Below the pieces are notes generated by a model. The model was not told the origin of the DNA, searched no databases, and worked only from the letters and a program-made list of their open reading frames with translations. This document shows, piece after piece, positions 1-64,000 of a stretch of 64,000 bases of DNA; positions within the stretch are counted from its first letter, which is position 1, and each line of letters starts with the position of its first letter. The translations under genes were made by a program, and so were the position numbers. Source of the DNA: a virus; IMG/VR virus record IMGVR_UViG_3300039412_001263. One strand, written 5' to 3'.

Positions 1-667
1 AGTTAATGACGCAAATGATATTGTTTATGGTTTTTTAACGCCATCTTCAACCACTGGAATTCAGCTAGTTCTTCGAGGAGTTGATTTTCCTAAACAAACT
101 TTGCTTCTTTACCAGTACGTTCACGCTTACGCAGTACGCGACTTCTTAAACCCAGTTGGTAGCATCACCGTAAGCTATGGAGACACAACCAGTATGACGA
201 ACAGCGTAACCATAACAATCACAAACGCATCTGACAGCACAGTAGCTTTTATGCAAGTCTTTTCAGGCGTAGGTTATCAAACGTTTAGTTACACATGGGC
301 TTATGCTGATAACGCTACAAACTACGAAGTAACTGTCGCCATTGACCATTTAACGTTTGGGTCTTTCAGTTATAAACAGTATTTGATAGGGGAATACACT
401 ACGCCAACAGCACCATTTAGCTTAGACTTCCTCGGCACATTATCCATATCAACCGCATGGATGATCCCAGCCTTGCTAATCATCTTTGTTGCTGGGTGCT
501 TCAGCGAATTATCTGCTGAAGTAGGGGGAGTATTAACAACTATTGTAGCCATAATTTTGGCGGCGATGGGTTGGATTCCAATAACAAGCGCAGCCTTGGT
601 TACTGCTTTAGCGTTAAGCATCATGGCTGGCATCGTAACCGCAAGAAGAAGGATGCTTTATTCATGA
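1..667 (+). CDS. 3' part of the 429-aa membrane-anchored surface protein (full copy at 49477..50766)
   Basis: Translation identical to the C-terminal part of 49477..50766; truncated by the window start. Confidence 0.9.
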   Translation, partial: VNDANDIVYGFLTPSSTTGIQLVLRGVDFPKQTLLLYQYVHAYAVRDFLNPVGSITVSYGDTTSMTNSVTITITNASDSTVAFMQVFSGVGYQTFSYTWAYADNATNYEVTVAIDHLTFGSFSYKQYLIGEYTTPTAPFSLDFLGTLSISTAWMIPALLIIFVAGCFSELSAEVGGVLTTIVAIILAAMGWIPITSAALVTALALSIMAGIVTARRRMLYS

Positions 668-708
668 CACAACAAAGGAGAGTGAGTTAGATTCGCGTTC
701 AGTGGGAA

Positions 709-1110
709 TTGTTGCTTGGCTTGTTCATAATTAACTTGAGCGTAGGCGTAGTTATGGGTTTAGCCTTGCCAGGAACAGCTTATGTTGCCGCAGGAACAAG
801 TTTGAATGCTACGCAGTATGAGCAGCAATTCAATAGCACCAAAATCGCTACTAGTTGGGGTGGAACTCCTTTCAGTGGCATACCCGTAATAGGCGACATC
901 TTCGCAGGCTTCAGCTATCTTTACCAGAACCTACAGTACCTCATTGATGGCTTGCCAAAGTTTCTGGATTTCATAAAGACAAGTTACATAACAGATCCGC
1001 AAGGGCAACTTGCGTTTGAAGTAATCGCAGACGCAATAAGAGCAATCTACGCATTCCTAATAACCATATTCTTCATAGAATTCATCAGTGGCCGCTTTTT
1101 CAGCGATTAG
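709..1110 (+). CDS. Small virion-type membrane protein (two hydrophobic segments, NAT/NST sequons)
   Basis: N- and C-terminal hydrophobic helices around a polar loop. The frame is open back to ATT at 691 (IRVQWE), just after a GGAG/GTGAG RBS. Confidence 0.75.
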   Translation: MLLGLFIINLSVGVVMGLALPGTAYVAAGTSLNATQYEQQFNSTKIATSWGGTPFSGIPVIGDIFAGFSYLYQNLQYLIDGLPKFLDFIKTSYITDPQGQLAFEVIADAIRAIYAFLITIFFIEFISGRFFSD

Positions 1111-1211
1111 GAGTTTATAACGGAAGTGTTAAACATGATAGAACTCGAAAAAGAAATGGTAAAAAATTTATACTTAAACAGTGTTAAATATGTAAATGAG
1201 TCAGGGCTTGT

Positions 1212-1424
1212 ATGGAGACACCTGTAAAAATTAGGGGTCCAGTTGCTGACATGCAGGATTTAGTTAATATTGCTAGGATAAAAGGTAAACGTTTGCTCGG
1301 TGTTGACCGTGTTAAAGTCAAGCCTGAAATGTACTCGGACGGCGAAGAGTATATTTTAGTTGTTGAAGCCGATGTTTGTTGCAAAGTTTCCCGTTTAGGA
1401 AACCGTGAAAAGAAAAGCGGTTGA
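1212..1424 (+). CDS. Hypothetical protein (70 aa)
   Basis: ORF tightly packed; its stop overlaps the next start (TTGA). Confidence 0.55.
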   Translation: METPVKIRGPVADMQDLVNIARIKGKRLLGVDRVKVKPEMYSDGEEYILVVEADVCCKVSRLGNREKKSG

Positions 1425-4300
1425 AGTCATTCAAGGCACGAAATTTATTCGGTTCCAAAGCATCAAGCAAAGCTTTTTCTTTGCTTCTTATTCTATTGTT
1501 ATCATTAAGTTCGCTTGCGGTTCTTGTTCCAAAAACATCTCAAGTAGCAAAGGCAACTGGCGTTAGCACTCCCTATTACGGTTGCGATGACATTCTTGTA
1601 GGCTGGCAACAATACAGCACTTACGCTTTATGGAGTACAGCAATGGATAGCTTTTTGACTACGATGAAAGCCGCTGGCGGAAACGTTGTTAGCGTACTTG
1701 TTTATTCTGATGTTAACACGAACTCTTTTTACAGTTACACAAGTGGTTCATACTTTAATTTCGGCTATATGTCCCCTAGCTTTATTTTTTATGCTGGTGC
1801 AAACGGAAAGAATGGGCAGAGCACTACTTTTGCTACAGTATTGGCGGATTTCTCAGCGAAGCTTCATGCGAAAGGGATGTTGCTTGACCTTCAACCTTGC
1901 CCGCCACCATCAGCTACTATGGGAGTTCCATTTCAAACTATGATGTCAACAACTGCCAACCAGAACAATTACATCGCAAACATTTCGCAAATGATTACTG
2001 ACACAAATTGCGATATAGTTAATGCCTACAGTGAACCGTTTGGACCACTAACGTACGGATATGCAAGTACAGGTCTTATGAATAGCTACATAAGTTTCCT
2101 TAACACTGCTGTGCCGATATGGAAAGCGGTTAAATCTGGTTTAACTGTTATGGTTATGGGGTTGCCTAATTGGGATAATGGACCATTCATTACTGCTGGT
2201 GGAATGTCTGGGTTACCTTCAGGCACAATATTATGTTATCACATGTATTACTGGTACACTTATCCTCCTGCAAGTTACTCGTATGAACCATTTGCTGCTG
2301 ATTACTATAATGGAAACTTTGCTCAAGGAAAAGCTGACTGGATAAGTTGGATGGATACTTATGGTCAAGTGAGTTACTGTCTCGCTAATAACATTCCATT
2401 TTGGTTTGAAGCATTAGGATGCAACCAAGTATGTCCGAACGCCATTCAGTTTCTTGCAGATGTAACTGCTTATTGCAACGCGAGGAGTATAGGGTGGTGC
2501 GCATCTGGCAGTCCAAGCGCTCAGTTTACATTCAATAGCCCAACAGTTTTAAACAGTTACGGTATAACGATGTTTTCAAACATTTCAAGTAGTACGCCAT
2601 CCAGTACAACGGACACAATAGGAAGCACATCATCACAACTGACAATGGGATTAGGCACGATGCGAGTATGCGCGATAACTGCAAGCGCATCTGGAATTTT
2701 ATCAACAATAGGAATTAACGTTCAAACAACCTCAAGCGGACACATCGCTTTAGCTATATATACTGCTTATACAGGCGGTGGAACAGGTACTCTTAGCGGA
2801 AAAATAGGTTACACCGCAAACACATCTATTGTTGCAGGTTGGAATGACCTTGCAGTCATAGGAAGCCCTAACATTGTAGCAGCACACACTTACTATATAG
2901 GTTATGAATCGGACGATGGAACAACAGCGAAGTTTTACCTTGCCTATTCAGGCGCAGAATACATTTTTATCGAAACATACAATACGTTTCCAGACCCAAC
3001 AACCGCTTACAACACTGATGGCGCAACATGGAACATGCGGATGACTTATACGCAATATTACAACATCACTGTGTATAGTTCTTATGGAGAACCAACAGAA
3101 AACGAAACCCTCTCCGCAGGCAGCAACTCTACTGTTGGCGTGACGAGCCCTTGGACTGGCACAACAGGAACCCAATATATCTGCACAGGCTACAGCATAG
3201 ATGGCGGTGGTTCTACGGCTGGAACAAGCTACCTCTTCAGCAACATACAAGCGAATCACACGATAACGTTTAATTGGCAAACCCAATACTACCTCACCGT
3301 CACAAGCCCATACGGTTCACCTACGGGAGGGGGATGGTACGCTTCTGGTTCATCTACAACCTTCTATGTTCTACCCAATAACAACATTTATGGTGGCGTA
3401 GGAATCCTATATGTCAATGCATATTGGGCAGGTCAAGGCTCAGGAAGCTACAGTGGCTACTCCACAAGCAACACAATCACCATGAATAACCCCATAAACG
3501 AAACCGCTTCATGGACTACGCAATACTTGCTTACCGCTCACACAGATGCTAACTCAATTATAACTCCCACTACTGAATGGGTAGACTCAGGTTCAACTGT
3601 GACTTTCAATTACACAGCAAACGTTGGGCACTCAATACAATACGTGTTAGTTGATGGCTCAAATGTAACAGTAACAGGAAACTACACATTCACAAACGTT
3701 CAAGCACCACACTCAATCACTATATCAACATTCACTGCTCTTTTCACTATAACGGCCAGTGACGATGCACACTCAATTATTTCGCCTTCCGGAGCCATCG
3801 GCATAACCGCTTTTGGCAGCGACCAAACATTCGTTTTTACTGCATCAAGCGGCTATTACGTAAATCAAGTTTTCGTTGACGGCTCACCAGTCACCCTAGC
3901 ATCCTCTTACACCTTCATCAACATTGCAGCCGACCACACGATAGCCATAACTTCCAGCATCATATCAGCAATGCCATCACCCACAACCCCAGCAACTCTC
4001 CCAACCACCTTAAACGTAGCACCGTTTTGGCAATACCTATTCTCAGGTAATTTCCTAGGATTCTTCCAAGCAATCTACCTAAACGCGTTCGGATTACAAG
4101 ACATCCTATACGGCTCAATATGCATGTTGTTCCTTGTTCCCCTCTATATTGAATCAAAAAGCCTTCTACTATTATCAATAATTTGGATTCTGCTGGGCAG
4201 CAGTTTCTTGGCACTTATGCCAGCCGTGAGCGGGCTCGCAGTCATATTTTTAATTTTAGGGATTTCATCTTTACTCTGGCGTTTGGTACATCCAAATTAG
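1421..4300 (+). CDS. Secreted multidomain protein: GH5/clan-A-like TIM barrel, beta-sandwich, InlB-B-like repeats, C-terminal multi-TM anchor
   Basis: Signal peptide; YSEP (acid/base NEP-like), YHMYY, PFWFEALG (nucleophile-like) and IGW motifs; YYLTVTSPYGSPTGGGWY-type repeats; about 3 C-terminal TM helices; many NxS/T sequons. Confidence 0.75.
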   Translation: MKSFKARNLFGSKASSKAFSLLLILLLSLSSLAVLVPKTSQVAKATGVSTPYYGCDDILVGWQQYSTYALWSTAMDSFLTTMKAAGGNVVSVLVYSDVNTNSFYSYTSGSYFNFGYMSPSFIFYAGANGKNGQSTTFATVLADFSAKLHAKGMLLDLQPCPPPSATMGVPFQTMMSTTANQNNYIANISQMITDTNCDIVNAYSEPFGPLTYGYASTGLMNSYISFLNTAVPIWKAVKSGLTVMVMGLPNWDNGPFITAGGMSGLPSGTILCYHMYYWYTYPPASYSYEPFAADYYNGNFAQGKADWISWMDTYGQVSYCLANNIPFWFEALGCNQVCPNAIQFLADVTAYCNARSIGWCASGSPSAQFTFNSPTVLNSYGITMFSNISSSTPSSTTDTIGSTSSQLTMGLGTMRVCAITASASGILSTIGINVQTTSSGHIALAIYTAYTGGGTGTLSGKIGYTANTSIVAGWNDLAVIGSPNIVAAHTYYIGYESDDGTTAKFYLAYSGAEYIFIETYNTFPDPTTAYNTDGATWNMRMTYTQYYNITVYSSYGEPTENETLSAGSNSTVGVTSPWTGTTGTQYICTGYSIDGGGSTAGTSYLFSNIQANHTITFNWQTQYYLTVTSPYGSPTGGGWYASGSSTTFYVLPNNNIYGGVGILYVNAYWAGQGSGSYSGYSTSNTITMNNPINETASWTTQYLLTAHTDANSIITPTTEWVDSGSTVTFNYTANVGHSIQYVLVDGSNVTVTGNYTFTNVQAPHSITISTFTALFTITASDDAHSIISPSGAIGITAFGSDQTFVFTASSGYYVNQVFVDGSPVTLASSYTFINIAADHTIAITSSIISAMPSPTTPATLPTTLNVAPFWQYLFSGNFLGFFQAIYLNAFGLQDILYGSICMLFLVPLYIESKSLLLLSIIWILLGSSFLALMPAVSGLAVIFLILGISSLLWRLVHPN

Positions 4301-4304
4301 TTTA

Positions 4305-4958
4305 TTACAAGTGCGCTTGCCAAAGTGGTTTAGATTTTGGCAACTCTTTTAAAACACCATTTTCATTACTGGTATGGCGCTTCAGCCAGTTACAATTTGC
4401 ACAGAGAATCTGGTAACCTTTTTTGCCATCAATTATTTTCTTGTAGATTCCTATTTCTTTTATATTTCGTATTTCTTTTGTTCCTCCACCATTGATATGA
4501 TCTATTTGTAAGGCACGTATATCAATCATACCTCCAGGTACGGCACAATTAGGATTAGAGCACTTATTTCCTAAAATTTCATAGGCTTTTAACTTAAGTT
4601 TTAAATTAAAGGCTTTTCTGGTAGCGTATCTTTGCTCTCTAGTACGTAACCTATATTTAATTACTTCTTTTTGGTGTGTTACATAATACTTCCTATTGTT
4701 TTCTTTCTGTTCTTCTCTATGTGTAGCATAATATTCTTTTGCATCTTTGTTTAATTGTTCTCTATGCGCTTCTCGGTATCTCCTACAAACTGCCCTACAT
4801 TGTTCTAAATGTTTTTGCCGATATTCTCTACATTTTAATAGTTGCTGTTTTCTTGTTTGTTGATAGTGCTCTTTTCTTTGTTGCTTGATTCTTTCTAAGT
4901 TTTCTATCCGATATTTTATATCGAAAAGGTATTTTTGGTATGGGTCTTTGTATGGCAT
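4305..4958 (-). CDS. HNH endonuclease with charged helical N-terminus
   Basis: C..C...LQIDHINGGG...YQILCANCN motif. Confidence 0.85.
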   Translation of the reverse strand: MPYKDPYQKYLFDIKYRIENLERIKQQRKEHYQQTRKQQLLKCREYRQKHLEQCRAVCRRYREAHREQLNKDAKEYYATHREEQKENNRKYYVTHQKEVIKYRLRTREQRYATRKAFNLKLKLKAYEILGNKCSNPNCAVPGGMIDIRALQIDHINGGGTKEIRNIKEIGIYKKIIDGKKGYQILCANCNWLKRHTSNENGVLKELPKSKPLWQAHL

Positions 4959-4978
4959 AGTCTGTGTTCCTCGTTAAG

Positions 4979-5023
4979 TTTGTTACAACCTTGTGCAAAG
5001 TGTTATATAAGGGTTGTTACAAC
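4979..5023. promoter_or_regulatory. Bidirectional TATA (TTATATAA, 5003-5010) flanked by two (G/T)TTGTTACAAC boxes
   Basis: Boxes at 4979-4989 and 5013-5023 (the second is a perfect palindrome), between divergent ORFs starting at 4958 and 5044. Confidence 0.6.
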
Positions 5024-5043
5024 TCTATTTAGTGGCGAATAAA

Positions 5044-5169
5044 ATGCCGTTTAAAGATAAAGAAAAAGCAAAAGCCTATTTCAAAGCGTACAATGACGCA
5101 AGAGCAAAACTTGTTAAAGAAGCGATGCAGGCATTAAAAGAAAAACAGGAAAAGGCAGGTGAAAAATAA
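5044..5169 (+). CDS. Small charged helical protein (41 aa)
   Basis: Translated by hand: MPFKDKEKAKAYFKAYNDARAKLVKEAMQALKEKQEKAGEK; stop overlaps the next ATG. Confidence 0.5.
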   Translation: MPFKDKEKAKAYFKAYNDARAKLVKEAMQALKEKQEKAGEK

Positions 5170-5312
5170 TGAATAAGGAAATTAAACAAATAGCACATGA
5201 TGGTTTCATTAAAGGTTATCTTAAGGGTTACGGATGGCCACGATGGCCTAAAAACTGGGTACTGAAAGAAGCTGAGAAAGAATGGAAAAAAATCGAATAC
5301 CGCTTTGAATAA
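5169..5312 (+). CDS. Small hypothetical protein (47 aa)
   Basis: Translated by hand: MNKEIKQIAHDGFIKGYLKG...; coupled to the upstream stop. Confidence 0.45.
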   Translation: MNKEIKQIAHDGFIKGYLKGYGWPRWPKNWVLKEAEKEWKKIEYRFE

Positions 5313-5376
5313 AAAGTTGCATTTCTTTAGTTGTTTTCTGGGTTCTTTTTTGTTAGTGCATCCACAATAACTTGAA

Positions 5377-5598
5377 TTACTGTGTTGCTGAAGAAATAAA
5401 ACGCATGTATTGGTAGCCTAAATAAATCACGCTTACAGATGCTAAAACCATTTCAGGGTATAATATCCAAAGTCGAGGTTCAAGCCACAAAACGTAGCCT
5501 TGCGTAACTATAAGCGAAAATGATAGAGTAGAAATAAGGACTGACATACCTAAACAGGCTAAACCTAAAATGTGAAAAGCTATTTGTCTGTTCTTCAT
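5377..5598 (-). CDS. Small two-TM membrane protein
   Basis: Two hydrophobic segments; overlaps the upstream gene stop. Confidence 0.65.
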   Translation of the reverse strand: MKNRQIAFHILGLACLGMSVLISTLSFSLIVTQGYVLWLEPRLWILYPEMVLASVSVIYLGYQYMRFISSATQ

Positions 5599-5876
5599 TT
5601 AGATGCACTTGGAGCATAGCTTCTTTTTGGTTTTTCTGGTTGGATGACGATGAAGAAGTCGCTGAATTTCTTTAAAGCCTGTATTAGGTTGCTTGTGGCT
5701 ACTTGGTAGTATTGGCAATTTAAGCAAGCAGTTGGGTGCATAGTGTTGGTTTGCGTGTTGAGGTAAAGGTGAATTAGTCTCTGTGTTAATTCGCCTTCAG
5801 ATATGTTTAGACTTTCTGCTTTGCGTATATACTTTTCATGTTCTGTTGGTGTTAGATAAGCCCATGTTCTACTCAT
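5595..5876 (-). CDS. Ribbon-helix-helix-like DNA-binding protein with CxxC
   Basis: AYLTPTEHEKYIRKAESLNISEGELTQRLIHLYL pattern, then CLNC. Confidence 0.6.
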   Translation of the reverse strand: MSRTWAYLTPTEHEKYIRKAESLNISEGELTQRLIHLYLNTQTNTMHPTACLNCQYYQVATSNLIQALKKFSDFFIVIQPEKPKRSYAPSASK

Positions 5877-5977
5877 TTTCTACATGCCTTTATTTTAGAT
5901 AATCTTCTATGTTCTTCTTCAATCATCATTAAACATTCACAGCGTTATTTAATCATATCACTACTTAGTGAACTAAG

Positions 5978-5985
5978 TTTAAATA
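5978..5985 (+). promoter_or_regulatory. TATA box of the putative MCP gene
   Basis: TTTAAATA about 38 nt upstream of ATG 6023. Confidence 0.5.
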
Positions 5986-6022
5986 TTTATCGCATCAACA
6001 TAACTAGTTAAGGTAAAATAAA

Positions 6023-6400
6023 ATGTACTCTGTAAGAATAAACTTTTTGTGTGCATACCTGACAACGCTGTTTGCTGACGCTAAAGTTAGAGCTTGGGCA
6101 ATGATACCGAAGAAACTGATCCAGTTCCAAGAGAACCATCGTGCTATTGGTGGCGTGATCTACGTTTTGATTGGCTTAATGATTATGTTGCTCGTAGGCA
6201 TCATAGTTGTTAACGCACTGATTAACTCGCAGACACCGGACTCCACATGGAGTTCCTCAGCTAACACCACTTGGAAGAGCGTTCAAACCAACATTTGGAT
6301 TGCAATGGGCCTAGTCACTGTTGCTCTGATCATAGTTGGCGCGATGGCGATACTGAGCTACCTTAACATGGGTCAAGGTACAGGCAAAGGCGGATTCTAA
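6023..6400 (+). CDS. Putative major capsid protein (helical hairpin, spindle-virus type)
   Basis: Two long hydrophobic helices joined by a polar loop with an NTT sequon; leader ending ENHRA|IGGVI; own promoter and T-rich terminator; C-ending codons suggest high expression. Confidence 0.7.
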   Translation: MYSVRINFLCAYLTTLFADAKVRAWAMIPKKLIQFQENHRAIGGVIYVLIGLMIMLLVGIIVVNALINSQTPDSTWSSSANTTWKSVQTNIWIAMGLVTVALIIVGAMAILSYLNMGQGTGKGGF

Positions 6401-6424
6401 ACCAGCAAACGCTTACGCAAATAA

Positions 6425-6442
6425 TCTCCTCTTCTTTTTTTA
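6425..6442 (+). terminator. Oligo-T archaeal-type terminator after the MCP-like gene
   Basis: ctcctcttctttttttt pyrimidine run about 25 nt after the stop. Confidence 0.5.
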
Positions 6443-6467
6443 TTAAAGCCAATGGATAGAAGGTTAA

Positions 6468-7379
6468 ATGATGAAATCTCATAATCGCAAGCGCATAGTT
6501 TTCCCGTTGCTTCTCATTATGGTTTTGTTTGCTGGAACATTCATTCTTCAAGTGAAAGCTGATTCAACACCGCCAACAGCCACTAGTCCAAACACATCTA
6601 CAATGGTTGCGGGAGCATCATGCAAGTTTCAGGTGACGTTACATGATGAAACTGCCTTGGCAAACTACACTTTCGGATGCAACAACACGAATGTATGGGT
6701 GAATGAGACTTGGACAACCATTAGCGGGCTTTCCTATATAGCGAACTCGACTTATGTGCTAGATTCTACAGTTGGAGTTGTTGTTCAGTGGGAATACTGG
6801 TTTTCGGATTCAAGCAACAACACGGCTAACACTGGGGTTCAAACCTTAACAACAACAGTTGGGAGTCTTGACCACATAGTTGTTTCGCCTTCGTCTGCAA
6901 CGATACTGGCTGGAGACCAAGAAACTTATGTTGCCACAGCCTATGATGGCTACAGTCACAGTTTAGGCGTAGTCACAGGTTTAACTTCATGGACTATTAG
7001 CTCTGGAGCGAGAGGTTCATGGAGTGGCGCGACATACACATCATCCAAAGATGGAGCTTGGACTGTTACCGCCACTTACTTAGGTGCTCAGGCATCATCC
7101 ACATTAACTGTTACTCCAACGGTTACGCAACAGCACACAAACGCCGTTTTTACCAACGTGTACATAGCGCTTGGGCTTGTTGGTATTAGCTTGATTGCGC
7201 TGGCTTGCTTCCTCATTATGGGGTCTTTAAAGTCTGGAGATGCGAGTGCAGGAGCTTTTTTGGTCGGCATTATTATGTTGATAAGTACCGTTGTTGGGTT
7301 GGTTGTGGCGTTTATGGTAGCTATTGGCTTTCAAAACTCCATGGATACCAGTCTAGTTTTGTTGCGCATATTGTTATAG
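6468..7379 (+). CDS. Secreted Ig-like domain protein with MCP-like C-terminal membrane hairpin (putative minor virion protein)
   Basis: Signal peptide; DET.L..Y.FGCN domain; Big_2-like LDHIVVSPSSATILAG; C-terminal helix aligns with MCP helix 2. Confidence 0.7.
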   Translation: MMKSHNRKRIVFPLLLIMVLFAGTFILQVKADSTPPTATSPNTSTMVAGASCKFQVTLHDETALANYTFGCNNTNVWVNETWTTISGLSYIANSTYVLDSTVGVVVQWEYWFSDSSNNTANTGVQTLTTTVGSLDHIVVSPSSATILAGDQETYVATAYDGYSHSLGVVTGLTSWTISSGARGSWSGATYTSSKDGAWTVTATYLGAQASSTLTVTPTVTQQHTNAVFTNVYIALGLVGISLIALACFLIMGSLKSGDASAGAFLVGIIMLISTVVGLVVAFMVAIGFQNSMDTSLVLLRILL

Positions 7380-7463
7380 CTTTATTCCTTATTTTATTTT
7401 CCCCTTTTTTGTTTAAACGTGTAATAACAAATTTTAAATATATAAACAACCTACACTTAAAGC

Positions 7464-7754
7464 ATGGTACTCTCGGACACTATTAGTTACGTTACGCTTT
7501 TCGGTTTAACCATGATTTTTACCAGCTTTGCTCTTACGATTAAGGATAAGCTTTGGACTGTAGCACTCAAATTCATTGCTGGCTTGTTCTGGATTATTAT
7601 GGCAGTTGCCCAGTTCTATTTTATGGGTTCATCGGGGTTTCTTTTGATTTTGAGTTTGCCCTACGCGATTTTCGGGTTGATTTTTTGGATTGCGATTTAT
7701 AATGATTTTCTCGGCGACAAAAAAGATAGGATTTGGAAATTTGAAGACATCTAA
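7464..7754 (+). CDS. Three-TM small membrane protein
   Basis: Three hydrophobic segments. Confidence 0.7.
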   Translation: MVLSDTISYVTLFGLTMIFTSFALTIKDKLWTVALKFIAGLFWIIMAVAQFYFMGSSGFLLILSLPYAIFGLIFWIAIYNDFLGDKKDRIWKFEDI

Positions 7755-8037
7755 ACATGGCAAAGTAGTAGTTGATGATTCTGGGAATTTTGAGTTTGTG
7801 CCGGAAGGCATTGAGTATAAAGATGGCCGGTACTTTGAGAAACCTAAAGAAACAGTGGCACAAAAAGAAGTAAAAGTTGAACCTGCGCTCCTTCCGTCTT
7901 TGTCAGTGTTGCCACTTCCAACTACACAAGTGAAACAAGAACCGATTAGTTGGCGTGTTTGGGGCGGCTGGTTACTTGCGGGTTTTTCATGGGCGTTCTT
8001 TATAACATACGTTTTACTGGGGGTGATAATGAAATGA
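7741..8037 (+). CDS. Hypothetical protein with C-terminal TM anchor
   Basis: In-frame TTG at 7741 chosen as start; C-terminal hydrophobic helix; ATGA overlap with the next gene. Confidence 0.6.
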   Translation: MKTSKHGKVVVDDSGNFEFVPEGIEYKDGRYFEKPKETVAQKEVKVEPALLPSLSVLPLPTTQVKQEPISWRVWGGWLLAGFSWAFFITYVLLGVIMK

Positions 8038-8378
8038 ATAAGAAAATAGTTTTCGCTTCTTTAATGATTATTACTATTCTTGCTGGCATAGGTATAGCTT
8101 ATGCTACGAGTTATCTAATGGCAAGCAACTCCATCGCAGAAACGCCTCAACCCAAATATACGCTGACGCTTGCTACTAATTCGACATCGCCAGTAATAGG
8201 CGTGGACACAGTAAAATTAACAGCGACTTGTACCGACACTGCTTTTACTGGCACAGTAACTTTTACTTCTGGTTCTACATCTTTAGGAACGGCTGACGCG
8301 GTAGCTGGAGTCGCTATTCTAAACTGGACTCCAGTAGCAGGCACATTTAGCGTTGTGGCGACAGCTACACATCCATAA
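8034..8378 (+). CDS. Secreted Ig-like (Big_3-like) protein
   Basis: Start ATG 8034 (MNKKIVF...) after a GGTGA RBS; signal/anchor helix; TVKLTAT...TGTVTF...LGTA...G.A.L beta pattern. Confidence 0.7.
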   Translation: MNKKIVFASLMIITILAGIGIAYATSYLMASNSIAETPQPKYTLTLATNSTSPVIGVDTVKLTATCTDTAFTGTVTFTSGSTSLGTADAVAGVAILNWTPVAGTFSVVATATHP

Positions 8379-8590
8379 TTTCCTTCCTTTCCCTCTTTTT
8401 TGGATAAATTTAAATTGTAGTTGCGCCAAAAAGAATATTACATTTTCGTTTTTGTTTAAACAAGGGATAATTATTTATACGTGATACAATAGTTTGTATT
8501 TGGTGCATAGTTTGGGGTTTAAGCTAGATAATGAAGTTTACTTTTCATTTTTGTTTTTTGGTTTGCTGACAAAGGGGGTGAAAAAGAAAA

Positions 8591-9304
8591 TTGCATAAGA
8601 TTACGGCTACTCTACTTGTTTTGCTTGCTGTATCTATGGTTTTTGCTCCCATCATGTACGTGGTAGGTTATAGTAATGCGACTCCGCTTCTCAGGCAGGG
8701 TTACGAGGCTGGCTTAACTGACATGCAGAAAGCGCTTGACGCGAATGGCGTTTATACTAGTTGGACTTTGAATGCTGATGGATCATACACGGTTTCGGTG
8801 CTTGGTAGTAACGGCGCGATTCTTTCTTCAGCTACTTACAGGCTTGACTTGTTTGTGCAGCAAATCCGCGACGGCAAAGTTATTGGTCAGAGCATTCACA
8901 GTATGACTTGGACTACGGCGGGTTTGACTTGGCTTGCTGATAACACTTGGAATAGTGGCGGCATAAACTGTACTCAATGGGCAAGGTATATTGGGGCTAG
9001 TGCTGCTACTGACTCGTTTAGTGCTGCTTGGACTGTTTTGCCCAGTGAAATCGTGAATAACGGTTTAGGACGGGCTTTGGCATCTTGGACTGCTGGAACT
9101 ACGGGCATAGGGAACTTGACGAAGAGTTTTAGCGTGACTGGAACTCAGAGTACGCAACTTTATGGTTTGTACACTGACACTTACGCTAATGCTCCTGGTA
9201 GTACGTTGGTTGCGGCTGAGCAGCAGGGTGCGGGTGCAGTGAAGAATCTGCTTAGTGGCGACACTTTAGCAACTACGATTATGTGCAGTGCAGCAGGCGC
9301 TTAA
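8591..9304 (+). CDS. Secreted protein with phage tail-collar/fibre-like domain
   Basis: Signal peptide, then T.AG...LA...YIG...TD...L..E...L.R...F...YGL...KN...DTL..T pattern seen in tail-collar fibre proteins (recognised from memory). Confidence 0.5.
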   Translation: MHKITATLLVLLAVSMVFAPIMYVVGYSNATPLLRQGYEAGLTDMQKALDANGVYTSWTLNADGSYTVSVLGSNGAILSSATYRLDLFVQQIRDGKVIGQSIHSMTWTTAGLTWLADNTWNSGGINCTQWARYIGASAATDSFSAAWTVLPSEIVNNGLGRALASWTAGTTGIGNLTKSFSVTGTQSTQLYGLYTDTYANAPGSTLVAAEQQGAGAVKNLLSGDTLATTIMCSAAGA

Positions 9305-9464
9305 TCTGATTAAGATTCCCCTTTCTTTTTTCTTCTAAAGTTTTTTTATCGTTATCCTAAAGGATGTAGATCAGGAGCACTAGACAGTTGAAACTTAAAA
9401 CTTCAAAGACTTTCCTAATCATTTTCCTAATTTTAAATGCGCGGCGCTTTATGGGGAAGCGATA

Positions 9465-12400
9465 ATGAAACGTAAATTTGCACGCAATTTAAAGACCATT
9501 GCGGTCATTTTATTATTAATTAGTGTAATATTCATCGGTTTGTATGCTCCGCTTGTTTATGCGGCATCTATTTTCAGTGAAAATTTTGAAAGTGGAAACC
9601 TAAGTAGCTGGACAGTAGCTGGCAGTGGAGTTTATACTGAAGCCGTAACAACCACGACTGTTTATGCTGGAACATATGCTTGCAACGGAACAAGGTCAGC
9701 ATCGGGGTCTTATGCGGAAATCTACCATAATCTTGCAAGTTCTTACTCTACCCTTTATGCCCAAAGCTATTGTAGATTTACAGCGTTGCCAACAAATAAT
9801 CAAGTTATTCAATTTGGAGCTGCATCGATAGGCGATTTGAGTGACAATAATGACCTTATAGCTGTAAAAATAATGAATGTTAGTGGAACGCAAGAGTGGG
9901 GATTAAAATATTATAATTTAGGAACCACTTATAATGCAACAGCTCCATCCCCAGCAGCAAACACATGGTATAATATTGAAGTAGAATATCATGCTAGTTC
10001 CACGGTTGGATTTGCAACATTATGGATTAATAACGCATTGACTCTTAACGTAACTGGACTAAATATGCCAACGGCAGCTCAAAGCGTTTGGTGTGCAGTA
10101 ACTTCCAATTCAACCGCTACTGTGACCCTAAGCGCCTTCAGTGACAATGTTTATGTTTCTGCCTCTTACATTGACGTTACTAACCCAACTTATTCCAGCA
10201 TAACTACAAGCAACACTGTTAGGGGTCAATCCTGCATTTTCGGGGTTACTTGGATAGATGAAACGGGATTAAGCAAATACATGTTTGGTTGTAACGTGTC
10301 GGGTTCATGGGTTAACTCTACTAGCTGGATAGCTTTCACTTCTAACCCTCAAACAATAACTAACACAACCACGCTTAGCTCGGCAGTTGGAGGCGAAGAC
10401 CAATATGAATGGTGGGCAAATGACACAAGTGGCAACTTTAATAATACTGGAGTACAAACTTTAACGACAACGTTGCTTGCGTCAACCCTTGTTTTATCAG
10501 TTTCAGCATCTTTCGGGGCTACCGAGTATCTAAAGACTAGTTATGCTAAGGTGTTTTCTGCTTCAGCAACCTTCGCGGCGACAGAGTACATGCAAACCAG
10601 TTATACTATGCCTCTTACTGCCTCAGCAAAGTTTAACGCAACTCAGCAAAGCCCCATCACATATAACTTGGCGAGTTCTGTTAACGCAAAATACAATGCT
10701 ACTGATATTGAGAAAGGCACTTACAGCATTCCGCTTTCCAGTTCAAGCAAATTCACCTTAACTAGCGTGTTCTCATCAATTTATAACTTGGTAAGTTTCG
10801 CTTCTAGCCATTTCAGTTTAACCGATGTGTTCTCGGTAGCTTACAAACTGTTGCTTTCTGCATCAAGAACTTTCAGCTTAACGCTTCTGCCAAGCATAAT
10901 CTTACACCTTTTGTTTTCTATCTCAAAAAGTTTCAGTTTAATTTCCTCTTTGACTAGTGCTTTTCATGTGTTGTCAACTGCAAACTTTAATGTTGCCCTT
11001 AACTTTTTGCCAAGCAGTCTCTATTACATTTTATCCAGTGTTATGAGTAGCTTCGGCTTGATAAATGGTTTGAAGAGTGGTTTTAACGTGTTGTCTTCAG
11101 TGTTGGGTAGTTTTAGCCTTAGCTTTCTACGAAGTGCAGTCTTTAACATTTTAACTTCTGCTTCTTCAAGTTTCAGATTAGTCCTATGGCTTGGTTCAGC
11201 CTTCAAGGTTCTCTCAAGCATCGGGGGCACTTTCACTTTATCAACTCTGCTAACCTCAACCTTTAACTTGCTATATGGGTTAAGTGGAAAGTTCGCTCTC
11301 ACTCTTTTACCAAACACGATTTTCAATATTCTATCGGGCTTAAGTAGCCAATTTAGCCTAGTAGTTTACTTGAGTTCAATCTACACTATCTTAGCCAATT
11401 TAGCTAGCGCATTCACATTGAACCTTTTACCAAGTATAATCTTTAATATGCTTTCAAGTTTAGGTAGCCAGTTTAGCCTTGCACTTCATTTAACCTCTAT
11501 CTTTAACATCTTATCGAATTTAGGCGACATATTCACTTTGAATCTTTTAAAGTCAATGGTCTTTAATGTACTCAGTACCTTGTCTTCAACCTTTAATCTT
11601 ACACTTTACTTAACTACAATTTATAACGTGCTATCAACGGTTGCCTTCAACCTGAATGTTACCGCGTACATCGCAGGTGCCTTTAATGTGCTGGTTTCTG
11701 TAGCAAACAGTTTCGGCTTAACTCTTTGGGTTGGTTCAGCTTTCAAAATCCTTTCAAGCTTAACTGGCATCTTCACCTTAACAACTCTAATTTCATCAGT
11801 CTTCAACGTACTGTCTGGGTTAATGGGACACTTCAACTTAACAACTTCACTAAGCACAATCTACACTGTGCTTTCCAGCTTATCAAGCCAATTTAATTTA
11901 ACGCCTTACCTGACCGCATTTTATAATCTATTGTTCAACACCGGCTTCACCGCTTCACTGATACTTCAAGCTCAATCAATCTTTAATGCCCTATTCAACT
12001 TATCAGGAAAATTTGCTTTAACCTTTTTACCGAATGCCCTCTTCCACATACTTTCAGGATTATCAAGCAACTTCAATCTTGTAGCCAGCTTTAGCTCAAT
12101 CTACATGGTTCTTTCTAGCTTGTCAAAAAGTTTTAGCTTGAGCTTTTTGTCGTCAGCGATATTTAATGTGCTCAGTGGGCTTTCTGGACGGTTCAACCTT
12201 GTTCCTTCATTGAGTGCAATTTTCAATGTTATCTCAAGTGTCAGTAGCCAGTTTAATCTCGTTAGCTATTTCAGTTTCATCTACACGGTTCTGTCTGTTC
12301 TTACTGGAAGTTTCAGCTTGAACATTTTTACATCAACAGCTTTCCATATTCTATCCAGTTTATCTTCAACCTTCAACCTCATGCCTTATCTTTCCACAGT

Positions 12401-13136
12401 TTACAACATCTTATCAAGTTTGAGTTCAACATTCACCTTAAACCTATTCCTCACCTATATTGCCCGCGCAGAAGCTTACATTGTAACTTTAAGCCTAGGC
12501 TGGACAGCGACATTAACAAGCAGTTTAACAAGCCTATACAATCTACTCTCAACTTCAAACGCAATCTTCACCGTGAACGCTTACTTCACAACAATCTACA
12601 ATATTCTCAGAAGCTTATCAGGAAACTTCAACGTTTCAGCCATAATCAGCTCCGCTTTTAACTTGCTATTCCACAGCAACTTTATAGCTTCAACCACACT
12701 ACAATTACAATCAGCCTTTAACATCCTGCTTAGTTTACTGGGAAAATTCACTTTAACAACCCTGCCGAACACAATATATAACTTACTAACCAGCTTAGCC
12801 AGCACATTCACCTTATCACTACTTAACCCTGCAACGCATATAGTGAATTTGCTTATCGGCTTCAAAACCACATTAACAATCATGGAACAATCAATCTACA
12901 ATCTAATATTCAATTCAGGCGCAACATTCAACTTAAGCCTCACAATAATTCAGGGCTTACTACAAAACATGCTATTGACTTTAGGTGCGGTCTTTGGCTT
13001 GCAGTTTATTCCATTCCCCTTCCAAATCAGGTTCACAGAAGACGAGTTAGTTGCAGGAGCAGTTCTCGCCGTAATAATAGTTGTTCCTATAGTTTTCTCT
13101 TTAGCTATGGTTTGGAGAAGAAGAAATGAAGATTAA
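9465..13136 (+). CDS. Large surface/spike protein: signal peptide, LamG/lectin-like head, Ig-like domain, about 40 x 20-aa repeat stalk, C-terminal TM + RRR
   Basis: IFSENFESGNLSSW...head; strict 60-nt periodicity; C-terminal AGAVLAVIIVVPIVFSLAMVWRRR. Confidence 0.8.
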   Translation: MKRKFARNLKTIAVILLLISVIFIGLYAPLVYAASIFSENFESGNLSSWTVAGSGVYTEAVTTTTVYAGTYACNGTRSASGSYAEIYHNLASSYSTLYAQSYCRFTALPTNNQVIQFGAASIGDLSDNNDLIAVKIMNVSGTQEWGLKYYNLGTTYNATAPSPAANTWYNIEVEYHASSTVGFATLWINNALTLNVTGLNMPTAAQSVWCAVTSNSTATVTLSAFSDNVYVSASYIDVTNPTYSSITTSNTVRGQSCIFGVTWIDETGLSKYMFGCNVSGSWVNSTSWIAFTSNPQTITNTTTLSSAVGGEDQYEWWANDTSGNFNNTGVQTLTTTLLASTLVLSVSASFGATEYLKTSYAKVFSASATFAATEYMQTSYTMPLTASAKFNATQQSPITYNLASSVNAKYNATDIEKGTYSIPLSSSSKFTLTSVFSSIYNLVSFASSHFSLTDVFSVAYKLLLSASRTFSLTLLPSIILHLLFSISKSFSLISSLTSAFHVLSTANFNVALNFLPSSLYYILSSVMSSFGLINGLKSGFNVLSSVLGSFSLSFLRSAVFNILTSASSSFRLVLWLGSAFKVLSSIGGTFTLSTLLTSTFNLLYGLSGKFALTLLPNTIFNILSGLSSQFSLVVYLSSIYTILANLASAFTLNLLPSIIFNMLSSLGSQFSLALHLTSIFNILSNLGDIFTLNLLKSMVFNVLSTLSSTFNLTLYLTTIYNVLSTVAFNLNVTAYIAGAFNVLVSVANSFGLTLWVGSAFKILSSLTGIFTLTTLISSVFNVLSGLMGHFNLTTSLSTIYTVLSSLSSQFNLTPYLTAFYNLLFNTGFTASLILQAQSIFNALFNLSGKFALTFLPNALFHILSGLSSNFNLVASFSSIYMVLSSLSKSFSLSFLSSAIFNVLSGLSGRFNLVPSLSAIFNVISSVSSQFNLVSYFSFIYTVLSVLTGSFSLNIFTSTAFHILSSLSSTFNLMPYLSTVYNILSSLSSTFTLNLFLTYIARAEAYIVTLSLGWTATLTSSLTSLYNLLSTSNAIFTVNAYFTTIYNILRSLSGNFNVSAIISSAFNLLFHSNFIASTTLQLQSAFNILLSLLGKFTLTTLPNTIYNLLTSLASTFTLSLLNPATHIVNLLIGFKTTLTIMEQSIYNLIFNSGATFNLSLTIIQGLLQNMLLTLGAVFGLQFIPFPFQIRFTEDELVAGAVLAVIIVVPIVFSLAMVWRRRNED
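10490..12990 (+). repeat. Degenerate 20-aa (60-nt) coding tandem repeat
   Basis: Units such as FNVLSSVLGSFSLSFLRSAV / FNILTSASSSFRLVLWLGSA / FKVLSSIGGTFTLSTLLTST; one 5-aa insert (ARAEA) near 12460-12476. Confidence 0.9.
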
Positions 13137-13147
13137 AGCCTTCATGT

Positions 13148-14596
13148 TCATCCATATAAAAAAAATCGGTTAAATTTAAAAGTTTTTATTTGACTCTTTT
13201 TCCCAAACTTGACCTTCTTGTACTCGCTTTTGTGTATATACGTTACCATCATTGCAACAAATACACACTCTATAATAACGAGAGCTATCAAGAACCAAAC
13301 TATTGTTGTTGGTGTCGATGTTGATGGGCTTGAAGTTGGTATTGGAGTCGGAGATACTGTCGGTGTAGGCGAAGCGGTTGCTGTCGGCTTCGAAGTTGGG
13401 CTTGGAGATGTTGTCGATTTTGGAGTTAGTGTTGAAGTGAACGATACTGGAGGTGCAGTAGGTGCTGGAGAGGCTGTTGGAGTAGGGGTTGAGGATGGAC
13501 TTGGACTAGGAGTGATTGTTGGCTGTGGTGTTGGACTCGCTGTTGGAACAGGAGTTGGAGATGGCAATGGAGTTGGAGATGGAGTTGGTGTAGGGCTGGG
13601 TGTTGGGCTTGGTATCGGAGTTGGTGAAGGAGTTGGAGCAGGGGTTGAAGTTGGTGTTGGAGAAGGCGTGGGTGTTATAGTTGGAGTTGGCATTGGAGTG
13701 GGTGTCGGTGTTGGAGAAGGTGTAGGAGTCGGAGATGGCGTGGGAGATGGCGTAGGGGTCGGACTCGGAGTAGGGCTTGGACTTAGGGTTGGTGAAGGTG
13801 TAGGTGTTGGGCTAGGAGTTGGCGAAGCTGTTGGCGTAGGAGTAGGCGTTGGGGTTGATGTTGGTGTTGGAGTTGGGTTAGGACTACTCATTGCTATATA
13901 AACAGTGTTTGCTAATAGATTCGCACCAGCTTGATTTGGATGCCCGCCGTCGCCACTGTCGTAAGCAGGGTTTAAATATGTAGGATTATTAGGGTCGTTA
14001 AACATGTTGTATGTATGTACAACGTGAACGCCTAAAGATGGGGCAGTTACGTCAATCCAATTATCAATAGTAACAACGTTTGTTTGACCATCCCATGGTA
14101 AAATTTCTACCGCATAAACTGAACAGCCATAATTTAAAGCAGATTGCCAAATTGTTTGCAGAGTGGCTTCTATCGTTGCTTCTGGAGTTCCCCAAAGGTC
14201 ATTTGTACCACCTAGCAAAACAAGTATTGTGTAACCTTGTGTTTTATAGATATTATTCCATCGTGTAAGCATATCACTTACGGTATTGCCACCAACTCCA
14301 GCATTTGTTGTTGATATTCCTGACAAACTTTGCAATGTTGTTGGATAAGGTGTAGCTAATTGCCCCCAAGACCCGTCTGAATTTTTCTTGGCTCCATAAG
14401 TTATTGAATCGCCTAAGCATAATATTTTTTGTGTTGGATTCTGTGCCTTTGTCAGATTGATTGCGGAAAATATTGCAGTGGTTAACAACGCTATTGTCAT
14501 GAGTGTTATGAGTAATATTTTAATTGCTTTCTTCACTTTTTCAACTCTATAGCAAGTTTTAGTGCCTTTACCTTTTTCATGCCGCGTTTTCCTCAT
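13148..14596 (-). CDS. SGNH/GDSL hydrolase (esterase) with Pro/Thr linker and C-terminal TM anchor
   Basis: Blocks LGDSIT, GVGGN, LGGTND and DGGHPN; N-terminal signal helix; long (PT/PS)n stalk; TM followed by basic tail. Confidence 0.9.
13320..13885 (-). repeat. Low-complexity Pro-Thr/Ser coding repeat (linker)
   Basis: PTPTPSPTP repeats in the 482-aa ORF. Confidence 0.9.
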
Positions 14597-14923
14597 TGAA
14601 TATGTGCGCGCAGTTTTGGCATTTGTAACGTTGCTTTAACCCTTCTCTAGTCATTATTGTTCCGTACTTCACGATTTTTTCACTGGAGCATTTAGGACAT
14701 TGCATACATCAATCAATCAACCAACTAATATAAAAGCCTTATTGTCACCCTTACAACTTTTCTTTTGTGCAAGTGAATAACAGTTTACTTTTTACACCAA
14801 CTTTACCGTACTATCCTTTCATGCTTTACATTACTCAATTTATGTACAAAATGCAGTTCACCGCTTCAATATGGCAAACGCTATATCTCTGCGGTACGCT
14901 AATTCGCCTCTGGGGAAATCGCC

Positions 14924-16099
14924 ATGCGAAGAAAAGAAACTATCCCAAGAGCTCTTAAGGACGGCACAGGACGCAAACTGTTCCTTGAAAAATTCGGTAA
15001 ACCCATAGAAGAATACGATTGCTATAAACGGGCAATTGAAGGGCTCAATAAATCTACTCAGAGAACTTACAGGCGTGTTTTGCCATACTACTTCCTCTTT
15101 TTAGGGGAAGACCCAGACGCAGTGATTGCCAATCGAAAAAGTGATTTGACAAGTTTCGACGTAACCGATAACGAAAGGTACGAGCGCAAAACGAAAGCCT
15201 ACATCAAAACCTTAGTCAGCAAGAACCTGTCTATAAGCGGTCACATCGGCAGGATTCAAGGATTCTTCAGCAACAACAGCCACCGATTAAGCTTGGATTT
15301 GCGAAGGCTGAAGTACCCGAAAGCAAGGAAAACCCGCAAGTTTTCGCCATGCAACGAGGATGTCCGAAGCTTGTTTGCTCACGCTGACTCTGCCAGAGAC
15401 AAGTTTATCGTCGCAGTTATTTACCAGAATGGACCTGCACCAGTAGATGTTGCTGCCTTAAGGGTTGGCGATTATCCAGTTGAGCCCTGGGTCTATTTTG
15501 AGTTTAGCCGGAGCAAGACAGGCGAGGTTTGGCGTGGCGTTTCTACTCCCGACGTATGCGATTGTTTGAAGGCTTACGTAATCGTTAAAAAAGGTAAAGT
15601 AATGATTAAGAAAGGCAAGGTTGGTGAGCCTTTGCTTGTTGGTCGTGAGGGTCCACTTGATAATCAGGGGGTCAGTCAGGTTGTGCGTGAATTAATCATT
15701 AAAGCTGGTTTCGGTTCTGTTGAGGGATTTAAGCCAACTAGTCTGCGAGACGCTTTCGAGGATGCCCTTTGTGACGCAGAAATTTATAGTAAGGTTAAGG
15801 AGGCTTTGATGGGTCACACTTCCAGCATTGAACATGAATATGGCAGCCAAGATAAGATGGAGTTTCGGTTAATTGAGGCTATGAAAAAGGTTTACCCACT
15901 TTTATGCTTGAATGATTCGAACAGGGTTGACGGTTCTATGGTTGGACTCACAAAGGATGATATTGATAATGTCAAAGAACTTATGAAAGAGCTTCCTCTG
16001 TTTCGGGAAGTCAGGGATTTATTGAAAGCTAAGGAACTTATCCATGTTAATGACCCTGAGCACTTAAAAGGTGAAGACAAAAACAAGGATAAGAAATAG
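14924..16099 (+). CDS. Tyrosine recombinase/integrase family protein with non-canonical catalytic residues
   Basis: RDKFIV...NGPAPVD (G-x-R position = A), SKTG, PTSLR (HxxR position = T), LMGH, EHEY. Confidence 0.8.
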   Translation: MRRKETIPRALKDGTGRKLFLEKFGKPIEEYDCYKRAIEGLNKSTQRTYRRVLPYYFLFLGEDPDAVIANRKSDLTSFDVTDNERYERKTKAYIKTLVSKNLSISGHIGRIQGFFSNNSHRLSLDLRRLKYPKARKTRKFSPCNEDVRSLFAHADSARDKFIVAVIYQNGPAPVDVAALRVGDYPVEPWVYFEFSRSKTGEVWRGVSTPDVCDCLKAYVIVKKGKVMIKKGKVGEPLLVGREGPLDNQGVSQVVRELIIKAGFGSVEGFKPTSLRDAFEDALCDAEIYSKVKEALMGHTSSIEHEYGSQDKMEFRLIEAMKKVYPLLCLNDSNRVDGSMVGLTKDDIDNVKELMKELPLFREVRDLLKAKELIHVNDPEHLKGEDKNKDKK

Positions 16100-16433
16100 C
16101 CTTCAATTTTTCTTTCTCAGTGTATATTTTCTTTGCCTTGTTTGATCTCGGATTTGTTTAGCTTTTCTACGGCGTAACTCTTTGAGTTTAGCTTCATCTT
16201 CAGGAGTCCATTCTTCAGTCATTTTTTAACATCTCCTAACTCTTTATCAACAACTTGGTGAATCTTCAGGAATAAATAATACAAAAGCTATCAGCATTCC
16301 TACAATAACAAATCCCATTATTCCCATAAGAAGTGCAAAAAGTAAACCACCAAGCAAGAAAATAATTATCCATTCTGTGCTTTGTTTCCAGACTTTTTTC
16401 ATTTTCAATCCTCCGACTTTTGCTAATTAACTG

Positions 16434-16766
16434 TCAACAAGGAAATAATAATCGTTTGATATTTTCAATGGAATCAGTTATCCAGTCTTTTGAGTCAAGC
16501 ATTATTTTATAGGTTCTGAGAGTATAGTATCGAACAGTTCCAAGTTTCTGTTTATTCATACATCCCATTGGCAAACCATTTTTATCTGAAAGTATCGTTT
16601 TTGACAATAGAAAGTTGTGACCGCATTTTGTGTTTAGGAATAAGGTATCTATGTTTTTATTCACTAATTTCCATGCTTCTTTATTGGAATATGTGTTACT
16701 GATTGAAACTACTCCACAAGCTGGGCATTTCAAATGTAAAGGTACTACATCTTCAAATAACTTCAT
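16434..16766 (-). CDS. Zn-ribbon protein
   Basis: CPACG...CGH motifs. Confidence 0.6.
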   Translation of the reverse strand: MKLFEDVVPLHLKCPACGVVSISNTYSNKEAWKLVNKNIDTLFLNTKCGHNFLLSKTILSDKNGLPMGCMNKQKLGTVRYYTLRTYKIMLDSKDWITDSIENIKRLLFPC

Positions 16767-16985
16767 TTTCCAAACAGTCTCCTATAGAACCACGTTTTTA
16801 CTCTGTGAGGAAGTAAAGGATCGGTATCTATCAGCATCATTAATTCTATTTTCCAATTCATTTTTTTCACCTTTTAATTTTTCGTTCAGTTCGTTTAAAT
16901 GCACTTACTAACTAACTGACAATATAGTGTCACTATTAGCATTTATAGTTTGTGGTGCCACTATAAGTAAAAACAAGTAATTCGA

Positions 16986-17417
16986 TTAATAGTTTATTTT
17001 TGTTTTATCCTTAAGTAAAGGAATGTTTGGAAGTAAACTTGATAATTGAGCAAACTGCTCTTTGTTTAAAGCTAGATACTTCCAGACTTTCTTTGCTTTA
17101 AAATTTAATTGTCCCTTACTAACGCAAATTGACTCTACATCATCATGAGCTATTGCAAAAGAACCCTTGATTTTTTGCAGTTTTTCATCCAAAGATAAGT
17201 CTTTAGTTTCTTGCTCCTTCTTCTTTTCTTTGCGTTTTCCAAAGTGAAAGACTGCTTCGCTTACACCTGCTCCTATAAGCCCACCTACAAGACCACCTGA
17301 ACCAACAGGCGTATTATGCGCCTTAAAAGATTTAATGAAAACTGTTCGCTTATCGTTAAAATATAAATCGTAACCTTGAACATCATCAATCTTTGTGTAC
17401 TGTTCATAATTTGGCAT
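16986..17417 (-). CDS. Hypothetical protein with glycine-zipper-like segment
   Basis: GSGGLVGGLIGAGV followed by a basic stretch and a beta-rich C-terminal domain. Confidence 0.65.
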   Translation of the reverse strand: MPNYEQYTKIDDVQGYDLYFNDKRTVFIKSFKAHNTPVGSGGLVGGLIGAGVSEAVFHFGKRKEKKKEQETKDLSLDEKLQKIKGSFAIAHDDVESICVSKGQLNFKAKKVWKYLALNKEQFAQLSSLLPNIPLLKDKTKINY

Positions 17418-17669
17418 AAGAACAAATTGTAAGTGTTTACAATTTAAGATTTTCTACTAATAGCTGCCATAGGTATCATCTTCACTTTCACTGTACCCTC
17501 TACTGCTCTGCGTATATTTTGTGTAGAAAAGTTTTAAATCTATCTTACGATTACTTATTAAGGTTTGTAGGGTTGGGAAGGCAGATGTGCGAAGAATGTA
17601 TCCCAAAACAGAGAGCATTACTAAACGTGGTTTTAGCAAGTGCTAGGCAATCAGAAAGTTTAGCTGAGT

Positions 17670-17987
17670 TTATCCTACAGGTTCAGAATCTTCAGTTTTT
17701 TTTGGATGCTCTTGATCAAGTAGAGCATTCTGAGCAACTTTTAATTGAGTTGCAACCTCAACCCCTTTTTGGTTCAGCCAAATAGAATGGTCAAAAGGAA
17801 ACTTTTTGTTAACTTCATCTTGTATTAGCCGGTTTACTTTTAGCATTTTTAAGGTAGATAAAATTGTTTCTCTTGTGGCCTTAACATTGCGATCTAATTC
17901 AGAGACATTTATTTTTCTATCGCGGTTGTCATAGAGGTAAACAAGAATTTGCAATGCTCCCTGTTTCTCTAAATCTCGGAAGGGCAT
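17670..17987 (-). CDS. Winged-HTH (MarR/ArsR-like) transcriptional regulator, candidate repressor
   Basis: LQILVYL...INVSEL...TLKMLKVNRLI...IWLNQKGVEVA pattern; divergent from an AbrB-like gene. Confidence 0.8.
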   Translation of the reverse strand: MPFRDLEKQGALQILVYLYDNRDRKINVSELDRNVKATRETILSTLKMLKVNRLIQDEVNKKFPFDHSIWLNQKGVEVATQLKVAQNALLDQEHPKKTEDSEPVG

Positions 17988-18039
17988 GTTGCATTGTCTC
18001 CAAATGGTTTAACTAATTAGCTTTTGGCATTTAAATTAA

Positions 18040-18180
18040 TAGGTTATGTTCGGTAATATGATAACGGTTTTTCATATAACGATAAACGATATATCTTTAA
18101 AAGATATATTTTTTTTAAACCTAACATCTTATATACTCAGCTATACTAAATAAGGTTATCAGCTAAACCGATAACGGAGA
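18040..18180. promoter_or_regulatory. Divergent promoter/operator region
   Basis: Perfect 10-1-10 inverted repeat ATATATCTTT-A-AAAGATATAT (18089-18109) containing TTTAAAA; recurrent GATAACG/ATAACG boxes (18060, 18076, 18170) and reverse GGTTAT boxes. Confidence 0.65.
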
Positions 18181-18191
18181 AGCAGATAAGC

Positions 18192-18341
18192 ATGAACACA
18201 CAAAAACCCGACACATTCACCACAAGCGTCCAAGAACTCTTCCGCCTTGTCATTCCAGTAACGATGCGTGAACTCTGGGCAATCCAAGTAGGCGACATTT
18301 TAGAAGTAAAAATTTGCGGTGTCCACAAAAAGGAGGCTTAA
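18192..18341 (+). CDS. AbrB/MazE/SpoVT-family DNA-binding protein (49 aa)
   Basis: Translated by hand: MNTQKPDTFTTSVQELFRLVIPVTMRELWAIQVGDILEVKI..., the swapped-hairpin IP..R...I..GD.L pattern. Confidence 0.75.
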   Translation: MNTQKPDTFTTSVQELFRLVIPVTMRELWAIQVGDILEVKICGVHKKEA

Positions 18342-18580
18342 AATTGGTTGTTTTTTTGAGCCAAGAAGAAAAACAGAACCTCGCCGAGCTTGTGCAGATT
18401 GGACGCGACTTGAAGCCGTTTGTTGAACGTTTCCGCCTCATTAAAGCTTTCACAGAAAACAAGGAGGCTTAAGCAAATGATTGATACTTTTACTTTTTGT
18501 TATTGGATTCTTGCTTCGGGTACGATGGTTTTTGCTTTTGGTTTTTGGTGGGGTAGGTACCGGGAAAGGGGACTTAAGAC

Positions 18581-18766
18581 GTGACATCGCAGCAATCCTT
18601 TTTTGATGAACTGCCCTTCCAACTTAAACGTTTACGCATAGAGTTTCCCCATTTAAAAGCGGTTTTGACTCATGCTCCATGCGAAAACTGCATTGAAAAC
18701 GTCAACTGCGAAGCTAAAACATGCCCGAAATTGTATGCTTGGCTACTTACAGTCGGAGGCATGTAG
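18581..18766 (+). CDS. Cys-rich microprotein
   Basis: CENC...C...C; GGAGG RBS coupling to the next gene. Confidence 0.6.
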   Translation: MTSQQSFFDELPFQLKRLRIEFPHLKAVLTHAPCENCIENVNCEAKTCPKLYAWLLTVGGM

Positions 18767-18768
18767 GC

Positions 18769-18948
18769 ATGGTTCAGAAATACATGAATCGTTTTGACCG
18801 CTTACGCTGGGAAAGAACGCATCCGCGTAGGCCTAGAAGAATCTTTCTTTGCACAGCAAAATATTGTGGCAAGTTTTCTCCGCGTTTTACTCCGCATCCT
18901 TCAAGCAACTGCTACGGCTGCAACAATTTACGAGTTGACGAACCATGA
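18769..18948 (+). CDS. Zn-finger microprotein
   Basis: CxxxxC...CxxC; start placed at ATG 18769. Confidence 0.55.
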   Translation: MVQKYMNRFDRLRWERTHPRRPRRIFLCTAKYCGKFSPRFTPHPSSNCYGCNNLRVDEP

Positions 18949-19076
18949 CTCAAATATTAGAAGACTGCGGAAATTGCCGCCACTGGTCATTCGGCAAATG
19001 CAAGCGCCCAAACTCACACGCTTACCTTCTTGAAACAACTGAGAATTACTGGTGCGACAAATGGAGTGAGAAATGA
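18945..19076 (+). CDS. Cys-rich microprotein (43 aa)
   Basis: Translated by hand: MTQILEDCGNCRHWSFGKC...YWCDKW; ATGA overlaps at both ends. Confidence 0.6.
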   Translation: MTQILEDCGNCRHWSFGKCKRPNSHAYLLETTENYWCDKWSEK

Positions 19077-19236
19077 TGAGTGACTTAGCTGAAGAAGAAG
19101 AGTTCCAAGAACAGATGGATCGCATTGAAAAGTTAGAGAAAGGTATCGCTGACATTCAACGGCAACTTAACGAAATCACGGCTGAAGCAGAGAAACGCGG
19201 AGTCGTCTTAATTCCGAAAAAAGGAGAAATCAAGGC

Positions 19237-19488
19237 ATGAGTGAAGTTCAAGTTAACATAAGCGGAAAACAATTACCTACCGACTATTTTGTTGTCCGAG
19301 TTCAACTGGTTCATGTAAAAAAAGGTTTCTTTGGCTTAACTGATACGCAACTAGCTGGTAACGCTGCGATTGCAACCACACGAAAAGAATCAGCGGAATT
19401 ATTCGAGAAATTCAGTACTCTAATGAAAGAATACGGAATACAATTTACCAGCATAGAAGAAATCAAAGAGAAATTTGGGAAGGCTTGA
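19237..19488 (+). CDS. Hypothetical protein
   Basis: ORF with upstream GGAG RBS in a co-oriented operon. Confidence 0.65.
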   Translation: MSEVQVNISGKQLPTDYFVVRVQLVHVKKGFFGLTDTQLAGNAAIATTRKESAELFEKFSTLMKEYGIQFTSIEEIKEKFGKA

Positions 19489-19658
19489 ACATGGGTTTGC
19501 TGGGTTTCAGGGAAAAGGTACACCAAAGGTTTTTACACGCTCATCCTTCAACTTTTTCCTTTGGTAGCGAGTTTAAGCATTCTCGTTTCTCCCATATGAA
19601 ACTCAGCAAGCCCTTCAAAGTTTCTTTTAATGCCAAACGAAAAGGAGACAAACAAACA

Positions 19659-19991
19659 ATGATAAATCCGTTTAAAAGAAGCAAAGATTATCCGCAAACT
19701 GAGCTAGAAGAGAAATGGAATTTTGTAGGTTTATTCTCTGCATTCATGGCGTTCTTTATTTTAACTATGCCTCTTCTGTTTGTTCTCGGTCAAGTTCGTA
19801 ATGTCCCAGAAGCATCATTAGCTTGGTTTGGTATAATGACTTTTTCAATTGTTTGGCTGTTATTTTACTTGTTTACCTTGCGATGGTGGCTTCAACTATC
19901 ACACAACTTTGGATTAATGATGTATCAGCTAGAGCAACAAAGCGAGAAAAAGAGGAGGCTTAAACTGAATGCCAAAACCGAAGAGACATAG
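19659..19991 (+). CDS. Two-TM membrane protein
   Basis: Start re-assigned to ATG 19659 after GGAG; two hydrophobic helices. Confidence 0.65.
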   Translation: MINPFKRSKDYPQTELEEKWNFVGLFSAFMAFFILTMPLLFVLGQVRNVPEASLAWFGIMTFSIVWLLFYLFTLRWWLQLSHNFGLMMYQLEQQSEKKRRLKLNAKTEET

Positions 19992-20098
19992 AGCTTTAGC
20001 CTTCTTAATGTTGGCTCCAGCCATCTTGCTATTCGCCATCGGCTGGGCACTTTACTTTTTCGGTGAAGGCAAAGGAAGACGGAGGACTAAAAAGAAAA

Positions 20099-20227
20099 AT
20101 GTTATCGCGTGATTGTACTGGTTGCTGTGTCATGCGTTACTGCAAAGTTCGTTTTGCGCGTGTTAAAAAAGGCGGCAAGGTTTACTGCCCGGACGGAACA
20201 GCCCACTTAGTTGACATGGAGGCTTAA
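20099..20227 (+). CDS. Cys-rich microprotein (42 aa)
   Basis: Translated by hand: MLSRDCTGCCVMRYC...YCPDG. Confidence 0.55.
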   Translation: MLSRDCTGCCVMRYCKVRFARVKKGGKVYCPDGTAHLVDMEA

Positions 20228-20234
20228 AACTAGC

Positions 20235-20363
20235 ATGTCCTGCATGACTTGCCTTCAGGAACGCTATGAGGCGATACGTAAATGCCAAGAGCGTAATCGT
20301 GTTCCAACATGTGGCGAGTGTAAGCTTGAGCCAATGTGCGGTTTGCTGCATGGAGCAGATTAA
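20235..20363 (+). CDS. Cys-rich microprotein (42 aa)
   Basis: Translated by hand: MSCMTC...KC...TCGECK...MC. Confidence 0.55.
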   Translation: MSCMTCLQERYEAIRKCQERNRVPTCGECKLEPMCGLLHGAD

Positions 20364-20511
20364 GTTAAGGAGGCTGAAAAGAAACGCCGATTAAAATTGT
20401 TCTGCCAAGTTTCTGTCCTGATCGCAAGGGTTTGCCACTGCGAGTTTGCGAGCGTAAACAGACTTGCGAAGATTGTAGCAACGAACATGTGGATTTGGAG
20501 ACTGACCCGAA

Positions 20512-20787
20512 ATGACTACGCAAACTTTAGAGAAAAATCCTATTGCGGAACTTTCGCCTTATGAAATCATAGAAGCTCGAAATGCTAGGCACCGAGCTTT
20601 GATTATGCAAATTCTCAAAGATTATCCTGAAGGCTTGTCAGTTCAACAAATTATTGCGAAGGAGCTGGATTATTTTGGCTACAGTTTTTTGACTGATAAT
20701 CGTTTGCGCGAGCTACGTAAGAAGGGCTGGGCTGAACCGTTTGGCGAGAATCCCCAGAAATGGAGGACTACAAAGCATGTTTCATAA
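20512..20787 (+). CDS. Winged-HTH DNA-binding protein
   Basis: ILKDYPEGLSVQQI...NRLRELRKKGWA pattern. Confidence 0.7.
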   Translation: MTTQTLEKNPIAELSPYEIIEARNARHRALIMQILKDYPEGLSVQQIIAKELDYFGYSFLTDNRLRELRKKGWAEPFGENPQKWRTTKHVS

Positions 20788-21068
20788 ATGGTCAAAGAAC
20801 CCAGCGTTTCAAATCAACCAGGCAAATTTTAAACGTAGCAAAAAAAAGGAGTGGCTATAAAACAGTGACTTTTACACCTTACCAAAAAGGCAAACTCTAC
20901 TGTGGCATGATGGGTCACTGGGTCCTCAAGAAAGACGGCGTACCCAACAAGTCAGGTCAATTACTTTGTCCAGATCACGGGAAACGTTTACGGCTAAAAG
21001 CCTGCCCCAAAACCGCTCAATACATACAGCACAAAAACGAGAGACAAAGAAAAATGGTGAAACAATGA
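20760..21068 (+). CDS. Zn-finger protein
   Basis: YCGMMGHW...LCPDHG..LR motif. Confidence 0.55.
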   Translation: MEDYKACFINGQRTQRFKSTRQILNVAKKRSGYKTVTFTPYQKGKLYCGMMGHWVLKKDGVPNKSGQLLCPDHGKRLRLKACPKTAQYIQHKNERQRKMVKQ

Positions 21069-21309
21069 AAAACAGAAACACATGCCTACACTGCCCAACA
21101 CTACACTGCGAAATCCGTAAAGAATGCCCAGACAAAGAAAGGAGACCAAAAAATTGACATTAGTTTTTGTCTTTAAAAAAGAAGTTCAAGCCATCTCTGA
21201 AAGATTCCGGCAAATAGACCAACATGAAGCTAAGAAACAACAGCAAAACCAACTCTACTACCAGAGACACCGAAAACAAATCCTGAAACAAAAAAGAAGT
21301 TCACAGTCA

Positions 21310-21411
21310 TAAATTAGTAAGATAAGTTAGTAATTTAAAAAAATTCGCAGTAGGAAAGGAATCCTACTGATAAGGAAAGTAATTAGAAAAGATAAGTTAG
21401 TAACTTATCTT
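21310..21411. repeat. AT-rich cluster of direct and inverted repeats (candidate origin/operator)
   Basis: AAGATAAGTTAGTAA at 21319 and 21389; perfect IRs CAGTAGGA-6-TCCTACTG (21348-21369), AAGATAAGTT-3-AACTTATCTT (21389-21411) and TAAATTA...TAATTTA (21310-21337). Confidence 0.8.
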
Positions 21412-21450
21412 AATAATTTATGTTTCAAAAGAAAAGGAAAAGCCAAAAAA

Positions 21451-21843
21451 ATGACGAAATTACCAGACATCAATAGTAAGCTCAAGTATGCTACATTCAA
21501 GGCTAAGAACATTGAAGACGAAGGAATTATAAGAAATCTTAAAAAATTAGCTATCCAGGATGATTTAGAAATTGGTGATTTACTTCGAGAAGCTATCCGA
21601 CTTTTGTTTGTGCAACATCATTTAGATCAAGGTGGCAATCCTCAAACAACATTAGTTAACTATGACCAAACCAAATTAACTTCACTTGGTAAATGTTCCA
21701 TTAATTCCTGCAAACTTAAAGCTGCCGTTGCTGGAATAAATCTTCTAAGTAAAAAAGAGCATAGATTTTGCAAGAAACATTATGAGACATTGCCTCAGCG
21801 GCATGATTCTAAAGTTTGGCAGTTCAAGGAGGTTGCAACTTGA
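21451..21843 (+). CDS. RHH-like regulator with C-terminal Zn finger
   Basis: IRNLKKLAIQDDLEIGDLLREAIRLL; C..C...FCKKH. Confidence 0.7.
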   Translation: MTKLPDINSKLKYATFKAKNIEDEGIIRNLKKLAIQDDLEIGDLLREAIRLLFVQHHLDQGGNPQTTLVNYDQTKLTSLGKCSINSCKLKAAVAGINLLSKKEHRFCKKHYETLPQRHDSKVWQFKEVAT

Positions 21844-22898
21844 TGGGTTTGTCTCTTGAGGCTGAACGTGAGTGCCAAACACAATCATTGGTTTTAAACA
21901 GAAAATTATTTGCCACAATAGGAAAGAGCCCAACAGAATACTTACAGGATTTCTGCCCTAGCCCTAAAAGTTTTCAATCAAAAGAGATAGATGTGTTAAA
22001 TTTCTGCGAGAGAACTTGGTGTAACGAGTTTTATAATGTTCCGTTTAAAGCTAAAGTTTGCCGTGATAATGTTGCTGCCGCAGAGTTTGATAGTTATGAA
22101 GATTGGTTGAAGCAACTGCCGAAAGAAACAAAGACGCGGCTTATGAAGGCGAGAGAAAAAGGGCTTGAAGTTAAAATTATTGATCCGAATGCGCGTTCAT
22201 CGCCGTTTAGTGATGTGAAAGAAGGAGTTAAATTAGCAGAGGGTATTTGGAAGATTTATAATGAGACTCCTATCCGGCAATTTAGACGATTTAACCATTA
22301 TGGGGTTTCATTAGAAAGTGTACAGCAACATGTGTTTACAACTGACAACATCATTATAGGCGCGTATATTTGGGTAGAAGAAAAGTCGGATGGAGATGTA
22401 TTTCTCAAGCATAAGTTGGTTGGTTTTGTTGAACTTCAATGTGGAGAAGATACAGGTGTCTTTGGTCAAATATTGAGTTTAGTTTCTTTTCGTGATGTGA
22501 TGCCGAATAATGCTTTGATTGCGAAGGCTGTAAAAATATGTTCTGATAGGAATTTGCATTGGCTTGTTTATGCTCGTATGGGCAATCATCCAAGTCTTGA
22601 TGTGTTTAAAAGAAATAATGGTTTCAAAAAAGTAGAGATTAAACGATTTTATGTTCCGTTAACCCTGCGCGGAAGAATATTTTTACTGTTTAGTTTGCAA
22701 CGGAGTTTTAAGGATGGCGTACCGATGTTTCTGAAGTCACTGGGATTTCACTTATACAATTTAGCAAGTAGAATTGGTTTAAGATTTAATGGGAAGATGA
22801 TGAAGCGTGAATATTGGTGGCTTCTTGTTTTGCTCGTTTCTTATGTAGCGGTGTGTGTTACCGGAATCATGTACCTACACCTTAAAGGGTGGTTGTGA
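21843..22898 (+). CDS. GNAT-fold, FemAB/CelD-like acyl/aminoacyl transferase
   Basis: W...L.K..R....KA.EKGLEV...; KLVGF; NALIAKAVK.C; SLDVFKRNNGF pattern. Confidence 0.65.
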   Translation: MGLSLEAERECQTQSLVLNRKLFATIGKSPTEYLQDFCPSPKSFQSKEIDVLNFCERTWCNEFYNVPFKAKVCRDNVAAAEFDSYEDWLKQLPKETKTRLMKAREKGLEVKIIDPNARSSPFSDVKEGVKLAEGIWKIYNETPIRQFRRFNHYGVSLESVQQHVFTTDNIIIGAYIWVEEKSDGDVFLKHKLVGFVELQCGEDTGVFGQILSLVSFRDVMPNNALIAKAVKICSDRNLHWLVYARMGNHPSLDVFKRNNGFKKVEIKRFYVPLTLRGRIFLLFSLQRSFKDGVPMFLKSLGFHLYNLASRIGLRFNGKMMKREYWWLLVLLVSYVAVCVTGIMYLHLKGWL

Positions 22899-23898
22899 AA
22901 AAGTGCAAATAGATATTTGTATGTGGACTCGAAATGGTGAGAGGACTCTTGGTACAGTTTTAGATAGAATCAACCAAGTCATCCCTAAAAAAGTTGTTCA
23001 CGACAAATTTATTGTTGATGATCGAAGCGCAGATGCTACGAGAGATATAGCTTCAGCTAAAGGTTGGGATGTTTACTTAAACAAGGGCTCTGGAATTAGT
23101 GATGGAGCTAACACAGCTTTAAAATATGTTGAAACAGAGGTTTTTTGTAGTTTCGAGCAAGATGTTATTTTAGCTAAGGATTGGTGGAGCAAAGTTGCTA
23201 TGCCGTTCTTTGATTCTGATTTGGCTGCTAGTAGTGGAATGCGTTTTGTTTCTCAGCCAAAAGGCATGACTACGCTTTTCAAGTATGTGGCTAAGAAGTA
23301 TCGCGGTGAACAATTAAGCCCATGGCTTCGCAGTCGAGAAGCTAACGCTTTTACTTTAGGTAAGACTTTAGATAACACAATTTACCGCACAGAAGTTATG
23401 CGAAAAATTGGCGGGTTTCCAGTTATGAATGTTAATGCTGGTGTCGATACAGTATTAGCTTGGACATTAAAAAAGTATGGCTACAATTGGAAGGTAGATT
23501 ATAATGTTCAAAGCATTCACTTGCGGAAAGGTTTATTTGATGAATTGGAAAGGCAACGTTGGTATGGCACTCAGATTAAAGATATTTGGCGAGCAATGAG
23601 TAAGATCCAGATGAAATCTCCAGTTAACACTTGGAGTGTTATTTACCGGCTGTTTCTTGCGCCTTTCAGCGGACTCTTTGTAGCTCTTAAAACAAGAGAT
23701 GCTACAGTAACTTACATTCATCCTCTTATCAGATTTTATTACGCATGGGGTTTACTTAAAGGTCCAAGTAGACAGAAACATTATCAATGTTCAGACTGTG
23801 GGATGACAGTTACAAAAGTGATGTTCAACCCTGTTGACGGCAATTATTATTGCGAGAAATGTTTTGATAATCCAGAATTAATAGGTGAGTTTGATTGA
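22855..23898 (+). CDS. Glycosyltransferase family 2 (GT-A) with C-terminal Zn ribbon
   Basis: ICMWTRNGERTL...IVDDRSADAT...EQD; C-terminal CSDC...CEKC. True start is probably the in-frame GTG near 22907. Confidence 0.85.
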   Translation: MLPESCTYTLKGGCEKVQIDICMWTRNGERTLGTVLDRINQVIPKKVVHDKFIVDDRSADATRDIASAKGWDVYLNKGSGISDGANTALKYVETEVFCSFEQDVILAKDWWSKVAMPFFDSDLAASSGMRFVSQPKGMTTLFKYVAKKYRGEQLSPWLRSREANAFTLGKTLDNTIYRTEVMRKIGGFPVMNVNAGVDTVLAWTLKKYGYNWKVDYNVQSIHLRKGLFDELERQRWYGTQIKDIWRAMSKIQMKSPVNTWSVIYRLFLAPFSGLFVALKTRDATVTYIHPLIRFYYAWGLLKGPSRQKHYQCSDCGMTVTKVMFNPVDGNYYCEKCFDNPELIGEFD

Positions 23899-23914
23899 AG
23901 CAAAAAGTTAAAGA

Positions 23915-25261
23915 TTGGTGTATAACTTGAAAGCGTGTATTGTGTTGCCAAGTAGCAGAATCTTTCAAGCATCAATAAGTTATGATTGGACTACCCGCTG
24001 GATTAATCATGGAGTAGCGTTGCTGATTGCTTATGCGAAAAAACAAGGTGTTCAACTTGATTTAATTGACACTCGAAGGCTTAGCGGTTGGGTTGATTAT
24101 GAAGCAAAAATTGCTGTCTATGATGTTGTATGTTTCAGTGTTAACACAATTGATTACTCTGTCTATCTTGAATGTTTGAGTCATCTGAAAAAAGTTAATC
24201 CTTCAGCAACTATTGTTGCTGGTGGCGTTCATCCCACTGTGAAGCTTTCAGATTTCAGTGATGACAACCGTGTAAACTTTATTATTCAGAAGGAAGGGGA
24301 AGTTGCTCTTGCTCACTTATTAAACTGCATCAAAGTTGGGGTAAACTCTCAAAGAGTGTTGGTAGGTGAACCAGTAGATTTAGACTCAATCCCCTTTATT
24401 GACAGAACATTATGGATGAATGAGTATCCTTGGGGATTGAAATTTTCTGGAAAGCAACCATTCGTGACAATATTAACCAGTAGGTCATGTTTGCAAAACT
24501 GTTTTTTCTGTTTCCCTTGCTCTAGAACAATGTTTGGAAACGAAGAAAGAAGACGTAGCGTTCAAAATGTTATTAGCGAACTTGTTTGGTTGCATGAACG
24601 CGCTGGCTTCAAAAGTTGGATGATTCATGATGATGGCTTTCTCCAGAATATAGATTGGGTTAAACAATTCATTGACTATTATTTGCATACAATAGAAGAA
24701 CCGAAACCTTTCATTATTCAGTCAAGGGCTAACTATCCAGTTCAGCATCCAGAAATAATCAAGGCATTGAAAAATATGGGTTTGGAAATGGCTATTGTCG
24801 GCTTTGAATCTGGAAGTGACAAAATCTTGAAGTTTCTGCGGAAAGGAACAACAAGAGAAACCAATCTGAAGGCAGCAAAAATCCTACATGAAAATGGCAT
24901 AAAAATATTTGCCAACATTTTAATGGGTCTACCAACTGAAACCCATGAAGACATAGACTTGACTATGAGTATGGTTCGAGAAATGAAACCTGAACATCTT
25001 AGTGTAGCAACTTTTAGCCCCTACCCAGGAAGCGACTTGCATGATTACTGTTGCCGAAATGATTTGATTATTGATGAGTATGCTTCACGTTATATTGGAG
25101 AACACAAAATAAAAGGTGTTGATTACGATTATATCCAAAAGGCAGTTGATGGCTACAATAAAGATCAGAACCAATTGAAGTATTGGCTAAGGCATTCTAA
25201 CTTTCCGATGGCATCAACCTTGAGAAGTTTGTACAAAAAGACTAGACGGAGGGTGCCGTAA
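23915..25261 (+). CDS. B12-binding-domain radical SAM enzyme (class B methyltransferase-like)
   Basis: N-terminal GVALLIAYAK...VAGGVHPT domain; TSRSCLQNCFFC; GFESGS; FSPYPGS. Confidence 0.9.
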   Translation: MVYNLKACIVLPSSRIFQASISYDWTTRWINHGVALLIAYAKKQGVQLDLIDTRRLSGWVDYEAKIAVYDVVCFSVNTIDYSVYLECLSHLKKVNPSATIVAGGVHPTVKLSDFSDDNRVNFIIQKEGEVALAHLLNCIKVGVNSQRVLVGEPVDLDSIPFIDRTLWMNEYPWGLKFSGKQPFVTILTSRSCLQNCFFCFPCSRTMFGNEERRRSVQNVISELVWLHERAGFKSWMIHDDGFLQNIDWVKQFIDYYLHTIEEPKPFIIQSRANYPVQHPEIIKALKNMGLEMAIVGFESGSDKILKFLRKGTTRETNLKAAKILHENGIKIFANILMGLPTETHEDIDLTMSMVREMKPEHLSVATFSPYPGSDLHDYCCRNDLIIDEYASRYIGEHKIKGVDYDYIQKAVDGYNKDQNQLKYWLRHSNFPMASTLRSLYKKTRRRVP

Positions 25262-25312
25262 CTGCTCGATATAGCGATCATAACCTTAAAGCCGAAAGAA
25301 AAAATTAAAACG

Positions 25313-25891
25313 TTGGAAACACTGAACTGCCCAGTACCGCACAAACTAATTTTTTGCCGTACATTAGGTTATGGCAAAGCAAGAAATGTTGCTGCTAAAG
25401 AGTTCGGTTGTTGTGGCTTAATGGTTCAGTTCAATGACGATCTTGTTATTTCACCTAAAATCTGGGATGTAATTCTTCAATTGAAACATGGAGAATTCAT
25501 TTTAACCCATGAAGGCAAACATCTGTGTAGTCGTGTCTTCGCAGTTTATCTTGAAGATTTTTGGCAATTACACGGTTGTGATGAAAAACTTAAGTATTGC
25601 TTTGAAGATGGCGACTTTGCTTTTAGAGCTCAACAAGCAGGTTTAAAACTGAAAGTGTTATCGCCAGATTTTGCTAAGCATATTCCGCACCCTCATGCTT
25701 TCTATAAAACAAAACGAATTGTTCCTGTCACATGGGAGTTCTGCCGCATGTACGTGAAATATAAAAGAAACTTTGATGATGACCCGTTACGCTTTTTTAT
25801 TCCCTTCCGAGATTACAGAGTTGCATTTCAACATTTGTTGCTAAGAGTAACTTTCACATTAGTTTGGATAATCAAAGGAGTTAATCATTAA
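25313..25891 (+). CDS. Short GT-A/GT2-like glycosyltransferase
   Basis: ARN.AAK...QFNDD...GCDE...FEDGDFAFRAQQAG motifs. Confidence 0.7.
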   Translation: METLNCPVPHKLIFCRTLGYGKARNVAAKEFGCCGLMVQFNDDLVISPKIWDVILQLKHGEFILTHEGKHLCSRVFAVYLEDFWQLHGCDEKLKYCFEDGDFAFRAQQAGLKLKVLSPDFAKHIPHPHAFYKTKRIVPVTWEFCRMYVKYKRNFDDDPLRFFIPFRDYRVAFQHLLLRVTFTLVWIIKGVNH

Positions 25892-25892
25892 A

Positions 25893-26081
25893 GTGAATAT
25901 TAAAAAGAAAATTTTTGAGAAGCTGAAACATGCGAATATACATGTTCAATCAAGACGAGGCTTTTTCCTGTCTGTGGATGAGGATGAAATCTTCTTTGAA
26001 CTTGGAGATGTACATACACGTAATTTACATCCAATACTCGAGGTCAGTATAAGAAACTGGCGTGGTGGTAGCAACCTATGA
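25893..26081 (+). CDS. Hypothetical protein
   Basis: Coupled within the modification operon. Confidence 0.5.
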   Translation: MNIKKKIFEKLKHANIHVQSRRGFFLSVDEDEIFFELGDVHTRNLHPILEVSIRNWRGGSNL

Positions 26082-27157
26082 AGTTGCATAGACCAAGAAC
26101 CTATTACAATATGGTACGCAACGAAGTGATTGATGTTATCGATGGCAAATACCATTGGCTAAAATATCCAACTACCGTTCAGATTGAAACTAGTAATTAC
26201 TGTGGTCCTAATCCTAAATACAGCGGTATAAACTGTTCCTATTGTTACCCCACGTGGAATAAGCTTTGCAAGAAGGATTTTTACGCTGAAATGAGCATGG
26301 AAGCAATAGAGTACATTCAAAAAGACATGGCTGAGAATATGCCGCGGCTTCATAGTAATTGCCAGGATTGCCGATATTTCCTTGACGGCGACCCACAGAA
26401 CGAATTGCGCTTGCCAGAGATTTTGAAGTCACACGATAAACTTGTGGGTTGGCTGCCTACTAACACTTTTAGCTGTGGTTCTAAACCTGAGAGAGCTTTT
26501 CTATTTTGTGACAAGAACTTGGATAGCGCTTGTTTTACACTTTCAGCATCTAACCGAGAAATATACAAGAAAGTTCATCGTGGCGATAAATTTGAACAAG
26601 TAATAAAGACTCTACATTACGTAGATGAGCACCGATGTAGTAATCAAAAGATTGAGGTTCATTATACTATCACTAAGGATAACTTTGCTTACATGAATGA
26701 TTGGTGGGAACTAGTGGGTGCTACGTTTCCAGATTTCAAACGCGTCTTCAGTCCTTTGGTTATTAATGATTATACAATTCCCAGCAAACATGTTTTGGGC
26801 AATTTAACTTTGGAGATGCAGGAAGAAGCAATATCAAAAATCAATATAACGGCTTACCAGTTTAAACATACTGCCCCACCTATGGGGTGGCCTTGCGTCT
26901 TGTGGGGTAACGGCTCAATCAATGTTCATGGCGATTTGCTTCAGTGTTGTTGTTGGGGTGCTGAAAGAAGTTTGAAGTATGGCGACATTAAAGATTACAT
27001 GAAAGAAGGAAAATCAATTAAGGATTTTTGGAAGATGAGGATACTTAACCTCCAAGAAAATGATATTTGCTCGATGTGCAACCTCCGTCATCCAGAATAC
27101 AAGCAACGATTAGCATTGATACAATCTTTAATGAGTCGCATGGAGGTAAAAGATTGA
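26078..27157 (+). CDS. Radical SAM protein with SPASM/twitch domain and expanded Cys motif
   Basis: PTTVQIETSNY-CX10CX2C; C-terminal PC...INVHGD...CCC...GDI...CSMC. Confidence 0.85.
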   Translation: MKLHRPRTYYNMVRNEVIDVIDGKYHWLKYPTTVQIETSNYCGPNPKYSGINCSYCYPTWNKLCKKDFYAEMSMEAIEYIQKDMAENMPRLHSNCQDCRYFLDGDPQNELRLPEILKSHDKLVGWLPTNTFSCGSKPERAFLFCDKNLDSACFTLSASNREIYKKVHRGDKFEQVIKTLHYVDEHRCSNQKIEVHYTITKDNFAYMNDWWELVGATFPDFKRVFSPLVINDYTIPSKHVLGNLTLEMQEEAISKINITAYQFKHTAPPMGWPCVLWGNGSINVHGDLLQCCCWGAERSLKYGDIKDYMKEGKSIKDFWKMRILNLQENDICSMCNLRHPEYKQRLALIQSLMSRMEVKD

Positions 27158-27777
27158 AGATTGCGTCAGCAACATATAATCTAAGATTAAAGCTGGTGTT
27201 AATCTTGATGCATGTTCTTACTCCAAAGGTTTACTCTTGTTTTAAAGAAATGTATTTTCACCCTCCCATAAACGATTTGCCAAGACCTATGATAAAATAT
27301 ATCGCCCATTGTCATCTGAAAAATCTTGTTGGAGCAGAAATCGGAGTTAGTGCTGGAGCAAACGCTGAGAGCATGTTTAAACTGCTCAACTTGAAACAAC
27401 TATACGCTATTGATCCATATACTCGTTATTTTGAGAACGAATTAATCAACAGCGCCCATGTTAACGCTAAAGATACTGCTTTTTCTGTTTTGAAGGATAA
27501 GCCTGTGGTGTGGCTTATTGAACCTAGTGTGAATGCGAGCAAAAAAATACAGGAACCATTAGACTTCGTTTACATAGATGCGAACCATGAATACAAAAAC
27601 GTTAAAGAAGACATAGAATCTTGGTATCCACATATACGAGTAGGCGGAGTTCTTGGAGGGCATGACTACACTTTCATCCATGGTGGAGTCGTAAAGGCAG
27701 TAACAGAATTTGTTGAAAGCAATAAACTTAGCCTCTATACCTCTTATCCAGATTGGTTTATAGTTCGGGAGAATTAA
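27154..27777 (+). CDS. Class I SAM-dependent methyltransferase (Methyltransf_24-like)
   Basis: GAEIGVSAG; DFVYIDANHEY...GGVLGGHDY; start TTG 27154. Confidence 0.9.
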   Translation: MKIASATYNLRLKLVLILMHVLTPKVYSCFKEMYFHPPINDLPRPMIKYIAHCHLKNLVGAEIGVSAGANAESMFKLLNLKQLYAIDPYTRYFENELINSAHVNAKDTAFSVLKDKPVVWLIEPSVNASKKIQEPLDFVYIDANHEYKNVKEDIESWYPHIRVGGVLGGHDYTFIHGGVVKAVTEFVESNKLSLYTSYPDWFIVREN

Positions 27778-27780
27778 AAA

Positions 27781-36950: not shown

Positions 36951-36960
36951 CTATTTAAAC

Positions 36961-36983
36961 TTTACAAAACTACCTTTTGTAAA
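36961..36983. promoter_or_regulatory. Inverted repeat upstream of the recombinase (operator or recombination site)
   Basis: TTTACAAAA-CTACC-TTTTGTAAA, adjacent to a minus-strand TTTAAATA box. Confidence 0.45.
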
Positions 36984-37103
36984 AACAACATGGTAAAAAC
37001 GAAATGGAGAGCGTTTTGTCCTTTATTTAGATTTACTATATATCTATACACCCGTAAGAAACGCAAAAAACGCAAATTCCGCTACAATATTTTTATTTAA
37101 AGT

Positions 37104-38150
37104 TTAATCTTGTGCATGTAGCTGTCTCTTTAGTTCTTTTGGATCAACGGTTTGCAGATGCTTAACCTTAAGAATTTCTAACCCTAAATTTGTTAGGTCT
37201 TGCTTATAATGACTCCCAGCGCCTCTAACTGTCACTAAAAGGTTTCTTGCCCTACAGCGTTTGATAGCTTCCTTGATTGTTTCTGGATCATTGGTGTTTT
37301 TAATATCATATTCGCTCATTGGTCCTTCTTGATAAATCGTTTGCAACAAATCATAATCTCCTGGTATCATTCTTTTTATGGTTCGTTCTAAGTCATTCTC
37401 AATTATTTTGTCTTCTATTGCTATGTTTAGTTCATCAACTAGGCTCATTCTTTGTTCATCATAACGCTTATAAATATCTAATGGTACTTCATCAAACTCG
37501 AAACTTTGTTTCCAATCTTTATCTTGGTATGGTTGCCAACCATAAAAGTTTTGGTTCCAGCCAACAGAATCATATTTAGCTATTCCTCTAGTCGGTAAGT
37601 AGAGTTCATGTGTATATTTGCTAGCTAATTGTTTTGTTATTTCGTCTGGTTGGTTCATGCTAACAAATACGCATGATATTTTTGTTGCGTACGTATCCCA
37701 AGCACCCTTAAGTAAGTCCCAAGCAGGTTCATCTCTTGTCTTTGCCTTGTTACCTTGCGCTCCCCAATCATCACCAATCAACATTGGTATTCTGTTGTGA
37801 AGTCGGTGTCTTTGCTCTAAAATTCTCAGGGGTAAATTATGGTTCATTTTGTGGAGTAAGCCGGATAAGTTGAAAAAGATACAATCTAAAACCATTTCCC
37901 AATCGTGATAAATGGTATAGGCTATTCGCATTTTGCACGTGGTTTTTCCTTTGCGTGGTTCGCTCCATACTACCACGTACATCCATGAATCATCTAAGAT
38001 TGCGTGCCAAACGTCACGGATAACCTTGTACTTCATTTCTTCTTTGAACTTTTGCTTAAGGTTAACATCTATCGTTGTTGCTACCTCTTCAGATAACTTT
38101 GCGATTTCTGCATCTATTTGTTCTTGAGTTGGTGCTGGGTCACTATTCAT
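37104..38150 (-). CDS. P-loop ATPase (putative packaging/extrusion ATPase) with C-terminal wHTH-like segment
   Basis: Walker A variant SEPRKGKTT; Walker B MLIGDD; IA...D...IFF...L pattern. Confidence 0.7.
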   Translation of the reverse strand: MNSDPAPTQEQIDAEIAKLSEEVATTIDVNLKQKFKEEMKYKVIRDVWHAILDDSWMYVVVWSEPRKGKTTCKMRIAYTIYHDWEMVLDCIFFNLSGLLHKMNHNLPLRILEQRHRLHNRIPMLIGDDWGAQGNKAKTRDEPAWDLLKGAWDTYATKISCVFVSMNQPDEITKQLASKYTHELYLPTRGIAKYDSVGWNQNFYGWQPYQDKDWKQSFEFDEVPLDIYKRYDEQRMSLVDELNIAIEDKIIENDLERTIKRMIPGDYDLLQTIYQEGPMSEYDIKNTNDPETIKEAIKRCRARNLLVTVRGAGSHYKQDLTNLGLEILKVKHLQTVDPKELKRQLHAQD

Positions 38151-38542
38151 TAGAGTTTACCTTCGGGTCTAGTTTCTTTTGGTTTTGCGGTAAAATCTTT
38201 GTTTATCCAACCTTTGTCATAGAGGCTCTTTGTAACAGCTCTAATTAAATCCCTCAGTACCTTTGGTGTCTCTATGTTGATTTGTCGATGTTTTTGTTGA
38301 AGCGCAGATGCATAATGGAAAGAAGAAATAGGTTTCGCGAATACTTGAGAAACTTTATCATATTCTTCTTTGGTGTCTTCTTGGCAGTCTGGGGGAATCA
38401 CAGTTTGAATAGATAATGCTGTGTCCCATGCCGCGGAGTAATTGCCGAATGTCATTTGCTCAAAAAATTGGTTATATAGGTTTGCCCAGATACCTTGCCA
38501 TATTCCGCTTGGGTTTTGGTCGTTACTTCGGCGTTCAGTCAT
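38150..38542 (-). CDS. Hypothetical protein coupled to the ATPase
   Basis: Stop/start overlap with the ATPase at 38150. Confidence 0.7.
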   Translation of the reverse strand: MTERRSNDQNPSGIWQGIWANLYNQFFEQMTFGNYSAAWDTALSIQTVIPPDCQEDTKEEYDKVSQVFAKPISSFHYASALQQKHRQINIETPKVLRDLIRAVTKSLYDKGWINKDFTAKPKETRPEGKL

Positions 38543-38674
38543 AAATTAGTCCTATTAGTTTAATTATGTTGTATTATTTTTAAGTTTATTGGTATTTTCC
38601 CAAAAAGATGTTACAAATTAGGAAAATTATATAAGCATTAACATGTAATTAAATTAATTATTAGAGGTTTAAAA

Positions 38675-39142
38675 GTGGTTAATCCGTTAGGTTGGCTACG
38701 CAAAAAAGACGATAAAGCTTTTGACTTCAGTGCTGCCGCAGCGCATCAAGACATGGCGAACCCAAATACTTCTAGCCCAGAGCAAGATTATGTTGCTATG
38801 ATAGGCAAAATCGGTTACTTGCTGAATAGTCCAACTATGGAGCAGTTCTTTATGGAGCATCCGCATCTACGCATGTTTGTGCCAGCGTTTCAGTCTGTGA
38901 ATCGAACAACTAAGCTAAGTAACCATGAAGCTGAAATAATGTACTATGATTTCCAGATTCTTTTCACTATGGCTAAGTTAACGATGGAGCCGAGCATTTA
39001 TGAGCAGGGTGCTATGGGAATTTTTCAAGGCTTAGAAATCCTTGCGGAAACACAGATTACGGATGGAAAAGACGGTTGGAAAGGCCACTTGATAACTGAG
39101 CAAGTAAGACGGTTAGAAGTGGATTTGAACAAGAAAAAGTAA
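38675..39142 (+). CDS. Hypothetical protein
   Basis: First gene of an operon divergent from the ATPase. Confidence 0.7.
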   Translation: MVNPLGWLRKKDDKAFDFSAAAAHQDMANPNTSSPEQDYVAMIGKIGYLLNSPTMEQFFMEHPHLRMFVPAFQSVNRTTKLSNHEAEIMYYDFQILFTMAKLTMEPSIYEQGAMGIFQGLEILAETQITDGKDGWKGHLITEQVRRLEVDLNKKK

Positions 39143-39156
39143 GAGGTTGATTAAGG

Positions 39157-39876
39157 TTGGCTCTTGAAGAATTAAACACGTTTCTAGGTTTACCCGCATT
39201 TATGTGGTTCTTTATTGCCATAGCAGTAGGAATCGCTTTTGTAATTGTGATTACGGTCCATGAGTTTTTCATTATGACTTCTTTCGCTAAACATGCTAGG
39301 GCAATGAAGTGGTCCAAGGGGTTGGCAGCGTTGATTCAAGATAATAATGTGGTTCGGCTACTTTTTAGCAATGGAGAACTGCCGGAAGGATTGTTTTTGA
39401 TTAGGGGTAAATGGTTTTTGCGTCCTCAAACTCCTTACCTTGGCAACACTACTTCTCAGCGTGGACCTGGAAGGCCAAGTAATGAAGAAAAGGCTCAAAC
39501 TCAAGATGGCAAAGCTATAGATGTTTTAAGTAAAGATAGCCGTGAAGCGTTAACTGAGGTTTTGCAGTGTCCTATTTTGGAAGGTGTTGGTAAGCCCTTG
39601 TTTGTTGGGTGTGTCAATCAACCTATGCTTACGAATATTTCTACTGTGGCCCATGCTGACTTGACTCGGATAAGAGAGATTATTCCAGAGACTTTAACGC
39701 AGACTCAACTTGATGCTTTGCATACTTATAGCAAGATTAAGGGGATTAAGATGGCTGGTAAGGAGCAGATGAAAATTATTTACTTGGCGATTGCAGCGGT
39801 TATGGTGATTGGCAGTTTGGGGCTGATTGTTTACTTGTTAACTCAGCACTCAAGTTTCCTGTTGGCGCTAATCTAA
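39157..39876 (+). CDS. Membrane protein with N- and C-terminal TM helices
   Basis: Hydrophobic ends; C-terminus LLTQHSSFLLALI. Confidence 0.75.
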   Translation: MALEELNTFLGLPAFMWFFIAIAVGIAFVIVITVHEFFIMTSFAKHARAMKWSKGLAALIQDNNVVRLLFSNGELPEGLFLIRGKWFLRPQTPYLGNTTSQRGPGRPSNEEKAQTQDGKAIDVLSKDSREALTEVLQCPILEGVGKPLFVGCVNQPMLTNISTVAHADLTRIREIIPETLTQTQLDALHTYSKIKGIKMAGKEQMKIIYLAIAAVMVIGSLGLIVYLLTQHSSFLLALI

Positions 39877-39877
39877 A

Positions 39878-40030
39878 ATGAATTGGGCTGATTTGAAAGC
39901 TAAGTTACATAAGTGGTATAAGGATATAACTATATGGTCAGCTTTCGCTATTTGTGCTGTTATTGCTTCTTTTGTGATTGCGGCTTGGCTTTTGAGTCAG
40001 CACTCAGGCTTCTTGCTGTTGCTGATTTAA
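39878..40030 (+). CDS. Small membrane protein (50 aa)
   Basis: Translated by hand; ends LLSQHSGFLLLLI, matching the C-terminus of the upstream gene. Confidence 0.65.
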   Translation: MNWADLKAKLHKWYKDITIWSAFAICAVIASFVIAAWLLSQHSGFLLLLI

Positions 40031-40033
40031 TGA

Positions 40034-40351
40034 ATGCTTAAGGTGGTGAAAATCACGGAGAAAAAACCCATAACTCAAAATGAAGTGCTTAGATTGCTGG
40101 ATAGTTCTCTTTTTGCAGGTTTGGTTGGCATTGTTATGGCTATTTTTGCTCTTAACATTAGTAGTTTAGTTTTAGCTGATATTTTCGGTGTTTGTATGGT
40201 TGCTGAGTTTGTTATCTGTGTTTTGGCTTATGTTAAAGCTGTGCAGTTGAGACTTCGACTTGGTAAGCTAGGGCAATGGAAGAAGCTAAGTCTTAGAGAA
40301 CAGTTAGATTTGCATGAGTGGCGTAAAAATGCGGAAACTTCAGGTAACTAA
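40034..40351 (+). CDS. Two-TM membrane protein
   Basis: Two hydrophobic helices. Confidence 0.65.
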   Translation: MLKVVKITEKKPITQNEVLRLLDSSLFAGLVGIVMAIFALNISSLVLADIFGVCMVAEFVICVLAYVKAVQLRLRLGKLGQWKKLSLREQLDLHEWRKNAETSGN

Positions 40352-41393
40352 GCCTTTTTGGTTTCTCTGCATCCTAATTATTGCTGTAGCATTTGCATCT
40401 ACTTTAGCGGTTGTTCTCTCCACAACTTATCCGGTCGGCGCTGATTTTTTTTATCACCTTTCAATAGCTCAACTGTTGGCTAAAGGTAACATTTCTGGTG
40501 CTGTAAACTATAATTTAGCTGACATAAAGTTTCCTTATGGTTTCTATGTTAGCTTATTTGAGTTTTTGTTGGTTCCTTCGGTTTGGTTTGGCCAGGCTTA
40601 TTTATTTGCTCGTGTTTTGCAAGTGTTGTTTTTGCCTTGTACTTTAGCGGCTACTATGTGGCTTGTCTATCGCTTTGGTTCGCCTAAAGCGGCTGTGTTT
40701 ACGGGGATGGTTTTGTTTGCAAGTTGGAGTTTCTTTGATGGTGCGTTGCAGGTGCGTCCTGAAAGTCTTGATTTGCTGTTGTACCCTTTGATTGTGGCTG
40801 CATTGTTGGGTGCTAAGAAAGTAAGGTTTGTCGGGTACGCTTTGGTCACGGTGTATAGTCATGGGATAGCGGCTTTAAGCAACGTGTATGGTTTAGCCCT
40901 GTATAAGTTGAGGGATAAGGCTTGGCGAAAAACTATTGTTGCTGCTACTTTAGCTGTGCTTCCTGTACTGGTTATATCAGTGTTATATATTGGCGGTGCA
41001 GTTCAGAAGTGGGGAGGCTACGGCTTAACTGAGAATCCGCAGGAGCATCTTTTCTGGACTGATCCAGTAGGCTTCATTCCTTATTATATGGGTGCTTCAA
41101 TGCTGGGGATTCCTTTCTTGTTTAAGCGGGGCAAAAGTGATTTTGAGAAGTTGGTGCTTTGGGGTTTACTTGGCAACTTAATTATGTTGCCGTTCTGGGC
41201 TGACCGATGGCTTCACTACGTTAGCTTGCCCTTGTCAATCTTTGCTGGCGTAGGAATAGCTGGGTTAAAGGGCAGGTGGAAGCTTGTGTTTGTTTTGGCG
41301 TTGCTGGATATTTTTGTTGTTTACATGATAAGTTACTTTGCGTTTTCGTTTGGTTGGGGCGGTCAATGGGCGCAACCTGGAGCTGGAGCTTAA
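40314..41393 (+). CDS. Polytopic membrane protein, GT-C-fold glycosyltransferase-like
   Basis: About 10 TM helices; first loop YPVGADFFYHL (P.G.D...H acidic motif typical of GT-C); later RPE and DRW motifs. Confidence 0.6.
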   Translation: MSGVKMRKLQVTKPFWFLCILIIAVAFASTLAVVLSTTYPVGADFFYHLSIAQLLAKGNISGAVNYNLADIKFPYGFYVSLFEFLLVPSVWFGQAYLFARVLQVLFLPCTLAATMWLVYRFGSPKAAVFTGMVLFASWSFFDGALQVRPESLDLLLYPLIVAALLGAKKVRFVGYALVTVYSHGIAALSNVYGLALYKLRDKAWRKTIVAATLAVLPVLVISVLYIGGAVQKWGGYGLTENPQEHLFWTDPVGFIPYYMGASMLGIPFLFKRGKSDFEKLVLWGLLGNLIMLPFWADRWLHYVSLPLSIFAGVGIAGLKGRWKLVFVLALLDIFVVYMISYFAFSFGWGGQWAQPGAGA

Positions 41394-41469
41394 TGAAGAA
41401 ATTTCGTAGTTCAATAAAAGCCAAGGACCGCAAAACTCAAAGTCTTAAAATCGACAAGGAAGCGAAAGA

Positions 41470-41739
41470 ATGAGTGAAGTAAAATCAGATAATTTCAAAG
41501 CTGGATATTTTACTGTTCATATTCCACAAAAAGATTTGGATATGGGTATATACCATTTCACAGTTTATGTACCTAAAACAGAACTTAGTGATCCAAACAA
41601 AAAAGGTAAGATTGGCTCATATCAAATTCAAGTATTGCCAACTGGAAAGATTTTTGGTAAACCATTGAAAGAAATTCCAATACTGCGTAGTATGCTTAGT
41701 AAGTATACTACTATTGACTTAGTAGTTCAGGAGAGTTAA
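41470..41739 (+). CDS. Hypothetical beta-rich protein
   Basis: Clean ORF; internal FTVHIP/FTVYVP repeat. Confidence 0.55.
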   Translation: MSEVKSDNFKAGYFTVHIPQKDLDMGIYHFTVYVPKTELSDPNKKGKIGSYQIQVLPTGKIFGKPLKEIPILRSMLSKYTTIDLVVQES

Positions 41740-41762
41740 GCAAAATTAAGATACGGAAACTT

Positions 41763-42029
41763 TTGGTTGCTTCTGTGATTCTGTTTTGTGTTTTTTTGTT
41801 GTCTGGAGGCTTAGATGATTTGAAATCTTACATTTTTGGTGCAAGTTCAATCGCTGAATACCGTTTTGCTACGATAGCGCCTTTTTTCGGAGGGTTTGTT
41901 TTGATTGGGTTTTTCGGGTTACTATACATTTACCGTAATGCTAGGAGCTGGAAATGTTTACTTGGGTTTTTGATTGTCGGCTTCTGTTACTTTGCGATTG
42001 AAACTTTGTTTCAGGCAGTTACAACATGA
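41763..42029 (+). CDS. Small membrane protein
   Basis: Three hydrophobic segments. Confidence 0.55.
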   Translation: MVASVILFCVFLLSGGLDDLKSYIFGASSIAEYRFATIAPFFGGFVLIGFFGLLYIYRNARSWKCLLGFLIVGFCYFAIETLFQAVTT

Positions 42030-42220
42030 CTACAGAGAAATTGTATGTCATTTGGACAATCATAAATTTTGTTTGCGGTTCACTCGTGAAATATTTTATA
42101 TTCTTCACCTTAAATTACTGGATGATATTCGGAATAAGTTTAGTATTGGCTTTTCTGGAAACTAACTTACTCGCAGTAAGTCGTAAATTTCGTAAGAAAG
42201 TGACAAAAACATGCGATTAA
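42026..42220 (+). CDS. Small two-TM membrane protein
   Basis: ATGA overlap; hydrophobic. Confidence 0.55.
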   Translation: MTTEKLYVIWTIINFVCGSLVKYFIFFTLNYWMIFGISLVLAFLETNLLAVSRKFRKKVTKTCD

Positions 42221-42552
42221 GAGTCAGAGAGAAAGAGAAACTTTGGAATCTTGATGAACATAAATATCGTTGTACAAGATACGACTTAATTAGCCAACTA
42301 TACAGAATCTATAACTAGCAACAAAGGTGAATAACAAACGATTGTGAGATTTCCAAGGGCTGCGGTTTTATCGGTTGTTTTTGCGGTAGCGTTCACGGTT
42401 GCTTTGTGGTTGCTTCAGCCTTATGTCATTCATGTGCCTGTTAAGTCGATTAATGAAACTGGTTTGCCTTGGTGGTTGCAGTAAACCCCTAAAAGAAATG
42501 TTTTAACAAACCTTATTAAGATTAAGCGTATATGTGATTATGTGATTAAATA

Positions 42553-42693
42553 ATGTGCAGAATAACAGTCAACTTAACAAAAGCTAACAACGATAAATTA
42601 AGAACACTTAACAGAAAAAAAGGCGATCTCAGCATCTACATTAACCAAGCGCTAGAACTTTATTTTGCCACAAAAAGTGGTGACGAGAAATGA
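42553..42693 (+). CDS. RHH DNA-binding protein (46 aa)
   Basis: Translated by hand: MCRITVNLTKANNDKLRTLNRKKGDLSIYINQALELYF; preceded by tandem TGTGATTA x2 (42533-42548). Confidence 0.7.
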   Translation: MCRITVNLTKANNDKLRTLNRKKGDLSIYINQALELYFATKSGDEK

Positions 42694-42902
42694 CATACAA
42701 AATATTCAAGATAGGATTCTTTGGAGCATTAACTTTGCTTGGAGCGATGATGGTGACAATTATTCTTTCAAAAGAAACTTTTGTTTATGTAGGGCAATAT
42801 TTTGTTACCGCTATATTCGTTATGGTTATGATTGCTTTTGTAGGTGCTTTTGTAGGAGATTTCACCAGTTACGACAAAACAGTCAACAAGGAGGAAAAAT
42901 AA
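42690..42902 (+). CDS. Two-TM membrane protein
   Basis: Hydrophobic hairpin. Confidence 0.6.
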   Translation: MTYKIFKIGFFGALTLLGAMMVTIILSKETFVYVGQYFVTAIFVMVMIAFVGAFVGDFTSYDKTVNKEEK

Positions 42903-42903
42903 A

Positions 42904-43146
42904 GTGAAAGCAAACAAACTAAAAACTGGATACACAACAATGGCAGTCAGTTGCATTTTCGCTGCACTTGGACTTATCGGCTTCGGACTATTAACTCTAC
43001 AGAATATCGCTCTCAATAATCTGTATGCTCTATTGTCTAGTTGGTTAATCGTTGGTGGCCTAGCGTGTTTACTTATAGGCGCAATTATTGCGTTGGCATC
43101 GCTTCCTTCCTTTTGGAGTAAGAAACAGGAGAGTAAACAAAAATGA
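42904..43146 (+). CDS. Two-TM membrane protein
   Basis: Hydrophobic hairpin. Confidence 0.6.
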   Translation: MKANKLKTGYTTMAVSCIFAALGLIGFGLLTLQNIALNNLYALLSSWLIVGGLACLLIGAIIALASLPSFWSKKQESKQK

Positions 43147-43228
43147 TTGAAATAATAATAGAAATAGCTTTCCTAATCGGATTAGCTTTCGCATATATAA
43201 TAAATGAACAAAGGAAGTCACCGTAAAA

Positions 43229-43552
43229 ATGTACAAAAATAATAAAGGCTTAGTGACACCACTTTTGGTTTTAATTGCTATATGCATTGTGGTAATCATA
43301 ATACCCATATTTATTGCTATTAGCATATCCAATAACATCAGCACAGTTACCGAAGCGAAGCTGAAAGCAGACGGCTTCAAAATAGCTACTGGAAACTTGA
43401 ACTCCCCAGCAATAATGCAAACAACACATGATTATTCTGAGTTTGTCCAAATCGCCCATAACATTAACGCTACAGTTGTTTACAAAGTTACCTACAACCC
43501 TTCATATGCGGTTATTGCCAATGACACTTATGGATGTGAATATTATCCATGA
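43229..43552 (+). CDS. Archaeal pilin-like protein (class III signal peptide)
   Basis: MYKNNKG|LVTPLLVLIAICIVV..., then a small globular domain with an NAT sequon. Confidence 0.65.
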   Translation: MYKNNKGLVTPLLVLIAICIVVIIIPIFIAISISNNISTVTEAKLKADGFKIATGNLNSPAIMQTTHDYSEFVQIAHNINATVVYKVTYNPSYAVIANDTYGCEYYP

Positions 43553-43674
43553 CTCCTTACAAGGATCCTGTGAGGCAGAAGGTGTATCAGTGTGTGTGAT
43601 TATCGGAAGAGGGAGCGAGAGGAACTTAAGCGGTTGAGGGCAGAAAAGAAACAACAAGAAGAGGAAAACAAATA

Positions 43675-43887
43675 ATGCTTTCTATTCGTGAGTGTATTCA
43701 ATTAAGGCTTTGGCGTGTAGCTTTATTCGGCTTGGTTTATTCGGGAATACTTTTTGTTTTGCTATACCTCTATAATCTTCCATTATTATTTAATACGTTT
43801 ATCTCAATATCAGTCGGCGTTAGCCTTTACTTTATACACTGTAATCTTCTAGTTACACATGTTGGAAAGGAGAACAAACAACAATGA
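43675..43887 (+). CDS. Two-TM membrane protein
   Basis: Hydrophobic hairpin. Confidence 0.55.
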   Translation: MLSIRECIQLRLWRVALFGLVYSGILFVLLYLYNLPLLFNTFISISVGVSLYFIHCNLLVTHVGKENKQQ

Positions 43888-44087
43888 AAAAGAAAATAGA
43901 TGAAGTAAGTCGCATTCTTTTTTTGCTTATTTTAGCAATGATAACTTTATTTATTGCAATGGTTCTTGCTTTCATGGGGTTGTTCGCACTCTTCTTTATG
44001 AGTACGGTTGTAGGCTTTGGGTCATTAGGTATTGGCTTATTTTTATTTTTCAAATGGTATGCAAACGAGTTCACTATTTATGAATGA
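43884..44087 (+). CDS. Two-TM membrane protein
   Basis: Hydrophobic hairpin. Confidence 0.55.
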   Translation: MKKKIDEVSRILFLLILAMITLFIAMVLAFMGLFALFFMSTVVGFGSLGIGLFLFFKWYANEFTIYE

Positions 44088-44296
44088 AGTACAAACAATT
44101 TTTGCTCTATTTTTTGAGTAACCCGCTAGCTATGTTTACTGTTGCACCTAAAACTCCTAAACCAATAACGGCGCGGGTGCTATCTGCGATTAAACGGTTT
44201 GTCTGAGTTAAACTATTACTAGAGCTGGTTCTTTTGCGAGTTTGTTTTCTATGTTTAACTTTGCGTTTAGATGTCACTTTATTTTTCTCCTTTCTC

Positions 44297-44617
44297 TTAT
44301 ATTAGCGGGTATGGATTGGATGATTGACGTTGCCTCTTTTTTCTACCTCTCCGCTCGATTCTCTCGCGTCGCCGTCTTACTTGACTTACTCGCCTGCTTT
44401 CGCGGGACCTAGTTTGCTGTGGCATTCTAAAAGGCATCATATCAGACGGGGCATCAGTCATAACATTATGTACGACATTAACGCCAACTTGGTTCATGTA
44501 ACTGCCCACTTTTTTGGCTTTCACATATAACTCTTTCCTCTTCTTTTGCGGATTTCTCACCCACTCATTCCGATACCGGATGAAGCGGTTAGCAATTTTG
44601 TTTCCTATAGAACTCAT
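44297..44617 (-). CDS. Arg-rich basic protein
   Basis: RRRRERIERRGRKKRQRQ. Confidence 0.65.
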   Translation of the reverse strand: MSSIGNKIANRFIRYRNEWVRNPQKKRKELYVKAKKVGSYMNQVGVNVVHNVMTDAPSDMMPFRMPQQTRSRESRRVSQVRRRRERIERRGRKKRQRQSSNPYPLI

Positions 44618-44952
44618 AACTCAACCTCCTTTTCCTTTTTGGTTCTGCGTTTGCCTTTTCTTTTACGTTGCCTCTTAGGCGTATCCCATGTGAAAAGCGC
44701 GTTAGGCTTAACGTTTCCGCTTTGCGCCACAAGGTCTTTTCCAATGTTGGCGAATGCGCCCATGAGCTTCTGGTAAAACGGTTTACGGTTAGCTATTTTC
44801 TGTGCGTCTTGTTTACCTCTTAAAGCCGCGATTCTTTCTCGCTCTTTCTCTTTAGAGGCATTATAGACTTTTTGGCGCTTGTAATAGTCTTTGTCTAAAT
44901 CTTCCTTCTGCTTTTTTCTTCTGCGAGCGTTAGGATCCCAAATCCAAGCCAT
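44614..44952 (-). CDS. Lys/Arg-rich basic protein
   Basis: RRRKKQK...KRQRKRKGKRRTKK. Confidence 0.65.
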   Translation of the reverse strand: MAWIWDPNARRRKKQKEDLDKDYYKRQKVYNASKEKERERIAALRGKQDAQKIANRKPFYQKLMGAFANIGKDLVAQSGNVKPNALFTWDTPKRQRKRKGKRRTKKEKEVEL

Positions 44953-44953
44953 T

Positions 44954-45169
44954 TTAAAACACCTTTTCGGCTTCGTGTTTGCCGTATGTGATTCTTTTTG
45001 CTCCAGCCTCTAAGCTAGTGAAGTCTTTCTTGGCTGTTTGAATTGCACTTGAACCCTTACCTTTTGGGTGGCGTGTGCTTTTCTTTTTTACGGCATGGTC
45101 ATGGGCTATGCGTTTAGCTTGCATCTTGGTTGCCCAAGGATGCTCAGATTTCTCTTTTCTCCAACTCAT
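44954..45169 (-). CDS. Basic microprotein with E.EH...A..IA.DH motif
   Basis: KEKSEHPWATKMQAKRIAHDH, reminiscent of DUF5661-type viral proteins (from memory, unverified). Confidence 0.6.
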   Translation of the reverse strand: MSWRKEKSEHPWATKMQAKRIAHDHAVKKKSTRHPKGKGSSAIQTAKKDFTSLEAGAKRITYGKHEAEKVF

Positions 45170-45174
45170 AACTT

Positions 45175-45321
45175 TTATCTCCGTTTTCGCTTTTTTGTTT
45201 TCCTTTTAGTTTGCTTAGTAGAGTGAATACCAACATAACTAAAGCCCATATCAGTTATTTTATAATGGGTTGGTCCATGATAATTTTTTGGTTTTTTACC
45301 TTCAATTTCAAAGATACTCAT
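45175..45321 (-). CDS. Basic microprotein (48 aa)
   Basis: Translated by hand: MSIFEIEGKKPKNYHG...KQTKRKTKKRKRR. Confidence 0.55.
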   Translation of the reverse strand: MSIFEIEGKKPKNYHGPTHYKITDMGFSYVGIHSTKQTKRKTKKRKRR

Positions 45322-45333
45322 TTGTGTTGCACC

Positions 45334-45546
45334 TTATCTCCTTTTTTGCGCATTAATCGCAAACAAGGCCCGTCTTTTCATTGTTGTGGTTACGGTTTTT
45401 CCATGCACCTTGCTGCCGACCTTAGCTTTAACAATCTTATGCAACGTAGCTTTAGGAATCTTCTTATCCAGCGAGATTCCGAGTTGCTTGTGTAATGCTC
45501 CTTTTTTGCGTGGGTTACTTGCTTTTTGAATCCATTTACTAACCAT
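45334..45546 (-). CDS. Basic microprotein, KWIQKA...GALH.QLG...KIP type
   Basis: Motif I recall from uncharacterised viral proteins; strongly Lys-rich. Confidence 0.65.
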   Translation of the reverse strand: MVSKWIQKASNPRKKGALHKQLGISLDKKIPKATLHKIVKAKVGSKVHGKTVTTTMKRRALFAINAQKRR

Positions 45547-45547
45547 T

Positions 45548-45754
45548 TTAAATTATTCTCCCATAAGCATTTCTCTGTTTCTTCCTTTTTTGAAATTCAA
45601 TATTTGCTCTTGTTAGGTGCTGTAATGGCGTTTCGTTTTTGTAGCGAGGCATCGAATTGAAAGTTTTGGCTCTAACTTTTGCGTTGACCTTCTCTAACTC
45701 TTTGTCAATAAAGTGTACGCCATCACTCCAATCTTCTGTGTCTCGTTTTGGCAT
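45548..45754 (-). CDS. Basic hypothetical protein
   Basis: First gene of the basic-protein operon. Confidence 0.55.
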   Translation of the reverse strand: MPKRDTEDWSDGVHFIDKELEKVNAKVRAKTFNSMPRYKNETPLQHLTRANIEFQKRKKQRNAYGRII

Positions 45755-45783
45755 GTGTTTTCAACAAATCTTATAGAGTGAGT

Positions 45784-45810
45784 AAAGCTTATAAGCTTTG
45801 TCATTGACAA
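45784..45810. promoter_or_regulatory. Palindromic bidirectional promoter
   Basis: Perfect 16-bp palindrome AAAGCTTATAAGCTTT (45784-45799) containing TTATAA, overlapping TTGTCA-T-TGACAA (45798-45810), between divergent operons. Confidence 0.65.
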
Positions 45811-45825
45811 TATAACTGTGGAAGA

Positions 45826-45948
45826 ATGAAACAAAAGAAACAACGCGGAAGACCTTTAGGCGGTAATTCTCCAGCAATCATTAGAGAATACTGGCGAATA
45901 GCACAGCAAGCTAGCCGACAAACAAGAAAGGAGAAAAAACGTAAATGA
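45826..45948 (+). CDS. Basic microprotein with RGRP (AT-hook-like) motif (40 aa)
   Basis: Translated by hand: MKQKKQRGRPLGGNSPAIIREYWR...; ATGA overlap with the next gene. Confidence 0.5.
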   Translation: MKQKKQRGRPLGGNSPAIIREYWRIAQQASRQTRKEKKRK

Positions 45949-48698
45949 GCACGGTTGCTCAGATTCAAGCGCAGAACGCTGTTTTTCAGCAAGCCTTAAC
46001 TTCTGGCACGATTACGCAAGATCAATATAACAGTGCTATGGCTATACAGAACGCGAACATGGCTAAAGCTCAAGCAGCACCGCCAGTAGCGCAATCTCCA
46101 TATTCGGCAGGGGTAGGTAGAAGCCCAACAACTCCTTTGGGGAATCCAGCGGTTACTCCTGAAGTTAGCGTTACACCAGCACCAACAACGCCAACTCCTG
46201 CACCAAAAACATCTAGCCTTCTTGGTACAATATCAAGTGCCATAAGCAATGCAGGTCAAGCAATTGGCAACGCTGGAAACACAATCTACAATGACATATC
46301 AAATATAGGTGGCAAACCTTTCGCATCGAATTTAAGCATTGTTAATCCAGTAGGAGAAAAATCAACTACATACACAAAGCAAGTTATAGTTCCATTAACA
46401 CTAGAGCAGATTCAAGAAAGAGACAAGGAAATAGCGGATGTCACTTCTTACCCATCTTCTAATGAAGAAGCTTTAGCGTTAGGTGCGCCTGCGTATATTC
46501 CGCTTCAAGATAAAATTAATTACATAAAACAAATAAATTCTGCTTACCCAGCAGGTGGCTTAAGTGCCACTCTTTTTACCCGTGTAACGACACCCACAAA
46601 GAATCCTTTGTCAGCGTTTAACAATCCTCCTTCAACCAAGGCTTTAGTTGCTGAAGCTGGAGGAATCGCCATTACTGCGGCAGTTGCACCTGAAATTGTT
46701 ATTCCGAGCATAGCGATTGGGGAAGGTGCAAACATAGGAATTCAATCTGCAACTAAGTCTTTTGCGACTGGACAAGCAAGTTTAGTTTTGCCTGCTTCAC
46801 CTAAAGAAGTTCTTGATGTCGCTGCATATAGCGCAGCATTTGGTATTATTGGTGCTGGAGCTTTGGGCGCTATCGGCGAGGTTGCACCTCAATTAGCTGG
46901 TGACGTTGCTAACCCGATTGTTCGTGCTGCAACACGGATAAGTCTTAATGCTGGGTTAGGCGCAGGTGGCAACGCCATATTAAGTCTTGGTAATTCTCAA
47001 GCGATAATTCAAGGTGCAGAGTTCGGCGCAGCATTTGGCGCGGCAGGAGAAGTTGTTGGAGCTGTAGGTGGAAAGATTAGGGCAACAGATACGGGTCAAA
47101 GAGTAATTGGCACCATACGCGACAATATTATTGGTGTAAAGTTTGAGGAGTTAACAAGCGTCAAAGAACTTTCAGCACAAAACACTTTCGGAAAAGAAAC
47201 CATTATCGGTCAACTTACAGAACCTGACATTGAAACGGTAACTTTACGGGGCAAAGATGTTTCCTATTACAAAGAATATAATCTTAAGACACTTCAGAAT
47301 CCAGTTGTTGATTTAGCAGGAACCGAAAAAGTCTATCAGCCTAACATGGAGATAGGCGGCAAAGAACTTGAACCAATCCCAATTCTAAGACAAGTTGAAT
47401 CAATCCGTAAAGGGGATCCACTTCTTGCGGCACTTGAGCGAAATGGCAATTATAAGTTAGCTATAGCAAAAACTGGAAACGTAAATGACTTCTTAGAGAC
47501 TCCTTCAGATATGCCCGCGATTCAACGGACTAAAGTAACTATTGACTTAACGAAAGGTCAACCTCCAGCCGTATATGCTGAGAAGACAATTGTTACATCG
47601 GAAGAAGCTATTTTGCCTGAAACCAAGATTAGCTTTAGAGATTTTACTGGAGTAAAAATCAGAGGCATTCCTGATGAGGTAAACGTTGCGGATATTGCTA
47701 AGTCTCTTCCTGAGGATTTAGCGCAAAATATCTATAAACAGTTAGGTGGAAATTACAGACCCATCGTTGATTATGGAAGTCAAGCGCCTAAAGATTTGTC
47801 AGGAGCTATGCAGACTGGTTCAAACAAGTTTTTCAAAAATGCCGCAGAAGATACTTCTTTAAATGTTAATGCACCGGATGTAACTAAACTTATTCAGGCT
47901 ACAACAGAGCCTAAAGAGGTTGCTTTGCCACGTGCTATAATTGGTGAAGCTAAATTGACTGCTCCAAAATTTAAAATCTCTGGCTTCCTAACACCGCATA
48001 TATTTTCAACACAAGCCGACGAAGAAGAAACATCATTTTTGGTTTATCCAAATTCTGGATTAGCTTCTCCTAAAATAATTGCTTCTTCTATAACTCAAAC
48101 AAGGAATATTCTGGGTGTCACGCAAAGACAAGGACAAGAGCAATCATTGATTCCAACTTTCAATCAAAGGCAATCTCAGATAAGGATTCCTACAATAACA
48201 CCTATAACGAAACCTGTAACTATAGCAAAAACAATGCCTAGTTTAATTCCTGTTCAAATTCCTAAAATAACCCCTTTCCAAATTCCGAGAACAACACCGA
48301 TAACTATAGCGAAAACAACTCCTATTCTAATTCCTAAATTAACTCCTACTCTAGTTCCCCGACAAATACCGAGAACAGTACCAACCTCTGTATTTCCAAA
48401 GTTTCCAAATGTTTCTAAGCAGACTTTTCCAAAGATGCCTGCCTTTGGTTTAGGTGGTGGTTTTGATAATCTTGGTCCAAAAAATATGTTTGGCGGTAAA
48501 TGGTATCTCAAGAAGCACAAGATTAAGACTTACAGTCAAATGCTTAAAACCTTCGGTGTCGGAGGCATGGGGAAGCCTATGCGGAACATTGAGAAGAATG
48601 CGAACAAAATGATTAAAGCTTTCAAGCCTAAACAAGCAACTAAACAGAGAAGGAAGCAAGCAACCAAGAGCAGGAGGCAAACAAGAAGACGGCGCTAA
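45945..48698 (+). CDS. Large low-complexity protein, candidate internal/ejection (tape-measure-like) protein
   Basis: No signal peptide; Gln/Pro-rich N-terminus; Gly/Ala-rich hydrophobic core; IP..IP.T repeats; very basic C-terminal tail. Confidence 0.6.
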   Translation: MSTVAQIQAQNAVFQQALTSGTITQDQYNSAMAIQNANMAKAQAAPPVAQSPYSAGVGRSPTTPLGNPAVTPEVSVTPAPTTPTPAPKTSSLLGTISSAISNAGQAIGNAGNTIYNDISNIGGKPFASNLSIVNPVGEKSTTYTKQVIVPLTLEQIQERDKEIADVTSYPSSNEEALALGAPAYIPLQDKINYIKQINSAYPAGGLSATLFTRVTTPTKNPLSAFNNPPSTKALVAEAGGIAITAAVAPEIVIPSIAIGEGANIGIQSATKSFATGQASLVLPASPKEVLDVAAYSAAFGIIGAGALGAIGEVAPQLAGDVANPIVRAATRISLNAGLGAGGNAILSLGNSQAIIQGAEFGAAFGAAGEVVGAVGGKIRATDTGQRVIGTIRDNIIGVKFEELTSVKELSAQNTFGKETIIGQLTEPDIETVTLRGKDVSYYKEYNLKTLQNPVVDLAGTEKVYQPNMEIGGKELEPIPILRQVESIRKGDPLLAALERNGNYKLAIAKTGNVNDFLETPSDMPAIQRTKVTIDLTKGQPPAVYAEKTIVTSEEAILPETKISFRDFTGVKIRGIPDEVNVADIAKSLPEDLAQNIYKQLGGNYRPIVDYGSQAPKDLSGAMQTGSNKFFKNAAEDTSLNVNAPDVTKLIQATTEPKEVALPRAIIGEAKLTAPKFKISGFLTPHIFSTQADEEETSFLVYPNSGLASPKIIASSITQTRNILGVTQRQGQEQSLIPTFNQRQSQIRIPTITPITKPVTIAKTMPSLIPVQIPKITPFQIPRTTPITIAKTTPILIPKLTPTLVPRQIPRTVPTSVFPKFPNVSKQTFPKMPAFGLGGGFDNLGPKNMFGGKWYLKKHKIKTYSQMLKTFGVGGMGKPMRNIEKNANKMIKAFKPKQATKQRRKQATKSRRQTRRRR

Positions 48699-48730
48699 AA
48701 CGTTTCCGCAGAAACCAGCAAGGCTTACTC

Positions 48731-48982
48731 ATGTATTTCGTAGTGGTAATTATGGCGCTTGTCATAGTTGGAGCCATGTGGTTTTTCTATGCAACCGCTG
48801 TGCAGGCAGTGCAAGAAAGTTTCAATAATCAACTTTCAAGTGACAAGTTTGCAACGGCTGGAAACTGGAATAGCTTTAATTTAGCTAACGATTTCATAAA
48901 TAACCTCTGGAAGTTCTTATTAGCGTTTTTGGTTCTCGGACTAGCCTATTACGGGTACAATGAAGCGCAACGGAGAACCTAA
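48731..48982 (+). CDS. Hydrophobic hairpin protein (minor capsid/pilin-like)
   Basis: Two TM helices; the in-frame upstream codons read KRFRRNQQG|LL, a class III-like leader. Confidence 0.65.
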   Translation: MYFVVVIMALVIVGAMWFFYATAVQAVQESFNNQLSSDKFATAGNWNSFNLANDFINNLWKFLLAFLVLGLAYYGYNEAQRRT

Positions 48983-48984
48983 AC

Positions 48985-49251
48985 ATGCGCGTCTTGGTTA
49001 AGTCTAAAAAAGTAATGGGCGACTACATTGCGCTTCATGGACTCATGCCTAAGAATGAATTGCCAAAGAAGCTAAGAGGGAAGATTCCTGCAAACGAAGT
49101 GTGGGTACGAAGCGACAAATACGATACACCAGCGAAGAAGCTAAAGCTCCGTACCCATGAAGGAGTAGAAACTAACTTAATGAAACGAGGATTATCCTAT
49201 AAAAATGCGCATAAGATTGCAAACAGGTTTGAATGGCAGGTGACTGGTTAA
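48985..49251 (+). CDS. Basic protein with HExxE...AH motif
   Basis: THEGVETNLMKRGLSYKNAHKIA. Confidence 0.6.
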   Translation: MRVLVKSKKVMGDYIALHGLMPKNELPKKLRGKIPANEVWVRSDKYDTPAKKLKLRTHEGVETNLMKRGLSYKNAHKIANRFEWQVTG

Positions 49252-49508
49252 CGCGAGTCTTGTTCGTTTGGTTCACCGCTATCGTGTGCCTCTTCATAAT
49301 CACTGTTGGCTGGTACATCTGCAACGGCGTAGTCTTAACAATCGCTTATCAAGCTATGGGAGATTTAACTGGGCAAGCATTTAGCCTGTTAACGCTTGTC
49401 GAGTTTGTTGCAACTTGGTGGGGACCCATATTTGACGTAATCGTTATTTTGTGGGCCATAATTAACAGTCAGGAGCTTGATCCAAATAGCCAAATACTTG
49501 GGTACTAA
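49233..49508 (+). CDS. Two-TM hairpin membrane protein (minor virion protein candidate)
   Basis: Two hydrophobic helices within the structural operon. Confidence 0.7.
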   Translation: MAGDWLTRVLFVWFTAIVCLFIITVGWYICNGVVLTIAYQAMGDLTGQAFSLLTLVEFVATWWGPIFDVIVILWAIINSQELDPNSQILGY

Positions 49509-50766
49509 AAAAATATTCAGTGTTATGGCAATAGTTTTACTAGCTACTTTGTTAGTTGTATCTTTTGCTTCTATCCCAAAAGTTAAAGCAACAGGATTCA
49601 ACTACCATTTTTATGGACCAATTGACGAAAACACAGGCGTAGCATTGAAATATAAAAATGGAAGCCCAGCTTATGTTAATGTAACTGTGCATTACCTAAA
49701 TTCGCCACCAGATACTTTCAGTACCAATGGCAACGGAGGAGCTGGTTACTCCTTTAACACCACTACTGTTCCTATTTATTTCGCCTACGACATAACAGAC
49801 AACACAACAGGGCTTTCAATTACAAGCCATAGGGAATACTGGCTAAAATCAGACTTTACTGAAACTTCAGGCACATACATTCTTTGGGGTGCCACTTCGG
49901 GATTAACAACTTACACAATTGCCTTTTTAGATTATGTAGGGCAATTGAAAAGTTACCCAATTATAAAAGCCCAGATTGAAGATACAACTTATACGGTTAT
50001 GAATTACACAACCGTTGATGACCGACCTGTTGATGCTCAAAACACCGTAATCATGAATTTGCAAGAAGGCCACCGTTACCGTATTGTTTTAAGCGATGGA
50101 GTTAATGACGCAAATGATATTGTTTATGGTTTTTTAACGCCATCTTCAACCACTGGAATTCAGCTAGTTCTTCGAGGAGTTGATTTTCCTAAACAAACTT
50201 TGCTTCTTTACCAGTACGTTCACGCTTACGCAGTACGCGACTTCTTAAACCCAGTTGGTAGCATCACCGTAAGCTATGGAGACACAACCAGTATGACGAA
50301 CAGCGTAACCATAACAATCACAAACGCATCTGACAGCACAGTAGCTTTTATGCAAGTCTTTTCAGGCGTAGGTTATCAAACGTTTAGTTACACATGGGCT
50401 TATGCTGATAACGCTACAAACTACGAAGTAACTGTCGCCATTGACCATTTAACGTTTGGGTCTTTCAGTTATAAACAGTATTTGATAGGGGAATACACTA
50501 CGCCAACAGCACCATTTAGCTTAGACTTCCTCGGCACATTATCCATATCAACCGCATGGATGATCCCAGCCTTGCTAATCATCTTTGTTGCTGGGTGCTT
50601 CAGCGAATTATCTGCTGAAGTAGGGGGAGTATTAACAACTATTGTAGCCATAATTTTGGCGGCGATGGGTTGGATTCCAATAACAAGCGCAGCCTTGGTT
50701 ACTGCTTTAGCGTTAAGCATCATGGCTGGCATCGTAACCGCAAGAAGAAGGATGCTTTATTCATGA
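49477..50766 (+). CDS. Secreted beta-rich surface protein with C-terminal triple-TM anchor (virion tail/adsorption candidate)
   Basis: Signal peptide; many NxS/T sequons; 3 C-terminal hydrophobic helices ending in RRR; spans the circle junction. Confidence 0.8.
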   Translation: MIQIAKYLGTKKIFSVMAIVLLATLLVVSFASIPKVKATGFNYHFYGPIDENTGVALKYKNGSPAYVNVTVHYLNSPPDTFSTNGNGGAGYSFNTTTVPIYFAYDITDNTTGLSITSHREYWLKSDFTETSGTYILWGATSGLTTYTIAFLDYVGQLKSYPIIKAQIEDTTYTVMNYTTVDDRPVDAQNTVIMNLQEGHRYRIVLSDGVNDANDIVYGFLTPSSTTGIQLVLRGVDFPKQTLLLYQYVHAYAVRDFLNPVGSITVSYGDTTSMTNSVTITITNASDSTVAFMQVFSGVGYQTFSYTWAYADNATNYEVTVAIDHLTFGSFSYKQYLIGEYTTPTAPFSLDFLGTLSISTAWMIPALLIIFVAGCFSELSAEVGGVLTTIVAIILAAMGWIPITSAALVTALALSIMAGIVTARRRMLYS

Positions 50767-50807
50767 CACAACAAAGGAGAGTGAGTTAGATTCGCGTTCA
50801 GTGGGAA

Positions 50808-51209
50808 TTGTTGCTTGGCTTGTTCATAATTAACTTGAGCGTAGGCGTAGTTATGGGTTTAGCCTTGCCAGGAACAGCTTATGTTGCCGCAGGAACAAGT
50901 TTGAATGCTACGCAGTATGAGCAGCAATTCAATAGCACCAAAATCGCTACTAGTTGGGGTGGAACTCCTTTCAGTGGCATACCCGTAATAGGCGACATCT
51001 TCGCAGGCTTCAGCTATCTTTACCAGAACCTACAGTACCTCATTGATGGCTTGCCAAAGTTTCTGGATTTCATAAAGACAAGTTACATAACAGATCCGCA
51101 AGGGCAACTTGCGTTTGAAGTAATCGCAGACGCAATAAGAGCAATCTACGCATTCCTAATAACCATATTCTTCATAGAATTCATCAGTGGCCGCTTTTTC
51201 AGCGATTAG
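50808..51209 (+). CDS. Copy of 709..1110 membrane protein
   Basis: Identical translation, offset 50099. Confidence 0.75.
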   Translation: MLLGLFIINLSVGVVMGLALPGTAYVAAGTSLNATQYEQQFNSTKIATSWGGTPFSGIPVIGDIFAGFSYLYQNLQYLIDGLPKFLDFIKTSYITDPQGQLAFEVIADAIRAIYAFLITIFFIEFISGRFFSD

Positions 51210-51519
51210 GAGTTTATAACGGAAGTGTTAAACATGATAGAACTCGAAAAAGAAATGGTAAAAAATTTATACTTAAACAGTGTTAAATATGTAAATGAGT
51301 CAGGGCTTGTATGGAGACACCTGTAAAAATTAGGGGTCCAGTTGCTGACATGCAGGATTTAGTTAATATTGCTAGGATAAAAGGTAAACGTTTGCTCGGT
51401 GTTGACCGTGTTAAAGTCAAGCCTGAAATGTACTCGGACGGCGAAGAGTATATTTTAGTTGTTGAAGCCGATGTTTGTTGCAAAGTTTCCCGTTTAGGAA
51501 ACCGTGAAAAGAAAAGCGG

Positions 51520-54399
51520 TTGAAGTCATTCAAGGCACGAAATTTATTCGGTTCCAAAGCATCAAGCAAAGCTTTTTCTTTGCTTCTTATTCTATTGTTA
51601 TCATTAAGTTCGCTTGCGGTTCTTGTTCCAAAAACATCTCAAGTAGCAAAGGCAACTGGCGTTAGCACTCCCTATTACGGTTGCGATGACATTCTTGTAG
51701 GCTGGCAACAATACAGCACTTACGCTTTATGGAGTACAGCAATGGATAGCTTTTTGACTACGATGAAAGCCGCTGGCGGAAACGTTGTTAGCGTACTTGT
51801 TTATTCTGATGTTAACACGAACTCTTTTTACAGTTACACAAGTGGTTCATACTTTAATTTCGGCTATATGTCCCCTAGCTTTATTTTTTATGCTGGTGCA
51901 AACGGAAAGAATGGGCAGAGCACTACTTTTGCTACAGTATTGGCGGATTTCTCAGCGAAGCTTCATGCGAAAGGGATGTTGCTTGACCTTCAACCTTGCC
52001 CGCCACCATCAGCTACTATGGGAGTTCCATTTCAAACTATGATGTCAACAACTGCCAACCAGAACAATTACATCGCAAACATTTCGCAAATGATTACTGA
52101 CACAAATTGCGATATAGTTAATGCCTACAGTGAACCGTTTGGACCACTAACGTACGGATATGCAAGTACAGGTCTTATGAATAGCTACATAAGTTTCCTT
52201 AACACTGCTGTGCCGATATGGAAAGCGGTTAAATCTGGTTTAACTGTTATGGTTATGGGGTTGCCTAATTGGGATAATGGACCATTCATTACTGCTGGTG
52301 GAATGTCTGGGTTACCTTCAGGCACAATATTATGTTATCACATGTATTACTGGTACACTTATCCTCCTGCAAGTTACTCGTATGAACCATTTGCTGCTGA
52401 TTACTATAATGGAAACTTTGCTCAAGGAAAAGCTGACTGGATAAGTTGGATGGATACTTATGGTCAAGTGAGTTACTGTCTCGCTAATAACATTCCATTT
52501 TGGTTTGAAGCATTAGGATGCAACCAAGTATGTCCGAACGCCATTCAGTTTCTTGCAGATGTAACTGCTTATTGCAACGCGAGGAGTATAGGGTGGTGCG
52601 CATCTGGCAGTCCAAGCGCTCAGTTTACATTCAATAGCCCAACAGTTTTAAACAGTTACGGTATAACGATGTTTTCAAACATTTCAAGTAGTACGCCATC
52701 CAGTACAACGGACACAATAGGAAGCACATCATCACAACTGACAATGGGATTAGGCACGATGCGAGTATGCGCGATAACTGCAAGCGCATCTGGAATTTTA
52801 TCAACAATAGGAATTAACGTTCAAACAACCTCAAGCGGACACATCGCTTTAGCTATATATACTGCTTATACAGGCGGTGGAACAGGTACTCTTAGCGGAA
52901 AAATAGGTTACACCGCAAACACATCTATTGTTGCAGGTTGGAATGACCTTGCAGTCATAGGAAGCCCTAACATTGTAGCAGCACACACTTACTATATAGG
53001 TTATGAATCGGACGATGGAACAACAGCGAAGTTTTACCTTGCCTATTCAGGCGCAGAATACATTTTTATCGAAACATACAATACGTTTCCAGACCCAACA
53101 ACCGCTTACAACACTGATGGCGCAACATGGAACATGCGGATGACTTATACGCAATATTACAACATCACTGTGTATAGTTCTTATGGAGAACCAACAGAAA
53201 ACGAAACCCTCTCCGCAGGCAGCAACTCTACTGTTGGCGTGACGAGCCCTTGGACTGGCACAACAGGAACCCAATATATCTGCACAGGCTACAGCATAGA
53301 TGGCGGTGGTTCTACGGCTGGAACAAGCTACCTCTTCAGCAACATACAAGCGAATCACACGATAACGTTTAATTGGCAAACCCAATACTACCTCACCGTC
53401 ACAAGCCCATACGGTTCACCTACGGGAGGGGGATGGTACGCTTCTGGTTCATCTACAACCTTCTATGTTCTACCCAATAACAACATTTATGGTGGCGTAG
53501 GAATCCTATATGTCAATGCATATTGGGCAGGTCAAGGCTCAGGAAGCTACAGTGGCTACTCCACAAGCAACACAATCACCATGAATAACCCCATAAACGA
53601 AACCGCTTCATGGACTACGCAATACTTGCTTACCGCTCACACAGATGCTAACTCAATTATAACTCCCACTACTGAATGGGTAGACTCAGGTTCAACTGTG
53701 ACTTTCAATTACACAGCAAACGTTGGGCACTCAATACAATACGTGTTAGTTGATGGCTCAAATGTAACAGTAACAGGAAACTACACATTCACAAACGTTC
53801 AAGCACCACACTCAATCACTATATCAACATTCACTGCTCTTTTCACTATAACGGCCAGTGACGATGCACACTCAATTATTTCGCCTTCCGGAGCCATCGG
53901 CATAACCGCTTTTGGCAGCGACCAAACATTCGTTTTTACTGCATCAAGCGGCTATTACGTAAATCAAGTTTTCGTTGACGGCTCACCAGTCACCCTAGCA
54001 TCCTCTTACACCTTCATCAACATTGCAGCCGACCACACGATAGCCATAACTTCCAGCATCATATCAGCAATGCCATCACCCACAACCCCAGCAACTCTCC
54101 CAACCACCTTAAACGTAGCACCGTTTTGGCAATACCTATTCTCAGGTAATTTCCTAGGATTCTTCCAAGCAATCTACCTAAACGCGTTCGGATTACAAGA
54201 CATCCTATACGGCTCAATATGCATGTTGTTCCTTGTTCCCCTCTATATTGAATCAAAAAGCCTTCTACTATTATCAATAATTTGGATTCTGCTGGGCAGC
54301 AGTTTCTTGGCACTTATGCCAGCCGTGAGCGGGCTCGCAGTCATATTTTTAATTTTAGGGATTTCATCTTTACTCTGGCGTTTGGTACATCCAAATTAG
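51520..54399 (+). CDS. Copy of GH5-like multidomain surface protein (1421..4300)
   Basis: Identical translation. Confidence 0.75.
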   Translation: MKSFKARNLFGSKASSKAFSLLLILLLSLSSLAVLVPKTSQVAKATGVSTPYYGCDDILVGWQQYSTYALWSTAMDSFLTTMKAAGGNVVSVLVYSDVNTNSFYSYTSGSYFNFGYMSPSFIFYAGANGKNGQSTTFATVLADFSAKLHAKGMLLDLQPCPPPSATMGVPFQTMMSTTANQNNYIANISQMITDTNCDIVNAYSEPFGPLTYGYASTGLMNSYISFLNTAVPIWKAVKSGLTVMVMGLPNWDNGPFITAGGMSGLPSGTILCYHMYYWYTYPPASYSYEPFAADYYNGNFAQGKADWISWMDTYGQVSYCLANNIPFWFEALGCNQVCPNAIQFLADVTAYCNARSIGWCASGSPSAQFTFNSPTVLNSYGITMFSNISSSTPSSTTDTIGSTSSQLTMGLGTMRVCAITASASGILSTIGINVQTTSSGHIALAIYTAYTGGGTGTLSGKIGYTANTSIVAGWNDLAVIGSPNIVAAHTYYIGYESDDGTTAKFYLAYSGAEYIFIETYNTFPDPTTAYNTDGATWNMRMTYTQYYNITVYSSYGEPTENETLSAGSNSTVGVTSPWTGTTGTQYICTGYSIDGGGSTAGTSYLFSNIQANHTITFNWQTQYYLTVTSPYGSPTGGGWYASGSSTTFYVLPNNNIYGGVGILYVNAYWAGQGSGSYSGYSTSNTITMNNPINETASWTTQYLLTAHTDANSIITPTTEWVDSGSTVTFNYTANVGHSIQYVLVDGSNVTVTGNYTFTNVQAPHSITISTFTALFTITASDDAHSIISPSGAIGITAFGSDQTFVFTASSGYYVNQVFVDGSPVTLASSYTFINIAADHTIAITSSIISAMPSPTTPATLPTTLNVAPFWQYLFSGNFLGFFQAIYLNAFGLQDILYGSICMLFLVPLYIESKSLLLLSIIWILLGSSFLALMPAVSGLAVIFLILGISSLLWRLVHPN

Positions 54400-54403
54400 T
54401 TTA

Positions 54404-55057
54404 TTACAAGTGCGCTTGCCAAAGTGGTTTAGATTTTGGCAACTCTTTTAAAACACCATTTTCATTACTGGTATGGCGCTTCAGCCAGTTACAATTTGCA
54501 CAGAGAATCTGGTAACCTTTTTTGCCATCAATTATTTTCTTGTAGATTCCTATTTCTTTTATATTTCGTATTTCTTTTGTTCCTCCACCATTGATATGAT
54601 CTATTTGTAAGGCACGTATATCAATCATACCTCCAGGTACGGCACAATTAGGATTAGAGCACTTATTTCCTAAAATTTCATAGGCTTTTAACTTAAGTTT
54701 TAAATTAAAGGCTTTTCTGGTAGCGTATCTTTGCTCTCTAGTACGTAACCTATATTTAATTACTTCTTTTTGGTGTGTTACATAATACTTCCTATTGTTT
54801 TCTTTCTGTTCTTCTCTATGTGTAGCATAATATTCTTTTGCATCTTTGTTTAATTGTTCTCTATGCGCTTCTCGGTATCTCCTACAAACTGCCCTACATT
54901 GTTCTAAATGTTTTTGCCGATATTCTCTACATTTTAATAGTTGCTGTTTTCTTGTTTGTTGATAGTGCTCTTTTCTTTGTTGCTTGATTCTTTCTAAGTT
55001 TTCTATCCGATATTTTATATCGAAAAGGTATTTTTGGTATGGGTCTTTGTATGGCAT
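54404..55057 (-). CDS. Copy of HNH endonuclease (4305..4958)
   Basis: Identical translation. Confidence 0.85.
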   Translation of the reverse strand: MPYKDPYQKYLFDIKYRIENLERIKQQRKEHYQQTRKQQLLKCREYRQKHLEQCRAVCRRYREAHREQLNKDAKEYYATHREEQKENNRKYYVTHQKEVIKYRLRTREQRYATRKAFNLKLKLKAYEILGNKCSNPNCAVPGGMIDIRALQIDHINGGGTKEIRNIKEIGIYKKIIDGKKGYQILCANCNWLKRHTSNENGVLKELPKSKPLWQAHL

Positions 55058-55693
55058 AGTCTGTGTTCCTCGTTAAGTTTGTTACAACCTTGTGCAAAGT
55101 GTTATATAAGGGTTGTTACAACTCTATTTAGTGGCGAATAAAATGCCGTTTAAAGATAAAGAAAAAGCAAAAGCCTATTTCAAAGCGTACAATGACGCAA
55201 GAGCAAAACTTGTTAAAGAAGCGATGCAGGCATTAAAAGAAAAACAGGAAAAGGCAGGTGAAAAATAATGAATAAGGAAATTAAACAAATAGCACATGAT
55301 GGTTTCATTAAAGGTTATCTTAAGGGTTACGGATGGCCACGATGGCCTAAAAACTGGGTACTGAAAGAAGCTGAGAAAGAATGGAAAAAAATCGAATACC
55401 GCTTTGAATAAAAAGTTGCATTTCTTTAGTTGTTTTCTGGGTTCTTTTTTGTTAGTGCATCCACAATAACTTGAATTACTGTGTTGCTGAAGAAATAAAA
55501 CGCATGTATTGGTAGCCTAAATAAATCACGCTTACAGATGCTAAAACCATTTCAGGGTATAATATCCAAAGTCGAGGTTCAAGCCACAAAACGTAGCCTT
55601 GCGTAACTATAAGCGAAAATGATAGAGTAGAAATAAGGACTGACATACCTAAACAGGCTAAACCTAAAATGTGAAAAGCTATTTGTCTGTTCT

Positions 55694-55975
55694 TCATTTA
55701 GATGCACTTGGAGCATAGCTTCTTTTTGGTTTTTCTGGTTGGATGACGATGAAGAAGTCGCTGAATTTCTTTAAAGCCTGTATTAGGTTGCTTGTGGCTA
55801 CTTGGTAGTATTGGCAATTTAAGCAAGCAGTTGGGTGCATAGTGTTGGTTTGCGTGTTGAGGTAAAGGTGAATTAGTCTCTGTGTTAATTCGCCTTCAGA
55901 TATGTTTAGACTTTCTGCTTTGCGTATATACTTTTCATGTTCTGTTGGTGTTAGATAAGCCCATGTTCTACTCAT
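55694..55975 (-). CDS. Copy of RHH-like protein (5595..5876)
   Basis: Identical translation. Confidence 0.6.
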   Translation of the reverse strand: MSRTWAYLTPTEHEKYIRKAESLNISEGELTQRLIHLYLNTQTNTMHPTACLNCQYYQVATSNLIQALKKFSDFFIVIQPEKPKRSYAPSASK

Positions 55976-56121
55976 TTTCTACATGCCTTTATTTTAGATA
56001 ATCTTCTATGTTCTTCTTCAATCATCATTAAACATTCACAGCGTTATTTAATCATATCACTACTTAGTGAACTAAGTTTAAATATTTATCGCATCAACAT
56101 AACTAGTTAAGGTAAAATAAA

Positions 56122-56499
56122 ATGTACTCTGTAAGAATAAACTTTTTGTGTGCATACCTGACAACGCTGTTTGCTGACGCTAAAGTTAGAGCTTGGGCAA
56201 TGATACCGAAGAAACTGATCCAGTTCCAAGAGAACCATCGTGCTATTGGTGGCGTGATCTACGTTTTGATTGGCTTAATGATTATGTTGCTCGTAGGCAT
56301 CATAGTTGTTAACGCACTGATTAACTCGCAGACACCGGACTCCACATGGAGTTCCTCAGCTAACACCACTTGGAAGAGCGTTCAAACCAACATTTGGATT
56401 GCAATGGGCCTAGTCACTGTTGCTCTGATCATAGTTGGCGCGATGGCGATACTGAGCTACCTTAACATGGGTCAAGGTACAGGCAAAGGCGGATTCTAA
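56122..56499 (+). CDS. Copy of putative major capsid protein (6023..6400)
   Basis: Identical translation. Confidence 0.7.
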   Translation: MYSVRINFLCAYLTTLFADAKVRAWAMIPKKLIQFQENHRAIGGVIYVLIGLMIMLLVGIIVVNALINSQTPDSTWSSSANTTWKSVQTNIWIAMGLVTVALIIVGAMAILSYLNMGQGTGKGGF

Positions 56500-56566
56500 A
56501 CCAGCAAACGCTTACGCAAATAATCTCCTCTTCTTTTTTTATTAAAGCCAATGGATAGAAGGTTAA

Positions 56567-57478
56567 ATGATGAAATCTCATAATCGCAAGCGCATAGTTT
56601 TCCCGTTGCTTCTCATTATGGTTTTGTTTGCTGGAACATTCATTCTTCAAGTGAAAGCTGATTCAACACCGCCAACAGCCACTAGTCCAAACACATCTAC
56701 AATGGTTGCGGGAGCATCATGCAAGTTTCAGGTGACGTTACATGATGAAACTGCCTTGGCAAACTACACTTTCGGATGCAACAACACGAATGTATGGGTG
56801 AATGAGACTTGGACAACCATTAGCGGGCTTTCCTATATAGCGAACTCGACTTATGTGCTAGATTCTACAGTTGGAGTTGTTGTTCAGTGGGAATACTGGT
56901 TTTCGGATTCAAGCAACAACACGGCTAACACTGGGGTTCAAACCTTAACAACAACAGTTGGGAGTCTTGACCACATAGTTGTTTCGCCTTCGTCTGCAAC
57001 GATACTGGCTGGAGACCAAGAAACTTATGTTGCCACAGCCTATGATGGCTACAGTCACAGTTTAGGCGTAGTCACAGGTTTAACTTCATGGACTATTAGC
57101 TCTGGAGCGAGAGGTTCATGGAGTGGCGCGACATACACATCATCCAAAGATGGAGCTTGGACTGTTACCGCCACTTACTTAGGTGCTCAGGCATCATCCA
57201 CATTAACTGTTACTCCAACGGTTACGCAACAGCACACAAACGCCGTTTTTACCAACGTGTACATAGCGCTTGGGCTTGTTGGTATTAGCTTGATTGCGCT
57301 GGCTTGCTTCCTCATTATGGGGTCTTTAAAGTCTGGAGATGCGAGTGCAGGAGCTTTTTTGGTCGGCATTATTATGTTGATAAGTACCGTTGTTGGGTTG
57401 GTTGTGGCGTTTATGGTAGCTATTGGCTTTCAAAACTCCATGGATACCAGTCTAGTTTTGTTGCGCATATTGTTATAG
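56567..57478 (+). CDS. Copy of Ig-like/MCP-helix protein (6468..7379)
   Basis: Identical translation. Confidence 0.7.
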   Translation: MMKSHNRKRIVFPLLLIMVLFAGTFILQVKADSTPPTATSPNTSTMVAGASCKFQVTLHDETALANYTFGCNNTNVWVNETWTTISGLSYIANSTYVLDSTVGVVVQWEYWFSDSSNNTANTGVQTLTTTVGSLDHIVVSPSSATILAGDQETYVATAYDGYSHSLGVVTGLTSWTISSGARGSWSGATYTSSKDGAWTVTATYLGAQASSTLTVTPTVTQQHTNAVFTNVYIALGLVGISLIALACFLIMGSLKSGDASAGAFLVGIIMLISTVVGLVVAFMVAIGFQNSMDTSLVLLRILL

Positions 57479-57562
57479 CTTTATTCCTTATTTTATTTTC
57501 CCCTTTTTTGTTTAAACGTGTAATAACAAATTTTAAATATATAAACAACCTACACTTAAAGC

Positions 57563-57853
57563 ATGGTACTCTCGGACACTATTAGTTACGTTACGCTTTT
57601 CGGTTTAACCATGATTTTTACCAGCTTTGCTCTTACGATTAAGGATAAGCTTTGGACTGTAGCACTCAAATTCATTGCTGGCTTGTTCTGGATTATTATG
57701 GCAGTTGCCCAGTTCTATTTTATGGGTTCATCGGGGTTTCTTTTGATTTTGAGTTTGCCCTACGCGATTTTCGGGTTGATTTTTTGGATTGCGATTTATA
57801 ATGATTTTCTCGGCGACAAAAAAGATAGGATTTGGAAATTTGAAGACATCTAA
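57563..57853 (+). CDS. Copy of three-TM protein (7464..7754)
   Basis: Identical translation. Confidence 0.7.
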   Translation: MVLSDTISYVTLFGLTMIFTSFALTIKDKLWTVALKFIAGLFWIIMAVAQFYFMGSSGFLLILSLPYAIFGLIFWIAIYNDFLGDKKDRIWKFEDI

Positions 57854-58132
57854 ACATGGCAAAGTAGTAGTTGATGATTCTGGGAATTTTGAGTTTGTGC
57901 CGGAAGGCATTGAGTATAAAGATGGCCGGTACTTTGAGAAACCTAAAGAAACAGTGGCACAAAAAGAAGTAAAAGTTGAACCTGCGCTCCTTCCGTCTTT
58001 GTCAGTGTTGCCACTTCCAACTACACAAGTGAAACAAGAACCGATTAGTTGGCGTGTTTGGGGCGGCTGGTTACTTGCGGGTTTTTCATGGGCGTTCTTT
58101 ATAACATACGTTTTACTGGGGGTGATAATGAA

Positions 58133-58477
58133 ATGAATAAGAAAATAGTTTTCGCTTCTTTAATGATTATTACTATTCTTGCTGGCATAGGTATAGCTTA
58201 TGCTACGAGTTATCTAATGGCAAGCAACTCCATCGCAGAAACGCCTCAACCCAAATATACGCTGACGCTTGCTACTAATTCGACATCGCCAGTAATAGGC
58301 GTGGACACAGTAAAATTAACAGCGACTTGTACCGACACTGCTTTTACTGGCACAGTAACTTTTACTTCTGGTTCTACATCTTTAGGAACGGCTGACGCGG
58401 TAGCTGGAGTCGCTATTCTAAACTGGACTCCAGTAGCAGGCACATTTAGCGTTGTGGCGACAGCTACACATCCATAA
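58133..58477 (+). CDS. Copy of secreted Ig-like protein (8034..8378)
   Basis: Identical translation. Confidence 0.7.
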   Translation: MNKKIVFASLMIITILAGIGIAYATSYLMASNSIAETPQPKYTLTLATNSTSPVIGVDTVKLTATCTDTAFTGTVTFTSGSTSLGTADAVAGVAILNWTPVAGTFSVVATATHP

Positions 58478-58689
58478 TTTCCTTCCTTTCCCTCTTTTTT
58501 GGATAAATTTAAATTGTAGTTGCGCCAAAAAGAATATTACATTTTCGTTTTTGTTTAAACAAGGGATAATTATTTATACGTGATACAATAGTTTGTATTT
58601 GGTGCATAGTTTGGGGTTTAAGCTAGATAATGAAGTTTACTTTTCATTTTTGTTTTTTGGTTTGCTGACAAAGGGGGTGAAAAAGAAAA

Positions 58690-59403
58690 TTGCATAAGAT
58701 TACGGCTACTCTACTTGTTTTGCTTGCTGTATCTATGGTTTTTGCTCCCATCATGTACGTGGTAGGTTATAGTAATGCGACTCCGCTTCTCAGGCAGGGT
58801 TACGAGGCTGGCTTAACTGACATGCAGAAAGCGCTTGACGCGAATGGCGTTTATACTAGTTGGACTTTGAATGCTGATGGATCATACACGGTTTCGGTGC
58901 TTGGTAGTAACGGCGCGATTCTTTCTTCAGCTACTTACAGGCTTGACTTGTTTGTGCAGCAAATCCGCGACGGCAAAGTTATTGGTCAGAGCATTCACAG
59001 TATGACTTGGACTACGGCGGGTTTGACTTGGCTTGCTGATAACACTTGGAATAGTGGCGGCATAAACTGTACTCAATGGGCAAGGTATATTGGGGCTAGT
59101 GCTGCTACTGACTCGTTTAGTGCTGCTTGGACTGTTTTGCCCAGTGAAATCGTGAATAACGGTTTAGGACGGGCTTTGGCATCTTGGACTGCTGGAACTA
59201 CGGGCATAGGGAACTTGACGAAGAGTTTTAGCGTGACTGGAACTCAGAGTACGCAACTTTATGGTTTGTACACTGACACTTACGCTAATGCTCCTGGTAG
59301 TACGTTGGTTGCGGCTGAGCAGCAGGGTGCGGGTGCAGTGAAGAATCTGCTTAGTGGCGACACTTTAGCAACTACGATTATGTGCAGTGCAGCAGGCGCT
59401 TAA
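58690..59403 (+). CDS. Copy of tail-collar-like secreted protein (8591..9304)
   Basis: Identical translation. Confidence 0.5.
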   Translation: MHKITATLLVLLAVSMVFAPIMYVVGYSNATPLLRQGYEAGLTDMQKALDANGVYTSWTLNADGSYTVSVLGSNGAILSSATYRLDLFVQQIRDGKVIGQSIHSMTWTTAGLTWLADNTWNSGGINCTQWARYIGASAATDSFSAAWTVLPSEIVNNGLGRALASWTAGTTGIGNLTKSFSVTGTQSTQLYGLYTDTYANAPGSTLVAAEQQGAGAVKNLLSGDTLATTIMCSAAGA

Positions 59404-59563
59404 TCTGATTAAGATTCCCCTTTCTTTTTTCTTCTAAAGTTTTTTTATCGTTATCCTAAAGGATGTAGATCAGGAGCACTAGACAGTTGAAACTTAAAAC
59501 TTCAAAGACTTTCCTAATCATTTTCCTAATTTTAAATGCGCGGCGCTTTATGGGGAAGCGATA

Positions 59564-62500
59564 ATGAAACGTAAATTTGCACGCAATTTAAAGACCATTG
59601 CGGTCATTTTATTATTAATTAGTGTAATATTCATCGGTTTGTATGCTCCGCTTGTTTATGCGGCATCTATTTTCAGTGAAAATTTTGAAAGTGGAAACCT
59701 AAGTAGCTGGACAGTAGCTGGCAGTGGAGTTTATACTGAAGCCGTAACAACCACGACTGTTTATGCTGGAACATATGCTTGCAACGGAACAAGGTCAGCA
59801 TCGGGGTCTTATGCGGAAATCTACCATAATCTTGCAAGTTCTTACTCTACCCTTTATGCCCAAAGCTATTGTAGATTTACAGCGTTGCCAACAAATAATC
59901 AAGTTATTCAATTTGGAGCTGCATCGATAGGCGATTTGAGTGACAATAATGACCTTATAGCTGTAAAAATAATGAATGTTAGTGGAACGCAAGAGTGGGG
60001 ATTAAAATATTATAATTTAGGAACCACTTATAATGCAACAGCTCCATCCCCAGCAGCAAACACATGGTATAATATTGAAGTAGAATATCATGCTAGTTCC
60101 ACGGTTGGATTTGCAACATTATGGATTAATAACGCATTGACTCTTAACGTAACTGGACTAAATATGCCAACGGCAGCTCAAAGCGTTTGGTGTGCAGTAA
60201 CTTCCAATTCAACCGCTACTGTGACCCTAAGCGCCTTCAGTGACAATGTTTATGTTTCTGCCTCTTACATTGACGTTACTAACCCAACTTATTCCAGCAT
60301 AACTACAAGCAACACTGTTAGGGGTCAATCCTGCATTTTCGGGGTTACTTGGATAGATGAAACGGGATTAAGCAAATACATGTTTGGTTGTAACGTGTCG
60401 GGTTCATGGGTTAACTCTACTAGCTGGATAGCTTTCACTTCTAACCCTCAAACAATAACTAACACAACCACGCTTAGCTCGGCAGTTGGAGGCGAAGACC
60501 AATATGAATGGTGGGCAAATGACACAAGTGGCAACTTTAATAATACTGGAGTACAAACTTTAACGACAACGTTGCTTGCGTCAACCCTTGTTTTATCAGT
60601 TTCAGCATCTTTCGGGGCTACCGAGTATCTAAAGACTAGTTATGCTAAGGTGTTTTCTGCTTCAGCAACCTTCGCGGCGACAGAGTACATGCAAACCAGT
60701 TATACTATGCCTCTTACTGCCTCAGCAAAGTTTAACGCAACTCAGCAAAGCCCCATCACATATAACTTGGCGAGTTCTGTTAACGCAAAATACAATGCTA
60801 CTGATATTGAGAAAGGCACTTACAGCATTCCGCTTTCCAGTTCAAGCAAATTCACCTTAACTAGCGTGTTCTCATCAATTTATAACTTGGTAAGTTTCGC
60901 TTCTAGCCATTTCAGTTTAACCGATGTGTTCTCGGTAGCTTACAAACTGTTGCTTTCTGCATCAAGAACTTTCAGCTTAACGCTTCTGCCAAGCATAATC
61001 TTACACCTTTTGTTTTCTATCTCAAAAAGTTTCAGTTTAATTTCCTCTTTGACTAGTGCTTTTCATGTGTTGTCAACTGCAAACTTTAATGTTGCCCTTA
61101 ACTTTTTGCCAAGCAGTCTCTATTACATTTTATCCAGTGTTATGAGTAGCTTCGGCTTGATAAATGGTTTGAAGAGTGGTTTTAACGTGTTGTCTTCAGT
61201 GTTGGGTAGTTTTAGCCTTAGCTTTCTACGAAGTGCAGTCTTTAACATTTTAACTTCTGCTTCTTCAAGTTTCAGATTAGTCCTATGGCTTGGTTCAGCC
61301 TTCAAGGTTCTCTCAAGCATCGGGGGCACTTTCACTTTATCAACTCTGCTAACCTCAACCTTTAACTTGCTATATGGGTTAAGTGGAAAGTTCGCTCTCA
61401 CTCTTTTACCAAACACGATTTTCAATATTCTATCGGGCTTAAGTAGCCAATTTAGCCTAGTAGTTTACTTGAGTTCAATCTACACTATCTTAGCCAATTT
61501 AGCTAGCGCATTCACATTGAACCTTTTACCAAGTATAATCTTTAATATGCTTTCAAGTTTAGGTAGCCAGTTTAGCCTTGCACTTCATTTAACCTCTATC
61601 TTTAACATCTTATCGAATTTAGGCGACATATTCACTTTGAATCTTTTAAAGTCAATGGTCTTTAATGTACTCAGTACCTTGTCTTCAACCTTTAATCTTA
61701 CACTTTACTTAACTACAATTTATAACGTGCTATCAACGGTTGCCTTCAACCTGAATGTTACCGCGTACATCGCAGGTGCCTTTAATGTGCTGGTTTCTGT
61801 AGCAAACAGTTTCGGCTTAACTCTTTGGGTTGGTTCAGCTTTCAAAATCCTTTCAAGCTTAACTGGCATCTTCACCTTAACAACTCTAATTTCATCAGTC
61901 TTCAACGTACTGTCTGGGTTAATGGGACACTTCAACTTAACAACTTCACTAAGCACAATCTACACTGTGCTTTCCAGCTTATCAAGCCAATTTAATTTAA
62001 CGCCTTACCTGACCGCATTTTATAATCTATTGTTCAACACCGGCTTCACCGCTTCACTGATACTTCAAGCTCAATCAATCTTTAATGCCCTATTCAACTT
62101 ATCAGGAAAATTTGCTTTAACCTTTTTACCGAATGCCCTCTTCCACATACTTTCAGGATTATCAAGCAACTTCAATCTTGTAGCCAGCTTTAGCTCAATC
62201 TACATGGTTCTTTCTAGCTTGTCAAAAAGTTTTAGCTTGAGCTTTTTGTCGTCAGCGATATTTAATGTGCTCAGTGGGCTTTCTGGACGGTTCAACCTTG
62301 TTCCTTCATTGAGTGCAATTTTCAATGTTATCTCAAGTGTCAGTAGCCAGTTTAATCTCGTTAGCTATTTCAGTTTCATCTACACGGTTCTGTCTGTTCT
62401 TACTGGAAGTTTCAGCTTGAACATTTTTACATCAACAGCTTTCCATATTCTATCCAGTTTATCTTCAACCTTCAACCTCATGCCTTATCTTTCCACAGTT

Positions 62501-63235
62501 TACAACATCTTATCAAGTTTGAGTTCAACATTCACCTTAAACCTATTCCTCACCTATATTGCCCGCGCAGAAGCTTACATTGTAACTTTAAGCCTAGGCT
62601 GGACAGCGACATTAACAAGCAGTTTAACAAGCCTATACAATCTACTCTCAACTTCAAACGCAATCTTCACCGTGAACGCTTACTTCACAACAATCTACAA
62701 TATTCTCAGAAGCTTATCAGGAAACTTCAACGTTTCAGCCATAATCAGCTCCGCTTTTAACTTGCTATTCCACAGCAACTTTATAGCTTCAACCACACTA
62801 CAATTACAATCAGCCTTTAACATCCTGCTTAGTTTACTGGGAAAATTCACTTTAACAACCCTGCCGAACACAATATATAACTTACTAACCAGCTTAGCCA
62901 GCACATTCACCTTATCACTACTTAACCCTGCAACGCATATAGTGAATTTGCTTATCGGCTTCAAAACCACATTAACAATCATGGAACAATCAATCTACAA
63001 TCTAATATTCAATTCAGGCGCAACATTCAACTTAAGCCTCACAATAATTCAGGGCTTACTACAAAACATGCTATTGACTTTAGGTGCGGTCTTTGGCTTG
63101 CAGTTTATTCCATTCCCCTTCCAAATCAGGTTCACAGAAGACGAGTTAGTTGCAGGAGCAGTTCTCGCCGTAATAATAGTTGTTCCTATAGTTTTCTCTT
63201 TAGCTATGGTTTGGAGAAGAAGAAATGAAGATTAA
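59564..63235 (+). CDS. Copy of 20-aa-repeat spike protein (9465..13136)
   Basis: Identical translation. Confidence 0.8.
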   Translation: MKRKFARNLKTIAVILLLISVIFIGLYAPLVYAASIFSENFESGNLSSWTVAGSGVYTEAVTTTTVYAGTYACNGTRSASGSYAEIYHNLASSYSTLYAQSYCRFTALPTNNQVIQFGAASIGDLSDNNDLIAVKIMNVSGTQEWGLKYYNLGTTYNATAPSPAANTWYNIEVEYHASSTVGFATLWINNALTLNVTGLNMPTAAQSVWCAVTSNSTATVTLSAFSDNVYVSASYIDVTNPTYSSITTSNTVRGQSCIFGVTWIDETGLSKYMFGCNVSGSWVNSTSWIAFTSNPQTITNTTTLSSAVGGEDQYEWWANDTSGNFNNTGVQTLTTTLLASTLVLSVSASFGATEYLKTSYAKVFSASATFAATEYMQTSYTMPLTASAKFNATQQSPITYNLASSVNAKYNATDIEKGTYSIPLSSSSKFTLTSVFSSIYNLVSFASSHFSLTDVFSVAYKLLLSASRTFSLTLLPSIILHLLFSISKSFSLISSLTSAFHVLSTANFNVALNFLPSSLYYILSSVMSSFGLINGLKSGFNVLSSVLGSFSLSFLRSAVFNILTSASSSFRLVLWLGSAFKVLSSIGGTFTLSTLLTSTFNLLYGLSGKFALTLLPNTIFNILSGLSSQFSLVVYLSSIYTILANLASAFTLNLLPSIIFNMLSSLGSQFSLALHLTSIFNILSNLGDIFTLNLLKSMVFNVLSTLSSTFNLTLYLTTIYNVLSTVAFNLNVTAYIAGAFNVLVSVANSFGLTLWVGSAFKILSSLTGIFTLTTLISSVFNVLSGLMGHFNLTTSLSTIYTVLSSLSSQFNLTPYLTAFYNLLFNTGFTASLILQAQSIFNALFNLSGKFALTFLPNALFHILSGLSSNFNLVASFSSIYMVLSSLSKSFSLSFLSSAIFNVLSGLSGRFNLVPSLSAIFNVISSVSSQFNLVSYFSFIYTVLSVLTGSFSLNIFTSTAFHILSSLSSTFNLMPYLSTVYNILSSLSSTFTLNLFLTYIARAEAYIVTLSLGWTATLTSSLTSLYNLLSTSNAIFTVNAYFTTIYNILRSLSGNFNVSAIISSAFNLLFHSNFIASTTLQLQSAFNILLSLLGKFTLTTLPNTIYNLLTSLASTFTLSLLNPATHIVNLLIGFKTTLTIMEQSIYNLIFNSGATFNLSLTIIQGLLQNMLLTLGAVFGLQFIPFPFQIRFTEDELVAGAVLAVIIVVPIVFSLAMVWRRRNED

Positions 63236-63246
63236 AGCCTTCATGT

Positions 63247-64000
63247 TCATCCATATAAAAAAAATCGGTTAAATTTAAAAGTTTTTATTTGACTCTTTTT
63301 CCCAAACTTGACCTTCTTGTACTCGCTTTTGTGTATATACGTTACCATCATTGCAACAAATACACACTCTATAATAACGAGAGCTATCAAGAACCAAACT
63401 ATTGTTGTTGGTGTCGATGTTGATGGGCTTGAAGTTGGTATTGGAGTCGGAGATACTGTCGGTGTAGGCGAAGCGGTTGCTGTCGGCTTCGAAGTTGGGC
63501 TTGGAGATGTTGTCGATTTTGGAGTTAGTGTTGAAGTGAACGATACTGGAGGTGCAGTAGGTGCTGGAGAGGCTGTTGGAGTAGGGGTTGAGGATGGACT
63601 TGGACTAGGAGTGATTGTTGGCTGTGGTGTTGGACTCGCTGTTGGAACAGGAGTTGGAGATGGCAATGGAGTTGGAGATGGAGTTGGTGTAGGGCTGGGT
63701 GTTGGGCTTGGTATCGGAGTTGGTGAAGGAGTTGGAGCAGGGGTTGAAGTTGGTGTTGGAGAAGGCGTGGGTGTTATAGTTGGAGTTGGCATTGGAGTGG
63801 GTGTCGGTGTTGGAGAAGGTGTAGGAGTCGGAGATGGCGTGGGAGATGGCGTAGGGGTCGGACTCGGAGTAGGGCTTGGACTTAGGGTTGGTGAAGGTGT
63901 AGGTGTTGGGCTAGGAGTTGGCGAAGCTGTTGGCGTAGGAGTAGGCGTTGGGGTTGATGTTGGTGTTGGAGTTGGGTTAGGACTACTCATTGCTATATAA
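63247..64000 (-). CDS. 3' part of the SGNH hydrolase copy (truncated by the window end)
   Basis: Matches the C-terminal half of 13148..14596. Confidence 0.85.

Follow-up and report, generated by a model that had tools for sequence, protein, structure and literature searches.

A 50.1-kb circular genome, probably of a temperate spindle-type virus of Bathyarchaeia

The circle and its genes

The window, by which we mean the whole stretch of 64,000 nucleotides analysed, holds one full turn of a circular element and part of a second: positions 1-13,901 recur without a mismatch at 50,100-64,000, so that the unit measures 50,099 bp (38.9% GC). A terminal repeat of 13,901 bases could merely reflect the wrapping of a circular record to fill the window, so independent support for the junction was sought in Logan contigs. 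Contigs of 50,111, 50,111 and 50,168 bp from three other runs (X12, X14 and X18, among which the source sample may itself be) cover 36,000-55,999, including the 50,099/50,100 junction, with 0 differences, and the complete circular genome claimed by an earlier, sequence-only reading is thus confirmed. The hairpin protein, the many membrane and secreted proteins, the P-loop ATPase and the recombinases of that reading are likewise all present; chromosomal housekeeping genes, tRNAs and Rfam families were looked for on the 50,099-bp circle and none was found. All sequence evidence comes from bulk metagenomes. The element is present in at least 24 sequencing runs, and the 50.1-kb circle is clonal, unchanged across many peat and wetland metagenomes and at 12-80x depth in four of them. 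Contigs of 436-525 bp in four runs, matching 39265-39285 and 36195-36216, were considered as spacers or joints and rejected, the matches being T-rich, 21-22 nt long and attributable to low-complexity chance.

The structural arm and the genes beside it are, in order around the circle:

1-50099, no strand: one full turn of the circular element (exact repeat; contigs of about 50.1 kb across the junction)
44297-45754, minus: five very basic small proteins, candidates for DNA condensation (translations)
45945-48698, plus: 917-aa conserved protein of no recognised fold, first gene of the structural arm (kept in relatives L022, L017 and L060)
48731-49508, plus: three genes for small proteins of 83, 88 and 91 aa, including two two-helix membrane proteins kept in relatives (translations, conservation)
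49477-50766, plus: 429-aa surface protein with a signal/anchor helix, three Ig/FN3-like beta-sandwiches and three C-terminal transmembrane helices (AF2)
709-1110, plus: protein of 133 aa, conserved (57% identity in L056 and L060), with transmembrane helices at both termini
1421-4300, plus: secreted protein of 959 aa with a C-terminal anchor, a variable cargo in the structural arm (transmembrane and signal pattern)
6023-6400, plus: candidate major capsid protein, likely start at 6101 (M27)
6468-7379, plus: secreted Ig-like protein, its C-terminal anchor similar to the second helix of the capsid candidate (weak Big_3, transmembrane segments)
7464-7754, plus: multi-pass membrane protein of 96 aa, conserved next to the capsid gene in relatives (L056, with 67% identity, L058 and L059)
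9465-13136, plus: 1223-aa secreted anchored repeat protein (repeats D1 and D2)
13148-14596, minus: membrane-anchored GDSL lipase/esterase that has a long Pro/Thr linker (Lipase_GDSL_2, E 1.7e-19)

This arm is syntenic and kept in relatives, with conserved small membrane proteins and anchored Ig-like proteins flanking the capsid candidate. Among the relatives are ones of 51.6, 55.6 and 79.4 kb. The 917-aa protein has seven metagenome homologs and no family match in Pfam, PHROGs or NCBIfam, its Atlas search staying at chance level. The AF2 model of the 429-aa protein (pLDDT 84) finds FN3/Ig matches only, none of them fusogen-like; its family comprises 312 representative clusters at 50% identity, always as a C-terminal module, and a gene of this type adjoins the capsid gene in the relative L057. 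In the window, the gene runs across the wrap point. Conservation of the 959-aa protein in L056 and L059 is limited to the C-terminus, and the similarity between the anchor of the 6468-7379 product (residues 225-264) and residues 59-99 of the capsid candidate reaches E 0.004 in BLASTP. One of the basic proteins shares with SSV1 VP2 only an N-terminal KW[IV]QKA motif; the 70-aa basic protein at 45334-45546 has no match to Pfam Fusello_VP2_Capsid (PF25632) at E <= 1, with the SSV1 VP2 control at 1e-40.

The remainder of the circle carries recombination, enzymatic and ATPase genes:

14825-14893, no strand: candidate attachment site lying 70 bp upstream of the integrase gene, its 12-bp core at 14843-14854
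14924-16099, plus: 391-aa XerA-like tyrosine recombinase (NF040815, E 3.2e-11, below the curated cut-off; Phage_integrase weak)
21816-29558, plus: enzymatic arm of glycosyltransferases, two radical-SAM enzymes (one B12-binding) and two methyltransferases (Pfam)
29717-30412, plus: protein with a ParB N-terminal domain (ParB_N, E 2.5e-17)
36300-36950, minus: 216-aa tyrosine recombinase (Phage_integrase, E 2.5e-13)
37104-38150, minus: AAA+ ATPase of the SSV1 B251 / His1 ORF16 type, with a winged-helix region at its C-terminus (phrog_5484)
38150-39876, both strands: three conserved neighbours of the ATPase, 130 aa (minus), 155 aa (plus) and 239 aa (plus; N- and C-terminal transmembrane helices), kept in L013, L017, L019 and L022

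By their domain matches, the products of 14924-16099 and 36300-36950 are both predicted tyrosine recombinases/integrases. The long Logan contigs all begin and end at 14825-14893, their length being that of the genome plus 12 bp (X12 and X14) or plus 69 bp (X18); a search for an internal repeat at 14825-14893 found none. This segment may be the site of integration. Comparison of the whole circle with a Bathyarchaeota MAG also gave matches at 20,081-20,215, considered as an attachment site of tRNA type and set aside, as these are small Zn-ribbon genes and not tRNAs.

The hairpin protein and the ATPase

The capsid candidate opens with a variable leader whose last residues are [KR][GA]; two hydrophobic helices follow, and the loop between them carries an N-x-T sequon that is invariant. 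The two helices, the short loop and the size of about 70-100 aa are those expected of a spindle-virus capsid protein. It is the most conserved gene of the lineage, with 85 homologs of 56-87% identity, mostly 90-100 aa long; the hydrophobic segments are kept in 20 homologs, and the AF2 model (pLDDT 78) is a hairpin of helices 30-69 and 78-117. The sequence-only reading named profile searches against spindle-virus capsids as a check, and these favour it in part: VP1 or the His1 capsid is the nearest named neighbour in each of three resources (PDB, PHROGs, ESM Atlas), though no match reaches significance. Among 177,635 PDB sequences the top match is SSV19 VP1 (7xdi_A, non-significant at E 0.14), among 38,880 PHROGs it is the SSV1 VP1 family phrog_11172 (E 0.058, also non-significant), and the closest named Atlas clusters are VP1_VP3 (0.87) and His1_capsid (0.85), again short of significance. 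For comparison, His1 VP21, which we take to be an accepted homolog of the VP1 family, matches phrog_11172 at E 0.029, with a score comparable to that of our protein.

Direct alignments are less favourable. With hhalign, the capsid profile reaches 20-22% probability against VP1 (E about 1e-3) and about 3-5% against VP3 and His1 VP21, and replacing the single VP1 sequence with a 6- or 12-sequence fusellovirus VP1/VP3 alignment brings no gain. Neither Pfam VP1_VP3 (PF06281) nor His1_capsid (PF25665) matches at E <= 1, the best Pfam match being to a holin-type hairpin family, below threshold. In PDB and BFVD, Foldseek finds generic helical matches only for the hairpin model; searches with a helical-hairpin fold cannot discriminate. 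The names given by JGI to capsid homologs (MnhB, Fe3+ permease, YidH) were dismissed as automatic labels for hydrophobic segments; no cellular family scores above threshold. The K[GA] site aligns with KG|E of SSV1 VP1. Three pointers, each non-significant, thus converge on the hairpin protein as a candidate homolog of spindle-virus capsid proteins; with a profile-profile probability of only about 20% against VP1, the homology is a putative one and the virion shape a presumption.

The case of the ATPase is stronger. Its residues 42-246 match positions 14-226 of the 239 in phrog_5484 (E 1.5e-10), a family also matched by SSV1 B251 (5e-101) and His1 ORF16 (3e-62), and against SSV1 B251 hhalign gives 95.9% (E 5.9e-9), the match being specific and reaching beyond the P-loop; direct profile comparison with His1 ORF16 is weak. 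The protein carries the ATPase domain of the 'DnaA-like' AAA+ family of B251 and His1 ORF16, including Walker A and B, and is the only ATPase of the genome. Judged by these profiles, its link to the B251/ORF16 family is robust, and the spindle-virus ATPase anticipated at 37104-38150 has been found.

Host and relationship to known viruses

The matches of the capsid family in GTDB lie mostly in Bathyarchaeia MAGs (four of five), and one such gene sits inside a 463-kb chromosomal contig of a Bathyarchaeota MAG, beside TBP and TtuA. The 429-aa family is carried by 5 of the 301 sampled genomes of the class to which this capsid-bearing MAG belongs, and the circle shows DNA-level similarity to this MAG, a GT2 gene of the enzymatic arm (27818-28433) having 68% DNA identity to a Bathyarchaeota MAG gene. 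A 423-kb contig carries the exact ATPase and capsid proteins. First proposed from protein style and start-codon usage, a Bathyarchaeia host has now gained the better support of capsid-family genes in MAGs and of DNA-level similarity. As the Bathyarchaeota MAG with the capsid-type gene lacks this ATPase, the assignment, read from gene content, is supported at the level of the capsid-type gene family and would extend to this particular genome by association.

Relatives among described elements are lacking, in agreement with the suggestion that the virus is undescribed. In IMG/VR, neither the ATPase nor the capsid profile recovered a relative; the GTDB scan with the ATPase profile gave nothing; the phage and archaeal-virus records of GenBank contain no tblastn match to the ATPase, the capsid candidate or the 429-aa protein, and PLSDB none to the ATPase. 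With no relative in IMG/VR, GenBank viruses or PLSDB, the element would represent a new family-level lineage of a known kind.

Close parallels exist with the Fuselloviridae (SSV1, SSV19), which share circular dsDNA, a B251-type AAA+ ATPase of the same PHROG, a tyrosine integrase and virus-encoded glycosyltransferases. The hairpin protein would also resemble fusellovirus VP1 as a small two-helix hydrophobic coat-type protein with a presumably cleavable leader ending in K[GA] and a potential glycosylation sequon in the loop. Unlike the Fuselloviridae, however, our element has a genome three times larger, at 50.1 kb, with large anchored adhesins and a radical-SAM/methyltransferase arm; other fusellovirus core genes have no detectable homology, the capsid match is sub-significant and Pfam VP2 is unmatched, and the host appears to be a mesophilic member of Bathyarchaeia instead of Sulfolobales. 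With His1 of the Halspiviridae it shares an ATPase in the same PHROG with a C-terminal helix-turn-helix region, and a similar gene order around it, with small membrane proteins followed by signal and C-terminal-anchor proteins, but His1 is linear, 14.5 kb long and has a protein-primed polymerase, and direct profile comparisons are weak.

Bathyarchaeia baizomonadales Huangdivirus 1 of the Huangdiviridae, a single provirus, is the only classified spindle-type virus assigned to Bathyarchaeia (PMC10541130, PMC12451623). Compared by description only, it resembles our element in its VP1/VP3-like hairpin proteins, ATPase and glycosyltransferase (PMC10541130, PMC12451623), and differs in that its ATPase is described as ATV-like and that a clear homolog of VP2 is reported. 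No locus titled QMYA came up when all of GTDB was scanned with the ATPase and capsid patterns of our element, the presence of the Huangdivirus host record QMYA01000001 in that collection being unconfirmed. The spindle viruses of ANME-1 ('Itzamnaviridae', 'Tepeuviridae'), metagenomic and from anoxic sediments, have structural and enzymatic arms and reach 72.6 kb (PMC9894754); the same division of a large genome into a structural and an enzymatic arm is seen here, and it is the family B polymerases and thyX of the ANME-1 viruses that, again by description, set them apart. The lack of a tblastn match to our ATPase, capsid candidate and 429-aa protein among GenBank viruses extends to the ANME-1 viruses insofar as that collection includes their records. 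The earlier placement of our genome at the large end of the spindle group holds insofar as 50 kb is large, but the size is not exceptional because ANME-1 spindle viruses reach 72.6 kb (PMC9894754).

Interpretation and alternatives

The best explanation, and in our judgement a probable one, is that we have here, in the 50,099-bp circle, the complete genome of a dsDNA virus of Bathyarchaeia, uncultivated and probably temperate, that forms a new family-level, spindle-shaped lineage. The spindle-type assignment of the sequence-only reading stands on the ATPase of the B251/ORF16 family; its capsid side consists of non-significant pointers, and the virion would presumably be spindle-shaped. A coat protein of about 85 aa with two hydrophobic helices would be made with a leader of variable length, cut by a membrane peptidase after the [KR][GA] motif, N-glycosylated at the invariant loop sequon and assembled into the capsid lattice. 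The anchored Ig-like and adhesin-like proteins might join the capsid layer via their hydrophobic C-terminal helices and serve in host recognition. The AAA+ ATPase with its winged helix could act in genome replication or loading, the small basic proteins could condense the DNA, the XerA-like integrase may insert the genome at the site just upstream of its own gene, and the glycosyltransferase/radical-SAM/methyltransferase arm may modify glycans of the virion or of the host surface.

A plasmid or integrative element without virions, supplying its host with adhesins for the cell surface, with enzymes that modify glycans and with functions in partition and recombination, seems unlikely to us. The ParB-like protein, the two recombinases, glycan enzymes that are host-like at the DNA level, the recovery of the free circle at 12-80x depth from bulk metagenomes and the lack of a statistically secure capsid gene would all fit such an element; however, Pfam, PHROGs and NCBIfam reveal no conjugation or plasmid replication family on the circle, PLSDB has no match, and traits of spindle viruses are seen in its B251/ORF16-type ATPase, its very highly conserved hairpin and its conserved module of small membrane proteins.

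Quite unlikely, too, is an enveloped pleomorphic, pleolipovirus-like or otherwise membrane-bounded virus with no spindle lattice, in which the hairpin would be an envelope protein and the 429-aa protein a spike. At 50 kb the genome is much larger than those known from pleolipoviruses, the model of the 429-aa protein shows a simple row of Ig/FN3 domains and matches nothing fusogen-like, the hairpin has spindle capsid proteins as its closest named neighbours in three resources, and the ATPase family is common to SSV1 and His1. In favour of a membrane-bounded particle are the many membrane proteins encoded, the unproven VP1 homology of the hairpin and the small integrated relative L057, where the hairpin gene is directly followed by that of an anchored 433-aa protein, like a membrane-protein/spike pair.

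The family-less 917-aa, 237-aa (8591-9304) and 256-aa (30857-31627) proteins leave room for a tailed or icosahedral virus in which a capsid of HK97 or jelly-roll type, the portal and the terminase have diverged beyond recognition, but such a virus is very improbable: terminase and portal genes are normally detectable, yet Pfam, PHROGs and NCBIfam, in line with the sequence-only reading, recognise none of the HK97, portal, terminase and DJR families among the larger ORFs, all family-less ORFs above 300 aa except the 917-aa protein are secreted or membrane-anchored, the others being assigned enzymes, recombinases and the ATPase, the 429-aa protein folds as Ig-like domains, and the sole ATPase is of B251 type.

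Returning to the spindle-type virus, we tentatively extend it to a broader picture, possible though doubtful as a whole: peat and wetlands would harbour a widespread family, so far unrecognised, of large temperate spindle-type viruses that infect Bathyarchaeia. Their coat might be matured in the manner of archaeal pilins, a membrane peptidase of host or virus cutting off a leader of class III type, and their lattice might be decorated by modular adhesins bearing a copy of the coat's anchoring helix. To our knowledge, the enzyme that matures spindle-virus capsid proteins is an unsolved question, on which the conserved [KR][GA] leader of the coat-type protein bears. Bathyarchaeia are uncultivated and among the most abundant archaea of anoxic sediments and peat, and we know of almost no viruses infecting them; a complete clonal 50-kb genome, a surface-protein family of 312 clusters and a chromosomal relative in a MAG offer a handle on virus-host dynamics in methane-relevant soils.

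Circular topology and gene content

The first 13,901 nt of the window recur exactly at 50,100–64,000 (0 mismatches), giving a unit of 50,099 bp with 38.9% GC. Such a repeat may be a wrapping artefact of a record declared circular, and independent closure was therefore sought. A 10-kb stretch of the element is present, at 100% of sampled words, in at least 24 wetland/peat metagenome runs from 2017–2018, and we compared Logan contigs from four of these with positions 36,000–55,999. In three runs (X12, X14 and X18), one contig per run (50,111, 50,111 and 50,168 bp) spans this region, including the 50,099/50,100 junction, with 0 differences and at a depth of 12–80x; in the fourth, two overlapping contigs cover it. 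The runs may include the source sample; the contigs were nonetheless separately assembled and are cut elsewhere than the window. The repeat and the junction-spanning contigs bear out the sequence-only reading of a complete circle, and the unit is almost certainly a complete circular mobile element.

The long contigs of all four runs start or end at window 14,843–14,854 (14,825–14,893 in X18), and in the one-contig runs, terminal overlaps bring the length to that of the genome plus 12 bp (X12, X14) or 69 bp (X18), while no internal repeat of either interval was found in the element. A de Bruijn graph breaks in this manner when a second junction, for example with host DNA, has a short core in common with the circular junction. 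The XerA-like integrase gene begins 70 bp downstream of the site, and a 423-kb contig is recorded with exact copies of both the ATPase and the capsid protein. On the strength of these contig ends, the missing internal repeat, the nearby integrase and the 423-kb record, we propose 14,843–14,854 as a putative attP.

Features of the element (window positions)
6023–6400 (+): capsid candidate, a two-helix hairpin protein
14924–16099: XerA-like tyrosine recombinase (E 3.2e-11)
20100–20228 (+) and 20232–20352 (+): two Cys-rich mini-ORFs, ~40 aa each
21.8–31.6 kb: enzymatic arm, with two GT2 glycosyltransferases, two radical-SAM enzymes, of which one binds B12, two methyltransferases and a protein with a ParB-N domain
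36300–36950: tyrosine recombinase (E 2.5e-13)
37104–38150 (-): ATPase, 348 aa
44.3–45.8 kb: five extremely basic small proteins
49477–50766 (+): 429-aa surface protein, crossing the wrap point
On the circle: two HNH-like proteins, one GDSL esterase with a Pro/Thr linker, and regulators

From ~38.6 kb clockwise via the wrap point to 13.1 kb, the second arm encodes almost only membrane or anchored proteins, both small multi-pass ones and large ones that begin with a signal or anchor and carry transmembrane helices at the C-terminus. No tRNA, Rfam family or housekeeping gene was found on the circle, and searches with Pfam, PHROGs and NCBIfam yielded no family of terminases, portals, HK97 or jelly-roll capsids, conjugation or plasmid replication, in line with the sequence-only reading, in which no HK97, portal, terminase or DJR gene was recognised. 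TATA-like boxes stand upstream of operon-first genes and Shine-Dalgarno-like GGAG motifs within operons, a pattern that fits an archaeal host. A 30-nt inverted repeat (21308–21422, 90% complementary, 55 nt apart) occupies the AT-rich gap ahead of the enzymatic arm, and a related 25-nt copy (38536–38560) lies beside the start of the ATPase operon; the two are a possible origin or shared operator. T-rich stretches of 21–22 nt at 36195–36216 and 39265–39285 occur together, 5 nt apart, on contigs of 436–525 bp in four runs, with between one third and one half of the depth of the element, and their pairing is probably a low-complexity coincidence.

The ATPase and the candidate coat protein

The ATPase matches phrog_5484 at E 1.5e-10 over nearly the entire profile, and SSV1 B251 (5e-101) and His1 ORF16 (3e-62) are members of the same family. 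A profile of 16 homologs finds B251 at 95.9% probability (E 5.9e-9); since this alignment runs past Walker A into a 'DW..VL..ivFNL' segment, and the same profile retrieves only RFC from the PDB (E 0.23), the link is specific rather than one of generic P-loops. His1 ORF16 also has a C-terminal winged-helix-like region, as does the element's ATPase. Profile comparison thus upholds the proposed kinship with spindle-virus ATPases.

The capsid candidate has 85 homologs, mostly of 90–100 aa, and is more conserved than the ATPase (56–87% against 45–81% homolog identity); as most homologs begin near M27, its likely start is 6101. In the alignment, a leader whose length varies and whose last residues are [KR][GA] is followed by an invariant Gly, a nearly invariant one and a hydrophobic helix; next come a loop, in which NSQTPD.TWS..AN.TW..VQTNIW is invariant and includes an N-x-T sequon, and a second hydrophobic helix. 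The AF2 model is a helical hairpin (pLDDT 78). Fusellovirus VP1 has the same plan, and its leader, too, differs in length between viruses (144 aa in SSV1, 88 aa in SSV2) and closes with K[GA], before an E; hhalign superposes the leader-end sites of the two families, at 20–22% probability. A 105-aa multi-pass membrane protein (35371–35688, +) carries an HExxH motif and a Peptidase_M50B-like match (E 2.2e-5); as a candidate membrane metalloprotease of minimal size, it might be what cuts off the leader of the coat protein.

Pfam gave only sub-threshold hairpin families, with Phage_holin_3_6 at the top, and fold searches with the hairpin model were, as expected, uninformative. The best match among 177,635 PDB sequences is SSV19 VP1 (7xdi_A, E 0.14), and of 38,880 PHROGs the SSV1 VP1 family scores best (E 0.058); His1 VP21, an experimentally established spindle capsid protein, does no better against that family (E 0.029). 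The nearest Pfam-bearing ESM-Atlas clusters are 'VP1-like' (PF06281, 0.87) and 'His1 capsid' (PF25665, 0.85), and the nearest unnamed ones (0.93) are labelled viral. By statistics, the link to VP1 is weak; taken together, the PDB, PHROG and Atlas pointers to a spindle-type coat protein appear to be good but not conclusive support. The capsid assignment made from sequence therefore stands in part: its top neighbours are spindle capsid proteins, but hhalign matches VP1 at only 20–22%. We lean towards a virus with a spindle-type coat protein. A plasmid and an enveloped pleomorphic virus are less likely readings.

Relatives and probable host group

Relatives were retrieved via the ATPase (53 JGI loci) and the capsid profile (five GTDB loci). 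They share the gene order 917-aa protein, 83 aa, 91 aa, 429 aa, 133 aa, capsid and 96 aa, as well as ATPase neighbours of 130, 155 and 239 aa; giant adhesin-like and HNH genes are variable inserts. The AF2 model of the 429-aa protein consists of three Ig/FN3-like sandwiches with three transmembrane helices C-terminal to them (pLDDT 84), and because generic FN3 arrays were the sole matches, a hidden capsid fold was ruled out. Its family forms 312 clusters at 50% identity, and the 385-aa Ig-like-plus-anchor module is almost always C-terminal, in proteins of 400–1,499 aa (P0127–P0276 among the relatives), which fits a conserved anchoring module with varied N-terminal outer domains. The C-terminal segment of the Ig-like protein adjoining the capsid gene resembles capsid helix 2 (E 0.004).

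Among the capsid homologs, one carries an NCBI annotation that places it in a MAG of Candidatus Bathyarchaeia. In a pattern scan of the whole GTDB, three of the five capsid loci belong to a single Bathyarchaeia MAG, where they sit on short contigs; one is on a short contig placed in an Ignavibacteria bin, probably by mis-binning; and one lies ~142 kb into a contig of 463,547 bp from the Bathyarchaeota MAG G001. This last locus is a small relative integrated in the chromosome (L057:5210–14621 on CAWAKC010000003.1, ~9 kb), flanked by host TtuA and TBP genes and carrying an integrase, a D5-type primase-helicase, a capsid homolog (65% identical to the candidate), a 433-aa anchored Ig-like protein (46% to the 429-aa protein), small ORFs and an integrase fragment; no B251-type ATPase was found in this MAG. 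Immediately outside the integrated element is a 339-aa fragment of a family B polymerase. At the DNA level, the GT2 gene at 27818–28433 is 68% identical over 616 nt to a G001 gene (G001:C1:288163–288780), which suggests a fairly recent exchange with the host group, and the small Zn-ribbon gene (20100–20228) matches several copies scattered in the MAG at up to 87% identity across 46 nt. The 429-aa family is present in five of 301 sampled genomes of the MAG's class. The capsid homologs, the chromosomal relative and the DNA similarity strengthen the earlier suggestion of Bathyarchaeia at the family level; the link is well supported for the family, not for this genome itself, and Bathyarchaeia are likely the host group.

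Probable place among spindle-shaped viruses

No relative of the element was found in IMG/VR, GenBank phage and archaeal-virus records or PLSDB, consistent with the claim of an undescribed virus. Families established for spindle viruses are Fuselloviridae, Halspiviridae, Thaspiviridae, Nipumfusiviridae, Eurekaviridae and Huangdiviridae, the last of which consists of one provirus of Bathyarchaeia, found at a hydrothermal vent (PMC12451623, PMC10541130). In ANME-1, large spindle viruses reach 72.6 kb and have a structural and an enzymatic arm (PMC9894754), a layout like that of the element, so neither its size nor its layout is exceptional. Of the reading as a spindle-type virus at the large end of the size range, the type is favoured by the ATPase link and the capsid pointers, and 50 kb is no exceptional size beside those viruses. 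The most fitting view of the element is that it forms a new lineage, at family level, of large two-arm spindle viruses, set apart by a coat-type protein with a pilin-like leader motif, by anchored adhesins of modular build and by a large arm for glycan modification.
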